From an uncultured Candidatus Binatia bacterium (GTDB lineage Bacteria; Desulfobacterota; Binatia; UBA9968; JAJDTQ01): a stretch of DNA of 64,000 bases. A model generated the notes under the pieces. That model was given only the letters and a program-made list of their open reading frames with translations, did not search any database and was not told the origin of the DNA. This document shows, in pieces, positions 1 through 64,000 of the stretch. The position numbers were made by a program, and so were the translations under genes. The stretch lies in the NCBI GenBank assembly GCA_965215605.1, contig OZ244070.1, positions 3,744,001 through 3,808,000 on the forward strand, given 5' to 3'. Within the stretch, counting starts at the first letter, position 1. The number at the start of each line of letters is the position of its first letter.

Positions 1-1
1 C

Positions 2-568
2 GACCGGCAAATGGACCGCCACGACTACGAAGAGCTCTGTCACAAGCTCGGCGACGAGATGAGCCACGCCAGGCTGATCATGGATTTCCTGGAGGAACTG
101 ACCGGGAAACGGCTCACGCAGAAAGACCTCGCCTGGCTGCCCGAGGACCGCAAGCTCGCCGAGGTGCGGGCTCGCTACTCCCGCAGCTACGCCGGACTGC
201 TGCACGGCTCCGAGCGCATCACCGCCACCGAGATCCAGCGGCGCGACGAGATGCTGGAACGCGCCGCCATCACCCTGACCGAAGGCGGCGGCGGCGCGCT
301 GTACGAGGTCTGCCGGCACCTGAAGGGCAACCGCATCAACCGGAGGATCGCCTCCATCTTCGGACGCATCCACCGCGACGAGACCAGGCACAGCGACGCC
401 AACGAGCTGGCCGCGTTGGTCAAGACCCGCAAGGACTACGACCGCGCCCGCCGCATCATTGCCAACGTCTCGTCCCAGCGGCTGCGCATGCGTAACGAAC
501 AGTTCGGTTTTCCCTTGAGCCGGAGCGGACTTCGCGCGCTGGAACGGGAATGTACGGCGACCGCGTGA
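2..568 (+). CDS. Ferritin-like (di-iron carboxylate) domain protein, probably 5'-truncated by the window edge
   Basis: Two ExxH motifs (DEMSH, DETRH) with an intervening helix Glu (TLTEGGG). The frame is open upstream of ATG 11 to the window start. Confidence 0.65.
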   Translation, partial: DRQMDRHDYEELCHKLGDEMSHARLIMDFLEELTGKRLTQKDLAWLPEDRKLAEVRARYSRSYAGLLHGSERITATEIQRRDEMLERAAITLTEGGGGALYEVCRHLKGNRINRRIASIFGRIHRDETRHSDANELAALVKTRKDYDRARRIIANVSSQRLRMRNEQFGFPLSRSGLRALERECTATA

Positions 569-645
569 AGCCGGGGCCGGGGTCGTCGAGGCAACATACC
601 GGGGGCGGGCTCCGCCGGCCCGCATGATTCAATGGGGAGGTTTCC

Positions 646-1764
646 GTGAGCAAGGACGCAATGCCGGTCATCGACATGGACTCGCACGTCGAGGAGCCCA
701 AGGAGGTCTGGGAGCGCCTCGACCCGAAATACGCGGATCGCAAGCCCTTCCCGGTGATGGCCGAGGATATCCCGTCCCTGGGGGGCATCAACGCCTTCTG
801 GTACATCGACGGCACCGTCTACCCCAAGCCCATGGGCCGGGGGAACCTGGTGTACGGCACTCCCATCGAGATGCGCTTCGCCACCCAGAAGGAGTTCACC
901 ATCGGCTCCCAGACCATGACCGACATCCCGGCGCGCCTGAAGGACATGGACGCGGTGGGCATCGACGTCCAGGTGGTGTTCTCCACGGTGTTCCTCCAAC
1001 CGGTGACCGACGACCTCATGTTCGAGGCGGCGCTGATGCGCAGCTACAACACCTGGATGGCATCCGCCTGCGCGGAACGCCCTGACCGCTTGAAATGGGG
1101 CGCCATCCTGCCCATGAGGGACCCGCGCCTCGCCCTCGACGAGCTCAACCACAGCCTGAAGCTCGGCGCCTCCGTGGCCGGCATCTACGGCACCGTGGGC
1201 GAGACCATGCTGCACGACCGCTACTACGATGAGTTCTTCGCGGAGGTGGAGCGGCTGGGCGTGCCCCTTGCCATCCACGCCGGTTGGAGCCATCCCGGCA
1301 TCACCCGCAGCATGGACGACGTCTCGGGCTCCCGCGCCCTGGGCTTCACGCTCCCGGTGATGATGGGGTTCTACAGCTTCGTGGGCGGCGGCATCCTGGA
1401 GCGCCACCCCCGTCTCAGGGTCGCCTTCATGGAGATCGGCGTGCAGTGGCTCCCCTACCTGGTGCAACGCATCGACCACTACCACCACGCCGACAGCGCC
1501 CTGGGCCTGCCATTGCCCGTCAAGCAGCCGGTTTCCGAAACCCTCAAGCAGAGCGACATCTACTTCACGCCGGAGGCGGACGAACTTTTCCTGCCGCAGG
1601 TGGCGGAGTACGTGGGCGAGGACCGGCTGCTGTTCGAAGGGGACATGCCCCACGCCGAGGCCCGAGAGGGCGCCAAGGGAGAGTTGCTGGAGCGGGCCGA
1701 CCTCTCGGAGGAGCTCAAGTGGAAGATCCTGAGCGTCAACGGCCGGCGGTTCCTCAACCTGTGA
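646..1764 (+). CDS. Amidohydrolase family protein (Amidohydro_2, LigW/ACMSD-like)
   Basis: N-terminal IDMDSH, DMDAVGIDVQVVF, PLAIHAG, RHPRLRVAFMEIG and LFEGDMPH motifs. GGGAGG RBS precedes the GTG start. Confidence 0.9.
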   Translation: MSKDAMPVIDMDSHVEEPKEVWERLDPKYADRKPFPVMAEDIPSLGGINAFWYIDGTVYPKPMGRGNLVYGTPIEMRFATQKEFTIGSQTMTDIPARLKDMDAVGIDVQVVFSTVFLQPVTDDLMFEAALMRSYNTWMASACAERPDRLKWGAILPMRDPRLALDELNHSLKLGASVAGIYGTVGETMLHDRYYDEFFAEVERLGVPLAIHAGWSHPGITRSMDDVSGSRALGFTLPVMMGFYSFVGGGILERHPRLRVAFMEIGVQWLPYLVQRIDHYHHADSALGLPLPVKQPVSETLKQSDIYFTPEADELFLPQVAEYVGEDRLLFEGDMPHAEAREGAKGELLERADLSEELKWKILSVNGRRFLNL

Positions 1765-1774
1765 CGGAAACGGC

Positions 1775-1978
1775 ATGACCCCCGAAACGCTGGCGGACAA
1801 GATACTGGAGCGGCTGAAAGACGGCCCGCTCCACTTCGAGGACATCCTGCTCCAGTTCAGGAAAGAACCCTACCGGGTCGTCCTCCAGGCCTGGGGCCGG
1901 CTTCGGGAGGCGGACGCTCTCGGACGAGAGATCGAGACCGGGCGCTACGTGGCCGGGGAGGACGTCCACGAGAAGTAG
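1775..1978 (+). CDS. Small hypothetical protein (67 aa, possible winged-helix-like fold)
   Basis: Fills the gap exactly between two operon genes (10 nt and 14 nt spacers) and has typical codon usage. Confidence 0.65.
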   Translation: MTPETLADKILERLKDGPLHFEDILLQFRKEPYRVVLQAWGRLREADALGREIETGRYVAGEDVHEK

Positions 1979-1992
1979 ACGAGGAATCATCC

Positions 1993-2757
1993 ATGGCTCA
2001 CGACTTCGACGGTAAGGTCATCATCGTCACCGGCGGCGCCCGCGGCATCGGCCAGGTCTACTCGCGGGAGTTGGCCAAGGCCGGCGCCAAGGTCGTGGTG
2101 TCCGACATCCTGGACGGCGAACCCTGCGCATCCGGGATACGCGAGCAGAGTGGCGAGGCGTTCTTCGTCAGGGCCGACGTCACCAGCGAGGAGAGCGTCA
2201 AGGCGCTGGCCGCGGCGGCCCACGACCGCTACGGTCGCATCGACGGTCTGGTGAACAACGCGGCGATCTTCGCCGATGTCCGCTACGCCCCGTTCGACGA
2301 GATCAGCGTGGCCGAGTGGGACCAGGTCATGGACGTGAACGTCAAGGGCGTGTGGCTGGCGGCGCGCGCGGTCTACCCCTACATGAAGGAGCAGGGCTCC
2401 GGGAAGATCGTCAACATCGCCTCCGGCGTGCCCTTCAAGGGGATCCCCGTCTATGTCCACTACACGGTGTCCAAGGGCGCGGTGGTGTCCCTGACGCGCG
2501 TCCTGGCCCGGGCCACCGGAAAGGACGGCATCTGCGTCAACGCCGTTGCGCCGGGGCTGACCCGCAGCGAGAGCCTGCTGGCGGCGCGCGGCGGCCTGGT
2601 GGACGAGGACGACGTGCCGCAGATCCAGAGCCGCGCCATCCCCCGCAGCCAGTATCCCGAGGACATCGTCGGCGCGGTCCTGTTCTTCCTCTCCGACGCC
2701 GCCAGCTTCATCACCGGACAGACGCTGCTGGTGGACGGCGGCTCCTACATGCACTGA
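1993..2757 (+). CDS. SDR family oxidoreductase
   Basis: TGGARGIG, NNAA, catalytic YTVSK (YxxxK) and ITGQTLLVDGG motifs. Confidence 0.95.
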   Translation: MAHDFDGKVIIVTGGARGIGQVYSRELAKAGAKVVVSDILDGEPCASGIREQSGEAFFVRADVTSEESVKALAAAAHDRYGRIDGLVNNAAIFADVRYAPFDEISVAEWDQVMDVNVKGVWLAARAVYPYMKEQGSGKIVNIASGVPFKGIPVYVHYTVSKGAVVSLTRVLARATGKDGICVNAVAPGLTRSESLLAARGGLVDEDDVPQIQSRAIPRSQYPEDIVGAVLFFLSDAASFITGQTLLVDGGSYMH

Positions 2758-2764
2758 GTTTCTC

Positions 2765-4132
2765 ATGAGCCGGACACCCAAACTGCCGTACCACGACATG
2801 CGCGGGCTGGTGGCGCTGCTGGAATCCGAGGGCCAGCTCCGGCGCATCACCAAGCCGGTGGAGGCCCGCTACCTCAACACGCTGCTGGCGCAGGCCGACA
2901 CGGCGCTCTTGATGGAAAACGTCGAGGGCTATTCCATGCCGGTGGTGGGCGGCCTGGTGGGCTCGCGCCGGCGGGTGGCGCTGGGGCTGGGGTGCGACCA
3001 GAAGACCGTGGGACGCACGTTCATGGAGGCGCTGGACAAACCCGTCGAAGCGGAAGTCGTGGCCGGCGGCGCGGCCCAGGAGGTCGTGAAGACCGGCGCC
3101 GAGGTGGACCTCACCGAACTGCCGATTCCGTTTCAGCACCGCAAGGACGGCGGACCCTACCTCTCCGCCGGCATCTCGGTGTCCAAGGACGAAGCCGGGC
3201 GCCGCAACGCCGGCTGCTACCGGCTCATGTACCGGACCCCGCGGGAGACCAGCATCGACCTGGTGTCGCCGTCGGACATGCGTTTCAGCTACGAAGCCGC
3301 GCTCAAGCGGAACGAGCCGCTGCCCGTCGCCATCGCCTTCGGCACGGGCACCCCGGAGCTCATCGCCGCGGCCTACAAGGCACCGCCGGGCTACGACGAG
3401 TTCGCGGTGGCCGGGGCGTTGTACGGCCGGCCGGTGCCGCTGGTGAAGTGCAAGACCGTGGACCTGGAAGTTCCCGCTGACGCGGAAATCGTCCTGGAAG
3501 GGGAGATCTCCGCCGACGGCTGGACCATTGACGAGGGCCGCTACGGCGACTTCACCGGGCACCAGTGCTCGATCCGCTGGAACCCGGTGTTCAAGGTGAA
3601 GGCGGTGACCCACCGCAGGAACCCCATCCTCCACACCATCCTGATGCCGTGGGAGAACGACTGGCTGGAGGCGCCGCCGCTGGAGGCCGCCGGATGGCGA
3701 GCGCTGCGCGAGGCCAGCGTCAAGACCGTGGCGGTGTACGCCACCCCGGGAAGCGCCTGCTACTGGCACCTCTACGCCGCCATCGACAAGCGCCCCGGTG
3801 AAGGCAAGAACGCCCTCATGGCGCTCATGTCACTCCACGCCATCAAGCTCGTGGTGGTCACCGACGGCGACGTGGACCTCACCGACCCCATGGCCGTTGA
3901 ACGGGCCATGGCCTTCCGGGTGCAGCCGGACGAGGATGTCATCATCGTCTCCGGCGCCCGCGGCAAGCACCTCGACCCCACCCTCAAGGCCTCCCGCCTC
4001 CCCAAGGGCTCGCTCCCCACCACATCCAAGATGGGCATCGACGCCACCATCCCCGACGACGTCGACCCCGCGGAGTACGAGCTGCTGGAGTACCCCTTCA
4101 TGGACGAGGTCAAGCTGGAGGACTTCCTGTAA
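2765..4132 (+). CDS. UbiD family (prFMN-dependent) decarboxylase
   Basis: DGGPYLSAG, NAGCYRL, VPADAEIVLEG, EGRYGDFTGH and KMGIDAT motifs. Confidence 0.93.
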   Translation: MSRTPKLPYHDMRGLVALLESEGQLRRITKPVEARYLNTLLAQADTALLMENVEGYSMPVVGGLVGSRRRVALGLGCDQKTVGRTFMEALDKPVEAEVVAGGAAQEVVKTGAEVDLTELPIPFQHRKDGGPYLSAGISVSKDEAGRRNAGCYRLMYRTPRETSIDLVSPSDMRFSYEAALKRNEPLPVAIAFGTGTPELIAAAYKAPPGYDEFAVAGALYGRPVPLVKCKTVDLEVPADAEIVLEGEISADGWTIDEGRYGDFTGHQCSIRWNPVFKVKAVTHRRNPILHTILMPWENDWLEAPPLEAAGWRALREASVKTVAVYATPGSACYWHLYAAIDKRPGEGKNALMALMSLHAIKLVVVTDGDVDLTDPMAVERAMAFRVQPDEDVIIVSGARGKHLDPTLKASRLPKGSLPTTSKMGIDATIPDDVDPAEYELLEYPFMDEVKLEDFL

Positions 4133-4331
4133 GTCACCGGCAGCGGGTCAGCGGCGAACGGACTCCCACGGTGCGGCACGGCTGTTCCGACCGAGGATCA
4201 CTCTGAAGCGTCCGCCGCCGGGACGACGAACGTCGCCAACGATACGTCACGGGCCTTTCCTGCAGCCGAGCCAGCCCTGACGCCGTTCAGAAGGGTCCAA
4301 CTTTGTCGCGACACTAAGGTTTTGCGCTTGA

Positions 4332-5129
4332 GTGCCGATTCGTTTCCGTGTGGGCAACACGGATCGACAGTTTCCCGGAAGATGGGCCCGGCGGGCGCTC
4401 AAGGCGGTGCTGGACGTCGTCTTTCCGCCCTGTTGCATGGCCTGCGAACGTTTCCTTCCCTTGGCCGCGCAAGGCGCCTTTTGCATTCCCTGCGGCGAGC
4501 GAATCCAATTGGCGCGGCCGCCGTTCTGCACGCTCTGCGGGCGGCCTTATCTCCATGAATGGCAGGGCGACCACCTGTGTGGCGCCTGTCTGCTTCAGCC
4601 GCCGTCCTTCTCTCTGGCGCGGAGCTGGGCATGTTACCCGCGCGGGGCCGACGCTTCTCATCCGCTGCGCCAGGTCGTGCATCGGTTCAAGTACGGCAGG
4701 CAGGCATCCTTCGGCAAGCCCCTCGGGCTGCTCGCGGCACGGGCCTGCCGTCCGTGGTTTCAACCGTCCGGCATCGATCTCATCATCCCGGTGCCGCTGC
4801 ATCCTCGGCGGTTGCGCTGGCGCGGATTCAACCAATCCGTGCTGCTGGGGCGGGAGGTCGGCAGGGAGTGGGGAATCCGCCTGGACCCCTTCGTGCTCAT
4901 GCGAAAGACGGAGAGCCCGCCTCAGAGCACGTTGAGCCTGAAGGAACGGGGCGCCAACGTCCGCGGCGCCTTCCGGGTCGCTCCGCGCAACACCGTCGAG
5001 GGGATGCGGCTGCTGCTGGTGGACGACATCTACACGTCCGGGGCTACGGTCAACGAGTGCGCCCGCGTGCTGCGGCGTTCGGGTGCGCGGGAGGTCCAGG
5101 TGCTAACCCTGGGGCGGACGATGGCGTGA
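4332..5129 (+). CDS. comF: ComF family protein (zinc-ribbon plus PRTase-like domain)
   Basis: Four CxxC pairs, PVPLH, RGFNQS and LLVDDIYTSGAT. The exact start is uncertain. Confidence 0.9.
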   Translation: MPIRFRVGNTDRQFPGRWARRALKAVLDVVFPPCCMACERFLPLAAQGAFCIPCGERIQLARPPFCTLCGRPYLHEWQGDHLCGACLLQPPSFSLARSWACYPRGADASHPLRQVVHRFKYGRQASFGKPLGLLAARACRPWFQPSGIDLIIPVPLHPRRLRWRGFNQSVLLGREVGREWGIRLDPFVLMRKTESPPQSTLSLKERGANVRGAFRVAPRNTVEGMRLLLVDDIYTSGATVNECARVLRRSGAREVQVLTLGRTMA

Positions 5130-5143
5130 GGCGCGGCGGGCGG

Positions 5144-6499
5144 TCAACGGCGGCTCAGCGTGACCGCTATGCCATGACGCGCCTTGAGGGTGACCTTGGA
5201 GATGGTTCCGATGGGGTGATGGGGTACGATGTGGACCCGGAAACGCTGAAGGATCTGCGCCAGCACCAACTGGATCTCGAGCATGGCCATGCCCGCGCCA
5301 ATGCAGGTACGGGGACCCGCGGCGAAAGGCAGGTAGGAGTAGGGATGACGCCCTTCGCCCCGGCTCGGGTGAAACCGCTCCGGGTCGAAGCGCTCCGGGT
5401 CAGGCCAGAACTCGGTGTGCCGGTGAAGCGTATAGGGCGCAATCACGACGTTGGCCTTGGCGGGCAGCAAACAGCCATTGAAGACCTCCGCTCGTTCGGC
5501 CCGCCGCGCGTAGGCCCACACCGGGGGATAGATACGCATGGATTCCTGTACCACCTGTTTCAGGTAGGGGAGCCGCGGGAGGTCGTCGGCGTCCGCGGCG
5601 GCGCCGTTCAGGGCCGTCGTGAGACTCTCGGTCAGGCGCGCCTCGATGTCGGGATGGGTGCCCAGCAGATAGAGTGTCCAGGCAAGGCCCGTGGCCGAGG
5701 TCTCGTGTCCGGCCAGCATCAGCGTCATCACCTCATCGCGCACCTGCCTGTCGTCCATGCCTTCGGCAGCGTCGTCATCACGGGCATGGATCAGGCAGTC
5801 CAGGATGTCCTTGTCGCCGGCACCGTGGCGCCGGCGGGCCTCGATCATCCCGTACACGATTTCGTCAAGGCGCCCCATCGCGCGTCTCCACTTCAGGTTG
5901 TGGGGCGTGGGAATCCAGGGAAAGAGCGTCATCAGCGCCCGCGGCTCCATCGGATCCAGGTTGATGGTGTCGAGAATATCCGCGACCTCGTCGACGTATC
6001 TCTCGAGGTCGGCGCCGAACAGCGTTGCGCCGACGATGGCGAACGTGAGCCTGCTCATTTCGCGGTCGAGAAGAAGCGTGTCACCGCCGACCTTCGTTTC
6101 CCACTCGTCCATCAGTGAACGCGTCTGCGCGTTGATCTCGTTGTCGAAGCCGTTGACCCGCCGGTGGGTGAACATGGGTTGGATGAGGCCCCGTTGACGG
6201 ACCCAATGGGAGCCGTCATTGGTCACGAGCCCCTTGCCCAGGATCTGCGCCAGCACCCGATAGTCAATGATGTGCTTGGAGAAATGGCGGTGGTCCCGCG
6301 ACAGTACCGAACGTATGAAGTCAGGGTGGTTGAGGATATAGACGTCGTGAAATCCGCGCCAGCGCAGGAAGTCGCCGTGCCTCTGGAGCAACTGGTGCAT
6401 CAGCACGTGCTGTTGCTCGTTCATGTGCCGGATCTGGTGAAACCGTGACGTCGAAGGCGGATACGGCGCCGCCTCGACCCCCCGGCCGTTGATGGCCAT
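5144..6499 (-). CDS. Cytochrome P450
   Basis: AGHETS (I-helix), ESMR (ExxR), PERF and heme-binding PFAAGPRTCIG. Confidence 0.95.
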   Translation of the reverse strand: MAINGRGVEAAPYPPSTSRFHQIRHMNEQQHVLMHQLLQRHGDFLRWRGFHDVYILNHPDFIRSVLSRDHRHFSKHIIDYRVLAQILGKGLVTNDGSHWVRQRGLIQPMFTHRRVNGFDNEINAQTRSLMDEWETKVGGDTLLLDREMSRLTFAIVGATLFGADLERYVDEVADILDTINLDPMEPRALMTLFPWIPTPHNLKWRRAMGRLDEIVYGMIEARRRHGAGDKDILDCLIHARDDDAAEGMDDRQVRDEVMTLMLAGHETSATGLAWTLYLLGTHPDIEARLTESLTTALNGAAADADDLPRLPYLKQVVQESMRIYPPVWAYARRAERAEVFNGCLLPAKANVVIAPYTLHRHTEFWPDPERFDPERFHPSRGEGRHPYSYLPFAAGPRTCIGAGMAMLEIQLVLAQILQRFRVHIVPHHPIGTISKVTLKARHGIAVTLSRR

Positions 6500-6637
6500 G
6501 AAAACAGTCTACGCCTACCGCATGTTTTCACCAAACCGGGCCTTGGGGGCGCCCACTTGCACTATGGTGCATTTCCGATAAAAGGAGGAGACGACCGGCG
6601 CGCGCCGAAGCCGGCGCCCCGTCGGGAGGAAACACGC

Positions 6638-7240
6638 ATGGCCGAATACCCAGTGGAGCCGGTGTCCCACACCGAGCCGGCGACCAGCAAGAAGACCTAC
6701 ATCAGCGCCCAATCACTGCTTGAGGACTCGTTCCGGCTGGGCATGCAGATTCTGGAAAGCGGCTTCCGTCCGAGCTTCATCGTGGGCATCTGGCGGGGCG
6801 GAACCCCGGTGGGCATCGCGGTGCAGGAGCTGTTGGACTACTTCGGGATCGAGACCGACCACATCGCCATCCGCACCTCCTTTTACAAGAGCATCGGCCA
6901 GACCGATTCGCGCATCCGGGTCCACGGCATGCAGTACATCATCGACAACGTCAACGCCGATCAGGGGCTGCTGATCGTGGACGACGTTTTCGACACCGGC
7001 CTCAGCATCGAGGCCGTGCTCTCGCACCTGACAAGCAGGTCCCGCCGCAATACCCCGGTGGACACCCGGGTCGCCACCGTCTACTACAAGCCGGGCAACA
7101 ACCGCACCGGCCGCGGACCCGACTACTACATGCACGAGACCGATCACTGGCTGGTCTTCCCGCACGAGCTGCACGGCCTGACGCGGGATGAAATCATCAG
7201 GCACAAGCTCGGCACCGGGGCCTTCGCGCCGCGTCTGTAA
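6638..7240 (+). CDS. Type I phosphoribosyltransferase, likely hypoxanthine/xanthine/guanine PRT
   Basis: VGIWRGG, PRPP-binding LLIVDDVFDTG and WLVFPHE motifs. GGAGGA RBS precedes ATG 6638. Confidence 0.85.
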   Translation: MAEYPVEPVSHTEPATSKKTYISAQSLLEDSFRLGMQILESGFRPSFIVGIWRGGTPVGIAVQELLDYFGIETDHIAIRTSFYKSIGQTDSRIRVHGMQYIIDNVNADQGLLIVDDVFDTGLSIEAVLSHLTSRSRRNTPVDTRVATVYYKPGNNRTGRGPDYYMHETDHWLVFPHELHGLTRDEIIRHKLGTGAFAPRL

Positions 7241-7338
7241 ATCCGCCCGGTTGGGGCTTGCATGGCGGAACGGCACCCTCTATATGCCTGACCGTTCTCC
7301 ACGGTACTTTATATTGGGTTAGGGATGGGCTGCACTTC

Positions 7339-8895
7339 ATGGAGATGATGGACGAGAGCGGTTATCTCCTCGAGGCCGAAGATATCGTCAAGCGCTTTGG
7401 TGATTTCACGGCCAACGACAAGGTGACTCTGCGGTTGCGGCCGGGAGAGATACACGCCTTGCTGGGCGAGAACGGCGCCGGCAAATCCACCCTGGTCAAG
7501 ATCATCTACGGCGCGCTGCAGCCCAACGGGGGGCGACTCCGTTGGCGCGGGGCGGCCGTCGCCGTGCCCAATCCCGGGGCCGCGAGGCAACTCGGCATCG
7601 GCATGGTGTTCCAGCACTTCTCGCTGTTCGAGGCGTTGACGGTGGTGGAAAACATCGCCTTGGCGATACCCGGACCCTTCAACCCCCGCGCGCTGGCGGA
7701 AGAGGTCGAACAGGTGTCGGCGGACTATGGACTGCCGCTGGACCCCGCCGCCCTGGTGGCGGACCTGCCGGTGGGCGTGCGCCAGCGCATCGAGGTGGTG
7801 CGCTGTCTGCTCCAGAACCCTCGGCTCCTTATCATGGACGAGCCCACCGCGGTGCTCACGCCCCAGGAAGCGCGCCGGCTCTTCGTCACGTTGGAACGTC
7901 TGGCGGACGACGGCTGCGCGGTGCTCTATATCTCGCACCGGCTGGAAGAGGTGCGGCAACTCTGTCATCGAGCCACCGTCCTTCGCCACGGCAGGGTGGC
8001 GGCGGACGTGGACCCCCGGGTTGAAACCGCTGCGTCGCTGGCGCGGCTCATGGTAGGCGCCGACGTCCAGTCCGTCGTCGCCGAGACCCGGGAGCAGGCG
8101 GGATCCGTGGCCCTCACGGTCGACGCTCTCTCCCTCCCGGCCATGAAGCCCTTCGGGGTGCCGCTGCGCAACGTGTCGCTGGCAGTGCGGAGCGGCGAGG
8201 TGACCGCGGTGGCGGGCGTCGCCGGCAACGGCCAGTCGGAGTTGTTCGAGGTGCTGTCCGGCGAACGGCTGGCCCCCGCGCCCGAATCCGTCACCATTGC
8301 CGGACGGCCCTGCGGCGTCCAGGACATCACCGAGCGGCGGCGTCTGGGAGCCGCGTTCGTGCCCGAGGAGCGCCTCGGGCACAGCGCCGTGCCCGGCTTC
8401 CGGTTGTCGGACAACATGCTGCTCACTCGCCATGCCTCGGGCGACGACCTGGTGCGAACCGGCTTCATCAACGGAGGCCGTACGCGGGCGCTCACCGCCC
8501 GGGTCACCGAGCGTTTCGATGTGCGCTTCAGCCGCAGGGATCAGGAGGCCGGCGCGCTGTCCGGCGGCAATCTCCAGAAGTTCGTGGTGGGGCGCGAGCT
8601 GGACCGGAAACCCCGGGTGCTGGTCATCAACCAGCCCACCTGGGGCGTGGACGCGGGCGCAGCCGCGCTCATCCGGCAGGCCCTGGTGGACCGGGCCCGG
8701 GACGGCGCCGCGGTGCTGGTCATCAGCCAGGACCTCGACGAGATCTTCGAAATCGCCGACCGTATCACGGTCATCTCCCGCGGCACGTTGTCGGATACCT
8801 ATCCGGCCGACGCCATCGACCGGGAACGCATCGGAATGTTGATGGCCGGGGCCCAAGAGCCCGACGCGGCCCCGGACCGGGATGCACGGGCGTGA
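7339..8895 (+). CDS. ABC transporter ATP-binding protein (double ABC domain, nucleoside/sugar CUT2 type)
   Basis: GENGAGKST, IMDEPT, LSGGNLQK and QPTWGVD motifs. Start assumed at the MEMM cluster. Confidence 0.92.
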   Translation: MEMMDESGYLLEAEDIVKRFGDFTANDKVTLRLRPGEIHALLGENGAGKSTLVKIIYGALQPNGGRLRWRGAAVAVPNPGAARQLGIGMVFQHFSLFEALTVVENIALAIPGPFNPRALAEEVEQVSADYGLPLDPAALVADLPVGVRQRIEVVRCLLQNPRLLIMDEPTAVLTPQEARRLFVTLERLADDGCAVLYISHRLEEVRQLCHRATVLRHGRVAADVDPRVETAASLARLMVGADVQSVVAETREQAGSVALTVDALSLPAMKPFGVPLRNVSLAVRSGEVTAVAGVAGNGQSELFEVLSGERLAPAPESVTIAGRPCGVQDITERRRLGAAFVPEERLGHSAVPGFRLSDNMLLTRHASGDDLVRTGFINGGRTRALTARVTERFDVRFSRRDQEAGALSGGNLQKFVVGRELDRKPRVLVINQPTWGVDAGAAALIRQALVDRARDGAAVLVISQDLDEIFEIADRITVISRGTLSDTYPADAIDRERIGMLMAGAQEPDAAPDRDARA

Positions 8896-10031
8896 GGGTC
8901 GTGCTGGAGAAGCGGCCGGAGCGCAGCCGGGCGATGCAGGTCGCCTCGCCGCTCCTTGCCGTGGCCCTCACCGTGCTCTTCGGCAGCATCCTGTTCGCCG
9001 CCCGCGGCTTCGACCCGCTTCACGCCATCTACGTCTACTTCATCGGGCCCCTGACCACCTTGTGGTCCGTGGAGGAACTCATCGTCAAGGCAACGCCGCT
9101 GGTGCTGATCGGCGCCGGACTGGCGATCTGCTTCCGGGCGGACCTCTGGAACATCGGCGCCGAAGGGCAGCTCATCGCGGGCGCCCTGGCCGGCGCCGCC
9201 ATCCCCATCCTGGCGCCCGAGTGGGACTCGGCCCTGGCCATCCCCGCCATGCTGGTGCTGGGCATGCTCGGCGGCATGGCCTGGGCGGCGGTGCCCGCTT
9301 TTCTGCGCAACCGCTTCGGCGCCAATGAAATCCTCACCAGCCTGATGCTGGTGTACGTGGCGCAGTATCTGCTGGACTGGCTCGTGCGCGGTCCCTGGCG
9401 CGACCCCCACGGTTTCAACTTCCCCAAGTCCATCAGCTTCAACGACTGGCACCTGCTGGCTACCTTCGGCGACGGTCGGGTGCATCTCGGTGCGGTCTTC
9501 GCGGTCGTCGTCGCGGCGGTGCTGGCCGTGTTCATGGCGCGCACCCTCATGGGTTTCGAGATACGGGTGCGGGGAGAAGCGCCCCGGGCCAGCGGCTTCG
9601 GCGGCTTCTCGCAGGCGGGGACCACTTGGCTGTGCTTCGGGATTTCCGGGGCGCTGGCCGGACTGGCCGGGATCTGCGAGGTGGCGGGCCCGGTGGGGCA
9701 GCTCCAGCCCACCATCTCGCCGGGCTACGGCTTCACCGCCATCATCGTGGCGTTTCTCGGGCGGTTGAACCCGCTGGGCGCGCTGTTCGGAGGGCTCGTG
9801 CTGGCCATCTGCTACCTCGGCGGCGAGGCCGCACAGGTGGAGCTCTCCGTCTCCGAGAAGACGGCGCAGGTGTTTCAGGGAATGCTGCTGTTCTTCATCC
9901 TGACCTGCGACACCTTGATCCGTTGCCGGATACGGGTGGAGCGGGGGACTCCCGGCTCCTCGAGCCTGCGTGCATCCATCGTGGGGAGCCCCGCGGCCAG
10001 GACCGCGGACGCCGAAGGGACTGCCCGATGA
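8892..10031 (+). CDS. ABC transporter permease (nucleoside type)
   Basis: WNIGAEGQ, ANEILTSLML and GYGFTAIIVAFLGRL motifs. Multi-TM, with GTGA overlap to the upstream gene. Confidence 0.92.
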   Translation: MRVVLEKRPERSRAMQVASPLLAVALTVLFGSILFAARGFDPLHAIYVYFIGPLTTLWSVEELIVKATPLVLIGAGLAICFRADLWNIGAEGQLIAGALAGAAIPILAPEWDSALAIPAMLVLGMLGGMAWAAVPAFLRNRFGANEILTSLMLVYVAQYLLDWLVRGPWRDPHGFNFPKSISFNDWHLLATFGDGRVHLGAVFAVVVAAVLAVFMARTLMGFEIRVRGEAPRASGFGGFSQAGTTWLCFGISGALAGLAGICEVAGPVGQLQPTISPGYGFTAIIVAFLGRLNPLGALFGGLVLAICYLGGEAAQVELSVSEKTAQVFQGMLLFFILTCDTLIRCRIRVERGTPGSSSLRASIVGSPAARTADAEGTAR

Positions 10032-10948
10032 ATGCACTGGAGGCCGTATTGCTCACCATCATCACGGCTTCGACGCCGCTGCTCCTGGCGGCGGTGGGCG
10101 AGCTGGTAACGGAGCGCTCCGGCGTGCTCAACCTGGGTGTCGAGGGCATGATGATCATGGGCGCGGTGACCGGCTTCGCGGCCGCGTATACCACCGGCTC
10201 CGCCGCCGTGGGGGTGGCGGCGGCCGTCGCCACCGGCGTTGCCATGGCGCTCCTGTTCGCCTTCCTGACCCAGACCCTGGCGGCCAACCAGATGGCCACG
10301 GGACTCGCCCTGACGCTCTTCGGAATCGGCCTTTCGGGGCTCATCGGCCAGCCGTTTACCGGATTGCCGGGGGTCAAGCTGGGTGCCGTGCACGTTCCCT
10401 GGCTGAGCGACCTGCCTCTCATCGGCCCGGTGCTGTTCGCCCAGGACGTGCTGGTGTACGGCTCCGTGGCGCTCACGGCATTCGTCGCGTGGATATTCGC
10501 CCGGACCCGGCTGGGACTGGTGATCCGGGCCATCGGCGGCAACCATCATTCCGCCCACGCCCTGGGCTACGACGTGGCCGCGGTGCGCTACGGCTGCATC
10601 GCCTTTGGCGGAGCGTGTGCGGGACTGGCCGGAGGCTACCTGTCGCTCGTGTACACGCCGCAGTGGATCGAAAACATGTCCGGCGGCCGCGGCTGGATCG
10701 CGCTGGCGCTGGTGGTGTTCGCCACCTGGACGCCCAACCGGGTGGCGGTCGGCGCCTATCTGTTCGGGGCCGTGTGGATCATGGGCCTCTACGCCCAGGG
10801 CGTCGGCGTCGCCATTCCCTCCCAGTTCCTGGCCTCCCTGCCGTATCTGGTGACCATCGCGGCGCTGCTGGCCATCTCGGGAAACCGGATCTTGACGAAA
10901 GTGAATACACCTGCGTGTATCGGCCAAACGTTCGTGCCGGACCGTTGA
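10028..10948 (+). CDS. ABC transporter permease (nucleoside type), second subunit
   Basis: ERSGVLNLGVEGMM and GRGWIALALV motifs. ATGA overlap at 10028. Confidence 0.92.
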   Translation: MNALEAVLLTIITASTPLLLAAVGELVTERSGVLNLGVEGMMIMGAVTGFAAAYTTGSAAVGVAAAVATGVAMALLFAFLTQTLAANQMATGLALTLFGIGLSGLIGQPFTGLPGVKLGAVHVPWLSDLPLIGPVLFAQDVLVYGSVALTAFVAWIFARTRLGLVIRAIGGNHHSAHALGYDVAAVRYGCIAFGGACAGLAGGYLSLVYTPQWIENMSGGRGWIALALVVFATWTPNRVAVGAYLFGAVWIMGLYAQGVGVAIPSQFLASLPYLVTIAALLAISGNRILTKVNTPACIGQTFVPDR

Positions 10949-10984
10949 AACGAACGCACCATTCACCCATCCGGAGGAGATACA

Positions 10985-12052
10985 ATGCATAAGTACATCC
11001 TGCTGGCGGCCGCCCTTGCCCTGACCTTCGTCACCACGGGCGCGTTCGGGGCAGACCCCTTGAAGGTCGGGTTCATCTACGTCGGCCCCATCGGCGACCA
11101 CGGCTGGAGCTACCAGCACGACCAGGGCCGCCTGGCCGTCGACCAGGCCCTGGGCAAGGGCGTCAAGACCCTCTACATCGAGAAGGTCGCCGAGGGTCCG
11201 GATACCGAACGGGCCATCACGCGTCTGGCCCGGCAGGGCGCGGGCCTGATCTTCACCACCTCCTTCGGCTTCATGGATCCCACCATCAAGGTGGCCAAGC
11301 GCTTCCCCAAGGTCATGTTCGAGCACGCCACCGGCTACAAGCGCGCCAAGAACGTCGCCACCTACTCCTCCCGCTTCTACGAGGGGCGCTACGTCATCGG
11401 GCAGATTGCCGCCACGCTTTCCAAGAGCGGCGTGGCCGGCTACATCGCATCCTTCCCCATCCCCGAGGTGGTGCGCGGCATCAACGCCTTCATGCTGGGG
11501 GCCCAGTCCATCAACCCCGATTTCAAGGTCAAGACGGTGTGGGTGAGCTCGTGGTTCGATCCCGGCAAGGAGGCCGACGCCGCCAAGGTGCTCATCGGTC
11601 AGGGCGCGGACATCATCACGCAGCACACCGACTCCACCGCGCCGATGCAGATCGCCGGCGAGAAGGGCGCCAAGGCTTTCGGCCAGGCGTCGGACATGAT
11701 CAAGTTCGGCCCCAAGACCCAGCTCACCGCCATCATCGACGACTGGCGGCCCTACTACGTCCAGCGCACCAGGGCGGTGCTCGACGGCTCCTGGAAGTCC
11801 ACGGATACCTGGGGCGGGATGGACACCGGCATGGTCGGCATGGCGCCCTACACCAATATGCCCGCGGACGTGGCCGCCATGGCCAAGGCCACCGAGGACA
11901 AGATCCGCTCCGGCAAGATGCACGCCTTCGACGGCCCCATCTACAAGCAGGACGGCTCCCTGGCCGTGCCCAAGGGCAAACGCCTGGACGACGGCACCCT
12001 GCTGGGCATGAACTGGTACGTCAAGGGAATCGACGACAAGCTGCCCAAGTAG
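10985..12052 (+). CDS. BMP family ABC transporter substrate-binding protein (purine nucleoside type)
   Basis: Signal peptide, KVGFIYVGPIGDHGWSYQH, TTSFGFMD and SWFDPGKE motifs. GGAGGAG RBS. Confidence 0.93.
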   Translation: MHKYILLAAALALTFVTTGAFGADPLKVGFIYVGPIGDHGWSYQHDQGRLAVDQALGKGVKTLYIEKVAEGPDTERAITRLARQGAGLIFTTSFGFMDPTIKVAKRFPKVMFEHATGYKRAKNVATYSSRFYEGRYVIGQIAATLSKSGVAGYIASFPIPEVVRGINAFMLGAQSINPDFKVKTVWVSSWFDPGKEADAAKVLIGQGADIITQHTDSTAPMQIAGEKGAKAFGQASDMIKFGPKTQLTAIIDDWRPYYVQRTRAVLDGSWKSTDTWGGMDTGMVGMAPYTNMPADVAAMAKATEDKIRSGKMHAFDGPIYKQDGSLAVPKGKRLDDGTLLGMNWYVKGIDDKLPK

Positions 12053-12123
12053 AGACGGCAGCCCCGTAACACCGGTCGACCGAACGACGCGCGCATCCGA
12101 CAGGTGGCCAAGGCGCACCGGAC

Positions 12124-12273
12124 ATGAACGTGCTTCTCATCCTGTCGGACGAGCACAACCGGGAGGTCGCCGGCTGTTACGGGAATCCCATCGTCCAAAC
12201 GCCGAGTCTCGATGCGCTCGCGGCCCGCGGGGTCGTCTTCGAAAGCGCCTACTGCAAATCATCGGAGAGATGA
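12124..12273 (+). pseudogene. N-terminal fragment of a sulfatase (choline-sulfatase-like), truncated before the CxPxR motif
   Basis: Manual translation gives MNVLLILSDEHNREVAGCYGNPIVQTPSLDALAARGVVFESAYC followed by KSSER*. This is a classic sulfatase N-terminus, too short for the ORF track. Confidence 0.8.
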
Positions 12274-12744
12274 CGGCGGTGCCGCCCTCCGTTTCGCGAA
12301 ACCGATGGTCCTGATGCCAGTGTTCTGCCCGGCGACTGGCTCATCTGGCTGCCACCCTTGGCTTATGTAGAACGCGTTGGCGGCTGAGTTGTCGGCGAAG
12401 CTCTCCAACTGGATGGTCGCGTGTTCCGCGAACAAGCGCGCCTCGGCTTCGGCCAGAAGCACGCGGCCGATGCCGCATCTCTGGTGTTTCGGCGCCACCA
12501 TCAGCAAGTCGATCAGCGGCCCCTCGGTGACGCAGAAGCCGACGATATCGCCGTCTCGCTCCGCGACGCGACACGCTCCCAAGTGCCTGTCCACGTGGTC
12601 CCTGACTCCCCCGTCGGCGACCCAGCTCTCGATCGCGTCGCGGCCCAGAAACGGGATGTAGTTGGTCCGTGCCGTGCAGATGGCGAGGGTGACCAACGCC
12701 TCCCGGTCGTTCTCGCCCGCGGGCCGGATGGTCAATCCGTGCAA
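12259..12744 (-). CDS. GNAT family N-acetyltransferase
   Basis: VAERDGDIVGF, acetyl-CoA motif QRCGIGRVLL and NSAANAFYISQGW. Confidence 0.85.
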   Translation of the reverse strand: MHGLTIRPAGENDREALVTLAICTARTNYIPFLGRDAIESWVADGGVRDHVDRHLGACRVAERDGDIVGFCVTEGPLIDLLMVAPKHQRCGIGRVLLAEAEARLFAEHATIQLESFADNSAANAFYISQGWQPDEPVAGQNTGIRTIGFAKRRAAPPSSLR

Positions 12745-12854
12745 CCTGAACCCCTATGTTCGACTGGGAATGACACCGTCCCGGAGGGATTGTCCCTTGG
12801 ATTCAAGTACGGCACGCTGAGGTGGTCCCGAAAAATCGGACAGGTTGCTGAGAA

Positions 12855-12929
12855 TGGTGCGCCCGCCAGGAATCGAACCTGGACTTAGGGTTCCGGAGAC
12901 CCTCGTGATGTCCTTTTCACTACGGGCGC
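12855..12929 (-). tRNA. tRNA-Arg(CCG)
   Basis: Reverse complement GCGCCCG...CGGGCGC-A-CCA, anticodon arm AGGGT-CT-CCG-GA-ACCCT, T-loop GGTTCGATTCC. CCA is encoded. Confidence 0.95.
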
Positions 12930-13008
12930 ATGTCTCTTGTTTATCAGACAAGGCCGCTGCCTCTCAAGGCTGTCTTAACGAAAAGGACCGATGGGCGGCC
13001 TTCCGAGC

Positions 13009-13057
13009 GGTTCACCTTGCAAATCGTCCACGCTTTGGATGATTTGCAAGGTGAACC
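13009..13057. terminator. 22-bp inverted repeat hairpin immediately after the S58 peptidase stop codon
   Basis: GGTTCACCTTGCAAATCGTCCA-cgctt-TGGATGATTTGCAAGGTGAACC, with one mismatch. Confidence 0.55.
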
Positions 13058-13059
13058 AT

Positions 13060-13974
13060 TTATCTTCCCACAGCGTTGAGAATGGCCTGCGCCACCACTT
13101 CCGCGGCCAGGATGCCGGCTTCGTTGACGTCGGCCCGGCGTTTGCCGGTGGAAATAGCAAACAGGGTGTCGCCGTCGCGCAGGGTATGGGACGGGTGGAT
13201 GGCACGGGCGAGGCCGTCGTGGGCCATGGAGGCCACGGTGTTGGCTTCCGCGGGGGAGAGGGCCGCGTCGGTGGCGACGACGCCGATGGTGGTATTGGTT
13301 CCGGGTATGCCTCGGCCGCGCTCCTGCCGTGATCGCCGCGCGGCTTCCGCCGTTTGGCCGGGGGATTCCTCCCGCCCGCCCGCCACCACTTCACCGGTGG
13401 CGGGATCGACGACACAACCGACGGCGTTGACCACGACCAGGGCGCCCACCACGACGCCGTTCGGCAGCCTTGCGCGAGCCGAGCCGATGCCGCCGTCGGC
13501 GGGGTTCAGGCCCCGAGCCTTGCCCACGGTGGCGCCGGTACCGGCGCCGACGCCACCGGTGGGGACCGGCGCATCCGTAGCCGCCTTGCAGGCGCGGTAG
13601 CCCATGGCCTTGTCGGGGCGGACGCGCGGGTCGCCAACGCCCAGGTCGTAGATCACTGCGGCGGGGACGATGGGGACGGCGCCGTGGGCGGTGGCGAACC
13701 CGGCCCCTTGCTCCTCGAGAAAGCGCATGACGCCGGCGGCGGCGTCAAGGCCGAAGGCGCTGCCGCCGGTCAGAAGGATGCCGTGGGCCTGCCCCACCAG
13801 CCGTCCCGGCCGGATCGCGTCGGTCTCCCGGGTGCCCGGAGCGAATCCGCGCACGTCGACCCCGGCTGCCGCTCCCGCCTTGCAGAGCACCACGGTGCAG
13901 CCGGTACGCGCCCGAAGGTTGGTGGCATGGCCCACCTGAATGCCCCTGACCGCGGTAATGGTCGCGTTCCTCAT
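13060..13974 (-). CDS. Peptidase S58 / DmpA (P1) family protein
   Basis: GVDVRGFAPGTRET, LTGGSAFGL, GAGTGA, autoprocessing-region NTTIGVVATD and DGDTLF motifs. Confidence 0.92.
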   Translation of the reverse strand: MRNATITAVRGIQVGHATNLRARTGCTVVLCKAGAAAGVDVRGFAPGTRETDAIRPGRLVGQAHGILLTGGSAFGLDAAAGVMRFLEEQGAGFATAHGAVPIVPAAVIYDLGVGDPRVRPDKAMGYRACKAATDAPVPTGGVGAGTGATVGKARGLNPADGGIGSARARLPNGVVVGALVVVNAVGCVVDPATGEVVAGGREESPGQTAEAARRSRQERGRGIPGTNTTIGVVATDAALSPAEANTVASMAHDGLARAIHPSHTLRDGDTLFAISTGKRRADVNEAGILAAEVVAQAILNAVGR

Positions 13975-14045
13975 GGATCCCGCTTCATCGCACGGACTCG
14001 AACCCCTGACTCGCTTTCTCGCCCCTTAGCCTATAGCCTGTTCCC

Positions 14046-15278
14046 ATGAGCGGCGAAAACCCTCTTCTGCGTCCCCGGCTTCGCCACGTCGACATCTTCC
14101 CGGTCCCGGAGGAGGAAGGAAAGCGGGCGTTCGGCGTCCGCGATCCCCAGCACGTCAGCGACAAGGTCCTGCGCCTCCAGATCGAGGCGGCCTGCGCGCT
14201 GCAGTTTTTCGACGGCGCGCATACCTTGCCGGAGATACAGGCGGCGTACCGGGAGGCGTACAAGGTCGAGTTTCCGCTGGACTTGCTGGAACAGCTCTGC
14301 CAGGTGCTGGACGAGGGGTTGTTCCTGGACAGCGACAACTTCGAGGTCCACTACCGGCGTCTGGCCAGCTCGTTCCACGAGTCGACCGTCAGGGAAGCGT
14401 TTCACGCGGGCGTCAGCTACGACGAGAATCCGGCCGCCCTCAAGGAAGGCCTGGGGCAATTGTTCGCGCCTCCCAATGGACCCGGGTTGCCCGGCGGGCG
14501 GGACTCCGGGCGAAGCATACCCGGAATCGTCGTGCCCCACATCGACCTGCGGCTGGGGGGTCACGCCTACGCCTGGGCGTACAAGGAACTGGCGGAGGCG
14601 CAGCCGCCGGAACTGTTCGTCATCCTGGGGACCGGGCACAACGGAACACGGAACCCCTATGTCCTGACCTGCAAGCGTTTCGCCACGCCGCTGGGAGAGG
14701 CGCCGGTGGAGGCCGGGTTCATCTCCGGCCTCCAGGCGCGCCACGGCGGAGAGCTCTTCGAGGACGAGCTGGCCCATCGTTCCGAGCACACCATCGAGTT
14801 CCAGGTGCTGTTCATCCAGCAGTTGTTCGGCAACACCACACCGGTCGTGCCGGTGCTGTGCTCCTTCTCCCACGGCGACCCCGGAGACGGCCCGGCGGGA
14901 GACTCCATCGAACGTTTCATCCAGGCGCTGAGAACCATGATTGCCGAAGACGGGCGCCGCATCTGCCTCATCGCCAGCGCGGACCTGGCCCACGTGGGGC
15001 CGCGCTACGGCGACGCCAAGGGTTTCAGCGGAGAAGAACTCAAGGCCGTCAAGGACGCCGACCGGGAGATGCTGGAGCACGTGGAGAGGGTGGACGCGGA
15101 GGGATTCCTGGGCTACCTGGCGCAGGAGGACGACCGGCGCCGGATCTGCGGCTTCTCGCCGATCTACACGATGCTGAGAGCCATGCAGGCCGAAAAGGGG
15201 CGGGTGGTCGCCCACGACCACGGCGACATGGACCCGGTCGGCTCCATCTGCAGCTTCGCCAGCGTCGTCTTCGAGTGA
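14046..15278 (+). CDS. amrB: AmmeMemoRadiSam system protein B (MEMO1 family) with N-terminal extension
   Basis: PHID, EHTIEFQ, SADLAHVG and ICGFSP motifs. Confidence 0.88.
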   Translation: MSGENPLLRPRLRHVDIFPVPEEEGKRAFGVRDPQHVSDKVLRLQIEAACALQFFDGAHTLPEIQAAYREAYKVEFPLDLLEQLCQVLDEGLFLDSDNFEVHYRRLASSFHESTVREAFHAGVSYDENPAALKEGLGQLFAPPNGPGLPGGRDSGRSIPGIVVPHIDLRLGGHAYAWAYKELAEAQPPELFVILGTGHNGTRNPYVLTCKRFATPLGEAPVEAGFISGLQARHGGELFEDELAHRSEHTIEFQVLFIQQLFGNTTPVVPVLCSFSHGDPGDGPAGDSIERFIQALRTMIAEDGRRICLIASADLAHVGPRYGDAKGFSGEELKAVKDADREMLEHVERVDAEGFLGYLAQEDDRRRICGFSPIYTMLRAMQAEKGRVVAHDHGDMDPVGSICSFASVVFE

Positions 15279-15343
15279 ACGCGGCGCCCGGTGCGCGCCC
15301 CCCCTGTCCGCCGCGACGCCACCCTCCAACGATGGCAGTGCCG

Positions 15344-15559
15344 CTACGACTCGGGAAACAGCCTCGTCCCGTCGTCGTCCTCCACCGTAATGGCCTTGGT
15401 GGGACAGATCCTGGCGGCCAGGACGACCTTTTCCGAAGCATCGCCGTTGGGGTCCGTGACCTCTGCGATGAACCGCTCGTTCATCTTGAAGACGTTGGGC
15501 GCGGCCTGGACGCATTTCTCGTGGCCATCGCACTTCGTGACATCGACGGTAACCTTCAT
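15344..15559 (-). CDS. Ferredoxin ([3Fe-4S] type, CxxHxxC...CP)
   Basis: MKVTVDVTKCDGHEKC...ICPTKAI. GGGAGG RBS precedes ATG 15559. Confidence 0.9.
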   Translation of the reverse strand: MKVTVDVTKCDGHEKCVQAAPNVFKMNERFIAEVTDPNGDASEKVVLAARICPTKAITVEDDDGTRLFPES

Positions 15560-15672
15560 GGTGCCTCCCAGCAAAGAATCTCCCCTGTATAACGGAGTCG
15601 GCCGCGCCATTCCACCGGACACGGATTTCGGTATTGCAGTGCCGGAAGGCCCTGCGATATAGTGAATTGCGC

Positions 15673-17496
15673 ATGAGGATCCATCGCTACACGCCCTGGG
15701 ATGGTTCCCAGGAAGTCCGTTTTCCCACTGCCAACGATCTGCTGAAGCAGCTCTCCGATACATTCCTGGAGGAAGAGGGCGTGCGCCGGGCGCTCCGAAG
15801 CCTGATGCGCCGGGGCTTCGAATCGGACGACGGCCAACGCTCGGTGCAGGGTCTGCGGGACCTGCTGCAACAGGCCGAAGAGAAGAAGCAGGACCTCCTC
15901 GACAAATACTCACCCGACTCCTTCAAGCTGTCCCCCGAAGAGAGCGAAGCGCTGAGCCAGAAGCTCAACGAACTGGCGGAGAAGCTCCAGGCGTATCACG
16001 AGCAGATGCGCAACTTCATGGAGCGGTTGTCCGGCCGGTACGCCGACAACATGGACGAGCTGGCCGAGCGGATGCGCCAAGCCCAGGAGCGATACCAGCA
16101 GCTCAAGGAGCGCCTCGGGGAACAGATCGACCAGCGCTCCATGCAACAGCCCCAGAGCCTCACCGGACCCGGAGCGCCGGACCTGTCCCGGATGCTGGAG
16201 CGGTTGAGCCGTCTGCTGGACGACGACGACTTCTTGAAGAACCTGCCGAACATGCTGGATGCCGCGGTGGAGGACCTCGACAACCTGCTGGAGAACCTCG
16301 ACTCGCTGAGCCAGCAGGAACTCCAGAAACTGAGCGACGCCATGTCCCAGATGGAGCAGCTCGAGCAGTTGTTGAGTCAGTATCCGTTCCAGGGAAGCCA
16401 GCGCATAGGCATGGGGGAGGCCGGACAGGTGCTGGGACAGCTACGGGGGCTGGAGCAGTTCCTGCGCTGGGGGCGGCGTGGTCTGGGGGACGTCTCGGAC
16501 CTCGATCTCGAGGCTATGCGCGACCTGCTGGGCGAGGAAGCCCACGAGCAGCTCAAGTACCTCCAGGGCGTCGAGCAGATGATGGTGGACGCGGGCTACC
16601 TGGTGCGGACCGGCGGCGGGCTGAGGCTCAGCCCCAGGGGCATGCGCCAGCTCGGTGACAAGGCCCTGAAAGAGATCTTCGCCCTCATGAACAAGAACCG
16701 TTGGGGGCAGCACGCCAGCGCCAAGACCGGCAACCAGGGCATGCGCCTGGAGGACACCCGACCCTACGAGTACGGAAACCCGCTCAACATCGACATCCGC
16801 AAGACCCTCCTGCACTCGCTGGAAGAGGGGAGGACCGGAGTTCCCGTCCGCGTTGAACCCCGGGACTTCCAAGTCTACCAGAACGAGTTCTCCACCGACA
16901 CGGAGACCGTGCTGCTCATCGACGTCAGCTACTCCATGCTGATGAACGACGCCCTGCACGCCGGCAAGAAGGTGGCGCTGGCGCTCAACCGGCTCATCGA
17001 GACCAAGTTCCCCCAGGACGTCCTTCACCTGGTGGCATTCCGCTCCAACGCCAAGATCATCCGCACCGAAGACCTCCCCTCCATCGTCGCCATCACCTAC
17101 TTCATGGAGCATGGCACCGATATCAAGGAAGCCTTGAGGTTCTCCCGACACCTCCTTGGAAACAATAGAGCCACTAACCGCCAGATCATCCTCATCACCG
17201 ACGGCGAGCCCACCGCCTGCAACGTCGACCGGGGCGGCCGCCTCCACAGCGGTTGGGGCTCGGCCCTGCTGCACGAACGCATCGTCCGGGAAACCCTCAA
17301 GGAGGTCCGGCGCTGCACCCAGAGCGGTATCCGCATCAATACCTTCATGCTGGGGATGGACTACTACCGCATGGGCTTCGTGGACCGGCTGACCCGGATG
17401 AACACCGGCCGCGTCTTCTACACCTCTCCCGACGAGATCGGCAACTACATCGTCGTGGACTACCTCGCCAACAAGCGGAAGCGCCTGCGGCGCTGA
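15673..17496 (+). CDS. VWA domain-containing protein with coiled-coil N-terminal half
   Basis: N-terminal RYTPWDGSQ, MIDAS DVSYSM, GTDI and ITDGEPT motifs. Confidence 0.88.
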   Translation: MRIHRYTPWDGSQEVRFPTANDLLKQLSDTFLEEEGVRRALRSLMRRGFESDDGQRSVQGLRDLLQQAEEKKQDLLDKYSPDSFKLSPEESEALSQKLNELAEKLQAYHEQMRNFMERLSGRYADNMDELAERMRQAQERYQQLKERLGEQIDQRSMQQPQSLTGPGAPDLSRMLERLSRLLDDDDFLKNLPNMLDAAVEDLDNLLENLDSLSQQELQKLSDAMSQMEQLEQLLSQYPFQGSQRIGMGEAGQVLGQLRGLEQFLRWGRRGLGDVSDLDLEAMRDLLGEEAHEQLKYLQGVEQMMVDAGYLVRTGGGLRLSPRGMRQLGDKALKEIFALMNKNRWGQHASAKTGNQGMRLEDTRPYEYGNPLNIDIRKTLLHSLEEGRTGVPVRVEPRDFQVYQNEFSTDTETVLLIDVSYSMLMNDALHAGKKVALALNRLIETKFPQDVLHLVAFRSNAKIIRTEDLPSIVAITYFMEHGTDIKEALRFSRHLLGNNRATNRQIILITDGEPTACNVDRGGRLHSGWGSALLHERIVRETLKEVRRCTQSGIRINTFMLGMDYYRMGFVDRLTRMNTGRVFYTSPDEIGNYIVVDYLANKRKRLRR

Positions 17497-17563
17497 CACC
17501 CATCTGCGGCGCCAAAGTGCCGTCCCGGGCCTGATCCGGAAACCAGAGGAGGGGGGAGGCGCC

Positions 17564-18736
17564 TTATTCCGTGACGAGGGCCAGCACTCCGGTGTAGGTG
17601 AGCAAGTGGTTGCCGCCGGCCATGGGGCCGATCTCGTAGTTGCCGAAGAAGCCGATCACCGGCACGTCGCCAAGCGCCTGCTTGATGTAGGCGGTGTCGA
17701 TGCCCGGGACGCCGTAGAGGCCGGTGCCGCGGGCGCAGCAGTTGAAATAGAGTCCCAGCCGCGGTTTCCTGCCCCCCAACCGGGTCCCCTGACGTTCCAG
17801 CATCTGCCCGAGGTCATCCCGCGCCCGTTGCCCGTCCCGGAGCGTGAAGATCAGCGGTTGTCCGGTTTCCACCGGCTGGGCCACCGCCAGAATGCCCCTT
17901 TGCGCATCCAGGCCGATGATGTTGCGGACCAGGTACTGCCCGGGTTCGATCCCCCCCTGTGCCGGGTCCGGCGGAAGCCCCACGAACACAAACGCCAGCG
18001 CCCGGCGCAGGTCCTGCTGGAAGGGTTTTCCGATCAGCTCGACGAACACCTCGAAGGCCGGGCGGCCGTCGATCTCGAAGATGAGGTTCTCCTGGGCCTT
18101 GGTGACGATCATGGGAGCGCTCACCGGCTGACAGCCCTGGGTAAGCTCGATGGTGGTGCCGCAGGCGCCCGACAGCGCGAAGCCCACCACGCTGTTGCTG
18201 GTCACCCGGTCCTCGTAGAACTGGTAGGTGCGGCCGTGGCCGGCGCTCTCCGACGCTCCCGCGCCAACAACCGGACCGGAGTGTCCCGCGCCCGCCATGC
18301 CGTCCAGCATGGCGTCGGGGCGGCTCCGGTAGCCGTCTGCCAGCAGCACGGTCAGGGAGGGACCGTCCGGCCCCACGGTACCGGCGATGTCCCGTCCCGC
18401 GGCATCGTCGTTTCCCTTGAGCGAGTCGCGGATAAAGGGGTGCGCCCGGACCGTATCGGAGGCCAGCGCCATCACCGCGACCCCGGACTCTCCCTCGATC
18501 TCGCCGCCGTCCGTAAGGATTCCCAGGGCGCTGCAACCCACGGTGTTGCGGGTGCCGCTCACCTGATGGAGTGTGGCCAGCTCCTGCTCCAGGGCGCCGG
18601 CATGGTCGGCCGTGGCGTACAGCAGCACCAAGTCGGCGTTGCCGTCCGGCAGGCCGTCCATGGCGAGTCCGGCCGCTTCCTCCACCGCGGCCCGGGTATC
18701 CGTCCGCGGTGACTGTCCGACTCCGGCATTCAGCAT
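17564..18736 (-). CDS. FIST N/C-domain protein
   Basis: TQGCQPV, EIDGRPA, LVRNIIG, FNCCARG and GFFGNYEIGP motifs. Confidence 0.9.
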   Translation of the reverse strand: MLNAGVGQSPRTDTRAAVEEAAGLAMDGLPDGNADLVLLYATADHAGALEQELATLHQVSGTRNTVGCSALGILTDGGEIEGESGVAVMALASDTVRAHPFIRDSLKGNDDAAGRDIAGTVGPDGPSLTVLLADGYRSRPDAMLDGMAGAGHSGPVVGAGASESAGHGRTYQFYEDRVTSNSVVGFALSGACGTTIELTQGCQPVSAPMIVTKAQENLIFEIDGRPAFEVFVELIGKPFQQDLRRALAFVFVGLPPDPAQGGIEPGQYLVRNIIGLDAQRGILAVAQPVETGQPLIFTLRDGQRARDDLGQMLERQGTRLGGRKPRLGLYFNCCARGTGLYGVPGIDTAYIKQALGDVPVIGFFGNYEIGPMAGGNHLLTYTGVLALVTE

Positions 18737-18838
18737 GGCGTCAGGGTATGCAAAGCCGGGCCGCGGGTCAACGCCGGCCGGCGCCCGCCGAGCGTAGCAC
18801 CTGTGGTCCGGCGCCCCGCGTTTTGCTATAAAGGCGCC

Positions 18839-19609
18839 ATGAGAATCGTTCAGCTACCGTTGCTGCAAGACAATTACGGCTACCTCGTGATCTGCGAAAA
18901 GACCAACAAGGCCGGCATCGTGGATCCCTCCGAGGGCGAGCCGGTATGGCGCCGGGTGCAAGAGGAAGGGGTGGAGCTTGCCGCCATCCTCAACACCCAC
19001 CATCACCGGGACCACACCGGCGGAAACGAATACCTGCTCCAGCAGAAGCCGGGGCTGGAAGTGTTCGGCGCCAAGGTGGACGAGGAACGCATCCCGGGCA
19101 TCACCCATCCGCTCATGGAAGGCGACGAGGTGCAGGTGGGGGAAGAGCGCGGGACCGTGCTGTTCATTCCCGGACATACCCGCGGCCACATCGCGTTCGT
19201 GTTTCCCGGCAAGCTCTTCAGCGGCGACGCCCTGTTCGCGGGCGGGTGCGGCCGGGTCTTCGAAGGGACCCCCGAGCAGATGACCGCTTCCCTCGGCAAG
19301 CTGCGGGGTCTTTCCGGGGAAACGCTTGTCTACTGCGGCCACGAATACACCGAGAAGAACCTCCGGTTCGCGCTCACCGTGGAACCCAACAACGAAAAGG
19401 TCCGCCGGAGGCTGGAGGCGGTACAGGAGCTTCGGGCAAAGGATCGGTTCACGGTTCCGTCCCGGCTCGGCGACGAGCTCGAGACCAATCCGTTTCTCCG
19501 CTGGGAAAGCGACGAGATCAAGGCCGGCCTTTCCGAACGCTTTCCCGGTCAGGGAACGGACCCGGTGTCGGTGTTCGCGAAGGTCAGGGAGCTCAAGGAC
19601 GCCTACTAG
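18839..19609 (+). CDS. gloB: Hydroxyacylglutathione hydrolase (glyoxalase II)
   Basis: DNYGYL, THHHRDHTGG, PGHTRGH, GDALFAGGCG, CGHEYT and TNPFLR motifs. Confidence 0.93.
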   Translation: MRIVQLPLLQDNYGYLVICEKTNKAGIVDPSEGEPVWRRVQEEGVELAAILNTHHHRDHTGGNEYLLQQKPGLEVFGAKVDEERIPGITHPLMEGDEVQVGEERGTVLFIPGHTRGHIAFVFPGKLFSGDALFAGGCGRVFEGTPEQMTASLGKLRGLSGETLVYCGHEYTEKNLRFALTVEPNNEKVRRRLEAVQELRAKDRFTVPSRLGDELETNPFLRWESDEIKAGLSERFPGQGTDPVSVFAKVRELKDAY

Positions 19610-19731
19610 GCCGCCCCGCGGCCGCGCCGATTCCGGTCAGGCGCCGCCGTGCGCTGCCTTGTCGAACCAACGCCTTTCCTCGGTTCATCGTCACCCCGGT
19701 CATACCATTGCGTCATCCGGGTGCATCTTGT

Positions 19732-19759
19732 GTCATCCCGGGCCTGACCCGGGATCCAG
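19732..19759. repeat. REP-like palindromic element (GTCA-led hairpin)
   Basis: GTC-ATCCCGGG-cctga-CCCGGGAT-CCAG, intergenic between gloB and the FAH gene. Only one copy is seen in the window. Confidence 0.45.
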
Positions 19760-19811
19760 AAGGACGACCCGCGTCGTATCCCGAGAAACGACAGCGATCT
19801 GGAGGTAACCG

Positions 19812-20678
19812 ATGCGGTTTGCGACTCTGAAGAACGGCAGCGTGGCGGCAATTCCGTCCGACGGCAAGATGGTCCTCCTGGACGGCATCTGCAATTCCAT
19901 GGCGGATCTCGCGGCTTCCCATGAAACCAACCGAGCGGCGGTCGAGCGGGCCGTTTCGGAAGGAAGCCCGGCAAACCTCGACGGCGCGCAACTGGCGGCT
20001 CCGGTGCCGGCGCCCTCGAAGATCTGGGCCGCCGCCGGCAACTACCATCGCGGCAGCAAGAACCTCGCCAGCGCCGGCGGGCGGGGGGAGACCCGGGAAA
20101 CCCCGCCGGACGAGCTGCTCGAGCACATCTTCCTCAAGCCGCCGTCGGCGGTCGTCGGTCCGGGGGAGAAGATCCTCATCCCGCCCAACGCCGAGACCGT
20201 TTTCCCCGAGCTGGAGTTGTGCGCCGTCATCGGCAGGGAAAGCCGGGACCTGTCGGTGGAGGAAGCCCTGGACGCCGTCTTCGGCTACAGCGTCATCCTG
20301 GACGTCACCGCCCGGGGATACGGCTCCGGAAGGAACCTCATGGGCACCCGTTGCGTGCGCAAGGGGTTCGACACCTTCGCCCCGGTGGGCCCCTGGATCG
20401 TCACCCGTGACGAGATACCCGACCCGCAAGCCCTGGAGATGCGGCTGTGGGTGAATGACGACCTGCGGCAGTCCGCCAGCACCGGCGGCATGATCAACGG
20501 CGTGGCCCGCCTGGTGAGCTACCTCTCGCAGGTGGGGACCCTTTTTCCCGGCGACCTCATCGCCAGCGGCAACCCGGACGCCCCCGCCTTTCAGAAACAA
20601 CTGGCCGAGGGCGACGAGCTGGTGGCGGAGATCGACGGGATAGGGCAGCTCCAACTCGGAGTGGCCCGCGCGAGCTAG
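19812..20678 (+). CDS. Fumarylacetoacetate hydrolase family protein
   Basis: FLKPPSAV, PELEL, DVTAR and KGFDTFAPVGPWIV motifs. Confidence 0.92.
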   Translation: MRFATLKNGSVAAIPSDGKMVLLDGICNSMADLAASHETNRAAVERAVSEGSPANLDGAQLAAPVPAPSKIWAAAGNYHRGSKNLASAGGRGETRETPPDELLEHIFLKPPSAVVGPGEKILIPPNAETVFPELELCAVIGRESRDLSVEEALDAVFGYSVILDVTARGYGSGRNLMGTRCVRKGFDTFAPVGPWIVTRDEIPDPQALEMRLWVNDDLRQSASTGGMINGVARLVSYLSQVGTLFPGDLIASGNPDAPAFQKQLAEGDELVAEIDGIGQLQLGVARAS

Positions 20679-20713
20679 CCGGGACTTGTCCGGGCCGACG
20701 GGGAGACCGGGAG

Positions 20714-21193
20714 ATGAACGAGGCGTTGTCGTTTCAGGACCAGGGCGCCACCACCCTGTGCTACGGCTGCGGTCCGGCCAATGAGATGGGGTTCCGGATC
20801 AAGAGCCGTTGGGACGGCGAGGACGCGGTAGGCACCTGGACCGCGGAGCCGCACCACTGCGGCGGCACCCGGGAGGTGGTGAACGGCGGCGTCATCGCGA
20901 CCCTGCTCGACTGCCACAGCATGAACCTCGCCATCGCCCGGGCCTACCGGGACGAGCAGCGCGACATCGGCAGCGCGCCGCGGGTCTTCTTCGTCACCGC
21001 CAACATGACCATCAACTACCGGCGCCCGACGCCCCTGGGGAAACCCCTGGAGCTGCGCGCCAGCATCCGCAAGGTCCAGGGGCGGAAGACCTTCCTGACC
21101 TGCACCGTGAGCTGCGAACGGCAGGTCTGCGCCGACGCCGAGGTGCTGGCGGTCCGGATTCACCGGGACGAATCCGTCGAGCCCACCCGTTAG
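20714..21193 (+). CDS. PaaI/hotdog-fold thioesterase
   Basis: CYGCG, VNGGVIATLLDCH and TANMTINYRRPTP motifs. Confidence 0.88.
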   Translation: MNEALSFQDQGATTLCYGCGPANEMGFRIKSRWDGEDAVGTWTAEPHHCGGTREVVNGGVIATLLDCHSMNLAIARAYRDEQRDIGSAPRVFFVTANMTINYRRPTPLGKPLELRASIRKVQGRKTFLTCTVSCERQVCADAEVLAVRIHRDESVEPTR

Positions 21194-21930
21194 AGTTTGC
21201 CCGCCCGCAGGTGCGACCAGAACGAAAGCCCCAGGTAGTAGGCGGGGAAGAACAGCGAGGCCAATACCAAGTGATGGGGCGAGTCCGGTAACAGATACAC
21301 CACCACCAGGCAGAGCACGCCCCAGACGATCCCCAACGTGAGGGTCAGGCCCTGCAGGAAAGCGTTACGGCTGGGATACAGGTAACGGATGGGCACGAAG
21401 ACCATCACCGACAACACGATGACCAGCAGTCCGTTGAACCACGGACCCCAATCCAGCACGAAGCAGTAGAACGCCACCACGTTCCAGTACGAGGGAAACC
21501 CCAGAAAGTAGTGGTCGGGAGTCTTGGCGTCGGCCTGCGAGAATCCGTAGGCGCTTGCCAGCAGTGGCAGGCAGACGATCCAACCGCCGTGACCAGCCGG
21601 CAGCAGCTCGGCCCAAAGCAGCAGAAAGCAGGGGACGAAGACGTAGTTGAGGTAGTCGACGATGTCGTCCAGGCGGGCGCCGTCCACTCCGGGGACCACT
21701 TCCTTCACTCGCGCCGCCCGGGCGAAGGTCCCGTCCGTGGCGTCGAGAATCAGCGCCAGCCCCATGAGCGCCAGCGCCTCGCGGTAGCGATTCTGGGCTA
21801 TCAGCGCCAGGGTGAATACCGCCACCACCGCCCCGAGGGCGGTGTAGATGTGTACCAGCCAGGCAAGCAGCAATCGCAGGAGCCGTCTCCGGTGTCTCGC
21901 AGTGGCGCGGGGCGTGGGCGCGGACGTCAA
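21190..21930 (-). CDS. pcs: Phosphatidylcholine synthase-like CDP-alcohol phosphatidyltransferase
   Basis: AWLVHIYTALG, DATDGTFAR...DGARLDDIVDY and FLGFPSYWN motifs. The TTG start overlapping the upstream stop is assumed. Confidence 0.8.
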   Translation of the reverse strand: MTSAPTPRATARHRRRLLRLLLAWLVHIYTALGAVVAVFTLALIAQNRYREALALMGLALILDATDGTFARAARVKEVVPGVDGARLDDIVDYLNYVFVPCFLLLWAELLPAGHGGWIVCLPLLASAYGFSQADAKTPDHYFLGFPSYWNVVAFYCFVLDWGPWFNGLLVIVLSVMVFVPIRYLYPSRNAFLQGLTLTLGIVWGVLCLVVVYLLPDSPHHLVLASLFFPAYYLGLSFWSHLRAGKL

Positions 21931-22895
21931 AGGGGCAGGTCCAGCTTCCTGATGCTCTCGATGTAATCCTCGATGCCCCGCTCCAGGTCGTATTGCGGCG
22001 AGTAGCCCAGTTGCTCCCGTGCCTTGCCGATATCGAAGATGCAATAGCTCTGCTTGTAGCCTTCCCGGAAGTCGAGGCCGGAGCCGATGTCGATGCGCGA
22101 ATCGGGAAAGAGGCGTTTCAGCACGGCGGCGAAGTCCTTGAGGGTGACGCCCCGGGCGGTGCCGACGTTGAAGGTCCATTGGGTGAGACCCTCGGCGTTG
22201 AGGGCCAGCGCGACGGAATGGGCGACGTCGCCGACGTAGACCACGTCGTTGCGCTGGTCGCCGCCGCGGGGGATGGAAAACTCGCGTCCGGCCATGGCGT
22301 CCTCGATGACCTTGCCGTAGAGGGCGAGGACGCCGTGACGGGCCAGCTTGCCCGGCCCGTAGATGGAGGGGTAGCGCAGCGCCACGAACTCGATGCCGTG
22401 GCGTTTGCGGTAGTAGTTGCCCAGGGTCTCGGAGCAGACCTTGGTGACGCCGTAGATATCCGCGGGATTGGGCGGCAGGGATTCGTCCAGGGGCACGAAA
22501 TCGGGATGGCCGTGCTTGCCGCTCACCGTGCCGACAAAGGCGTTGGAACTGGTGTAGACCACGCGCCGGATGTTGCAGGCGCGGGCCGCTTCCAGCACGT
22601 TCAGGGTGCCGTCCACGCCGATGGCGATGGCCAGGCTCGGATTGGCCTCGGCGGCGCCCGGCATCAACGCCGCCATGTGCGCGATGTGGGTGATGCCGTG
22701 GGCCGCCACGAGTTCCTTCAGCCCGGCGCCGTCCAGGATGTCGCCGGTCACCACCTCCACTGCGTCCGCCATGTCCGCGATCAGCGACATGTCCACGCGA
22801 TTGTCCAGCAGCACGGGCCGGTGCCCCCGGGACACCAGGAGACGCGCGGTGGCGGCGCCGTTCACGCCGGTTCCGCCGGTAATCAGGATCTTCAT
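21927..22895 (-). CDS. NAD-dependent epimerase/dehydratase (extended SDR)
   Basis: ITGGTGVNG, YGVTK (YxxxK) and IYGPG motifs. Confidence 0.9.
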   Translation of the reverse strand: MKILITGGTGVNGAATARLLVSRGHRPVLLDNRVDMSLIADMADAVEVVTGDILDGAGLKELVAAHGITHIAHMAALMPGAAEANPSLAIAIGVDGTLNVLEAARACNIRRVVYTSSNAFVGTVSGKHGHPDFVPLDESLPPNPADIYGVTKVCSETLGNYYRKRHGIEFVALRYPSIYGPGKLARHGVLALYGKVIEDAMAGREFSIPRGGDQRNDVVYVGDVAHSVALALNAEGLTQWTFNVGTARGVTLKDFAAVLKRLFPDSRIDIGSGLDFREGYKQSYCIFDIGKAREQLGYSPQYDLERGIEDYIESIRKLDLPL

Positions 22896-22950
22896 GTCAC
22901 CTCACGCTTAGCCGCTTACGGCCCCTCATGCAATACGTTATATTCGAACG

Positions 22951-23691
22951 ATGATGTACCGGACCCAGCCCGCCCACGACTCCTTCAGCTTCGGCCAAGA
23001 AGTGACGCCGGCGGTCAAGTGGCTGCTGATCGTCAACATCGTCGTATTCGTCTTCCAGTTGCCTTTTCTCGGCGGACGCCCGTTGCTGTGGATATTCGGC
23101 CTGGTGCCGCCACTCGTCTGGAACGAGTTCCAGATATGGCAGCTCTTCACGTACCAGTTCCTCCATCTCGGGCTCTTCCACATCCTGTTCAACATGCTGG
23201 CGCTGTGGATGTTCGGGTGCGATCTGGAGCGGGCTTGGGGGACGCGCTTCTTTCTCAAGTACTACTGGGTCAGCGTGGTCGGGGGAGGCCTCTGCGTACT
23301 GTTCCTCGAGCCGGACCAGGCCATCCCCACCATCGGAGCCTCCGCCGGCATCTACGGCGTGTTGCTGGCCTACGCACGGCTCTATCCCAACAACGTGATC
23401 TACCTCTACCTGCTGTTCCCCATCCGGATGAAGTACTTCGTGCTCATCATCGGGGCCATCGCGTTCTTCTCCTCCATCGGTCCCGGCAACTCGGGCATCT
23501 CCCACCTCGGCCATCTTGGCGGCATGCTGTTCGGCTACATCTATCTCCGCTGGGGCTACATGTTGAACCCGAGGCGCTCGTGGGGCACGGTCCGGCACGA
23601 GTACCATCGGTTGCGTCTGGCCCGGCTCAAGCGGCGATTCAGGGTCATCGAAGGCAGGCAGCGGGACGACGAGCCGCCGACGCTGCACTGA
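22951..23691 (+). CDS. Rhomboid family intramembrane serine protease
   Basis: WQLFTYQFLH, HILFNM, catalytic GASAG and HLGG motifs. Confidence 0.93.
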   Translation: MMYRTQPAHDSFSFGQEVTPAVKWLLIVNIVVFVFQLPFLGGRPLLWIFGLVPPLVWNEFQIWQLFTYQFLHLGLFHILFNMLALWMFGCDLERAWGTRFFLKYYWVSVVGGGLCVLFLEPDQAIPTIGASAGIYGVLLAYARLYPNNVIYLYLLFPIRMKYFVLIIGAIAFFSSIGPGNSGISHLGHLGGMLFGYIYLRWGYMLNPRRSWGTVRHEYHRLRLARLKRRFRVIEGRQRDDEPPTLH

Positions 23692-23721
23692 TCGGCGCTC
23701 CCGCCGGACAGCGGAAGGGAT

Positions 23722-24141
23722 TCACTCCGCGGGGTCGGGACGGCGCGACTTCTTGAGCCGGCTCCGTTTGCGCTTGTCGTCGAGGCGCCGTTGCCGGGAG
23801 CCCGCGGTGGGCCTGGTGGGCCGGCGCGGCGCCGGTTTCTCGGCGGCCTTGCGGATCAGGCCGGCCAGGCGCTCCAGCGCATCCTCCCGGTTGCGCGACT
23901 GGTCGCGGTAGCGCTTGGCCTCGATGGTCAACACGCCGCTCTTGTCCACCCGCCTGCCGGCGACGCGCACCAGACGTTGTCTCACCTCCTCGGGCAGCGA
24001 AGGGGAATCGACGATCCCGAACCGGAGCTGCACCGCGGTGGCGGTCTTGTTCACGTTCTGCCCGCCGGGACCCGAAGCCCGGATGAAGCGCTCTTCGATC
24101 TCGCCTTCGTCCAGGCTTATCCTGTTGGTGATCCGCAGCAT
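23722..24141 (-). CDS. arfB: Alternative ribosome rescue peptidyl-tRNA hydrolase ArfB
   Basis: RASGPGGQNVNK (GGQ) motif and a basic C-terminal tail. Confidence 0.95.
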   Translation of the reverse strand: MLRITNRISLDEGEIEERFIRASGPGGQNVNKTATAVQLRFGIVDSPSLPEEVRQRLVRVAGRRVDKSGVLTIEAKRYRDQSRNREDALERLAGLIRKAAEKPAPRRPTRPTAGSRQRRLDDKRKRSRLKKSRRPDPAE

Positions 24142-24302
24142 CGATTCTTCCTTCTTCGGCGGTTGTATCCCGCGCCGTTTCCGGCATCATCTTCTGTGTA
24201 ACAGACAGCGGACGGCACACGAACCCTGTCCCGCGAGGAACCTCACGGAACGCCGCGCCTCGGGCGCGCCGGAGTTGAAACCCGCACCTGCAAGGAGGGC
24301 CC

Positions 24303-26090
24303 ATGCGCATCATCCGAATCGCTCTCATGGTCATCGGAGCGGCAGCCACCCTGACTGCCGGCGGCGTAGTGGCCGCGCTGCTGTTCTTCTACACCGGCAC
24401 CCCGCCGATACCGGAAAAAACGGTCCTCACCCTGGACCTTGAGCGCAACCTCCCGGAGTACGGCTCCGGCGGACTCGGCGCCTTGACCGGCCTCGGAAGG
24501 GAACGGCCGACGCTGTGGGAAACCGTGGCCGCCATCGAGCGGGCGGCCGGGGATGAGCGCGTGGTCGGTCTCGTGGCCCAGGTCGGCGCCTCGGACATGG
24601 GGCTGGCACGGACCCAGGAGTTGCGCGACGCCGTCCGGGCCTTCCGCCGCTCCGGCAAGCCCGCCTACGCCTTCGCCGAGTCCTTCGGCGACTTCGGCCC
24701 CGGCAACGCCGCCTTCTATCTGGCGGCGGCGTTCGAGAAGGTCTATCTGCAACCAACCGGTGACGTGGGCCTCACCGGCCTGATGGTGCAAGGCTACTTC
24801 CTCAGGGAGACGCTGGAGAAGCTCGACGTGCAGTTCCGGGTGGAGCAGCGGGAGGAGTACAAGGGCATCAAGGATCGCTTCACCGAGAGCGGCTTCACGG
24901 CCGCCCAGCGGGAAGCCTTGAAACGGATCCTGGAATCGCTGACCGAACAGTTGACGGTGGGGATATCCAAGGGTCGCGGGCTTTCCCGCGCCGCGGTACG
25001 GGAGTTGATGCAGCAGGGGCCTTTCTCCGCCGGGGAAGCCCTCGAGGCCGGCCTGGTGGACGGGCTGCGCTACCGCGACGAACTGGACGCGATCATCCGA
25101 GAGAGACTCGGCCCGGACCTGGCGTTCCTGTCTCTGCCCCACTATGGCCGCCGGCTGGAGGACAGGGGCGACGACCCGGCCACCCTGGCGTTGATCCATG
25201 GCCTGGGGCAGATCCATCGCGGCAGCAGCCGCTTCCCGGCCCTTGCCGGAAGGGATACCATGGGCTCGGGCAGCATCGCCCGGGCTTTTCGCAGAGCCGC
25301 GGACGACCATGAGGTGAAAGCCATCATCTTCCGCATCGACAGTCCGGGCGGCTCCTACGTGGCCTCGGATGTAATCCGGCGCGAAGTGCTGCGCGCCCGC
25401 CGGCGGGGGAAGCCGGTGATCGTTTCCATGGGCGACATCGCGGGCTCGGGAGGCTACTTCGTGGCCGTCCCGGCCAACCGGATCCTGGCCCAGCCCGCGA
25501 CCCTCACCGGATCCATCGGAGTGGCGGCAGGGAAGATCGTAACCGAGGGCTTGTGGGACAAGCTGGGCGTATCCTGGGACCAGGTGGCCGGCAACACCAA
25601 CGCCACCTTCTGGAGCGCGCTTCAGGACTATGATCCGGCCCAGCGCGCGCGCCTCGAGCGGCGCCTCGACACAGTGTACGACGACTTCGTGGCCAAGGTG
25701 GCCGAGGGCCGGAGTTTGTCCCGCGAACAGGTTCTGGCCGCCGCCAAAGGGCGTGTCTGGACCGGTGCCGATGCGAAGGAACGGGGGCTTGTGGACGAGT
25801 TGGGCGGTTACGCGGCGACCCTCGCGGCCGCCCGGGAGATCGCCGGTATCCCGCCCGACGCCGCCATCCGCCTGCGGCCCTTCCCGCGCCGCAAATCCGC
25901 GCTACGGCTCGTTGCCGAACAGTTGACGGGAGATGGGGACGGAGAGATCGCAATCCCCACGCCCGACCTGCTGAGCCAGGCAATCGAGGGGTCGGGACCG
26001 TTGGCGGCGTGGGCGCGTTCCACCGGTTTGGCGGAACCTCCGGGACTGCTGGAGATGACGCTGCCGGGCGGGCTGCGCCGACCGCGGTGA
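24303..26090 (+). CDS. sppA: Signal peptide peptidase SppA (67K long form)
   Basis: N-terminal TM, RIDSPGGS, SMGDIAGSGGY, TGSIGV and GRVWTG motifs. Confidence 0.93.
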   Translation: MRIIRIALMVIGAAATLTAGGVVAALLFFYTGTPPIPEKTVLTLDLERNLPEYGSGGLGALTGLGRERPTLWETVAAIERAAGDERVVGLVAQVGASDMGLARTQELRDAVRAFRRSGKPAYAFAESFGDFGPGNAAFYLAAAFEKVYLQPTGDVGLTGLMVQGYFLRETLEKLDVQFRVEQREEYKGIKDRFTESGFTAAQREALKRILESLTEQLTVGISKGRGLSRAAVRELMQQGPFSAGEALEAGLVDGLRYRDELDAIIRERLGPDLAFLSLPHYGRRLEDRGDDPATLALIHGLGQIHRGSSRFPALAGRDTMGSGSIARAFRRAADDHEVKAIIFRIDSPGGSYVASDVIRREVLRARRRGKPVIVSMGDIAGSGGYFVAVPANRILAQPATLTGSIGVAAGKIVTEGLWDKLGVSWDQVAGNTNATFWSALQDYDPAQRARLERRLDTVYDDFVAKVAEGRSLSREQVLAAAKGRVWTGADAKERGLVDELGGYAATLAAAREIAGIPPDAAIRLRPFPRRKSALRLVAEQLTGDGDGEIAIPTPDLLSQAIEGSGPLAAWARSTGLAEPPGLLEMTLPGGLRRPR

Positions 26091-26192
26091 CGGGGCGGGA
26101 TGCGGGTTGACAGGGGAAACCGTGCTTTGGTAGCCGGTATATCTGCGGGGACAACCGCCGATTCCACGACCTCGGAGCGTTTTTTACCAACC

Positions 26193-27374
26193 ATGCTTGA
26201 CGGCATCAGAGTGCTCGAGCTCGGCCACATCGTGGCCGGACCCACGGCGGGGCTCATCCTGGCCGCGCTGGGGGCCGACGTCATCAAGGTGGAGCGGCCC
26301 GGCAGCGGCGATCAGGCGCGCTTCAGCCGCGGCAACCAAGGGTATTTCCTGGCCTTCAACGGCAGCAAGCGGAGCATTGCCCTGGACCTCAAGGATGCCC
26401 GCGGACGGGATGCCTTCGAGCGGCTGCTGCGGACCTCCGACGTGCTCATCGACAACTACGGTCCCGGCGTGCTGGAGCGTATGGACTTGGGGTACGACGC
26501 GCTGCAACGCATCAAGCCCGGCCTGCTCCACTGCGGCATCAAGGGATTCCTGGCCGGGCCTTACGAGCAGCGCAACCTGCTGGACGAGCCCGCGCAGATG
26601 ATGGGCGGGCTGGCCTACATGACCGGGCCGCCGGGAATGCCGCTCCGGGCCGGCGCCTCCATCGTCGACATGACCGGCGCCATGTTCGGCGTCATCGGCA
26701 TCCTGGCGGCGCTGCTCGGGCGCGGGCGCGACGGCGGCGGCAACGAGATGCGCGTCGGGTTGTTCGAGACTGCCGTATTCCTGGTTTCGCAGCACATCGC
26801 CAAGGCGGGCATTTCGGGAGAAGTGCCGGCCCCCATGACCGAGCGCGGCGTGGGCCAGGACCTCGGATGGGGCATCTACAAGGTGTTCGAGACCCGGGAC
26901 CGGCGCCACGTGTTCATCGGCGTTACCAGCAACATCCAATGGGAGGCCTACTGCAGGGAGTTCGGCCTCGACGACCTCTGGGCGGAGGAGGCGCTGCGGG
27001 ACAACGCCGGCCGCCGCGGGGAATTCGCCCGCCTGACCCGGCGCACCGAGGAGATGGTGCGCACCTTCGATTTCGGCGACATGGTCGCGCGTCTCGAATC
27101 GGCCAATATTCCCCATGCCCCCATCAACACGCCCACGGACCTGTTCGAGCACCCCCATCTCAAGGAACGCGGGCACATGACCGAGCTGACGGCGCCGGAC
27201 GGGACCTCGTCTCCATTGCCCGCGCTGCCGGTGGAATTCCGCGAGGCGGATCTGCCGCCGCGCGCCGATCCGCCTCTGCTCGGCGAGCATACGGTTTCCT
27301 TGCTGCGGGAATTGGGTTATTCGGAAGAGGAGATTTCGGCCATCACCGGACCCTTGGAATCCGGCGGTACTTGA
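26193..27374 (+). CDS. CaiB/BaiF family III CoA-transferase
   Basis: LDGIRVLEL, LGADVIKVERP, KRSIALDLK and PPLLGEHT motifs. Confidence 0.93.
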   Translation: MLDGIRVLELGHIVAGPTAGLILAALGADVIKVERPGSGDQARFSRGNQGYFLAFNGSKRSIALDLKDARGRDAFERLLRTSDVLIDNYGPGVLERMDLGYDALQRIKPGLLHCGIKGFLAGPYEQRNLLDEPAQMMGGLAYMTGPPGMPLRAGASIVDMTGAMFGVIGILAALLGRGRDGGGNEMRVGLFETAVFLVSQHIAKAGISGEVPAPMTERGVGQDLGWGIYKVFETRDRRHVFIGVTSNIQWEAYCREFGLDDLWAEEALRDNAGRRGEFARLTRRTEEMVRTFDFGDMVARLESANIPHAPINTPTDLFEHPHLKERGHMTELTAPDGTSSPLPALPVEFREADLPPRADPPLLGEHTVSLLRELGYSEEEISAITGPLESGGT

Positions 27375-27402
27375 TTCGATCGGCTCATGGACGGGAGAAC
27401 GA

Positions 27403-28521
27403 ATGACAGCGGACCAGCAGGTGGACATGGAACAGGTGGACGCCGCCATCGACGCGTGGAAGGCGGTGACGGAGGAGATGACGGGGAAGATCGTCGAGGA
27501 GCGTCAGCCCTGGGTCAGCTCCGTGACCGAGGATGCCATCAAGCACTTCGCCTACGGCACGGATGACGACAATCCCCTGTGGACGGACTCCAGCTACGCG
27601 GCCAGGACCGGGAAGGGGAAGAACCAGGCGCCGCCGGCATTCGTGTTCGTCAATCGTTACCCGATCCTTCACGGCGCGCCCATGAAGGCGCCGCTGGCAT
27701 CCCTCATCGGCGGCGTGGAGGTGGAGTGGTCCGGCAACGTGTACGCCGGCGACACCCTGAGCTCCGAGCCGCGCCAGAAGAAATTCTTCGAAAAACGCAA
27801 CAAGGAGGGACGGCGGCTCAATTTCGTCATCTCGGAAATCGACTACCGCAATCAGGAGAACGCCCTGGTGGCCAGAGCCACCGGCACCATGATCATGGCC
27901 ACCCAGATCGGCCTCCAGACCATGATGGAGCACCAGGCGCCGCGCTACGACGACGCCGCCCTGGAGCAGCTCGAGAGCACGTGGCGCGATGAATTCCGCC
28001 GTGGGGCGGATACGCTTTTCTTCGAAGACGTGGCGACGGGCAGCGACATTCCGCCCATCGTCCGCGGCCCGCTGACCATCGGCGACATGGTGGCCTGGAA
28101 CGCGGCCATCGGCCCGTCCTACAAGGCCGGGCGCTGGGGCTATCTGGACCTCAGCAAGGCCATGCACACCGCCATGTTCAACCCCGTGACGGGCTTTCCC
28201 GTGAAGTATTCGCAGCAGCACGAGGACGCCAACATGGCCGCCGGCCGCGGCATGCCCGCCCCGTTCGACAACGGCGTGATGCGGTTCGGCTGGGTGGCGC
28301 CGCTGGTGACCAACTGGATGGGGGACGACGGCTTCCTCAAGCGCTTGAACGTGCAGGTGGCCCGACCCGGCCTGTACGGCGACCTGACCACCTACTCGGG
28401 CCGGGTCACCGCCAGGAACGCCGACACCAGGACCGTGACCCTGGAGATCACCGGAACCCGCCAGGACGGCATGGTGAACACCCGCGGCGACGCGGAAGTG
28501 AAATTGCCCGCCCGGGCGTAG
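27403..28521 (+). CDS. Double hotdog MaoC-like acyl-CoA dehydratase
   Basis: DAIKHFAYGTDDDNPLW in the N-terminal hotdog and QQHEDANMA...PFDNG in the C-terminal hotdog. Confidence 0.8.
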   Translation: MTADQQVDMEQVDAAIDAWKAVTEEMTGKIVEERQPWVSSVTEDAIKHFAYGTDDDNPLWTDSSYAARTGKGKNQAPPAFVFVNRYPILHGAPMKAPLASLIGGVEVEWSGNVYAGDTLSSEPRQKKFFEKRNKEGRRLNFVISEIDYRNQENALVARATGTMIMATQIGLQTMMEHQAPRYDDAALEQLESTWRDEFRRGADTLFFEDVATGSDIPPIVRGPLTIGDMVAWNAAIGPSYKAGRWGYLDLSKAMHTAMFNPVTGFPVKYSQQHEDANMAAGRGMPAPFDNGVMRFGWVAPLVTNWMGDDGFLKRLNVQVARPGLYGDLTTYSGRVTARNADTRTVTLEITGTRQDGMVNTRGDAEVKLPARA

Positions 28522-28606
28522 GGGCGGCTTCCGTACCCGCCTGCCCGGCAGGCCCCGAACAGGAACGGTTGCCGGGCGAGATTCCATACGAAAGGGGAGA
28601 GATACC

Positions 28607-30115
28607 TTGGAGAACCATGAGAACGGGCTTCCGGCCCGCTGGGACGTAGAGACCGACGTGGTGGTGGTGGGCTTCGGCTTCGCCGGCGGCGTTTCCGCGG
28701 TCGCCGCGGCGGACGACGGCGCCGAGGTCACCATCGTGGAGAAAATGCCCAACCCCGGCGGCATCTCGATCCTCGCCGGCGGCGGCATCGCCACCGCCAT
28801 GGACGAGAACAAGGCGTTCGAGTACCTGCGGCACACCAACGCCGGCCGCACTCCGGACGACGTGCTCCAGGCCTTGGCCAAGGGCATGACGGAGATGAAG
28901 GACTTTGTGAAGGAGTTGGTGAAGGAGACCCCGTTCGAGCTGGAAGAGCAACGGAACGGCGGCACCTATCCGTTCCCGGGCGGCGAGGGACTGGACGGCT
29001 TCAAGATCGCGCCCATGGAAGGCTACGAGGGCTTCGGGTGGGCCAAGGGCCTGCGCGGCGGCGCGCGCCTCTTCAAGGTGCTCCTGGACAACGTGGAGGC
29101 GCGCCCGAACATCTCGGTGCGGCAGGCCACGCCGGCCAAGCGCCTCGTGCGGCACCCGGACTACGGCATCGTCGGGCTGGTGGCGGAGCACGACGGCGAG
29201 GAGGTCGCCATCAAGGCGCGCAAGGGCGTGATCCTGGCCTGCGGCGGCTTCGAGAACAACGACGAGATGAAGCGGAACTATTTCGAGGCCATGCCGGTCT
29301 ACACCCTCTTCACCGGCAACACCGGCGACGGCATCACCATGGCCCAGGAAGTGGGGGCGTCCATGTGGCACATGTGGCACTTCCACGGCAGCTACGGGTT
29401 CAAGTACCCCGAGTTCCCGCTGGCCTTCCGCCACTGCTTCCGGGGCCCGCGCAAGGACGACTGGGTCATGCCCTGGATCGCCGTGGACAAGTACGGACGG
29501 CGGTTCATGAACGAGTACCCGCCGGCGGTGCAGGACACCGGCCATCGGGCGCTGGAATTCTACGACGCCGACAAACAGGAGTTCCCGCGTATCCCGGCCT
29601 ACCTGGTGTTCGACGAGAAGGGCCGCAAGCTCGGCCCGGTGGGACAGCCCACCGTGCACGACGAGACCGTCTCCTACGACTGGAGCGAGGACAACCTCGC
29701 CGAGGTGGAGCGGGGATGGATCAAGAAGGCCGGCGATCTCGAGACCATCGCGAAGATGATCCCGGCGACGGACCCGGCCACGCTCGAGGATACGGTGGCG
29801 GAATGGAACCAGGTGTGCGCCAGCGGGAGCACCGACCGCTACCACCGGCTGCCCGGCACCCGCCTGTCCATCGACACGCCGCCGTTCTACCTGATGGAGG
29901 TCTGGCCCATCGTCTCCAACACCCAGGGCGGGCCGGTGCACGACGCCGGGCAGCACGTCATGGACGTGCGCAACGAACCCATCCGGCGGCTCTTCTCCGC
30001 CGGCGAGTGCGGCTCGTCCTTCGGCCATCTGTATCTGGAGGCGGGAAACATCACCGAGTGCTTCGTCACCGGGCGCATCGCCGGCCGCAACGCGGCGGGG
30101 CTGGACTCCTGGTAG
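28607..30115 (+). CDS. FAD-binding oxidoreductase (FAD_binding_2; fumarate reductase flavoprotein/KstD-like)
   Basis: DVVVVGFGFAGG, LACGGFE, NTGDG, NTQGG and LFSAGE motifs. Confidence 0.88.
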   Translation: MENHENGLPARWDVETDVVVVGFGFAGGVSAVAAADDGAEVTIVEKMPNPGGISILAGGGIATAMDENKAFEYLRHTNAGRTPDDVLQALAKGMTEMKDFVKELVKETPFELEEQRNGGTYPFPGGEGLDGFKIAPMEGYEGFGWAKGLRGGARLFKVLLDNVEARPNISVRQATPAKRLVRHPDYGIVGLVAEHDGEEVAIKARKGVILACGGFENNDEMKRNYFEAMPVYTLFTGNTGDGITMAQEVGASMWHMWHFHGSYGFKYPEFPLAFRHCFRGPRKDDWVMPWIAVDKYGRRFMNEYPPAVQDTGHRALEFYDADKQEFPRIPAYLVFDEKGRKLGPVGQPTVHDETVSYDWSEDNLAEVERGWIKKAGDLETIAKMIPATDPATLEDTVAEWNQVCASGSTDRYHRLPGTRLSIDTPPFYLMEVWPIVSNTQGGPVHDAGQHVMDVRNEPIRRLFSAGECGSSFGHLYLEAGNITECFVTGRIAGRNAAGLDSW

Positions 30116-30130
30116 ACGAGGGGCCGGGCC

Positions 30131-32206
30131 ATGCTTGACTACTTCGGATCCCTGTTCGCCGGCCTTGGGGCCGTGCTGCCGTTCACCGCCGCCGGCCAGG
30201 ATCCCTTCATCTTCATGATGATCGGAATCGCCATCGGCTTTGCCGTGGGGATCTTGCCGGGGCTCGGCGGGGCCACCACGCTGGCGCTGATGCTGCCGTT
30301 CATCTACAAGATGGACCCCACCACGGCGTTCGCGTTTCTGCTGGGGAGCCACGCGGTCACCGCCACCACCGGCGACATCACCTCGGTGTTGTTCGGGGTT
30401 CCCGGCGAAGGCATCACCGCCGCCACCATCGTCGACGGCCATGCCATGGCCAAGCGCGGGGAAGCGGGGCGGGCGCTGGGAGCGGCGCTCATGAGCTCGC
30501 TCATCGGCGCCATCTTCGGCGCCTTCGCGCTGGCCCTGGCCATTCCCATCGTCCAGCCGCTGGTGCTGTCCATCGGCGCGCCCGAGTTCCTGATGCTCAG
30601 CCTCCTGGGCATTACCTTCCTGGCCTCCCTGAGCGGCGGCAACCTGGCCAAGGGTCTCACCGCCGGCGGCTTCGGCCTGGTGCTGGCCATGGTGGGGCTC
30701 GACGCCATCACCAGCGTCTCCCGCTACACGCTGGAGCCCATCCTCGGCAGCCAGAACGTCCTGTTCCTGTGGGACGGCCTTTCCCTGGTGGCGGTGACCG
30801 TGGGACTTTTTGCCATCCCGGAGATCATCGAGCTGGGGACCCAGGGAAGCAGCATCGCCCGGGACACGCCCAGCGCCCTGGGCGGGGTCATGCAAGGCGT
30901 ACGGGACACCTTCCGTCACTGGAAGCTGGTGCTCCGGTGCAGCGCCATCGGCACCTACATCGGACTGATTCCGGGTCTGGGCGGCGGTCCCGCCCAGTGG
31001 GTGGCCTACGCCCACGCGGTGCAGAGCGGTTCCTCGGACCAGACCTCTTTCGGCCAGGGAGCGGTGGAAGGGGTGCTGGGCCCCGGCGCCGCCAACAACT
31101 CCAAGGAAGGGGGCTCGCTGGTCCCCACCATCGCCTTCGGCGTGCCCGGCAGCGTCGGCATGGCAATCCTGCTGGGGGCCTTCATCATCCAGGGCATCGT
31201 CCCCGGTCCGGATCTCCTCAACCCGCACAAGCACCTGAACCTGACCTTCTCCTTCGTCTGGATCATCGTGCTCTCCAACATCATTACGGTGGCGGTCAGC
31301 TTCCTCTTCCTCAAGCAGTTGGCCCGGATCACCTTCGTCAAGGGCACCTACCTGATCCCGTTCCTGCTGCTGCTCATCTTCCTCGGCGGCTTCGCCGTCA
31401 AGAACAGCTTCGGCGACATGATCGTGGTGCTGCTATTCGGGGCGGTGGGGTGGCTGATGATCCGCAATGACTGGCAACGCCCTCCCTTGCTGCTGGGGCT
31501 CGTGCTCGGAGGCATCGCCGACAACAACCTGTTCCTCACCAGCAAGATCTACGGCATGAGCTGGGTGACGCGGCCCGGGGTGATCGTCATCGGGCTCATG
31601 ATCGCCGGGGCGTTGCTGTACCCGCTCTGGCAGGCGCGCAGGCAGCGCCGGCCGTTGGAAGCGGAAGTGGAAGGACGGGCCGGCGAGGAGTACGAGGATA
31701 CCGGTCCTCCGGAGGGAGGAGAAGCATCCAAGTCGGAGCGGACTCTCTTCGCCGGGCTGTTCGTCGCCATCTTCGTCTACGTGGTTTACGAGGCACTCTA
31801 CGGTTTCGGCGCGGTGGAGAAGCAGGCCGCGCTGTTCCCCCTGGCCGTGGGCCTGCCGAGTCTCGCGCTGGCGATTGTGGCTCTGATCCATGAATTCCGT
31901 GTTCCGGTGCCGGCGGCGGTGGCGGAGACCGCCGCCATCGCGGCCGAGCGAGCGCTGCTGCGCCGACGCACCGTGGGCATCGTATGCTGGACGGTGGGCT
32001 TCTTCCTCGCCATCTGGCTTCTCGGGTTCATCACGGCATCGGCGGTGGCGACGCTCGCCTACCTCAAGCTGGGCGCCGGCGAGAAGTGGGGCATCAGCAT
32101 CGCGCTGACCGCGGTGGCCTGGGGCTTCTTCTTCGGCCTGTTCGACTACGGGCTGCACCTGCCTTTCCCGCCCGGCGAACTGTTCGTCTGGCTCGGGATC
32201 GCCTGA
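30131..32206 (+). CDS. tctA: Tripartite tricarboxylate transporter TctA with fused C-terminal TctB-like domain
   Basis: GILPGLG, GVPG and AANNSKEGG motifs. An acidic linker follows residue ~500, then about four further TM helices ending LPFPPG. Confidence 0.88.
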   Translation: MLDYFGSLFAGLGAVLPFTAAGQDPFIFMMIGIAIGFAVGILPGLGGATTLALMLPFIYKMDPTTAFAFLLGSHAVTATTGDITSVLFGVPGEGITAATIVDGHAMAKRGEAGRALGAALMSSLIGAIFGAFALALAIPIVQPLVLSIGAPEFLMLSLLGITFLASLSGGNLAKGLTAGGFGLVLAMVGLDAITSVSRYTLEPILGSQNVLFLWDGLSLVAVTVGLFAIPEIIELGTQGSSIARDTPSALGGVMQGVRDTFRHWKLVLRCSAIGTYIGLIPGLGGGPAQWVAYAHAVQSGSSDQTSFGQGAVEGVLGPGAANNSKEGGSLVPTIAFGVPGSVGMAILLGAFIIQGIVPGPDLLNPHKHLNLTFSFVWIIVLSNIITVAVSFLFLKQLARITFVKGTYLIPFLLLLIFLGGFAVKNSFGDMIVVLLFGAVGWLMIRNDWQRPPLLLGLVLGGIADNNLFLTSKIYGMSWVTRPGVIVIGLMIAGALLYPLWQARRQRRPLEAEVEGRAGEEYEDTGPPEGGEASKSERTLFAGLFVAIFVYVVYEALYGFGAVEKQAALFPLAVGLPSLALAIVALIHEFRVPVPAAVAETAAIAAERALLRRRTVGIVCWTVGFFLAIWLLGFITASAVATLAYLKLGAGEKWGISIALTAVAWGFFFGLFDYGLHLPFPPGELFVWLGIA

Positions 32207-32234
32207 CCACCGTCTCATTCAACGAGGTTCGAAC

Positions 32235-33785
32235 ATGGACGCATCCTGGGACCGGGAGACCGATGTTGTGGTGATGGGCTACGGGTATTCCGGCGGCATA
32301 GCGGCCATCGTGGCGCACGATCTCGGCGCCCGTGTCATGCTGCTGGAGAAGATGGAACACCCCGGCGGCAACTCCATCCTCTCCGGCGGTTTCTTCAGGA
32401 TCACCGACGACGTGGACAAGGCCTTCGCCTACCTCAAACGCATGTGCCTCAACACCGTGCCCGACCCGGTGATCCACACCTTCGCCCGGGAGCTTCACAC
32501 CCTTTCCGGATTCATGAAGGAGCTCACCGACGAAACCGAAATCCAGGTGCAGGAACGGCACGGGACCGGCGGCACCTACCGTTTCGACGGCGGCCCTCCG
32601 GGAGACGCCATCGGCCTTCTGGCGGTGAAGAGCGACGAGGCCCAGTGCTACCCCTGGCTCCAGGTCCACGGCACCGGCTGGATCGCCTTCAAGGTGGTGG
32701 AAGACAACGTGAACAAGCGCGGCATCGACGTGTCCCTGTCCACGCCGGTGCGGGAGCTGATCTCGGACGAGCAGGGAAGGGTGATGGGAGTGGTGGCCGA
32801 GAGCGACGGCAACTCCCTGCGGATACGGGCGCGGAAGGGCGTGGTCCTGGCCGCGGGAGGCTTCGAGCACAACGAGCATCTCCGGCTCCAGTACCTCCAG
32901 GCGCAACCGTTCCATCCCATCTGCGCGCCGGGCAACACCGGTGACGGCCTGCTCATGGGGCAGAAGGCCGGAGCGGGCCTGTGGCACATGTGGCACGTCC
33001 ACGGCGGCTACGGCTTCAAGGCGCCGGAATATCCCATCGCCTTCCGCCACCGTATCCAGGGGCGCCACGGCGCCAACCACCTGCCCAAGCCGGGCGAGGA
33101 ATTCTCGCTCAAGAGCGGCGATGAGGGGCCGAAGATGATGCCCTGGATCGTGGTCGACAAGTTCGGCAAGCGCTACATGGACGAGTACCCGCCGGCGCCC
33201 CAGGACAGCCCCTGGCGCGACATGAGCCTCTACGACGTGCACGTCAAGGATTTCCCCCGGATTCCGTCGCACATGATCTTCGACGAGAACGGGCGCATCA
33301 CCGGACCCATGTTCACGCCCATCAGCGACCACCCCTCCCGCCGCTACGAGTGGAGCGTGGACAACTCCGCGGAGCTGGCCAAGGGCTGGATCAAGCAGGC
33401 CTCCACCATCGAGGGGCTCGCGCGGGTCATCGGCGTCCCGGAAGACAACCTGGCCGCCACCGTGGCGCGCTGGAACGAGATCTGCGACCGGAAAGAGGAC
33501 ACGGACTTCCGCCGCTTCGCCGGCAGCCTGTTCCCCATCTTCAAACCGCCGTTCTACGCGGTGGAGGTCTGGCCCGTCATCACCAACACCCAGGGGGCGT
33601 TGGCCCATGACCAGGACCAACGGGTGCTGGACGCCCACGACCAACCCATCCCGGGCCTCTACTGCGCCGGCGAGATGGGCGGCGTGTTCGGCCACCTCTA
33701 CCTGAACTCCGGCAACAACTCGGAGGCATTCATCACTGGCATGATCGCCGGGCGCCACATTGCGGGAGAACGGGCCGGCGGATGA
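32235..33785 (+). CDS. FAD-binding oxidoreductase, paralog of 28607..30115
   Basis: DVVVMGYGYSGG, LAAGGFE, NTGDG, WHMWHVHG and NTQG motifs. Confidence 0.88.
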   Translation: MDASWDRETDVVVMGYGYSGGIAAIVAHDLGARVMLLEKMEHPGGNSILSGGFFRITDDVDKAFAYLKRMCLNTVPDPVIHTFARELHTLSGFMKELTDETEIQVQERHGTGGTYRFDGGPPGDAIGLLAVKSDEAQCYPWLQVHGTGWIAFKVVEDNVNKRGIDVSLSTPVRELISDEQGRVMGVVAESDGNSLRIRARKGVVLAAGGFEHNEHLRLQYLQAQPFHPICAPGNTGDGLLMGQKAGAGLWHMWHVHGGYGFKAPEYPIAFRHRIQGRHGANHLPKPGEEFSLKSGDEGPKMMPWIVVDKFGKRYMDEYPPAPQDSPWRDMSLYDVHVKDFPRIPSHMIFDENGRITGPMFTPISDHPSRRYEWSVDNSAELAKGWIKQASTIEGLARVIGVPEDNLAATVARWNEICDRKEDTDFRRFAGSLFPIFKPPFYAVEVWPVITNTQGALAHDQDQRVLDAHDQPIPGLYCAGEMGGVFGHLYLNSGNNSEAFITGMIAGRHIAGERAGG

Positions 33786-34750
33786 GCGTGCTGGTCACCG
33801 GCGGCACCGGCTTCGTGGGGATCCACGTGACGGCCCAGTTGGCCGAGTCGGGGGAGTCCGTAGTGGCGTTTTCCGCGGAGGGTGAGCTGGATGACGCCGC
33901 GCGAGACCTCCTCGGGCCGGCCCGGGAGCGGGTGACCTGCGTCAAGGGCGACGTCCTGGACCTCCAATCCCTGCTCGCCGCCCTGGACCACCACGGCGCC
34001 GACCGAATCATCCACGGCGCCGCCGTCACCGCCATCGGCGACCTGGAACCGGATGCAGCGCGGCAGGCCGCCCTGGTGAACGTCGGCGGCACCGCCACGG
34101 TATTGGAAGCCGCGCGTCTGGCCGAGGTGAAACGATTCGTTCACCTGAGCTCGGCGAGCGTCTATGGCGCCGCCGATCCACGAGTTCCCCTTGACGAAGA
34201 ATCACCCATCGAGCCCAACGGCATCTACGGCATCACCAAACGTGCCGGGGAAGACATCGTACGCCGTTATATCGAGCTGTTCGGCATGGACGGGGTCATC
34301 CTGCGCCTTTCCGCCCCCTATGGTCCGCTGGAACGCCCCAACCGTTTACGGACCGTCATGTCGCCGGTGTTCCACTGGTGCCGGGCCGCGCTCAACGGCG
34401 ACGAAGTGGAGTTGGCGGACGATCTCGAGCGCGACCTCACCTACGTATCGGATACTGCCCGGTGCGTGGTGCTGGCGTTCCAGAGCCCGAAACTGCGCCA
34501 TGATGTCTACAACGCGAGCTGTGGTGAAAGTCTCCGCTTCTCTGATATCCTCGCGGTCCTCGCACGTGTCCGCCCGGGATTCCGGTTCCGGCTCAAGGGA
34601 GGGGGCGAGTTGTCACCGTTCTTCCGGGACAGCCTTCGCGGCCCCCTGTTCATGGAACGGGCGAGAACCGATCTGGGCTTTGTGCCGCGGTACGACATCG
34701 AGAGTGGATTGAGTCATTATCTGGACTGGCTGGCAACGCATCCCATCTAG
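33782..34750 (+). CDS. NAD-dependent epimerase/dehydratase
   Basis: VTGGTGFVG, SSASVYG and YGITK motifs. ATGA overlap with the upstream gene. Confidence 0.9.
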   Translation: MSVLVTGGTGFVGIHVTAQLAESGESVVAFSAEGELDDAARDLLGPARERVTCVKGDVLDLQSLLAALDHHGADRIIHGAAVTAIGDLEPDAARQAALVNVGGTATVLEAARLAEVKRFVHLSSASVYGAADPRVPLDEESPIEPNGIYGITKRAGEDIVRRYIELFGMDGVILRLSAPYGPLERPNRLRTVMSPVFHWCRAALNGDEVELADDLERDLTYVSDTARCVVLAFQSPKLRHDVYNASCGESLRFSDILAVLARVRPGFRFRLKGGGELSPFFRDSLRGPLFMERARTDLGFVPRYDIESGLSHYLDWLATHPI

Positions 34751-34783
34751 TGTCCTGTCCGAATCACTTGCGGGAGTTGATGC

Positions 34784-35650
34784 ATGATCCCAAGGGCATT
34801 CGAATACTTCGATCCTTCGACGCTGGAAGAGGCCGTGGCGTTGCTCGAACAGCACGGTGACGACGCCAAGCTCATTGCCGGGGGCCAGAGTCTGCTGCCG
34901 ATGATGAAACTGAGGATGGTATCACCGGCGGTGGTGGTGGACCTCTGGCGCGTGCCGGACCTCGACTTCATCCAGCGGGACGACGGCGTCATCCGCATCG
35001 GCGCCATGACGACCCACTACGCCTTGCACAGCTCGGAGGTGATCCAAAGTACCTTGCCGGCCCTGGCGGACGCCGCCCGGGTGGTGGGAGACCCGCTGGT
35101 GCGCAATCTCGGCACCATCGGCGGCAGCGCCGCGCACGCGGCCCCCAACGCCGACTATCCCGCCGTGCTGGTGGCTCTCGGAGCCGAGCTCCAGGCGGTC
35201 GGCCCCGCCGGCAAGAGGAGCATCAGGGCTGCGGATTTCTTCACCGACACTTTCACAACTTGTCTGGGACCCGATGAAATCGTGACGGAAATCTCGATTC
35301 CGCTCCCCGGAAGCGCGGATCGGAGCGCCTACCTGAAGCTGAGCCGGCGTGGAACCGATTTCGCCATCGTCGGCGTTGCCGCGATGCTCGCCGAGGGCAA
35401 CGACGGCCACTGCGTCGACGCCAGCCTGGTGCTCAGCGGGGTAGCTGACGTTCCCGTGCGTGCCACGGAGGCCGAGGACATCCTCAAGGCCGGACCGCTG
35501 GATTCGGAGCGTATGCTTGAAGCCGGCGAGGCCGCCAAGCATAACCTCGACCCTCCGTCCGACGTCCAGGCAGACGCGCAGTATCGTGTCGACGTGGCCG
35601 CAGTTTATGTACGGCGCGCGGTGGCGGCGGCGTGGGAGCGAGAAGGTTAG
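34784..35650 (+). CDS. Molybdenum hydroxylase FAD subunit (CoxM/XdhB-like)
   Basis: IAGGQSL, RNLGTIGGS and DFAIVG motifs. Confidence 0.92.
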   Translation: MIPRAFEYFDPSTLEEAVALLEQHGDDAKLIAGGQSLLPMMKLRMVSPAVVVDLWRVPDLDFIQRDDGVIRIGAMTTHYALHSSEVIQSTLPALADAARVVGDPLVRNLGTIGGSAAHAAPNADYPAVLVALGAELQAVGPAGKRSIRAADFFTDTFTTCLGPDEIVTEISIPLPGSADRSAYLKLSRRGTDFAIVGVAAMLAEGNDGHCVDASLVLSGVADVPVRATEAEDILKAGPLDSERMLEAGEAAKHNLDPPSDVQADAQYRVDVAAVYVRRAVAAAWEREG

Positions 35651-35689
35651 TCCTCCGTCACCAGACACGACACCAGGAAACGAGGCATC

Positions 35690-36178
<489 letters not shown>

Positions 36179-36182
36179 AGCC

Positions 36183-38549
36183 ATGCCAATGATCGGTCAA
36201 AGCATCAAGCGGCGCGAGGACCTCAAGTACGTAACCGGCTCGGGCACGTACGTGGACGACATCACCCTGCCGGGCATGCTCCACGCCGTTTTCGTGCGCA
36301 GTCCCCACGCCCACGCCCGGTTGCTGGGCGTGGACACCAGCAAGGCGCTGGAGCACCCCAAGGGAGTCGACGCCGTCACCGGCGCGGAAGCCTACCCGCT
36401 GGCGGGCCCCATGCCCGTTTACAGCTACCGCCAGGCCACCGCCGTCAAGAAGCCGGACTACCGCTGTCTGGCCCACGACCGGGTGCGCTTCGTGGGCGAG
36501 CCGGTGGCGCTGGTGGCGGCCGCGGACCGGTACGCCGCGGACGACGTGGCCGAGCTGGTGGAGGTCCGGTACGAGCCCCTGGAGCCCCTGATGGACCCGG
36601 ACGAGTCCCTCAAGCCGGGGGCGCCAAAGCTGCACGACAACCTGGACAACAACGTGGGACTTCGCATCGAACGCCAGGGAGGGGACATGGAGGCCGCCTA
36701 CCGGGAGGCCGACTTCGTCTTCAAGCGGCGCTACCGCATGCACCGCCACACCGGCACGCCCATCGAGACCCGGGGCTGCATCGCCCAGTACAACACCGGC
36801 ACGAAGGAGTTGACCCTCCACTGCTCGACCCAGATACCGCACATCCTCAAGACCCACCTGTCGGAGATCCTGGACTTCCCCGAGTTCAAGATCCGGGTCA
36901 TCGCGCCGGACGTGGGCGGGGGCTTCGGCAACAAGCTGCAGGTGCCGCCGGAGGTGGTGGCGCTGTGCCTGATGGCCATCAAGACGCGCCGGCCGGTGAA
37001 GTGGATCGAGACCCGCCGGGAGAGCCTGATGGCGTTCCTGCACGCCCGGGAGCAGACCCACGACGTGGAGATACCGGTGAAGCGGGACGGCACCATCCTG
37101 GGCATCAAGTCCCACGAGATCGTCAACGCCGGCGGCTATCTCGACGCCCGCATCAGCGGCCCGTCGCTGGGCGCCGGCATGTGGCTGCCCGGACCCTACA
37201 TGGTGAAGGGGTACCAGGTGGACATCGACGCGGTGATGACCAACAAGTGCCCGTACGGCGCCTACCGGGGGTTCGGCAGCCAGATGGGCGCGCTGGTCAT
37301 CGAGCGCTCGGTGGACCTCATCGCCAGGCAACTCGGCCGCGACCCGGTGGACCTGCGCCGGCAGAACGTCATCAAGGAGACGCCCTACAAGTGCGTCACC
37401 GGGCACGAGTTCGACAGCGGCGACTACGTGGCCGGACTCGACAAGGCCCTGGAGATGGTGGACTACCCGGTGCTCCGGGAAGAGCAGGCGCGGCTCCGCA
37501 AGGAAGGCCGCTACATGGGCATCGGCGTGGCCATGGCGGTGGAGGGCGCGGGCTGGAACACCTACACCGCGGCCATGGCCCAGCACTACGTACCCACGCT
37601 GGACTACGCCACCGTCACCATGCGCATGGACACCTCCGGCAACGTCAAGGTGCTCATCGGCGACGTCGCCTGCGGCACCAGCCACGCCACCACCGCGGCG
37701 CAGGTGGCGGCCGACGCCACCGGGCTGCCCATCGAAACCATCGAAGTGGTGGAAGGGGACACCGCGGTGACGCCCTACGACTCGGGCACCCGCGCCGCGC
37801 GGTTCAGCGCGGTGGTGCTGCCCGCGGTGGCGGAATCGGGCATGGCGCTCAAGAAGAAGGTGTGCCGCGTCGGCGCCCACCTGCTGGAAGGGGCCGAGGA
37901 TGACATGGATATCGTCGAGGGGCAGGTGCAGGTGCGGGGCGTGCCGGGCAAGAGCCTGCCGGTGAGCCGGGTGGCGCGGGTGGCCTACTCGGAGGTGGCG
38001 ACCCTGCCCCGGGAGATTCCCGCGGGGCTCGAGGCCACCGAATCGTTCAAGGCGCCGGTGAGCGGCCTCTGCATCACCTGGCCCTACTCCATTCACATCC
38101 CGGTGGTGGAGGTGGACATCGAAACCGGCACCGTGAAGTTCCTGCGCTACGCCATCGTCCATGACTGCGGGGTGGAGGTCAACCCCATGGTGGTGGAAGG
38201 GCAGGTGGTGGGGGGCACCGCCCAGGGCGTGGGCGGCGCGCTGCTGGAAGAGCTGGTCTACGACGAGGACGGCCAACTCCTCACCACCAGCTTCATGGAC
38301 TACCTCATCCCCACCGCCACGGACATGCCGTCCTTCGAGGTGTGCCACCTGCAGACCCCGGCGCCGCAGATTCCCGGCGGCTACAAGGGAATGGGGGAGG
38401 GCGGCTGCGTGTACGTCTACGCCGCGGTGGTGAACGCCGTGGCCGACGCCATCGAGCCACTGGGGGTGGAGATCACCTCCACCCCGCTGTCGCCCAGCCG
38501 GATCCTGAAGCTGTTGCGGGAAGCCGGGAGCAACGGAGGAAATGCCTGA
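36183..38549 (+). CDS. Molybdopterin-binding large subunit of a xanthine dehydrogenase/CoxL-family hydroxylase (not a form I CODH)
   Basis: STQIPH, GGGFGNK, AYRGFG and KGMGEGG motifs. Confidence 0.92.
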   Translation: MPMIGQSIKRREDLKYVTGSGTYVDDITLPGMLHAVFVRSPHAHARLLGVDTSKALEHPKGVDAVTGAEAYPLAGPMPVYSYRQATAVKKPDYRCLAHDRVRFVGEPVALVAAADRYAADDVAELVEVRYEPLEPLMDPDESLKPGAPKLHDNLDNNVGLRIERQGGDMEAAYREADFVFKRRYRMHRHTGTPIETRGCIAQYNTGTKELTLHCSTQIPHILKTHLSEILDFPEFKIRVIAPDVGGGFGNKLQVPPEVVALCLMAIKTRRPVKWIETRRESLMAFLHAREQTHDVEIPVKRDGTILGIKSHEIVNAGGYLDARISGPSLGAGMWLPGPYMVKGYQVDIDAVMTNKCPYGAYRGFGSQMGALVIERSVDLIARQLGRDPVDLRRQNVIKETPYKCVTGHEFDSGDYVAGLDKALEMVDYPVLREEQARLRKEGRYMGIGVAMAVEGAGWNTYTAAMAQHYVPTLDYATVTMRMDTSGNVKVLIGDVACGTSHATTAAQVAADATGLPIETIEVVEGDTAVTPYDSGTRAARFSAVVLPAVAESGMALKKKVCRVGAHLLEGAEDDMDIVEGQVQVRGVPGKSLPVSRVARVAYSEVATLPREIPAGLEATESFKAPVSGLCITWPYSIHIPVVEVDIETGTVKFLRYAIVHDCGVEVNPMVVEGQVVGGTAQGVGGALLEELVYDEDGQLLTTSFMDYLIPTATDMPSFEVCHLQTPAPQIPGGYKGMGEGGCVYVYAAVVNAVADAIEPLGVEITSTPLSPSRILKLLREAGSNGGNA

Positions 38550-39820
38550 TGCGTATCCGAGAGCTTGTGGAGGCCTGCCGCCAGCACGACGACCTGTGCA
38601 CGGTCGGCGAGGCCATCGACCGGGAGTCCATGCCCGGGCGGATCCAGGACGAGGAAAAGAACGGCAACCGCGCCATCCTGTTCGAGCGCGTCAACGGCTA
38701 TGACGTGCCCGTGCTGGCCAACCTCTACGGCAGCATGGAGCGTTACGCCCTGGGCATGGGGGTGGAGGTCTCGAAGATGTGGGAGCACATCGACCACGCG
38801 GTGACGCATCCCGAGCCGGTGCGGACCACGGACGACGCCCCCTGCTTCGAGGTGGTCCACGACGACCCGGACATCACCCGACTCCTGCCGCTGGCGCAGT
38901 ACTCCGAGCGGGACGCCGGACCCTACATCACCTCCGGGGTGGTTTTCATGAAGGACCCGGAGACCGGGCGGGTCAACATCTCGTTCATCCGCCACATGGT
39001 AAAGGGCCCCCGGAAGCTGGGGTTCAACCCCAAGTCGGTGCACAACCGGCTCTACTACAACAGGATCGCCCGCAAGGGCCGGCGCATGGAAGTGGCCATC
39101 ACCCTTGGGCCGCCGTCGGAGATGCTGGCGGCGGCCGCCGGCTACATTCCCGAGGGGGTGGACGAGGTCCAGGTGGCCACGGCTCTGGCGGCGCCCGAGC
39201 ACCGCGGCGAGTTGGCCATGGCGCAGTGCGGCGCCGTGGACATCCAGGTGCCCGCGGGGTGCGAGTTCGTCATCGAGGGGGTGGTCTCCACCGAACTGGA
39301 TACCGAAGGCCCTTTCGGCGACTGGACGGGCTGCTACGCCCGGCCGCAGCAGAAACCCACCCTGGACATCCTGCGGGTGTCGCACCGCAAGGACCCGGTG
39401 TACCAGACCATCCTGCCGGTGGACTCCAGGGAGCAGATCCTGCTCACCATCGTACGGTTCCTGCCGGAGCTGGAAGCGATCCAGCGCAAGTATCCCGAGA
39501 TCAAGCGCTACACGGTGCCCGACTACGCCCTGGGCCGGCTGGTGGTGGCCGCGGTGGGACCCACGGAGCGGGCGCCCGCTATCATGGACGACTACCTCGG
39601 CATCCAGTGCATCAACCGCGCCATCCTGGTGAACGAGGACGTGAACATCGACGACCCCGCGGACGTGCTCTGGGCCGTGAGCAACCGGATACTGGAACCG
39701 GAGAAGGTGGTGGACCGAGGCTGCGACGACGAGTGGTGGAACAACCTGAAGCTGGGGATCGACACCATGGTGGACATCGACGACATCCGCCACGTCCGGC
39801 CCAGGATCATCCACCGTTGA
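38549..39820 (+). CDS. UbiD family decarboxylase (divergent, 423 aa)
   Basis: DAGPYITSG, EFVIEG, EGPFGDWTG and KLGID motifs. TGATG overlap with the upstream gene. Confidence 0.88.
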   Translation: MRIRELVEACRQHDDLCTVGEAIDRESMPGRIQDEEKNGNRAILFERVNGYDVPVLANLYGSMERYALGMGVEVSKMWEHIDHAVTHPEPVRTTDDAPCFEVVHDDPDITRLLPLAQYSERDAGPYITSGVVFMKDPETGRVNISFIRHMVKGPRKLGFNPKSVHNRLYYNRIARKGRRMEVAITLGPPSEMLAAAAGYIPEGVDEVQVATALAAPEHRGELAMAQCGAVDIQVPAGCEFVIEGVVSTELDTEGPFGDWTGCYARPQQKPTLDILRVSHRKDPVYQTILPVDSREQILLTIVRFLPELEAIQRKYPEIKRYTVPDYALGRLVVAAVGPTERAPAIMDDYLGIQCINRAILVNEDVNIDDPADVLWAVSNRILEPEKVVDRGCDDEWWNNLKLGIDTMVDIDDIRHVRPRIIHR

Positions 39821-39839
39821 GCGCGGGAAGGAGCCAACC

Positions 39840-40511
39840 ATGCCGAAGCTCATCGACCTGAGCCTGCCCCTGACCGCCAACGTCACCGTGGTGCCGGGCC
39901 ATCCGACCCTGTCGTTCCACCCGATCCACACCCACGAGACCCACGGCCGCTCCAACACCGAGATGCACGCGAGCATCCACACCGGCACCCACTGCGACCC
40001 GCCGTATCATTTCGTTCCCGGCGGCAAGACCATCGACCAGATGCCGCTGGAGCGCTTCATGGGGCCGGCGGTGAAGATCGACCTGCGCCGCAAGGTGAAA
40101 CCCAGGACCGGCATCACTATCGACGACGTCCGCACCTCACCGGGTTTTCGGGAACGGGACCTCAAGGGAAGGATCGTGGTGTTCCACACCGGCTGGAACC
40201 GCAAGATGTTCGGCAATCCCAACTACTACTTCGACAACCCCTTCATCACCACCGAGCTGGCGCGCTGGCTGGTCTCGAAGCGCATCAAGGCGCTGGCGCT
40301 GGACTCGCCGCAGGACCAGGCGCAGGGGACGGGGGAGCCGAAGCACGGGGATTTTCCCGTGCACCGGACCTTTCTGGGCAAGGGCATCCCGTTCATCGAG
40401 CACCTGGCCAACCTGCACAAGGTCCCCAAGCGGACCTTCACGATGATCGCATTCCCGATCAAGATCGAGGGCGGGGACGGGGCGCCGTGCCGCGCCGTCG
40501 CCGTGGTTTAG
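39840..40511 (+). CDS. Cyclase family protein (kynurenine formamidase-like metallohydrolase)
   Basis: HTGTHCDPPYH, FPVH, IEHL and DGAPCRAVA motifs. Confidence 0.92.
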   Translation: MPKLIDLSLPLTANVTVVPGHPTLSFHPIHTHETHGRSNTEMHASIHTGTHCDPPYHFVPGGKTIDQMPLERFMGPAVKIDLRRKVKPRTGITIDDVRTSPGFRERDLKGRIVVFHTGWNRKMFGNPNYYFDNPFITTELARWLVSKRIKALALDSPQDQAQGTGEPKHGDFPVHRTFLGKGIPFIEHLANLHKVPKRTFTMIAFPIKIEGGDGAPCRAVAVV

Positions 40512-40525
40512 AACCCGGATGCAGA

Positions 40526-40557
40526 ACGCCCCTTTCCGCTTCGGCGAAAAGGGGCGT
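40526..40557. terminator. Hairpin with cUUCGg tetraloop between convergent genes
   Basis: ACGCCCCTTTCCGC-TTCG-GCGAAAAGGGGCGT, a 14-bp stem with one mismatch. Confidence 0.65.
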
Positions 40558-40592
40558 GTCACGGCGTCAGCCGCAAGCGGGTGCGTGGACCC

Positions 40593-41630
40593 TCACTTGG
40601 GCAGCATCCACTTGAGGCGCTCCTTGGTCTCCGGAGACATGGACAGGATCGTCTCCGTGTGCTTCTCGGCCTCCTCGCCAGACACGTACACGATGTTCAG
40701 CTTGGACTTCTTGGCGTCGGCCAGGAAGGCCGGATCCTTGAGGGTCGCGGCATAGGCCTTGCGCCAGGCCGCCAGCCGGTCCCTGGGGGTGCCCGGCGGC
40801 AGCGTCACCGGCCTCTGGAAGTTGTACTGCACCGCCCAGGCATTGAGCATTTCCACGTTCTCCTTGCCCTTGACGAGGTCCGTCACCCGCGGCAGGTCCT
40901 TCACTTCCTTGTCCGGCGGACTGCCGTGGACCAGGATGGGGATCAGCTTGTCGTCGCCCTTGGCGTCGAGCATGGATCGCGCCGTCACCCGCATGGACTC
41001 GAACGCCATGCAGACCCCGCCCAGCTCCCTCGCCTGCAAGGCCAGTCTCACGATCGCCGTACCCTTGTAACCGGGAACGACTTCGAAGATCTCTTTCCCG
41101 GAAGCGATGTTGAGGATCGTGGGCAGGGTGGTGCCGGTGCCGCCGGACGACCCGACCTTGAGGGGCTTCCCTGACTTGACCAGATCTTCCCAGCTCTTGA
41201 TGCCGGTGAATCCCATCACCGCGCAGCTCGGCCACCCGGTCACGGGCGCGCCCACCCAGCCGAGCTTCCGTGCCTTGAAGTTGACCCGCCGGCTGCCCAG
41301 CGCCTCGTGCAGCAGGAACACGTTGTTCCAGACGCCCACGGTCAGCCCGTCGGGCTTCACCTTGTTGTAGAGGTAGTTGGCGACGATGAGGCCGCCGGCG
41401 CCGGTCAGGTTCTGCACCACCGGGGTCGGGTTCCCGGGGAAGTGCTTGCTGATGTGACGCGCGGCGGCGCGGGTGTAGGTGTCGTAGCCGCCGCCGGGCG
41501 AGGCCCCCACGATGAACCGGATGGTCTTGCCCTTGAAGAAATCCTCGACGCTCCAGGCGGAGCCCGAGAGCCCGAGGACGACCGCCGGGACGACACCCAG
41601 GCCAACAATGCGGGAAAGTGCTCGTTTCAT
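40593..41630 (-). CDS. tctC: Tripartite tricarboxylate transporter substrate-binding protein (TctC/Bug)
   Basis: Signal peptide, GKTIRFIVGASPGGGYD, QNLTGAGG, KPDGLT and PPGTP motifs. Confidence 0.9.
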   Translation of the reverse strand: MKRALSRIVGLGVVPAVVLGLSGSAWSVEDFFKGKTIRFIVGASPGGGYDTYTRAAARHISKHFPGNPTPVVQNLTGAGGLIVANYLYNKVKPDGLTVGVWNNVFLLHEALGSRRVNFKARKLGWVGAPVTGWPSCAVMGFTGIKSWEDLVKSGKPLKVGSSGGTGTTLPTILNIASGKEIFEVVPGYKGTAIVRLALQARELGGVCMAFESMRVTARSMLDAKGDDKLIPILVHGSPPDKEVKDLPRVTDLVKGKENVEMLNAWAVQYNFQRPVTLPPGTPRDRLAAWRKAYAATLKDPAFLADAKKSKLNIVYVSGEEAEKHTETILSMSPETKERLKWMLPK

Positions 41631-41655
41631 GTGGTCGTCTCCCTTCGTCCACCCT

Positions 41656-42693
41656 TCACTTGGGCAGCATCCACTTGAGCCGTTCCTTGGTCTCCGCGGA
41701 CATGTTCAGGATGGTCTCCACGTACTCGTCGATCTGTTCTCCGGACACGTGCACGATGTTCAGCCGCGACTTCTTGGTGTCGGCGAGAAAGGCCGGGTCG
41801 TTGAGGGTTGCGGTGTAGGCTTTTCGCCAGGCGGCCACGCGCTCCCTGGGGGTTCCCGGAGGGAGGGTCAGAGGGCGCTGGAAGTTGTATTGCAGCCCCC
41901 AGGCGTTGAGCATGGCCACGTTGTCCTTGCCCTTGACGATGTCACGCACCCGCGGAATGTTCTGGACTTCCTTGTCCGGCGGATCGCCGTAGACCACGAT
42001 CGGGATCAGCTTGTCGCCGCCCTTGGCGTCCAGCATCGACCGGGCGGTGACCCGCATGGACTCGAATGACATGCAAAGCCCGCCCAGCTCCCGCGCCTGC
42101 AAGGCCAGCCGCACCGGCGCCGTACCCCTGTATCCGGGAATGATCTCGAAGAGCTGCCTGCCGGTGGTCGTATTGAGAATCGTCGGCAGGGTGGTGCCTG
42201 TGCCGCCCGCGGATCCCATCTTGATGGGTTTGCCGGACTTCAGCACATCGTCCCAGGTCTTGAGGCCGGTGAACCCCATGACCGCGCAACTCGGCCATCC
42301 GGTGACGGGTGCGCCGACCCAGCCGAAGTTCCGCGCCTTGAAGTGGACCCGCCGGCTGCCCAGGGCCTCGTGCACGACGAAGATGTTGTTCCAGACCCCC
42401 ACGGTCAGGCCGTCCGGTTTCGTCTTGTTGTAGATGTAGTTGCCGGCGATGAGACCGCCCGCACCGGTCAGGTTCTGTACGACGGATGTCGGGTTCCCGG
42501 GGAAATGTTTGCCGATGTGGCGTGCGGTAGCCCTCGTATAGCCATCGTAGCCGCCGCCGGGCGCATGGCCCACGATGAACCGGATGGTCTTGCCCTTGTA
42601 GAAATCCGCCACGCTCCACGCGGTCCCCGACAGCCCGAGGACGAGGGCCAGGGTCACGCCAACCTTGATCGCGGCCGCAAATGCACGTGTCAT
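41656..42693 (-). CDS. tctC: TctC/Bug substrate-binding protein, tandem paralog
   Basis: Same motifs and same 345-aa length as its neighbour. GAAGGGAG RBS precedes ATG 42693. Confidence 0.9.
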   Translation of the reverse strand: MTRAFAAAIKVGVTLALVLGLSGTAWSVADFYKGKTIRFIVGHAPGGGYDGYTRATARHIGKHFPGNPTSVVQNLTGAGGLIAGNYIYNKTKPDGLTVGVWNNIFVVHEALGSRRVHFKARNFGWVGAPVTGWPSCAVMGFTGLKTWDDVLKSGKPIKMGSAGGTGTTLPTILNTTTGRQLFEIIPGYRGTAPVRLALQARELGGLCMSFESMRVTARSMLDAKGGDKLIPIVVYGDPPDKEVQNIPRVRDIVKGKDNVAMLNAWGLQYNFQRPLTLPPGTPRERVAAWRKAYTATLNDPAFLADTKKSRLNIVHVSGEQIDEYVETILNMSAETKERLKWMLPK

Positions 42694-42893
42694 GAGAACT
42701 CCCTTCTTGGTGAGAAACGCTGTCCTTAAGGCCACACACCATGCAAAAGACCATGGAGATTGTCAAGAACAAGGACATCCCAAGAACGGCGGGGACGGAG
42801 GCCATTCGGCTGTTGCCTATTCGATCCCCTTGTTGTAGGTGCTTACGCAGCCGCGCGTTCCAACGGACCCATACAAGTGGAAGGGCACGAACC

Positions 42894-43820
42894 ATGCTGA
42901 GCCAGCAAGCGATAGCAAAAACGGTCACTGCTCTATGGAAGACAAATCAGTATGATCTGCCCGAGGACTTCAAGTCGTTTCTCCAGGAACAACACGACAA
43001 GGAGACCAGCGAACTGGGGAAGGCCCACCTCAAGGCGAACCTGGACGCGGTGGCCAGCGCCTCGGCCCGGAGCATGCCTTTCTGCGCCGATACCGGGCTT
43101 CTGACCTACTACGTCGGCCTGGGCACCGCCGTAATCGGCGACATCGAGGGCGGCTGCCAGGCGCTGGAACGCACCCTTCGCGAGGTCAGCGCCGAGGTCA
43201 CTTCGGAAATCCCCTTGCGGCCCAACGCGGTCCATCCCCTCACGCGCCACAACCCCAACACCAACCAGGGTCCGGGTTGCCCGGACATCAAGGTGCGGGT
43301 AGTGCCCGACGCCGACTACCTGGAGATCACCAACGTGGCGGTGGGCGGCGGCCCCGAGTTGGTGGGCAGCAAGTTCACCGTGCTGCCGCCCACCGCGGGC
43401 GAGAAGGGCGTGCGGAAGTTCGTGGTGGAGTCCACTATCAACCTGGTGCGCCTCGGCGCCACCTGCTCGCCCAACCTGGTGGGGGTGGGGCTGGGCGGCA
43501 CCTTCGAAACCTGCACCCGGATGGCCAAGGAAGCCGCCATCCTGCGTCCGGTGGGGGACCGCAATCCCGACCCCGAGCTGGCCCGGCTCGAGGACCAGCT
43601 CATGGACGACATCCTCAGGCTGAAGCTGGGTCCCATGGGCATGGGCGGCGCCACCTCGGCCTTCGACGTCCACCTGGAAATGGCCTACTGCCACATGGCG
43701 ACCCTGCCGGTGGCGGTCTACCTCCAGTGCGCCGCCATGCGCCGCACCACCGTGCGCATGTACGCCGACGGCCGGGTCGAGAGCCTGCCGCTGTCGAGTT
43801 GGATGGAGCGGGACCCATGA
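42894..43820 (+). CDS. Fe-S hydro-lyase alpha subunit (fumarate hydratase/tartrate dehydratase family)
   Basis: PFCADTG, PLRPNAV, CSPNLVGVGLGG, GPMGMGG and CHMATLPV...QC motifs. Confidence 0.88.
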   Translation: MLSQQAIAKTVTALWKTNQYDLPEDFKSFLQEQHDKETSELGKAHLKANLDAVASASARSMPFCADTGLLTYYVGLGTAVIGDIEGGCQALERTLREVSAEVTSEIPLRPNAVHPLTRHNPNTNQGPGCPDIKVRVVPDADYLEITNVAVGGGPELVGSKFTVLPPTAGEKGVRKFVVESTINLVRLGATCSPNLVGVGLGGTFETCTRMAKEAAILRPVGDRNPDPELARLEDQLMDDILRLKLGPMGMGGATSAFDVHLEMAYCHMATLPVAVYLQCAAMRRTTVRMYADGRVESLPLSSWMERDP

Positions 43821-43871
43821 CCCGCGGGCAATGCCATCGTACACGGGACGGCATGACCTTCACTCGGGGTC

Positions 43872-44627
43872 TTGCTGTTTGACACCGCCACTGTCCTGGC
43901 CATCGCCGGAACCTTCCTGATCGCGGGCACGGTCAAAGGGGTCATCGGTCTTGGCCTTCCGACCGTGAGCCTCGCCCTTCTGGCGGTGGCGCTCCATCTG
44001 CCGAATGCCATGGCCGTGCTCCTCGTGCCATCCTTCGTGACCAACGTCTGGCAGGCCCTGGCCGGCGGCCATGGCCGAGTCCTCCTTCACCGGATCTGGC
44101 CGTTTCTGCTGGTGGCGGCGGGCACGGTACAGTTGGGAGCAATGGCGCTGACGCGGGTCGATCCCTCGCTGCTCACAGCGCTCCTCGGGTTGCTGCTCGT
44201 GGCGTACGCCGCCGCGAATCTGGCCGGACTGCGGTTCCGGCTGGAAGCCCGTCATGAGGGGTGGGCAGGGGCCTCGTTGGGACTTGTCAACGGAGTGCTG
44301 GCGGGAATGACGGGATCCTTCGGGATCCCTGGGGTGATGTACCTTCAGGCCCTCGGGCTGTCGAGAGACGCGCTGATCCAGGCCATGGGCATGCTCTTCA
44401 CGGTATCGACGCTGGCCCTTGGTTTCGCGCTTCAGGCCGGCAACCTGCTGCGACTCGAGCACGGTGTCCTTTCCACCATGGCCCTGGTGCCCGCTCTTGT
44501 GGGAATGGTCATCGGGCAGCGAATTCGGAAACGGCTCTCGGAGCAGTTGTTCAGGAAGATATTCTTCTTTTCCCTCCTTGCGCTGGGCGCCTACCTCGCC
44601 TCCCGCGCATTCGCTGGCTTGCAATGA
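43872..44627 (+). CDS. Sulfite exporter TauE/SafE family membrane protein
   Basis: AGTVKGVIGLG and GLVNGVLAGMTG motifs, about 8 TM helices. Confidence 0.85.
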   Translation: MLFDTATVLAIAGTFLIAGTVKGVIGLGLPTVSLALLAVALHLPNAMAVLLVPSFVTNVWQALAGGHGRVLLHRIWPFLLVAAGTVQLGAMALTRVDPSLLTALLGLLLVAYAAANLAGLRFRLEARHEGWAGASLGLVNGVLAGMTGSFGIPGVMYLQALGLSRDALIQAMGMLFTVSTLALGFALQAGNLLRLEHGVLSTMALVPALVGMVIGQRIRKRLSEQLFRKIFFFSLLALGAYLASRAFAGLQ

Positions 44628-44673
44628 CCGGGGCGTCCACATAGGCTCCACAAGGTTCCGGGAGGAACATGAC

Positions 44674-45285
44674 ATGAAGTCCGTCCATCTGCAGAGCCCG
44701 ATATCCGAGGAAGCCCTGCGCGCTCTCGACGCCGGCGATTCGGTCACCGTCAGCGGACGCCTGTTCACCTGCAGGTCGCTGACCTACGATCGCCTGATCG
44801 ATCCCGAGGCGGGGGAGGGCGTGCGCAACCGCCTAAGGGCGCTCGGTGCCGAGACCGTGTTCCACAGCGGCCCGCTGGTCAAGGAAGGGCCGGACCACGC
44901 CGAGATGATCGCCATGGTGCCCATGCCGAGCTGGCTCGCCGGACGCGAGAAGATCGAGAAGGCCGTCGGCCTGTTGGGTCTCAAGCTGATCATCGGCAAG
45001 GGCATGCTCGAAGGGCTGGAAGAGTTCTGCAAGAAGGCCGGCTGCGTGCACCTCGTATGCGCCGGCAACTATAACGAGTACGCCTCGAGCGTCGTCAAGG
45101 TTATCGAATGCGCCTGGCCCGAGCTGGGCCGGCCCGAGGCCATGTGGATCGTGGAGGCGGACGGTTTGGGCCCTCTCATCGTCGACGCCGACACCAAGGG
45201 CAGAAGCCTGTATCAGGACATCGACGTGGAGTTCAAGTCCGACGCCGCGGCGTTGCTGGAGGAGTTGGGGATCGACTTGGACTAA
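44674..45285 (+). CDS. Fe-S hydro-lyase beta subunit
   Basis: LDAGDSVTVSGRLFT, FHSGP, IIGKG, ELGRPEAMW and GPLIVDADTKG motifs. Confidence 0.87.
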   Translation: MKSVHLQSPISEEALRALDAGDSVTVSGRLFTCRSLTYDRLIDPEAGEGVRNRLRALGAETVFHSGPLVKEGPDHAEMIAMVPMPSWLAGREKIEKAVGLLGLKLIIGKGMLEGLEEFCKKAGCVHLVCAGNYNEYASSVVKVIECAWPELGRPEAMWIVEADGLGPLIVDADTKGRSLYQDIDVEFKSDAAALLEELGIDLD

Positions 45286-45508
45286 CGGATACCGACCAGC
45301 TCGGCGAATGCCCGATCGGTGCGGAAAATCCGAGGGACCCCGGAGCCGGGCTCGGGAGAATACGCGTGCCGGCGTGGGACACGGGTGACAACCGCGAAAC
45401 GCCGGCGTGTCCGTCATGGCTATTGGGGTCCCCTGCTTGGCCACGCTGGTTTACGATCCTCAAGTGATCCTGTACGATCCTTGAAGATATCCGGCATCCA
45501 GGCAACGG

Positions 45509-48500
45509 ATGCCACGGGTGGTAATGATGCGACAGCCTCAATTCATGGAACGCCGGCTACGTTCCGGAAGGGTCCGTCATCATTCTGGACGCGGCGGTAT
45601 TCTGGTTCATGTTTTGTGCGCCTTCCTGGCCTTGAGTCAGGCGAGCTTCGCGTTTGCTCAGCAGATGACGGAGGAGGAGAAGCAAGAGCAGAAGGAACTC
45701 GAGAAGCTCATCGGCAAGGAAAAGGACATCCAGTTCAAAACAGAGAGCTCGGACAAGGGCAAGGATGGTTTCGGTTCGGTCAAAGGTGATCCGAAGAGCC
45801 ATGACCCCGGGACCGATCCGAAGACACAGGAAATGATCCGAACTTATGAGGACCAGGTTGACACCACGCCTGGCACCAAGCTCGACCGGGCTGTCACACA
45901 CCGTTCTTCCGTCCATCTAGAAGGTGAGCTCAAGAAGCAGGTCGCCCGACTGGGCGGAAGCGTCCCGGCCGATGACATAGACCAGCACGTGGTCTTTCGA
46001 CCGAGTGAGGCCGCCAAGACCGACGCCGCGCTGAAAGATTGGGAGAAGAAACACTGGCGGCAACTGATCCGCGACCACAAGACGGAGCAGCTAAAACAGT
46101 CGCTACTGAGTCACGTCGAAGCGCCGCCAACCAAGCCTGTAGAACCAGGCTCGGGCGAAACCGGCCGCTTGAGCGGCAAGGGCGGCGGCCAGTCCCCCCA
46201 TAAGTCAAAGTTTTTCCAGATGATGCAGGCTGCGGGTGCGCTCAAGAAACCCGCGCCGGACAGCGCCAAGTCCACCGCCGCCCCCGGAAGCCAGGTCGCC
46301 TCCAAGGGTTCCACCCCAGGCGCCTCGCCAGCATCCGGAGGAATGCCGGGTTCACAGGCCAGCCGCCAGCCCTCAACCGCCAAGACCGCCGCTCCCAAGG
46401 GCGCAACAGCAGCGGGCGCGAAATCCACCGCCGCCCCCGGAAGCCAGGTCGCCTCCAAGGGTTCCACCCCAGGCGCCTCGCCAGCATCCGGAGGAATGCC
46501 GGGTTCACAGGCCAGCCGCCAGCCCTCAACCGCCAAGACCGCCGCTCCCAAGGGCGCAACAGCAGCGGGCGCGAAATCCACCGCCGCCCCCGGAAGCCAG
46601 GTCGCCTCCATGGGTTCCACCCCAGGCGCCTCGCCAGCATCCGGAGGAATGCCGGGTTCACAGGCCAGCCGCCAGCCGCCAACCGCCAAGACCGCCGCTC
46701 CCAAGGGCGCAACAGCAGCAGGCGCCAAGTCCACCGCCGCCCCCGGAAGCCAGGTCGCCTCCATGGGTTCCACCCCAGGCGCCTCGCCTCCATGGGTTCC
46801 ACCCCAGGCGCCTCGCCAGCATCCGGAGGAATGCCGGGTTCACAGACCAGCCGCCAGCCCTCAACCGCCAAGACCGCCGCTCCCAAGGGCGCAACAGCAG
46901 CGGGCGCCAAGTCCACCGCCGCCCCCGGAAGCCAGGTCGCCTCCATGGGTTCCACCCCAGGCGCCTCGCCGCATCCGGAGGAATGCCGGGTTCACAGACC
47001 CAGCCCCCAACCGCCAAGCAACCGTCAGGGCGCAACAGCAGACCGCCGGAAGCCAGGTCGCCTCCATGGGTTCCACCCCAGGCGCCTCGTCAGCATCCTC
47101 CCAAGGGCGCAAGAACAGCAGCAGCGGGCGCCAAGTCCACCGCCGCCCCCGGAAGCCAGGTCGCCTCCATGGGTTCCACCCCAGGCGCCTCGTCAGCATC
47201 CGGGGGAATGCCGGGTTCACAGGCCAGCCGCCAGCCGTCTTCCGTCCAGAGCACGGCTGGACAGCCTACATCGACGCCATCGGGCACCGGTACCGCTCGG
47301 AGAGGCCAGATTGCGAGTCTGCAGCAACCCGCCGACTCAGCGACCTCGAGTGGCACATCGCCAGGGAATGCCGAGGCCGGACGTACCCCGCCCTCGGCCG
47401 GGACAGGAACACAGGGGGCAGGGCAGTCAACTGGCGACCCTCTGGCCTCGTCGTTTGGAACTCAATTCAGCTTTGAAAGGGAGCGGCAGGCGCTGACCGC
47501 ACCGGACTCCGGCCCGGACGCGGCGACTCAGGGGGCGCAGCCGCCCGGTTCAACGTCGGCGGACCGACGGGTGGCCGCTCTCGCCGATCCATCGAAACCC
47601 GGAGGCTCTCACGCTGCCAGCGGAGAAGGCAGCCCCGGAGAACCCTCACGTTCCGGCACGACGGAACTCGCGGTTGCCGGCGACCAGGTCCACGGGGCCG
47701 GCACTGGCGAGAAGCCGCCTGGACAGAGCCCGGGAGACGGTTCCGAACAGCAATTGTCCGAAGCCGGCAAAACGCCGGACGACCAGAGCGGCATACCGTC
47801 CGGTACCGAAACCGCCGCGGCACCCTCCAGCGGACCGGAAACCGGGACCCGCGAGGTGACATCCGGCGATACGCCCGATGTCACCTCGCGGGACAGTGCG
47901 TCCAAGGAGCCCGAAGGAACCGGCTCCGAACAGTCGACCCAGGTGGCCGTTCCCTCGCCCCACGATCACACCGGGGATGCAACCGCGGGTACAGAGTCGG
48001 GTGGCGACGACCGGCCAAGCACCAGCGGGAGTGATTCCGAACCCCAGGAAGTTGCCGAGCGCGCCAGCGCCCCCGAGGGCGAGCGTCCGCGCATCGCCGA
48101 TAAAACGGCCCTCTCCCCGGAGGAAATGGATAAAGCCCTCGATGCCGTAGACAAGCTCGAGAAGGGCGAGGTCCTTGCCGAAGCGGACCGGGAACTCCTC
48201 CGAAGACTCGGAGCCGAGGTGGCGGGCGAAAACCGTTCCGCAAACGAGTATGACACGTTGGCCTCCCGTTGCCATGGTGTTGCCAAAGACTTCAAGGAAA
48301 TGGAGGAGGAAAACAAGGAGCGCCTGGGCACTTTCTATAAGGTTGCCACCTCGGCGGCTGCCGTTGACGAGGGGTATCCTGTGGCATCCAAACTCTTTCT
48401 CAAGACTGTTGCCGCTGTCCCAGCGGGGGCCGAGGCGAAGCAGGTGGCGAATGCCGGCAAACACACCATCGAGACAACCGAAGACCTTACGTCAAAATCG

Positions 48501-48998
48501 ATGGTTGAGACCCTGGAAAATGTAGCCGAGCGGGCCGCTGAGTTTCTTCCGGCACCTATTGATGATCGTCTGCAGGCTGCGGCCGAAGGCTTGCGGTCGA
48601 GGCGACAACTCAAGGAACTCTCCAGGTTGGACCCCGACTCTGCAGAATACAAAGCCAAGGTACGGCAGTTCGCGGAGGAAAAGAAGTCCAGGCTGGCAAG
48701 GAGACAGTGCCGATCGCTCAAAGGGATCGCGTTGGGCGAGGAGGGGTGTAGACTGGCCTTTGCGGGGGAGTCCGCTGTTGTCGCTGGAGGAAAGATCGGG
48801 GCAAGTCTGCATGACAACCTCGCTTGGAGCAAGGCCGAGAACCAGAGGCGGGAAGCTGCCGAGCAGTATGCCCTGAAGCGTAGAATCGAGTTCCAAGAAT
48901 GCGCCCGGATCGAGAGGTTCAAGGCGCAACTGGCACGGTGCCGGGATGGATACGCCGGGTGTCCGTTTTCCTCGGCGAGCCCCTTGCGCCCGGAGTAG
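45509..48998 (+). CDS. Large secreted Ser/Ala/Pro/Gly-rich repeat protein (~1150 aa if joined), interrupted by frameshifts inside the repeat tract
   Basis: ORF 45509..47476 has a signal-peptide-like LCAFLALSQASFAFA|QQ and the repeat in frame. ORF 46236..48998 carries the last repeat copy and a unique C-terminus. The start could be as late as ATG 45545. Confidence 0.65.
46265..47240 (+). repeat. 153-bp (51-aa) intragenic tandem repeat: 3 near-perfect copies plus about 4 rearranged or partial copies
   Basis: The unit AKSTAAPGSQVAS(K/M)GSTPGASPASGGMPGSQASRQPSTAKTAAPKGATAAG recurs at 46268, 46421, 46574 and 46727, then at 46909 (extra 29-nt duplication), followed by scrambled copies. Confidence 0.95.
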
Positions 48999-49006
48999 CC
49001 CCTGCC

Positions 49007-49321
49007 TTGATTATCAAGATCGGAAGAGCGCCGGGAAACGACTTCGTCATCGAGAATCCCACCGTGTCGCGTGAACACGCGGTGCTGGAGATCGAGGACG
49101 GGCAGATCGTCCTGCGGGATATCGGCAGCAAGTCGGGAACCTACGTGCTGGTCAACGGCAAGCCGGAACGGACCACCTATACGGTGGTCGCCGAGAACAC
49201 TTCGATCATGGTCGGGAACGAGCGTCTGCGCATCCACGACGTAGTTGACGCGGCATCCCGGAAGAGCCGCAAGGTCACCTACGTTCGCAACCCGATGACG
49301 GGCGAGATCGAGAAGCGATGA
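49007..49321 (+). CDS. FHA domain protein
   Basis: IKIGRAPGND, VSREHA and DIGSKSGTYV motifs. A TTG start after GGAG is assumed. Confidence 0.88.
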   Translation: MIIKIGRAPGNDFVIENPTVSREHAVLEIEDGQIVLRDIGSKSGTYVLVNGKPERTTYTVVAENTSIMVGNERLRIHDVVDAASRKSRKVTYVRNPMTGEIEKR

Positions 49322-50064
49322 AGCGGTTGTCATTTGCCGTTGGCGCCGCATGCCTGGCCGTCGTCCTGCTGTGCGCGATGCATCTCTACCTCTCGGACTC
49401 CGCGGCCAAGATTGTCCTGGACCGGGGCGGTCGGACGTACCCGTTCTCGGTCCAGAACGTCATGTGGATCATCTTCTTTGTCGGGCTGGCGGAAATCGTT
49501 CTCCGCTACCTCGAGGCGAGAGAGGAGGGCAGACAGCTCGGTTTCCGGTATCTGCCGGAGGACGAGGAGACGCTTCTCGTCGCGACCGACCTTCCGGCGG
49601 TGTACAAGAAGGTCTCCCTCGCCACGGGCTCCGACTACCTCTTCCTGCCGTCGCTCATCAAGCGAATCATCTCGGTGTTCCAGACCACGAAATCGGTCGA
49701 GAATGCGAGCGCCGTGCTCAACAGCAGCATCGATCTGCGCTCCCACGACCTCGACCTGAAATACAACATTCTGCGCTATGTCATGTGGGTCATTCCGACC
49801 CTCGGCTTCATCGGCACGGTGATCGGGATCTCGGATGCGCTGGCCTACGCAGGCGAGCCTGGGCGCAGCCAGGACCCCAATCTGCTGACCGAGCTCACGG
49901 CCCGGCTGGCGGTGGCATTCTATACGACGCTGGTTGCACTGGTGATGTCCGCCTTTCTCGTCCTCGTCATGAACGTGGTGCAGAGCTTCGAGGAGCGGAT
50001 CATCAACAGGTGCGGCCAGTATTGTCTGGATAATCTGGTCAATCGACTCTACAAGGTAGAATAG
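49318..50064 (+). CDS. MotA/TolQ/ExbB ion-channel family protein
   Basis: IPTLGFIGTVIGIS and LAVAFYTTLVAL signature helices, four hydrophobic segments, ATGA overlap. Confidence 0.9.
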   Translation: MKRLSFAVGAACLAVVLLCAMHLYLSDSAAKIVLDRGGRTYPFSVQNVMWIIFFVGLAEIVLRYLEAREEGRQLGFRYLPEDEETLLVATDLPAVYKKVSLATGSDYLFLPSLIKRIISVFQTTKSVENASAVLNSSIDLRSHDLDLKYNILRYVMWVIPTLGFIGTVIGISDALAYAGEPGRSQDPNLLTELTARLAVAFYTTLVALVMSAFLVLVMNVVQSFEERIINRCGQYCLDNLVNRLYKVE

Positions 50065-50067
50065 GTT

Positions 50068-50688
50068 ATGTTCAGACGGAAACGGAACACAAGCAAGGCG
50101 CCCGAGATTCCGGCCGTCTCCCGGAACCAGGAAATCGACGAGGACGAGACGATCGTCATCGACCTGTCCGAGCCGCACCAGCCGGGCCCCGAGGCCGTCA
50201 CGCTGGAACTGCCGGAAGAGGTCGAGGTGTCCGTATCGTCACCCGCTCTCGGGACCCCCGATGAAACGGTGGTGCTCACGGCCGGGTCGCGCGCAACCGC
50301 GCCGCCGCCGCCGGCCGGACCCGCCCCCGGGCCCATGTCCGCGGTCGACCCCGGCAATCGCGCCGGGTGGCTCGTGGTGGTTTCCGATTCCGGTTTCGGC
50401 CGCGCCTTCGGCCTGTCTCTCGGGCGCAGCACCGCCGGCCGCTCGGCGGCAAATGCCATATCGATCGACTGGGACGTGGCCGTCTCGGCCGAGGCGCATG
50501 CCATCATCGCCGCGGACCCGAAGTCCCGGAAGTTCTACGTCGTTGCCGGCAACTCGACCAATCTTGCCTATCTGAATGGCGCGCCGATCCTTAATACCGA
50601 GGAAATGTCCGATGGCGACAGGCTTCAGATCGGTGAGACCGAGATGGTGTTCGTCCAGCTCTTCGGCAAGTATGTCGACTGGCGCTGA
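50068..50688 (+). CDS. FHA domain protein with acidic/Pro-rich N-terminal region
   Basis: GWLVVVS, AGRS, VSAEAHA, STNLAYLNG and GDRLQIGET motifs. Confidence 0.87.
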   Translation: MFRRKRNTSKAPEIPAVSRNQEIDEDETIVIDLSEPHQPGPEAVTLELPEEVEVSVSSPALGTPDETVVLTAGSRATAPPPPAGPAPGPMSAVDPGNRAGWLVVVSDSGFGRAFGLSLGRSTAGRSAANAISIDWDVAVSAEAHAIIAADPKSRKFYVVAGNSTNLAYLNGAPILNTEEMSDGDRLQIGETEMVFVQLFGKYVDWR

Positions 50689-50708
50689 GGGCATCGGAAA
50701 GGTGCGAG

Positions 50709-51425
50709 GTGCGGATCGCCGCATCGAAAATCCGCTATCAGGGAACCCGTGATTCACAGGAGGATTTCGTCAGCCTGTTGTCGATCCGCAACCGGGGACA
50801 CGCCGCGGTCGGCGGGATACTGACCGACGGCATCGGCGGGCTGCCTGGCGGCGGCGATGCAAGCGCTACGGTGAACGCCTTCAGCCGGGCCTGGCTCGCG
50901 GACGAGTTGCCCGCGGTGGTGGAGGGCGATGTCGAAATCGAGAGTTGCCTCCGCCGCCTGCCGGCGGCGGCCGATGAGGCGCTGGCCTGTTACCAGTCGG
51001 AGAGCGGTATCCCTGACTGCGGAACCACATTGGTTGCCGCGGTTGTCCTCGATGAGGTCTGCCACTTCGTCTCGGTGGGCGATTCCCTGGTGCTTGCCAT
51101 CAACGCGGACCGAACGCTCACCCGTCTCAATCAACTTCACAACGCCGAGTTGGACGGGAGAGCGGCGCTGACCGCCGCGATTCTCGGACGCGGCATCAAG
51201 GCCATCGATCAGGGCAAGGCCCGTCTCGGCCCGGGCGGCCATCACAGCATCCTGCTGGCCTCGGACGGGATCCGGACACTTCGCGATGACGAGGTCGTCG
51301 CGGAATTGGACCATGCCTCCGAGGGCCCGTTGCGCCAAGTCGTGGACAGGGTGCGCCGCAAGCAGGCGGTGCGGCAGGACAATCTGGCAATGGCGCTGTT
51401 CCGCGTAGTGGCCGTCGGGACATAG
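50709..51425 (+). CDS. PP2C/PPM family Ser/Thr protein phosphatase
   Basis: RDSQED, DGIGG, GTT, VGDS, ASDG and QDN: all canonical PPM motifs. Confidence 0.9.
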   Translation: MRIAASKIRYQGTRDSQEDFVSLLSIRNRGHAAVGGILTDGIGGLPGGGDASATVNAFSRAWLADELPAVVEGDVEIESCLRRLPAAADEALACYQSESGIPDCGTTLVAAVVLDEVCHFVSVGDSLVLAINADRTLTRLNQLHNAELDGRAALTAAILGRGIKAIDQGKARLGPGGHHSILLASDGIRTLRDDEVVAELDHASEGPLRQVVDRVRRKQAVRQDNLAMALFRVVAVGT

Positions 51426-51531
51426 GACAGGGTCCCTGCAACCGTCTTCAGGCTCATCTTCGGCTTGCGGGCTGGAAGCCGTTTGGATATGGATACGGGC
51501 GGACACGGCTCGATTCGGGAGGGGGAATTGC

Positions 51532-53043
51532 ATGTTCAGAATCTTTTGTTCCGTAGCTTCCATGCTCGTTCTGGCTGGATGTATGGGAGGACTCGGAGGG
51601 TCCTGGGGCCCGGGCGCCGACGACAAGACACCGGTAAGAATCGAACCCGCCAAGTTCCGTGGCCTGCCCGTGGTAAGGGTGAGCTTCGTCGCCAGTGTCG
51701 ACGCTTCGGCCCGATTGCGCTACCAGGATGCCTACTGGAAGAATCCGATTCCCTCCCGCGCCAGCGACGAGTCCGAGGAGGGAGACGTCGCTACCAAGCC
51801 GGCCGACGGCAGCACGGCGGAGATCAACTTCAACGCGATGGAATCGAAGAACGTCTTCTACGCGTTTCATCTCGCCAAGTATCTGGAGGCCCGCGGCAGG
51901 GGGACCTACCTCGTCTTCCTCAATCCGGAAGTAGTGAAACACGACGACACCCGAGGGTTCTACCGTGAATCCTACGAAGACGGCCTGCCTCCGCATGACG
52001 TGGATGTCAGCTTCGGAGCCTATGTCCATCCGGACACCAAGCCGTCGAACGTGGTCGACACCACCTACGGCGAGTGGATCGCGCCGATCATTTCGGTACG
52101 CGTCGACAAGGCGTTCTCTTCCGCTACCGCCGGAGCGGTGGGACTTCCGGACCGGCTGACCTCGTATGCCGCCGACAGCGACGGCTACGGCGCGCGCGCG
52201 CAACTGGTGGATTTCCTCAATGCCAGGATCGGCAGGCCGACGGCGGTCAACCCGGGCACGGCGCGGGACAGCGGCAAACTCGCCGCCGGGGAATTCTACG
52301 CGCTCCCATCCGGTGAGGCCAGGTTGTCCGAGGGCGGGATCCCGAAGGAGGAGTTGACTGCGCAGGAGCTCGACGCGGTGTCCTACAATCCAGGCCGGCT
52401 CGACGCGTTCCCCGTCTACAAGGGCGTCCATCGGATTGTCGAGGTGGCGCTTGCCAAGGTCGACAATTCGAGGACGGCAACTCGTTCCCAGGAGGACTAC
52501 TGGGCGTTCTACGGCGAACCGAATGCGTCGACCATCGTCCTGCAGCGTAGCGACCGGGGCAAGCGTCGTTTTCTGGTCCGGGCGCGGCAGGCGGAACTTC
52601 AGTATCTTCGAGACCGGGATCGCAACTGGATGGAGGCGGTTCTGAACACATCCGACTTCACTTCCGGCTTCAACGAGTTGCGCGAGGCGGAGTTGAAGGC
52701 TCGGAACGAATTCGTCCAGGCCCGGATGAAGCAGGGACTAGGCGCGCTGCTGGCGGTAGGTGGTGCATTCGCTGCTGTCGGCGGCGCGCAAAGCGACAAT
52801 CCCCTCGCTACCGGAGCCGGGATGGCGATGGTCGGCACGGGGCTCACCATGGCTATATCGGCGCAGACGGTCATCGACCGTATCAACCAGGGGTTCGACA
52901 CCGCCTTCAGCAACTCCTACAATTCGCAACGGGACTATATCGTGGAGTTCGAGGAAGCCGAAAGGGAGACGATCAGGGCGCGCAACTATGAGGACTTCAG
53001 GAAACAACTCAAGAACCGCTACGCCAAGCGTTTTGGAGCGTAA
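51532..53043 (+). CDS. Hypothetical lipoprotein with C-terminal Gly/Ala-rich hydrophobic hairpin
   Basis: Lipobox LAGC at residues 14-17 and GGAGGGG RBS. Confidence 0.78.
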   Translation: MFRIFCSVASMLVLAGCMGGLGGSWGPGADDKTPVRIEPAKFRGLPVVRVSFVASVDASARLRYQDAYWKNPIPSRASDESEEGDVATKPADGSTAEINFNAMESKNVFYAFHLAKYLEARGRGTYLVFLNPEVVKHDDTRGFYRESYEDGLPPHDVDVSFGAYVHPDTKPSNVVDTTYGEWIAPIISVRVDKAFSSATAGAVGLPDRLTSYAADSDGYGARAQLVDFLNARIGRPTAVNPGTARDSGKLAAGEFYALPSGEARLSEGGIPKEELTAQELDAVSYNPGRLDAFPVYKGVHRIVEVALAKVDNSRTATRSQEDYWAFYGEPNASTIVLQRSDRGKRRFLVRARQAELQYLRDRDRNWMEAVLNTSDFTSGFNELREAELKARNEFVQARMKQGLGALLAVGGAFAAVGGAQSDNPLATGAGMAMVGTGLTMAISAQTVIDRINQGFDTAFSNSYNSQRDYIVEFEEAERETIRARNYEDFRKQLKNRYAKRFGA

Positions 53044-54361
53044 CCGGTGGACGGTGGCAGCGGGCCTCTCGATCGGACTGCTGTGGCTTGCGCTATCGGC
53101 AACCGCTCAAACTCCGGACATACAGCGCGGTGAGATCTGGCGGTATTGCGAAGAATACTTCGTCAAGGTCGAGGATCTCAAGAACGGGAAGGTCCCGGTC
53201 AGCAACGACGAGGCCCACTACCGCGTCCGTGACCTGTCGAGAGACTTCCTGCGTCTCGCCAAAGGTTTCCGGCCACGGAGTACGGAAGAGGGCCATGTTC
53301 TCGGAGAGTGCCTCAACCTTGCCAACGGCAACGCCTTGTTCTCCTTCGAGCAGGTGCAGAATCTGGAAGCCCAGGACGATGACTTCGTTGACATGGCCAC
53401 GACCGAGGCCATCAACAACTCGCGCGCCAGGGAGTTCGACACAAAAAAGGAGCTGGGACAGAAGTACGACCTCATGCGTGACGCCGAGATCGCCCGCGCG
53501 ACCTTCGATAGCGAGATCCGGGCGATAAACAACCATATCCTCGAGAATATCGCCACGGCCAATATGGCCGTGGCCCAGGCCACACGGAGTCACTTGGACC
53601 AAAGCTCCCGGTTGGGGCTCGCTCGCGGCGGGTACAACACCGCCTACGGTCCCAACGGCACCATCGTTTCCTTCAATGCCTTCTCGTTTCTCATTGCGAA
53701 GGCAAGCCAATCCATGATCAAGACGCGGTCGCAGCCACTTGCGCCGGGCCTGACGGCCTCCGCTCCCGCGGGGCAGAATGCCGCGGTGCCGGGGACCTAT
53801 ACAGCGGCGCCCCCGACTCCACCTTCCGCTCCTGGACCGGCCGGCAAGCTCTCCGCGCCCGCCCGTAAACCCGCAACCTCCGCGGCGGCGACGCCCGTGT
53901 CGGTCGCTACCGCATCAGGGGCTCCTGCATCGGCGACTCCTGCGTCAACGGCCCCAGCCTCGCCGACTACTGCATCGGCGTCGCCTGCGTCAGCACCGTC
54001 TGGCAGCAGGGTTCCTGCAACCGGCACGACCGGACCGACGTCAGCCGACACCACTGCGCTCGCGGCGGTGCCTGCCCCGGTCGACAGCAAGGCTCCCGAG
54101 GCCGATACACGCTGCGCCGCCTACCGCCTGACCGGCGATGGCGGGAAGTTCGCCGAGCTCGAAAACAAATGCGACATTCCCATCAGTTGGCTCTGGTGCT
54201 GGGTCCCGAAAGGAACGCCTGACTGCGAGCCCGACCAAGCCTCCGAAATCGTTCCCGCGAGGAGTCGCGTCCTGCTTCCCGGACCCGGGCCCGGCGAAAC
54301 CCCGCGTGCGGTGTTCCGCATCTGCGACATGTCGGATCCAGACAAGTTTTGCACGCTTTGA
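53033..54361 (+). CDS. Hypothetical secreted protein: helical N-domain, Ala/Pro/Ser/Thr linker, Cys-rich C-domain
   Basis: Signal-peptide-like VAAGLSIGLLWLALSATA|Q and six Cys in the last ~85 aa. The TTG start overlapping the upstream gene is assumed. Confidence 0.72.
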   Translation: MERNRWTVAAGLSIGLLWLALSATAQTPDIQRGEIWRYCEEYFVKVEDLKNGKVPVSNDEAHYRVRDLSRDFLRLAKGFRPRSTEEGHVLGECLNLANGNALFSFEQVQNLEAQDDDFVDMATTEAINNSRAREFDTKKELGQKYDLMRDAEIARATFDSEIRAINNHILENIATANMAVAQATRSHLDQSSRLGLARGGYNTAYGPNGTIVSFNAFSFLIAKASQSMIKTRSQPLAPGLTASAPAGQNAAVPGTYTAAPPTPPSAPGPAGKLSAPARKPATSAAATPVSVATASGAPASATPASTAPASPTTASASPASAPSGSRVPATGTTGPTSADTTALAAVPAPVDSKAPEADTRCAAYRLTGDGGKFAELENKCDIPISWLWCWVPKGTPDCEPDQASEIVPARSRVLLPGPGPGETPRAVFRICDMSDPDKFCTL

Positions 54362-54362
54362 C

Positions 54363-56807
54363 ATGGTGCTGCTTCCGAACAACGCGAAGATCGCAGAATA
54401 CAAGATTCTCGGGCATCTCGGCAGCGGCGGGTTCGCCAACACCTACCGGGCGTACGACAGCAATCTCGACAAGGACGTCGCGATCAAGGAGTTCTTTCCG
54501 AGGCGGTACTGCAGCCGGGACGAGAACTATCGGGTGCTTCCCCTTCCCGGTGAGGAGGAGCGGTTCCGGTCCTTGCGCGACTCCTTCCTGCGGGAAGCCC
54601 GCATCCTCGCCCAGTTCGACGAAAAAAACATCGTCAAGGTGCTGCGCTATTTCGAGGGCCTCGAAACCGCGTACATGATCATGGAGTACGTGGACGGCCG
54701 GAATCTCGGTTCGGTGATCCAGGAAAATGTCGTTCAGCCCGAGGATAGGGTCGTGGGCTGGCTCCGTGGACTTCTTCGCGGGCTCGGGACGGTCCACGCC
54801 GGCAAAGTCATCCACGGCGATATCAAACCGAGGAACATCATCATTACCGAGTCCGACGAAGCGGTGCTGATCGATTTCGGCGCGGCGGTCGCCCATGACG
54901 CGGATTCCGACGACGGCGCCGCCGAGGTGACGGAGACCGCCGGGGAGGTCTTCGCCAGTCTCAACTATGCCGCCCCCGAGCAGCTTCACGGCGACCGCGT
55001 CGATCAACGCACCGATCTCTATTCGCTTGGCTCCGTCTTCTACGAACTCGTTACCCACGAAAGACTCGGCCGGGACCGGACGGAGGAGATCGCCGAGGAC
55101 CAGATCCTGGCCTATGGCCGGTTCTACGGCGCCCGCTTTCTGAGGACCATTCATCGCGCGATCCAGCTCGATCCGGAGACCCGATTTTCCGATTCCGAGA
55201 GCTGGCTCGAAGAGTTGACGCTGTCGCGATGGGAGAAGACCGGGAGATTTCTGCGCCGAAGGCGCAAATCGCTGATCGCGGCGGCCGTGGTTCTCGCCGC
55301 CGCAACCTACGCCGTGAACTACGTCGTCGAGAACGAGATCGACCGCGAAAACGCTTATTTCAAGATCCTGGCGTCGAAGGCCGAGATCGACGCGCAGATG
55401 GATCTCGGGCACGGATACCGGAGGAAGTTGGAGAAGGCGCGCGACTATCTTTCCGCCTACGCAACCGAATACCGCTCGCAGGTCGACAGGCTCGCGCCCG
55501 CGAACCTGATTACGGGACGCTCCTCGGTGGAGGGCCTGCGGCAGACGGTGCGCGTGACCGAGTCCTTGGCGACAAGGCTGTCGGCCGTTGCCGCCAGGAT
55601 CGACGCGATGCAGGCGAAATACTATTTCAGCCGTTACCCGGGTGCTGTCGAGGAGGCGGACCGCCTGGTCAGGGACATCGATGCCCGGATCGCCCGTTTG
55701 ACACGGGATCTTCTCGCCGCCATCGTCGAGAATGGCATCGTCGGCGAAGGTCGCAGGCGCCGGATCCGTGTCGACAACGTCGGGCTTGCGGAGCTCGTCA
55801 CCGGGGTCAAGGAAAGCGCGGAGCCGGTCACCCTGCCGGAGATGGTGCCGAGAAGCCGGCCGCTGGTGGATTCCTTCCTCACGCGCCAGCTTGAGCGCAT
55901 GCAGCGTGCGCGGCTCGCGCGCGAACGGGCCAGCACCCTGTCAAGGCTTGCGACGCTCCGCGATGCCTACCCGAAGGGAAGCCGCGCCGCGGTATTCCCG
56001 AAACTGATCGAAGAGGCGCGTCAGGCTGATGCGTTGAAGGACCTGAAGGCGCTCGTCGCCCGAGGCGAGCGCACTGCCAAGACCATCGACCGGGAACTGC
56101 AACTCGCCGAGGTCCGCCGCAAGAAGCTGCGTGCCGAAGCCAAGCTCCGCGGCGCCATACAGAAGATCGAGGCCGGAATGCGGCCGGTTCCTCCGGGCCG
56201 GTTCAAGATGGGCGGCCCCGACCAGGGCTATGCCCAGCCGGTCCGCGAGGTCTCGGTCTCCCGGTTTTTCCTCGGAGTCAACGAAGTCAGCGTCGCCGAA
56301 TGGATGGTGTGCGTGAGAGAGAAGAAATGCGCGGCCGCAAGCGGCACCAGGATGGACCGTCCGGTCACCGGCATCACGTGGAACCAGACGCAGGAGTTCA
56401 TCCGTTGGCTGAACGGGCGCAGCAGGCGCTACCGCTTCCGGTTGCCGTCGGAGGCCGAATGGGAATACGTGATCAAGCGCTACGGCTACCGCGAGAAGGA
56501 ACTGTCAGGCGGCCTCATGTCGATCACCGCGAACAACACCAACAAGCTCGGCCTCAACGCGATGCTCGGCAATGCACTCGAATGGCTCGATGACTGCTGG
56601 CACGGCGGCTACTACCGCGCGCCCGTGGACGGCTCCTCCTGGAACCGCGGACTACAGTGCAACAAACGAGTGGTGCGCGGCAGCAGTTGGGACGGCAAGC
56701 ACCGCCTTGAAGCGAGAAACGCCGCCTATTTCCGGCCGCCTCAGGGTGTCGAGCGCACCAAGTCTTTGCCGACCCTTGGTTTTCGACTCGCGGGTGACCG
56801 GAAATGA
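54363..56807 (+). CDS. Membrane Ser/Thr protein kinase with coiled-coil stalk and C-terminal FGE-sulfatase (SUMF1-like) domain
   Basis: Kinase motifs LGSGGF, VAIKE, HGDIKPRN, DFG and APE. TM LIAAAVVLAAATYAV follows RRRRK. FGE motifs RLPSEAEWEY, MLGNALEW, RVVRGSSW and GFRL. Confidence 0.92.
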   Translation: MVLLPNNAKIAEYKILGHLGSGGFANTYRAYDSNLDKDVAIKEFFPRRYCSRDENYRVLPLPGEEERFRSLRDSFLREARILAQFDEKNIVKVLRYFEGLETAYMIMEYVDGRNLGSVIQENVVQPEDRVVGWLRGLLRGLGTVHAGKVIHGDIKPRNIIITESDEAVLIDFGAAVAHDADSDDGAAEVTETAGEVFASLNYAAPEQLHGDRVDQRTDLYSLGSVFYELVTHERLGRDRTEEIAEDQILAYGRFYGARFLRTIHRAIQLDPETRFSDSESWLEELTLSRWEKTGRFLRRRRKSLIAAAVVLAAATYAVNYVVENEIDRENAYFKILASKAEIDAQMDLGHGYRRKLEKARDYLSAYATEYRSQVDRLAPANLITGRSSVEGLRQTVRVTESLATRLSAVAARIDAMQAKYYFSRYPGAVEEADRLVRDIDARIARLTRDLLAAIVENGIVGEGRRRRIRVDNVGLAELVTGVKESAEPVTLPEMVPRSRPLVDSFLTRQLERMQRARLARERASTLSRLATLRDAYPKGSRAAVFPKLIEEARQADALKDLKALVARGERTAKTIDRELQLAEVRRKKLRAEAKLRGAIQKIEAGMRPVPPGRFKMGGPDQGYAQPVREVSVSRFFLGVNEVSVAEWMVCVREKKCAAASGTRMDRPVTGITWNQTQEFIRWLNGRSRRYRFRLPSEAEWEYVIKRYGYREKELSGGLMSITANNTNKLGLNAMLGNALEWLDDCWHGGYYRAPVDGSSWNRGLQCNKRVVRGSSWDGKHRLEARNAAYFRPPQGVERTKSLPTLGFRLAGDRK

Positions 56808-57877
56808 AGGTGCGGCAACTCCTTTTCGGACTCCTGGCCGCGTCGCTGTTTGCCGCGGGAAACTCCGCGGCGGAAACCAGGTTCCTGTTCAGCTCCCAGT
56901 CGAAAAATCACAAGTTCAGTGTCGTGTCGGTCGACGGGGGGCTCGTGGTGGATTCACGCCTGTCTCCCTCCCTCGGTTCCGGCCTGACGCTCCGCTACAT
57001 CGCGAGGGAAACCGACATCACGATCCAGGCCGTGAACGTTCCGCCGCCTGTCGAGGTTTTCACCTACTTCAACGGCCCGCCGCCCGGCGACATCTGCAGG
57101 CATGCCGTGTTCCTCGGAGAACTTTTCGCCCCGACGGGAATCGAGCACCGTGTCTATGCCGACGGCGAGCCGAAGTGTACCGACGTCGCTCCGGCGGGTG
57201 AGGGCGCACGCCGCCTGGCCGCGGACCTGGCGGACCTCACGGAGGGGTATGTCCGGCGGCTTCTTTTCGTCGTGGGACCCGCGGCCCCGGGGAACGTTCC
57301 GGAAATCGTCTGGCAACAACGCCGGATCACTGCCAAGGAGTTCCGCGCGAAGGCGACGCTGCTGCGGGAGTTGACCACCTTGCTCGAAAACGCCCGTGAG
57401 GGCCAAGTGTCGTTTCTCTCCTCGGCGGTCTATCGCGTGTTCGGCGGTCCCGTGGTTGCGGTCATTGGGACCGCAGCGGGCGAAGCCGGACGCGTCACCC
57501 TGCTTGCCGCCGGCGACGTCGGTCCACCCTACGAGCTCTGGCTGTTTCTCGGCCTCCCTGTGGTGGCCATCGCCGTGCTGGTCCTGCTGGTTATCGTGCT
57601 CGTTCGCAGACGGCGGCGGAAACGGACGATCACGAGTTCCCCGGTCAAGAGGGTGATCCGCATCGGCTATGGCCCGGATCTCGACATTTCCCTCGGCGAC
57701 GAGGGAGAGCGCGAAGTGCTGTCCATTCGGGTCCACCAGGACGGCCTCGCTACCGCCACCGCCGTCAGTCGGGTCGACAAAATCTCGCTCAACGGCAAAC
57801 GCTTCTCCGGCACCGGCCGGATCTCCCCCGCCGATTCGCTCTTCGTCAACGACCGCAGGATCCTCTTGAGGATATGA
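56804..57877 (+). CDS. Single-pass membrane protein with exported N-domain and cytoplasmic degenerate FHA-like domain
   Basis: Signal peptide, TM LWLFLGLPVVAIAVLVLLVIVLV followed by RRRRRKR, then VIRIGYGPDLDISL...ISLNGKR...DSLFVN. Confidence 0.72.
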   Translation: MKVRQLLFGLLAASLFAAGNSAAETRFLFSSQSKNHKFSVVSVDGGLVVDSRLSPSLGSGLTLRYIARETDITIQAVNVPPPVEVFTYFNGPPPGDICRHAVFLGELFAPTGIEHRVYADGEPKCTDVAPAGEGARRLAADLADLTEGYVRRLLFVVGPAAPGNVPEIVWQQRRITAKEFRAKATLLRELTTLLENAREGQVSFLSSAVYRVFGGPVVAVIGTAAGEAGRVTLLAAGDVGPPYELWLFLGLPVVAIAVLVLLVIVLVRRRRRKRTITSSPVKRVIRIGYGPDLDISLGDEGEREVLSIRVHQDGLATATAVSRVDKISLNGKRFSGTGRISPADSLFVNDRRILLRI

Positions 57878-58824
57878 AACGCCGCGATCGCTCGATCGAG
57901 ACCATCAGCCTGTCCGCCATCGACCTGTTCGCGTCGGCGCTGGGAGCGTTCATCGTCATTACCGCGGTCTTGATCCCGTATTACCCCAATCTCAAGGATG
58001 GCCACCGCAATGTCGCGGTCCTCGAACGCGAAGCCCAGGAGAACCAGAAACGCACGGCGCGGGCGGTGGAAGCCGAACAACTCGCCCGTGCCGAGGCGAA
58101 ACGCCGCCGTGAGCAACAGGCGGCGGCGGCGGCGAAGGCACGCACGCAGCGGCGGCGGATCCACGCCGCCATCCAAAATGAGCACACAAAAGGTATCGCG
58201 CTCCGGAGTACCGTGAAGGACCTGACGAAGAACCTGTCGAATCTGCAAAAGGAGAATCAGGCACGGCGCAGACAGTTCGCGGGAAGGCAGTCGGAGTTTT
58301 CGATATTGGGCCTGGTCCTCAAGGCCAGGTCGATCGTCATCGTCGTCGATCTTTCCGGAAGCATGAGTAACTGGAGCGGCCTCATGGTGAAGACACTCAC
58401 CGAGATCGTTTCGTCGTTTCACGACGGGATCCGGTTCGCCATCCTCGGGTATCAGGGCACGCGCGGCGTGTCCCAGTTCTGGCCCGCGCGCAAGCAGATG
58501 GCGCTCGCGGACACGCGAAGCAAATCGAGTGCGCTGGCGTTCGTCAGGAGCCTTCCGAGCCGCTTCGATGGATCCACGCCCACCCAGACAGCGCTCTTGA
58601 CCGCCCTGGTATACAAGCCACAGGCCATTGTCCTGATCAGTGACGGTTCACCGACCGACGCCGAGCCGGACGACATCGTCGCCAAGCTCACGCGCCTCAA
58701 TCGCGGAGTCACGGCAATCCATACGGTGGCGCTTGGTGACTACCTGAAACATCCTGAGCTCGTCGTGTTCCTCAGCAAGCTCGCGGCGCGGAACAAGGGG
58801 CGTTTCGTCGGTGTGATCCGGTGA
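57874..58824 (+). CDS. Membrane-anchored coiled-coil plus VWA domain protein (intact MIDAS)
   Basis: N-terminal TM SAIDLFASALGAFIVITAVL and VWA motifs DLSGS, STPT and ISDG. Confidence 0.87.
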   Translation: MKRRDRSIETISLSAIDLFASALGAFIVITAVLIPYYPNLKDGHRNVAVLEREAQENQKRTARAVEAEQLARAEAKRRREQQAAAAAKARTQRRRIHAAIQNEHTKGIALRSTVKDLTKNLSNLQKENQARRRQFAGRQSEFSILGLVLKARSIVIVVDLSGSMSNWSGLMVKTLTEIVSSFHDGIRFAILGYQGTRGVSQFWPARKQMALADTRSKSSALAFVRSLPSRFDGSTPTQTALLTALVYKPQAIVLISDGSPTDAEPDDIVAKLTRLNRGVTAIHTVALGDYLKHPELVVFLSKLAARNKGRFVGVIR

Positions 58825-59768
58825 AGAAGAAGATCCGCGATATCGAGGTTTTCAACCTGTCCGCCCTGGACCTGTTTGCCTCGGCCATGGGCGCATTTGT
58901 CCTGCTGAGCGTGATGATGCTGCCGTACTTCTTCAAGGGCAAGGAACTGGAAGAGGTCATGGAGCATCTGAAGCAGGAGGTCGCGGCCACCGCCGCGCAA
59001 GCCGGTGAAGCCGAAGCCGCCGCGCGCACGGCCGTGACCGCCGCACGGAACGTCACCGAAGACAACGTCGCCGAGACGGGCAAGGGGGGGCGTGAACTGG
59101 CGGCGCTCCGGGCGAAGTCCGCGGAACTCTCGGCGCGAATCGATGGCCTCCGGAAGGAAATCGAACGGGAGAAGCGGAAGAAGGTCGCTGTCAAGCCTGA
59201 CAAGGGTGGGCACAAGGTCTCTTTCCGCCTGCTCGGCCTGAAAACCAACGAAGACCGCTATCTGATCCTGATCGACGGTGCGGCGAGGATCAAGAGAAAC
59301 ACAGGCAATCTGCCGAAGGTCCTGACCGAGGTGGTATCGGTCTTCGGGCCCGGAAAGGAGTTCGCCATCGCCTTCTACCGGCACGCCGCCGCCGGGCTGC
59401 TATACGAGCGCTGGCCCAAGACCGGCTTTGTCGAAGGCTCCTCCGAGACTCGGACCAAGGCGGTAGCTTTCATGAAAAAACAGTATGAAAAGATGTCGGG
59501 CCGAAGCGCCACCTACCAGGCCCTCGAACGGGCGGTCGGCGAACAGGCCGACGCGGTGATCTTCATCTCGGACGGCTTCATTTCCCGCAAGACCAATCTC
59601 GGACGCGGTCCCGTTCAGGTCATCGACGAGATCAGCGGAAAGAATTCACGGGGCATCCAGGTGAACAGCGTTGCCGTCGGCGTCTGGTTCCGCAATCCCG
59701 GCTTTGCCGACTTCATGAACCAACTCAGACTGCGGAACGGCGGCGACTTCAAGGGCGTGCCGCCCTGA
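58821..59768 (+). CDS. Membrane-anchored coiled-coil plus VWA-like protein (degenerate MIDAS), paralog of the upstream gene
   Basis: N-terminal TM SALDLFASAMGAFVLLSVMML, LIDGAAR in place of DxSxS, and ISDG. GTGA overlap. Confidence 0.83.
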   Translation: MKKKIRDIEVFNLSALDLFASAMGAFVLLSVMMLPYFFKGKELEEVMEHLKQEVAATAAQAGEAEAAARTAVTAARNVTEDNVAETGKGGRELAALRAKSAELSARIDGLRKEIEREKRKKVAVKPDKGGHKVSFRLLGLKTNEDRYLILIDGAARIKRNTGNLPKVLTEVVSVFGPGKEFAIAFYRHAAAGLLYERWPKTGFVEGSSETRTKAVAFMKKQYEKMSGRSATYQALERAVGEQADAVIFISDGFISRKTNLGRGPVQVIDEISGKNSRGIQVNSVAVGVWFRNPGFADFMNQLRLRNGGDFKGVPP

Positions 59769-59841
59769 TCGACAGGCAACGCGTCGAACGCGGTCTCCAT
59801 GACTCGCCGCGGTCCGGTATTGAGCCGGCCGACTGACGGCT

Positions 59842-60498
59842 TCAGAATCCGGGAGCGACTTTCCTGGTCCGCTCCAGCCCCTCCCACGTATCGATGACCT
59901 CCCGGTGGGACGCCACCAGGCCGAACTGGCGGCGGGTGTTCTCCAGGGTGCCTTCGTGGAGCACCGGGTCGGGACCGGCCATGCAGTCGTCCACCATGGT
60001 GACGTAGTAGTCCAGCATGAAGGCGTCGCGCATGGTGCTTTCCACGCACACATTGGTGGCCACGCCGGTCAGGAGGACGCTCTCGATGCCCTTGGCCCTG
60101 AGGATGGTTTCCAGGTCGGTGTTGATGAAGGCGCTGTAGCGGTGTTTGATCACCACCCGCTCGTCCGCCCGGGGCTCGATGCCGTCGAAGAAATCGGCGC
60201 CCCAGGACCCCTCGCGGCAGGTCTCGGTATCGGCGCCCTCCGGCTTGCGGTAGAGCCACGGCTCGGTGTCGGTCCACTCGCTGTGGATGGTCTGGATGTA
60301 GACGATGGGCAGGCTCACCTCCCTCGCCTCGTTGATGAGCTTGTAGAGGTTGGGCATCATCTCGAGACCTGATCTGACATCCAACCCACGCTTGGCGCAG
60401 GCACCCTCCGGGCTGCAGAAATCGTTCTGCACATCCACCACGATCAGCCCCGCCAGGGAGGGGTCGCAACGCTCCTTGAGACTTCTCAACACGCTCAT
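59842..60498 (-). CDS. Isochorismatase-family cysteine hydrolase (RutB/nicotinamidase-like)
   Basis: VVDVQNDF, KHRYSAF and GVATNVCVEST provide the Asp-Lys-Cys triad. Confidence 0.92.
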   Translation of the reverse strand: MSVLRSLKERCDPSLAGLIVVDVQNDFCSPEGACAKRGLDVRSGLEMMPNLYKLINEAREVSLPIVYIQTIHSEWTDTEPWLYRKPEGADTETCREGSWGADFFDGIEPRADERVVIKHRYSAFINTDLETILRAKGIESVLLTGVATNVCVESTMRDAFMLDYYVTMVDDCMAGPDPVLHEGTLENTRRQFGLVASHREVIDTWEGLERTRKVAPGF

Positions 60499-60523
60499 GC
60501 CTGCCTCCTTCGAATCCCTGGCC

Positions 60524-61342
60524 TCAATCAGCCATCATTTCTTTCTGCAGCGGAGTCAGGGCATTGGAGCAGCCCACCATGCTGTTGCGCGTCACCAGCC
60601 CTACCAGTTGTTCTTCGCTCCAGTCCTCGGTCCCCTCGGGACGCTTGGGCACAACCAGGTAGCGGGTCTCGGCGGTGCTGTCCACCACCCGCACCTCCGT
60701 GGCCTCGGGCAGCTCCAGCCCCATTTCCTTCAGCACCCGGCGGGGGTCCACCACCACGCGGGTGCGGTAGTTGGTGCTCTTGTACCAGTCGGGGGGCTGG
60801 CCGAGCAGTTGCCGCGGATAACACGAGCACAGGGTGCACACCACCACGTGGTGCACGTCGTCGGTGTTCTCCACCGCGATGAGCTGGTTGGCCGTGGACA
60901 TGTCGACGCCCAACTCCTCGGCCGCGGCGATGCCGTCCTCGAACAGACGTTTCCTGTACTCGGGGTCGGTCCAGGCCCGGGCCACCACCCGGGAGCCCTG
61001 ATGCGGTGATACGCCCTCGTTCTCGTCGATCTTGCGCCTCACCTCGTCCGTGCTGATGATGCCCTTCTCGCGCAGGAGGTTGCCGAGGGCCAGCATCTGC
61101 TTTTCGAACAGCGTGTGCTCGTGCTCGGTGGTGTCGATGGGATTGTTGGCGTGGAGCTGCTCGAACACGTCGTCGTGGCTGTGGTCGTGTCCGTGCCCGT
61201 GCTTGACGCTTCGCGTCTCGTCGGCGCTGAGGACGCCCTTTTCCTTCAACAGGTCCGCGGTTGCGCGGGCCCGCCGTTCGAAGTAGCTCGGCCCCTCGGT
61301 GGATGCCGGCTCGTTGCTTGTTTCCTGTTTGTCCTTGGCCAT
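60524..61342 (-). CDS. nthA: Cobalt-type nitrile hydratase alpha / thiocyanate hydrolase gamma-like subunit with N-terminal extension
   Basis: VVARAWTDP, metal motif VCTLCSCYP, PPDWYKS and TRYLVVPKRP. GGGAG precedes ATG 61342. Confidence 0.88.
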   Translation of the reverse strand: MAKDKQETSNEPASTEGPSYFERRARATADLLKEKGVLSADETRSVKHGHGHDHSHDDVFEQLHANNPIDTTEHEHTLFEKQMLALGNLLREKGIISTDEVRRKIDENEGVSPHQGSRVVARAWTDPEYRKRLFEDGIAAAEELGVDMSTANQLIAVENTDDVHHVVVCTLCSCYPRQLLGQPPDWYKSTNYRTRVVVDPRRVLKEMGLELPEATEVRVVDSTAETRYLVVPKRPEGTEDWSEEQLVGLVTRNSMVGCSNALTPLQKEMMAD

Positions 61343-61362
61343 GACGTTCTCCCGGTATGCGT

Positions 61363-61653
61363 TTATCGCAGCTCCAGCCACCGCTCGAAAATGTCCGCGT
61401 AGATCTTGTTGACACCCTTGGGCGCGGGCCGGTCGTCCCACACGTGAGCGAGTTCGAACTCGATGGAGTACAGGTTGGCCTTGGGCAGGCCGTCCTTGCC
61501 GAAGGAGAGCAGCTCCGGGTCCTTGAAGCTGCCCCTGATGTCGGCCACCACGCCGGCCTTACCCCGCAGGTACTGGGGCGAGCGGATGTGATGCCCCAGG
61601 GTCAACGTCTCCTTGACCCGCACGCGATCGCCTTGCTTGTAACGAAAACTCAT
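61363..61653 (-). CDS. Stand-alone SH3-like C-terminal domain of nitrile hydratase beta (thiocyanate hydrolase alpha-like)
   Basis: GDRVRV, HIRSPQYLRGKAG, LYSIEF..VW and DIFERWLE motifs, only 96 aa. Confidence 0.85.
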   Translation of the reverse strand: MSFRYKQGDRVRVKETLTLGHHIRSPQYLRGKAGVVADIRGSFKDPELLSFGKDGLPKANLYSIEFELAHVWDDRPAPKGVNKIYADIFERWLELR

Positions 61654-61838
61654 GGGCGCCAGTCTCGACTTTCACGGGTTGATTGTCAACTCGCGGAGCG
61701 GCCCGGGTACGCGACAGTGGCATAGATACCATCGCCATTGGTCCTGGCCGGACTCGCCGCCGGCCGGTTCAGCAAGAGAAGGCGCCTGCCGTTGCCTTGG
61801 GCGGCCAGACGCGTCAAGATCAACTGGAAGGAGGCATC

Positions 61839-62462
61839 ATGATCGATTTGTATACGTGGAGGACTCCCAACGGCCGCAAGGTATCCGTCATGCTGGAAGA
61901 GCTGGAGATGCCCTACAAGGTCCATCCCATCAACATCGGCAAGGACGAGCAGTTCGCTCCCGACTTCCTGGCCATCAGCCCCAACAACAAGATCCCGGCC
62001 ATCGTCGACCCGGACGGCCCCGGGGGAGGTCCCTACAGCCTCTTCGAGTCCGGCGCCATCCTGCTGTACCTCTCGGAGAAGGCTGGCGGCCGTTTCCTGC
62101 CCGAGGCATCCCGGGCGCGCTACGACGTCATGCAGTGGCTCATGTTCCAGATGGGCGGGGTAGGGCCCATGTTCGGCCAGGCCCACCACTTCCTCGGCGC
62201 CAAGGAGCAGGTCCCCTACGGCATCGACCGGTACAAGAACGAAACCCGCCGCCTCTACGGAGTGATGGAGAAACGCCTGTCCGACCACGAGTACCTGGCC
62301 GGCGAATATTCGGTGGCCGACATCGCCACCTATCCTTGGGTGGGCCGGCACGAGAGGCACCAGGTGGATCTGGCCGACTTCCCGCAGGTCAAGCGCTGGT
62401 TCGAAGCCATCGGCGCCCGCCCCGCGGTGCAGCGCGGCATGCAGGTGCCGCCGGACGCGTAG
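61839..62462 (+). CDS. Glutathione S-transferase (YfcG/Nu-class-like)
   Basis: TPNG, ISPNNKIPAI, FESGAIL and WLMFQMGGVGP motifs. AGGAGG RBS. Confidence 0.93.
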   Translation: MIDLYTWRTPNGRKVSVMLEELEMPYKVHPINIGKDEQFAPDFLAISPNNKIPAIVDPDGPGGGPYSLFESGAILLYLSEKAGGRFLPEASRARYDVMQWLMFQMGGVGPMFGQAHHFLGAKEQVPYGIDRYKNETRRLYGVMEKRLSDHEYLAGEYSVADIATYPWVGRHERHQVDLADFPQVKRWFEAIGARPAVQRGMQVPPDA

Positions 62463-62571
62463 CATCGGAGAACACAGCTTGGATATCGTTGACAGGCCCC
62501 GCGGAGGCGTGTCAGAAACCTCCCTTACGGCTTCGGGACAGGTCCCCCCGCGTGCCTGGATCCCGATGCCG

Positions 62572-62580
62572 TGCTAGACT
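62572..62580 (+). promoter_or_regulatory. Putative extended -10 promoter element for tRNA-Arg(CCT)
   Basis: TG-c-TAGACT ending 10 nt before the tRNA 5' end. Confidence 0.4.
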
Positions 62581-62589
62581 TCCCTGTAC

Positions 62590-62663
62590 GCCCCCGTAGC
62601 TCAGCAGGATAGAGCACAGGATTCCTAATCCTGGTGTCGTGAGTTCAAGTCTCGCCGGGGGCA
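62590..62663 (+). tRNA. tRNA-Arg(CCT)
   Basis: GCCCCCG...CGGGGGC-A, anticodon arm CAGGA-TT-CCT-AA-TCCTG, T-loop GAGTTCAAGTCTC. CCA is not encoded. Confidence 0.95.
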
Positions 62664-62674
62664 CTCCCACCTGC

Positions 62675-64000
62675 TCACGGGCCGACGACGGCTTCCAGGT
62701 ACGCCTTCCGGTAATCCGCCATTAGCGCATCGGTGTCCTCGGCAAGCATGAGGCCGATGGCGACCAGAGCCTCCATGGCGGCTCGTACCTGCTGGAGGTA
62801 GTCATCCACGCTTGCGTACCTTTCCTCCAGCGACAGGCGCGGATCGCCGTCGGCTTCACGGTCGGCGGGAGTCTGGGGGAAGGGGATGGAGGAGCCCAGC
62901 AGGCCGGCCAACTCGCCTTCCGCCAGTTCGTGGGATTGCAGATTCCATCCGGTATGGGTGGCCAGGGGGACGGTGATCCAGGGGAGGCGAACCCCTGCGA
63001 CATCGTTGCCGTCCGCATCCACTGCCGGTACGAGGATGCTGTAACCGGCCCCGTCGGCGGCGGCCCGCGGGCGGGCGTCGACGACGCCCTCGGCAACGCC
63101 CGCGCCGTAGTCGAGGAACAGTTGGCGGTTGTGAAGGCCGGTGCAGGCCGCGCCCGGGATGGCCGGGAACCCGGTGCGCAGGCTTTCCGGGGTTGCAAGC
63201 GTGCCGTCGGCGCTGCGCGGGATTCGGCTCGGAGGCGGCGCGGTACCGTCGGTGGCCCAGCGGTCCATGGCGACAATGAGGGCGCGCAGGGCCGGACCGA
63301 TGCTCAGCGGGTTGCTCAGGTGCCGGGCTTTGCCCCGTTCGGCCCGGGTGCCGTAGGGCGCGTTGTGCTGGGTGCTGGACATCAGGAACATGCGCACGCG
63401 GTCGGGCAAGGAAACGTCGTTTCCGCGCCCGTCGGTATGCGCCAGCGCCCCCCGCTTCTGCCAGTACTCGGTGGAGGTCTGGGTATGGATCACCAGGGGG
63501 TCGGTGGCGGGCCGCTTGAGGATGCCGTCGCTCCGGCCCGTCCGCGGGTCCTCCATGACGTTGTAGGCGAAGGGGAAAAGCTCCGGCTCGAGCTGGTTGG
63601 TGTGCTGCTGGCACGAGGTGACGGGGCGGGCGAACTCGTAGTTGAGGAACATCCGCCCGCCGCCGGAGGCGTGGGGCGCAATGGCGTCGAAGACCAGCCG
63701 CCCCTGCTCGTCCTCGTTGAACCCGTGGTAGACCAGGTCGCGCAGGAACCGGCCGCTCTGGGAACGGCCCCAGGCATAGGCCTTCTCGACGCCCCCGCCG
63801 CCCGCGAGGGGGTTGGGGTTGCCGGCGCCGTCCTCCTCGTCGCGGCGCAGGAACGAGACAAGATCGCGCACCGCGGCGAACCCGAGACCCAGTACCAGCG
63901 GGTCCCGCGCCGTGTACACCAGCTCGTAGATGGCGCCCGGAATGAAACCGTCCGGCAAGTGGAGATGGGACGCGCTCGGCGTGATCTCCCGTGATCCGTT
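62675..64000 (-). CDS. Alpha/beta hydrolase domain protein (Abhydrolase_10-like), 5'-truncated by the window edge
   Basis: GLGFAAVRD, nucleophile-elbow WGRSQSGRFLR and DADGNDVAGVRLP motifs. The frame is open to the window end. Confidence 0.82.
   Translation of the reverse strand, partial: NGSREITPSASHLHLPDGFIPGAIYELVYTARDPLVLGLGFAAVRDLVSFLRRDEEDGAGNPNPLAGGGGVEKAYAWGRSQSGRFLRDLVYHGFNEDEQGRLVFDAIAPHASGGGRMFLNYEFARPVTSCQQHTNQLEPELFPFAYNVMEDPRTGRSDGILKRPATDPLVIHTQTSTEYWQKRGALAHTDGRGNDVSLPDRVRMFLMSSTQHNAPYGTRAERGKARHLSNPLSIGPALRALIVAMDRWATDGTAPPPSRIPRSADGTLATPESLRTGFPAIPGAACTGLHNRQLFLDYGAGVAEGVVDARPRAAADGAGYSILVPAVDADGNDVAGVRLPWITVPLATHTGWNLQSHELAEGELAGLLGSSIPFPQTPADREADGDPRLSLEERYASVDDYLQQVRAAMEALVAIGLMLAEDTDALMADYRKAYLEAVVGP

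Follow-up and report, generated by a model that had tools for sequence, protein, structure and literature searches.

The window analysed here, a stretch of 64,000 nt of contig OZ244070.1 (assembly GCA_965215605.1, Candidatus Binatia) to which all coordinates refer, contains a cluster of 11 genes spanning 45509–59768. In the ORF list of the window, all of them are encoded on the + strand, and the cluster is flanked by fumarase, TauE, isochorismatase and nitrile hydratase genes. Four 4-nt overlaps at 49318, 56804, 57874 and 58821 join g2 to g3 and g8, g9, g10 and g11 to one another; the remaining intergenic spacings are +3, +20 and +1 nt, and a single gap of 106 nt separates g5 from g6. This arrangement is as an earlier sequence-only reading of the DNA had described it, and its statement that flagellar, TonB, Tol-Pal, T6SS and Zorya structural genes are absent also held, with no such family matched within the cluster by Pfam, PADLOC or NCBIfam. 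No effector (nuclease, toxin or active protease) was recognisable in the cluster of the window, and thus a defence-like output is not visible. The genes, with the evidence for each in brackets, are as follows.

g1, 45509..48998, + strand: secreted repeat protein rich in S/T/P/A/G, its C-terminal domain containing Cys (ORFs in three frames)
g2, 49007..49321, + strand: small cytoplasmic FHA protein, 104 aa (Pfam FHA 4.6e-15)
g3, 49318..50064, + strand: TolQ/ExbB-like channel subunit, 248 aa (Pfam MotA_ExbB 1.7e-13)
g4, 50068..50688, + strand: FHA protein, N-terminal half disordered (Pfam FHA 3.1e-08)
g5, 50709..51425, + strand: cytoplasmic PP2C-type Ser/Thr phosphatase (Pfam PP2C_2 1.3e-12)
g6, 51532..53043, + strand: lipoprotein with lipobox LAGC (translation, hydropathy)
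g7, 52988..54361, + strand: secreted protein with a Cys-rich C-terminal domain (translation, hydropathy, start codon)
g8, 54363..56807, + strand: bitopic Ser/Thr kinase with a periplasmic FGE-sulfatase-like domain (Pfam Pkinase 5.2e-38, FGE-sulfatase 3.6e-26)
g9, 56804..57877, + strand: bitopic protein with a cytoplasmic FHA-fold domain (hydropathy, AF2 model)
g10, 57874..58824, + strand: putative motor B-subunit with VWA (Pfam VWA 3.1e-12)
g11, 58821..59768, + strand: paralogue of g10 with a degenerate MIDAS (26% identity to g10)

Most of the domains named in the sequence-only reading were recovered, namely FHA in g2 and g4, MotA_ExbB, PP2C, the kinase-FGE fusion, the VWA of g10, the lipobox of g6 and the Cys-rich domain of g7; the exceptions were g11, in which Pfam matched no VWA, and g9, in which it matched no FHA. 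The start of g2 is probably TTG 49007, giving 104 aa, or GTG 48959 rather than ATG 48899, and those of g7 and g8 are probably ATG 52988 and ATG 54363. The cluster was compared with 80 loci from other genomes, not a random sample but those most like it among 525 confirmed relatives; the 47 of them that have 7 kb or more of sequence on either side are referred to as full-context loci.

The channel protein and its probable vWA partners

The g3 protein scored 50.9 bits against Pfam MotA_ExbB (cut-off 22.9) and was modelled by AF2 with a pLDDT of 95.8. By VIA, the model was found to be nearer to TolQ (8vlw_B; Z 14.8, rmsd 3.2, 206 aa) and ExbB (Z 12.2–13.7) than to ZorA (Z 9.3–10.9), and MotA/PomA gave Z 8.6–10.3. 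The superposition with TolQ/ExbB spans residues 25–248, and g3 has an extra N-terminal TM helix. The residues T167 and T204 are identical in all 57 family members, and the two TolQ/ExbB paralogues of the host genome have Thr at the aligned positions. That genome encodes three MotA_ExbB and two ExbD genes; both ExbD genes adjoin the two other MotA_ExbB genes, and no ExbD or MotB gene lies next to g3. Judged by its model, g3 is a TolQ/ExbB-fold channel protein and is the putative A-subunit, as a pentamer, of a 5:2-type motor.

The N-in TM helix of g10 carries Asp17 (SAIDLFASALGAF) and is followed by a charged helical linker of ~100 aa and then by the VWA domain, in which the MIDAS is intact (DLSGS...GST...SDG). 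The g11 protein shares the Asp17 helix and the linker with g10 (full-length alignment, E 6e-32), and its MIDAS is degenerate (DGAAR...GRS...SDG). When the MIDAS was compared across 78 long relatives, the same pairing of an intact with a degenerate site was seen in L001, L002, L024 and gammaproteobacterial pairs. The Asp-helix motif D-[LIVM]-[FL]-A-x-x-x-G was present in 101/101 copies with the Asp invariant, and in 99 of these the Asp stands 14–16 residues from the N-terminus behind a basic tail. An Asp-helix gene was found in 64/80 loci and in 41 of the 47 full-context loci. It is missing within 10 kb in the other six; the whole genomes of five of these were searched, and 5/5 encode an Asp-helix protein elsewhere (E 1e-23 to 6e-25). 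The Asp helix did not match Pfam ExbD or MotB even at E ≤ 10, so the assignment as B-subunits draws on motif, topology and gene linkage rather than on detectable homology. The conserved N-terminal Asp helix makes g10 and g11 the likely pore partners (B-subunits) of the 5:2-type motor, in place of the separate TM-VWA envelope proteins for which they had been taken, and the periplasm is the expected location of their C-terminal VWA domains.

A motor core composed of a TolQ-like protein and paired “TPH-vWA” proteins has been predicted in silico (PMC12204202, Mol Biol Evol 2025). In the available text of that paper, AF3 predicts the same arrangement of vWA B-subunits with the TolQ-like motor for relatives, and no experiment is reported. 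The earlier remark that no functional description is known must therefore be qualified for the core, which has been described by computation; neither experimental work on these proteins nor a structure of their complex was found.

Phosphorylation genes and secreted accessories

The FHA domain of g2 is canonical, and in g2-type domains the G, R and H residues are kept in 57/57, 53/57 and 57/57 relatives, respectively. The C-terminal motif of g2, R-[ND]-P-x-T-G-E-I, includes T98, and its T and I are kept in 54/57 and 53/57 relatives. In the disordered N-terminal half of g4, T28 lies in DETIVI and T67 in DETVVL; the second Thr was found in 32/32 aligned relatives, within [ED][ED][RK]-T-R-[LI]-[VIL], and the first in 23/32. 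NCBIfam OdhI and FhaB matched g4 at the level of the domain, below cut-off, and g4 is a candidate GarA/OdhI-like phospho-switch. The conserved residue T85 in a cytoplasmic loop of g3, considered as a phospho-site, is Ser in some members, which agrees poorly with FHA binding.

The kinase of g8 is of the cytoplasmic Hanks type with VAIK, DFG and APE present, and its HGD motif makes it a non-RD kinase. A TM helix (304–322) and a periplasmic linker of ~280 aa connect it to the FGE-sulfatase-like domain of C-type-lectin fold, the nearest solved relative of which is PvdO (5hha, 8.4e-11), followed by FGE and PorK. Behind its signal peptide, the g9 protein consists of a ~220-aa periplasmic domain, a TM helix (249–267) and a cytoplasmic FHA fold (281–357). 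Its description as FHA-like was supported by the AF2 model and not by Pfam, which detects no FHA there. Residues 281–357 were modelled with block-mean pLDDT 65–84 and the rest below 50; all 50 best VIA matches span residues 275/283–357 and are FHA-domain structures throughout, the best being 3gqs_B (Z 8.3, rmsd 3.8, 75 aa). Only two sequence relatives of g9 were found in a collection of 5.8 billion proteins, and its counterpart in L002 has identical topology with 22% identity over the C-terminal 85 aa. The pocket residue that follows the conserved Gly, usually an Arg, is Tyr289 in g9, whose FHA fold may therefore not bind phospho-Thr.

The ORFs of g1 (45509–47476, 46792–47496 and 46236–48998) sit in three different frames, and frame tracking showed the sense frame to shift at least four times within about 46790–47110, beside a 29-nt tandem duplication at 46755–46817. 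Contigs from four public runs all stop at about 46292–46309 and restart at about 47181–47224, with only small fragments of raised depth in between. A collapsed repeat array is thus the probable source of the frame breaks. In the closest genome, the orthologue (L001:5269–9693) is a single intact ORF of 1474 aa; the “giant secreted repeat protein” of the sequence-only reading is thus a secreted repeat protein, though not one open frame in the present assembly. The g7 protein has a signal-like N-terminus, a helical N-terminal part and a P/A/S/T linker ahead of its Cys-rich domain. Neither g1, g6 nor g7 had a match in Pfam, NCBIfam or PADLOC, and g7 had no sequence match in PDB. The relatives of g6 form only 27 clusters at E ≤ 1e-3 among 1.84 billion representatives; in the 17 that were scanned, the aligned part contained no Pfam domain, and one of them bears a C-terminal PG_binding_1. 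By tblastn, relatives of g1, g6 and g7 occur in just 3–4 of the 80 loci, those of g7 in L001 and L002 only. These three proteins had been proposed as machine parts; they are lineage-specific accessories outside the conserved core.

Recurrence of the gene set across phyla

The gene set around the MotA-like gene recurs, wholly or partly, in 80/80 loci, which span Alpha- and Gammaproteobacteria, Latescibacterota, Acidobacteriota and Binatia. This recurrence goes beyond chance. Domains were counted with ad hoc HMMs on stop-to-stop frames, and Pfam confirmed them on 135 ORFs from 11 loci. At least one FHA was found in 76/80 loci (four show none) and two or more in 64/80. A kinase was present in 54/80 loci, fused to FGE in 25/80, and a PP2C lay near the MotA-like gene in 36/80; one or the other was found in 66/80 loci and in 44 of the 47 full-context loci. 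The kinase sensor domains differ among relatives and include FGE, Sel1, Lcl_C, beta-helix and PG_binding. The motor is accompanied across phyla by kinase, phosphatase and FHA genes, and the neighbourhood search bore out the proposed synteny of MotA-like, kinase/PP2C/FHA and vWA genes. The cluster also proved self-contained, as had been proposed: neither it nor its counterpart in any of the 11 loci with annotated flanks is embedded among T6SS, Tad or Ton genes. Housekeeping genes, not defence islands, flank the cluster in the window and most of the annotated loci; a HEPN/AbiU2 gene lies near L059 and a toxin-antitoxin-like pair near L007.

The distribution is patchy, with 0/200 positives among other genomes sampled in the phylum of the window and 17/151 in the order of the L065 genome, that centre genome counted. 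The cluster is real and widely conserved, and only its motor core had been noted previously, by computation. The main text of PMC12204202 does not mention the kinase/PP2C/FHA/protease wiring, which was not found in print elsewhere.

Proposed mechanism and alternative readings

We lean, by a little, towards reading the cluster as an ion-driven 5:2-type motor (MotAB/ExbBD/TolQR) wired to its own Thr-phosphorylation circuit for envelope sensing and response. The motor could instead be an outer-envelope force transducer that uses the vWA heads to pull an outer-membrane or surface partner and serves adhesion, gliding, surface remodelling or the export and display of g1, with phosphorylation as an on/off gate only. 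This is the proposal of PMC12204202, the available text of which makes a case for tensile force at the outer membrane, and part of the list of functions in the sequence-only reading. It agrees with vWA heads on long linkers behind a TolQ-like motor, with the lipoprotein and two secreted proteins added to the operon in the present lineage, and with a domain-level match of the g2 FHA to the NCBIfam gliding protein GltG (43 bits against a cut-off of 650). We nevertheless consider it unlikely: the restricted occurrence of g1, g6 and g7 excludes them as the conserved load, the 11 annotated neighbourhoods have no family of outer-membrane barrels, secretins or adhesins conserved among them, and signalling and protease genes are more numerous and more varied than is usual for a structural force transducer.

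Defence had also been listed, and in a Zorya-like arrangement the motor would detect the envelope perturbation of phage entry and trigger an abortive or protective response through kinase and FHA. The Z scores against ZorA, the patchy distribution, the varying sensor domains, the CHAT or trypsin proteases of relatives and the genes near L059 and L007 are in its favour. PADLOC, however, matched no system and gave only a weak ZorA-domain match (1.1e-05) besides generic kinase matches; the ZorA tail is lacking, no ZorB peptidoglycan-binding domain and no ZorC or ZorD model was matched, and TolQ and ExbB are the nearer structures. With mostly housekeeping flanks, and with the family in 1 of 72,556 plasmids, 0 of 50,697 phage records and no true member in 2.9 million viral contigs, this role appears very improbable.

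We find it similarly hard to favour proton-powered periplasmic proteolysis or quality control, in which vWA heads would capture a substrate, the motor would do the work, and tethered trypsin-like or CHAT proteases, coupled to the kinase state by FHA tails, would cut. Trypsin-TM-FHA proteins with a periplasmic trypsin do lie beside the motor in 16/80 loci, the one in L072 retaining the catalytic GNSGGP motif, g9 shares their layout of signal peptide, periplasmic domain, TM and FHA fold, and a divergently encoded, signal-bearing TPR-CHAT protease was found in 8/80. Against this, no protease family was detected in g9 or elsewhere in the window, the periplasmic part of g9 was modelled only at pLDDT below 50, the L055 counterpart has by its sequence lost the catalytic Ser motif, and many loci, those of alphaproteobacterial type B, are without any protease gene. 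That the kinase, PP2C and FHA genes are unrelated neighbours regulating another process is scarcely credible, even though Hanks kinase, PP2C and FHA genes abound in many of these phyla and are promiscuous there, and three of the 47 full-context loci have neither a kinase nor a PP2C close to the motor, since the MotA-like gene is directly preceded by a small FHA gene, which abuts or overlaps it, in 64/80 loci (66/80 under relaxed criteria) of several phyla, the 4-nt overlaps couple g2/g3 and g8/g9/g10/g11, and the clades of the MotA-like tree match the gene-order types, which indicates that the modules are inherited together.

In the favoured reading of a motor wired to a phosphorylation circuit, a g10/g11 heterodimer would be seated in the pore of the g3 pentamer, and proton flow via Asp17 and the Thr167/Thr204 ring would make the pentamer rotate relative to the dimer. 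On their linkers of ~100 aa, the VWA heads would hold a periplasmic or outer-membrane ligand, here maybe the g6 lipoprotein or secreted g1 or g7. The g8 kinase would read a periplasmic cue via its FGE-like lectin-fold domain and phosphorylate the conserved Thr motifs at g4 T67, g4 T28 and g2 T98, which are of the pT-x-x-[I/L/V] type bound by FHA domains, and PP2C g5 would reset these marks. The FHA components, namely g2, translationally coupled to g3, as well as g4 and the FHA fold that g9 tethers to the membrane, could then gate the motor, assemble on it or read it out. The weakest step is the role itself, in which the apparatus would sense and answer an extracytoplasmic threat or envelope disturbance.

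The same vocabulary of vWA, trypsin/caspase peptidases, FGS domain and kinase/PP2C/FHA is shared, in the available portions of the respective papers, by the MoxR-vWA conflict systems (PMC7159879) and by the experimentally studied Esr pathway (PMC13622651). We propose that the cluster may be a diderm counterpart of such MoxR-vWA/kinase/phosphatase/FHA pathways of the “Esr” type; as its vWA heads would act in the periplasm, where ATP is lacking, a proton motor would take the place of the ATPase.

Organization of the cluster and the g1 repeat gene

The + strand between 45509 and 59768 contains eleven genes (g1–g11). Four junctions are 4-nt start/stop overlaps, namely g2/g3 at 49318, g8/g9 at 56804, g9/g10 at 57874 and g10/g11 at 58821, and the ORF coordinates thus bear out the overlaps proposed in the sequence-only reading of this DNA. 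The remaining spacings are +3, +20 and +1 nt, and the one gap that had been put at about 100 nt measured 106 nt between g5 and g6, the widest in the cluster. No credible family was found in Pfam, NCBIfam or PADLOC for g1 (repeat protein), g6 (lipoprotein), g7 (Cys-rich secreted protein), g9 (periplasmic domain, TM helix and FHA fold) and g11 (Asp helix and vWA).

Pfam families of the cluster genes, all on the + strand
g2: FHA, E 4.6e-15
g3: MotA_ExbB, E 1.7e-13
g4: FHA, E 3.1e-08
g5: PP2C_2, E 1.3e-12
g8: Pkinase, E 5.2e-38, and FGE-sulfatase, E 3.6e-26
g10: VWA, E 3.1e-12

The flanks code for fumarase subunits, a TauE-type exporter, isochorismatase, nitrile hydratase and a hydrolase, and therefore the cluster lies outside any T6SS, Tad, Ton or flagellar locus. 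This annotation of housekeeping-type genes agrees with the earlier description of a cluster without T6SS, TonB or flagellar structural genes. The region is slightly lower in GC than the remainder of the window. No Rfam family reached the gathering score between 44500 and 60500, and the promoter and terminator scan of the cluster gave no excess over shuffles and no notable terminator-like site inside. Upstream of the cluster, three ORFs were called within 42741–45285:
42741–43820, + strand, fumarase alpha-type
43872–44627, + strand, TauE/SafE-like exporter
44419–45285, + strand, fumarase C-terminal-type
The exporter ORF lies between the fumarase ORFs and overlaps the C-terminal-type ORF in a different frame, and one of these two calls may be spurious.

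The giant secreted repeat protein proposed for g1 was recovered as a repeat peptide and not as a single intact frame, since the peptide here is spread over three reading frames. The array at 46263–47110 comprises 3.4 copies of a 153-nt (51-aa) repeat and then a 29-nt tandem duplication (46755–46817), after which the partial repeat units have lengths that are not multiples of 3; the repeat peptide switches frame at least four times within about 46790–47110. The g1 orthologue of L001, a Candidatus Binatia MAG that is the closest genome among the matches listed (MotA-like protein 97% identical to g3), is a single open 1474-aa frame with a signal-like N-terminus, ~14 repeats of 51 aa, an acidic stretch of low complexity and a C-terminal domain that contains Cys. 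The assembled contigs of four public runs all end at ~46292–46309 and restart at ~47181–47224, with only small fragments of raised depth between them; in run X1, the fragments inside the array have a depth of 23–75 compared with about 13 in the flanks. The bin 46970–47126 was covered by no assembled contig. The raised fragment depth suggested many more copies in the real genome, as in the ~14 of L001. Because the L001 frame is intact and the contigs all break at the array, we take the frame breaks of g1, short of proof, to be a collapsed repeat array in the assembly. Contigs of three runs also join 47285 to 49792 with a short side of only 21 nt; in metagenome contigs, such a join probably arose by chance or from repeats.

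When the window proteins were searched by tblastn against the loci around the MotA-like gene in 80 other genomes, relatives of g1, g6 and g7 were found in only 3–4 of the 80. The g6 family has 27 clusters among 1.84 billion representatives, and g7, whose family searches used start 52985, one codon ahead of its ATG, had no match in the PDB sequence search. Judged by this sequence distribution, g1, g6 and g7 are lineage-specific additions.

The channel subunit and its probable Asp-helix partner

The g3 product scored 50.9 bits against the MotA/TolQ/ExbB channel family (PF01618; cut-off 22.9, E 1.7e-13), and its AF2 model has a pLDDT of 95.8. In the structure comparison giving Z scores (VIA), residues 25–248 superposed on TolQ (8vlw_B) with a Z of 14.8 and an rmsd of 3.2 over 206 aa. 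The Z scores were 12.2–13.7 for ExbB (13.7 for 5sv0_B), 9.3–10.9 for ZorA and 8.6–10.3 for flagellar MotA/PomA, so that TolQ and ExbB superpose on g3 better than ZorA or MotA/PomA do. Foldseek with the g3 model gave a best E of 1.3e-3, slightly over the 1e-3 line, and the sole match of the g3 family profile in the PDB sequence search was MotA 9luc (E 0.93). Ahead of its TolQ-like part, g3 has one more TM helix at the N-terminus. T167 and T204, which lie in the two C-terminal TM helices, are invariant in alignments of 9 (A2) and 57 (A4) sequences, and the Thr of the genome's own TolQ/ExbB paralogues, only 17–19% identical to g3, aligns with these positions. The canonical ‘AEAL’ glutamate is absent from g3 in the alignment with TolQ/ExbB.

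The complex prediction of g3 with the FHA protein g2 from alignments A4 and A3 gave no verdict, with a score of 0.01; the first row of A3 is the fragment window:48992–49321, which starts 5 codons before the proposed TTG start of g2. T85 of g3 was also considered as an FHA docking site, and was dropped because it is Ser in two relatives (L007 and L023) and absent from the conserved columns of A4.

The genome of the window has three MotA_ExbB genes and only two ExbD genes, and each ExbD adjoins one of the MotA_ExbB genes other than g3. In the same operon as g3, both g10 and g11 start with a basic tail, after which comes a single TM helix with Asp17 in the common motif S-A-[IL]-D-L-F-A-S-A-[LM]-G-A-F. 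The HMM of this helix detected 99 copies beyond the window's two within 10 kb, in 64/80 loci, and the Asp was kept in 101/101. Six full-context loci had no Asp-helix gene within 10 kb, and the five whole genomes searched all encode one elsewhere (5/5). Full-length g10 and g11 had no match to ExbD (PF02472) or MotB in Pfam at E ≤ 0.01. At E ≤ 10 there was still none, either for the first 70 aa of g10, g11 and three further members of the family or for three short members taken at full length. As no ExbD/MotB match appeared even at E ≤ 10, the Asp-helix protein is, by its motif, topology and linkage, a B-subunit analogue and not a detectable homologue.

The second TM-VWA protein of the earlier reading was confirmed as a VWA protein, g11 being paralogous to g10 over its full length (26% identity, E 6e-32). 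The MIDAS residues are intact in g10 (DLSGS...GST...SDG) and degenerate at the same positions of g11 (DGAAR...GRS...SDG), and g10 had no match in the PDB sequence search. This intact/degenerate pairing recurs in L001, L002, L024 and all gammaproteobacterial pairs; in alphaproteobacterial pairs both members have D-x-[TR]-x-S. In addition, short Asp-helix proteins (212–263 aa) without vWA were found at L038:10301–10954, L007:12221–12892, L033:8825–9562 and similar places, with only weak coiled-coil-like matches behind the helix, and therefore the head of the motor partner appears exchangeable.

The phospho-module and the recurrence of the gene set

The kinase g8 has Hanks motifs with HGD in place of HRD, then a single TM helix and, in the periplasm, ~280 aa of linker ahead of an FGE-like domain, of which the nearest solved relatives are PvdO, FGE and PorK; in relatives, the outer domain of the kinase is Sel1, Lcl_C, beta-helix or PG_binding instead. 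The g2-like proteins consist of a canonical FHA domain and a C-terminal R-[ND]-P-x-T-G-E-I motif, in which the Thr is kept in 54/57 and the Ile in 53/57. In g4-like proteins, a Thr within [ED][ED][RK]-T-R-[LI]-[VIL] in the disordered N-terminal half is invariant (32/32), and a second Thr motif is kept in 23/32. The Thr motifs of both groups have a hydrophobic residue at +3, and many FHA domains prefer a hydrophobic residue at +3 of the phospho-Thr motif. The layout of g4 may recall that of the GarA/OdhI switches.

For g9, which the sequence-only reading had called FHA-like, the AF2 model gave an FHA fold in the C-terminal 77 residues with moderate confidence (block-mean pLDDT of 65–84 over 281–357). 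The 50 best VIA rows were all FHA-domain structures (best Z 8.3), and this fold had no Pfam match. By our reading of a 4-sequence alignment, the pocket has ‘GY’ (Y289) where ‘GR’ is expected, and ‘SIRVH’ is kept in the window and not in L002. The remainder of g9, including the periplasmic domain, has a pLDDT below 50; an impression that this periplasmic part is a decayed trypsin-like domain found no support and was set aside. The layout of g9, with signal peptide, periplasmic domain, TM helix and cytoplasmic FHA fold, is common to trypsin-TM-FHA proteins of other lineages, in which, by our reading, the catalytic GNSGGP is kept in some and lost in others.

A large protein collection contained 1511 relatives of the MotA-like protein at E ≤ 1e-3. 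Among 185,579 species-representative genomes scanned, the family was found in at least 525, confirmed among 577 pattern matches, and the best 80 of these were analysed, which are the most similar relatives and not a random sample. Three approaches gave agreeing results: tblastn with the window proteins, Pfam on 11 loci (135 ORFs, with ten far-flank ORFs of 145 left out) and domain HMMs built ad hoc and run on every frame; for very GC-rich loci, frame-independent HMM searches replaced gene calls.

Features around the MotA-like gene in the 80 loci
Any FHA: 76/80
Two or more FHA: 64/80
Small FHA gene directly upstream of the MotA-like gene: 64/80 (66/80 with relaxed criteria)
Asp-helix protein: 64/80
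Two Asp-helix proteins: 35/80
Asp-helix protein with VWA: 43/80
Kinase: 54/80
Kinase-FGE fusion: 25/80
PP2C: 36/80
Kinase or PP2C: 66/80
Trypsin-TM-FHA protein: 16/80
Divergent TPR-CHAT protease: 8/80

Thus, the homologues are syntenic and the gene set recurs, with any FHA in 76 and an Asp-helix protein in 64 of the 80 loci. Of the 47 loci flanked by ≥7 kb on each side, 41 had a helix protein and 44 a kinase or PP2C. In a quick maximum-likelihood tree built from the MotA-like protein, the clades correspond to the gene-order types, and the window groups with two alphaproteobacterial loci (SH-aLRT 100).

Expanded clusters occur in cultured carriers, Nitrincola alkalisediminis (L072:3878–19173) and Thiomicrospira microaerophila (L032). 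The former has four kinases with an outer domain of FGE, Sel1, Lcl_C or none, two PP2C genes, an RDD-FHA protein, a trypsin-TM-FHA protein predicted to be active from its sequence and a short Asp-helix protein without vWA. TPR-CHAT (caspase-like) proteases of ~1000 aa with a signal-like N-terminus were found at L055:4343–7354 (−), L065:4090–7212 (−) and six more gammaproteobacterial loci, the gene being divergent and immediately upstream of the vWA pair. A HEPN/AbiU2-like gene (L059:4563–5840) and a DUF3368/UPF0175 toxin–antitoxin-like pair (L007:4931–5685) lie a few kb from the cluster, and the other loci have housekeeping neighbours.

A sample of 200 other genomes from the phylum of the window contained no copy of the MotA-like gene at E ≤ 1e-30, and 17/151 genomes of the order of L065, its own genome included, had one; this patchy distribution fits lateral spread. 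The sole family member in a plasmid collection of 72,556 records is NZ_CP125637.1:163387–164055 (52% identity) on a 1.33-Mb replicon of Rhizobium leguminosarum, a possible genetic model whose record is unannotated there. Phage records contained no family member, and viral contigs gave one weak generic MotA-like match (40% over 65 aa) from outside the family. A defence-island reading of the cluster is argued against by this near absence from plasmids (1/72,556), phages (0) and, likewise, viral contigs, by neighbours that are mostly housekeeping genes and by the lack of a recognisable effector in the window.

Proposed role and comparison with known systems

These results together led to an architecture model in which a TolQ-like pentamer and an Asp-helix vWA heterodimer would form a motor that a kinase/PP2C/FHA circuit acts on or works through; linkage, motifs and predicted fold support this model well. 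As for the role, we favour a system that senses an extracytoplasmic cue and responds to it, on the analogy of MoxR-vWA and Esr, because the sensor/protease complement is variable and the distribution patchy. More tentatively, and with the odds against it, the cluster could be the diderm proton-motor counterpart of MoxR-vWA threat sensing. Here, the TolQ-like pentamer would turn the Asp-helix heterodimer, and the vWA heads of the dimer, the one ligand-competent and the other degenerate, would test by mechanical means a ligand in the periplasm or at the surface. The lectin-fold sensor kinase would write the outcome as Thr phosphorylation to be read by the FHA proteins, and in many lineages FHA-tethered periplasmic proteases would execute the response.

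Flagella, Ton/Tol, gliding/T9SS and Zorya are powered by 5:2 ion motors, and each new load of such a motor has revealed new envelope biology. In the motor family of this cluster, vWA heads are predicted to replace the usual peptidoglycan- or TonB-binding partner, and the motor genes are passed on together with those of a kinase, a phosphatase and several phospho-threonine readers. If the proposal is true, Ser/Thr phosphorylation would here, for the first time, control a 5:2 motor or report its activity. A functional link would offer a directly testable case in which phosphorylation gates a proton motor or reads it out, and a means by which ligands could be worked on mechanically in the periplasm, where ATP is absent. 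Genetics is feasible since cultured carriers exist, namely Nitrincola alkalisediminis JCM 19317, Thiomicrospira microaerophila ASL8-2 and the Rhizobium leguminosarum replicon.

The cluster shares with TolQR-TolA and ExbBD-TonB the fold of the A subunit (Z 14.8 with TolQ and 12.2–13.7 with ExbB), the Thr pair of the last two TM helices and a single-pass, N-in partner with a membrane Asp. It differs in the low identity of g3 (17–19%), the extra N-terminal TM helix and the missing ‘AEAL’ glutamate, in a partner without the ExbD/TolR periplasmic domain or a Pfam ExbD match, and in having dedicated phospho-signalling genes and no TolA or TonB family match. Zorya ZorAB, for which a sensing role has been proposed, is likewise a motor of the MotA family outside flagella (fold Z 9.3–10.9), but g3 (248 aa) lacks the long cytoplasmic tail and its partners carry vWA heads. 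The PADLOC run suggested by the sequence-only reading returned a weak ZorA2 match (1.1e-05, on 88 profile positions only) and no ZorB, ZorC or ZorD, nor a ZorB-type peptidoglycan-binding domain, in the cluster. In the T6SS, PpkA/PppA/Fha1 form a set of membrane Hanks kinase with periplasmic sensor, PP2C and FHA protein that gates an envelope machine, and PpkA bears a periplasmic vWA domain. The cluster has the same combination of membrane kinase with periplasmic sensor domain, PP2C and FHA. No T6SS structural family was found in the cluster or its flanks by Pfam and NCBIfam, and TagH/VI_FHA TIGR03354 scored 21.6 bits against a cut-off of 120.25.

The nearest description of the motor core is the main text of PMC12204202 (Mol Biol Evol 2025), where TPH-vWA proteins in heterologous pairs beside tolQ-like genes without tolR/exbD are predicted to form motors, with AF3 models having a conserved Asp and a Thr ring and no assigned function. 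Common to those motors and the cluster are the tolQ-like gene without a tolR/exbD neighbour, the TM-tethered vWA proteins in heterologous pairs, the pore-type helix with conserved Asp and the channel Thr ring; the cluster agrees by description with the definition given there (exemplar Idiomarina). The kinase/PP2C/FHA wiring, tethered proteases, intact/degenerate MIDAS pairing and Thr motifs are absent from that main text, in which ‘kinase’ occurs 0 times and ‘FHA’ only inside ‘FhaC’; its supplements may show neighbouring genes. Besides this paper, our literature search found none joining a MotA/TolQ/ExbB gene to vWA together with FHA, PP2C or kinase genes, and the vWA and FHA terms are absent from the available text of PMC12505986 (mBio 2025). 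The earlier statement that the system had no functional description thus needs amending for the motor core, which was already predicted, and within our literature search stands for its link to the phospho-module.

In the available text of PMC7159879 (eLife 2020), MoxR-vWA conflict systems are described with trypsin/caspase peptidases and FGS domains and with sporadic links to FHA, kinase and PP2C, and ‘MotA’, ‘ExbB’ and ‘TolQ’ occur 0 times. The available text of PMC13622651 (2026 bioRxiv preprint) gives experimental evidence that the actinobacterial Esr pathway, made of a secreted repeat sensor, MoxR, vWA, kinase, phosphatase and FHA output, senses epibionts via Thr phosphorylation in the disordered region of the FHA protein. 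As far as these texts describe them, both systems share with the cluster vWA, Ser/Thr kinase, phosphatase and FHA output protein, and share with its relatives trypsin or caspase-type peptidases and FGS/FGE domains. Furthermore, the secreted filamentous repeat protein EsrA has its counterpart in g1, and the regulatory T152 of EsrG may have one in the candidate T67/T28 motifs of g4. Unlike these systems, the cluster has a TolQ-like channel in place of the MoxR AAA+ ATPase, no AAA or MoxR family being matched among its 11 proteins in Pfam or NCBIfam, and its vWA is predicted to be periplasmic and anchored by the Asp helix in diderm hosts. We infer that the resemblance of the cluster to MoxR-vWA and Esr is one of functional analogy.
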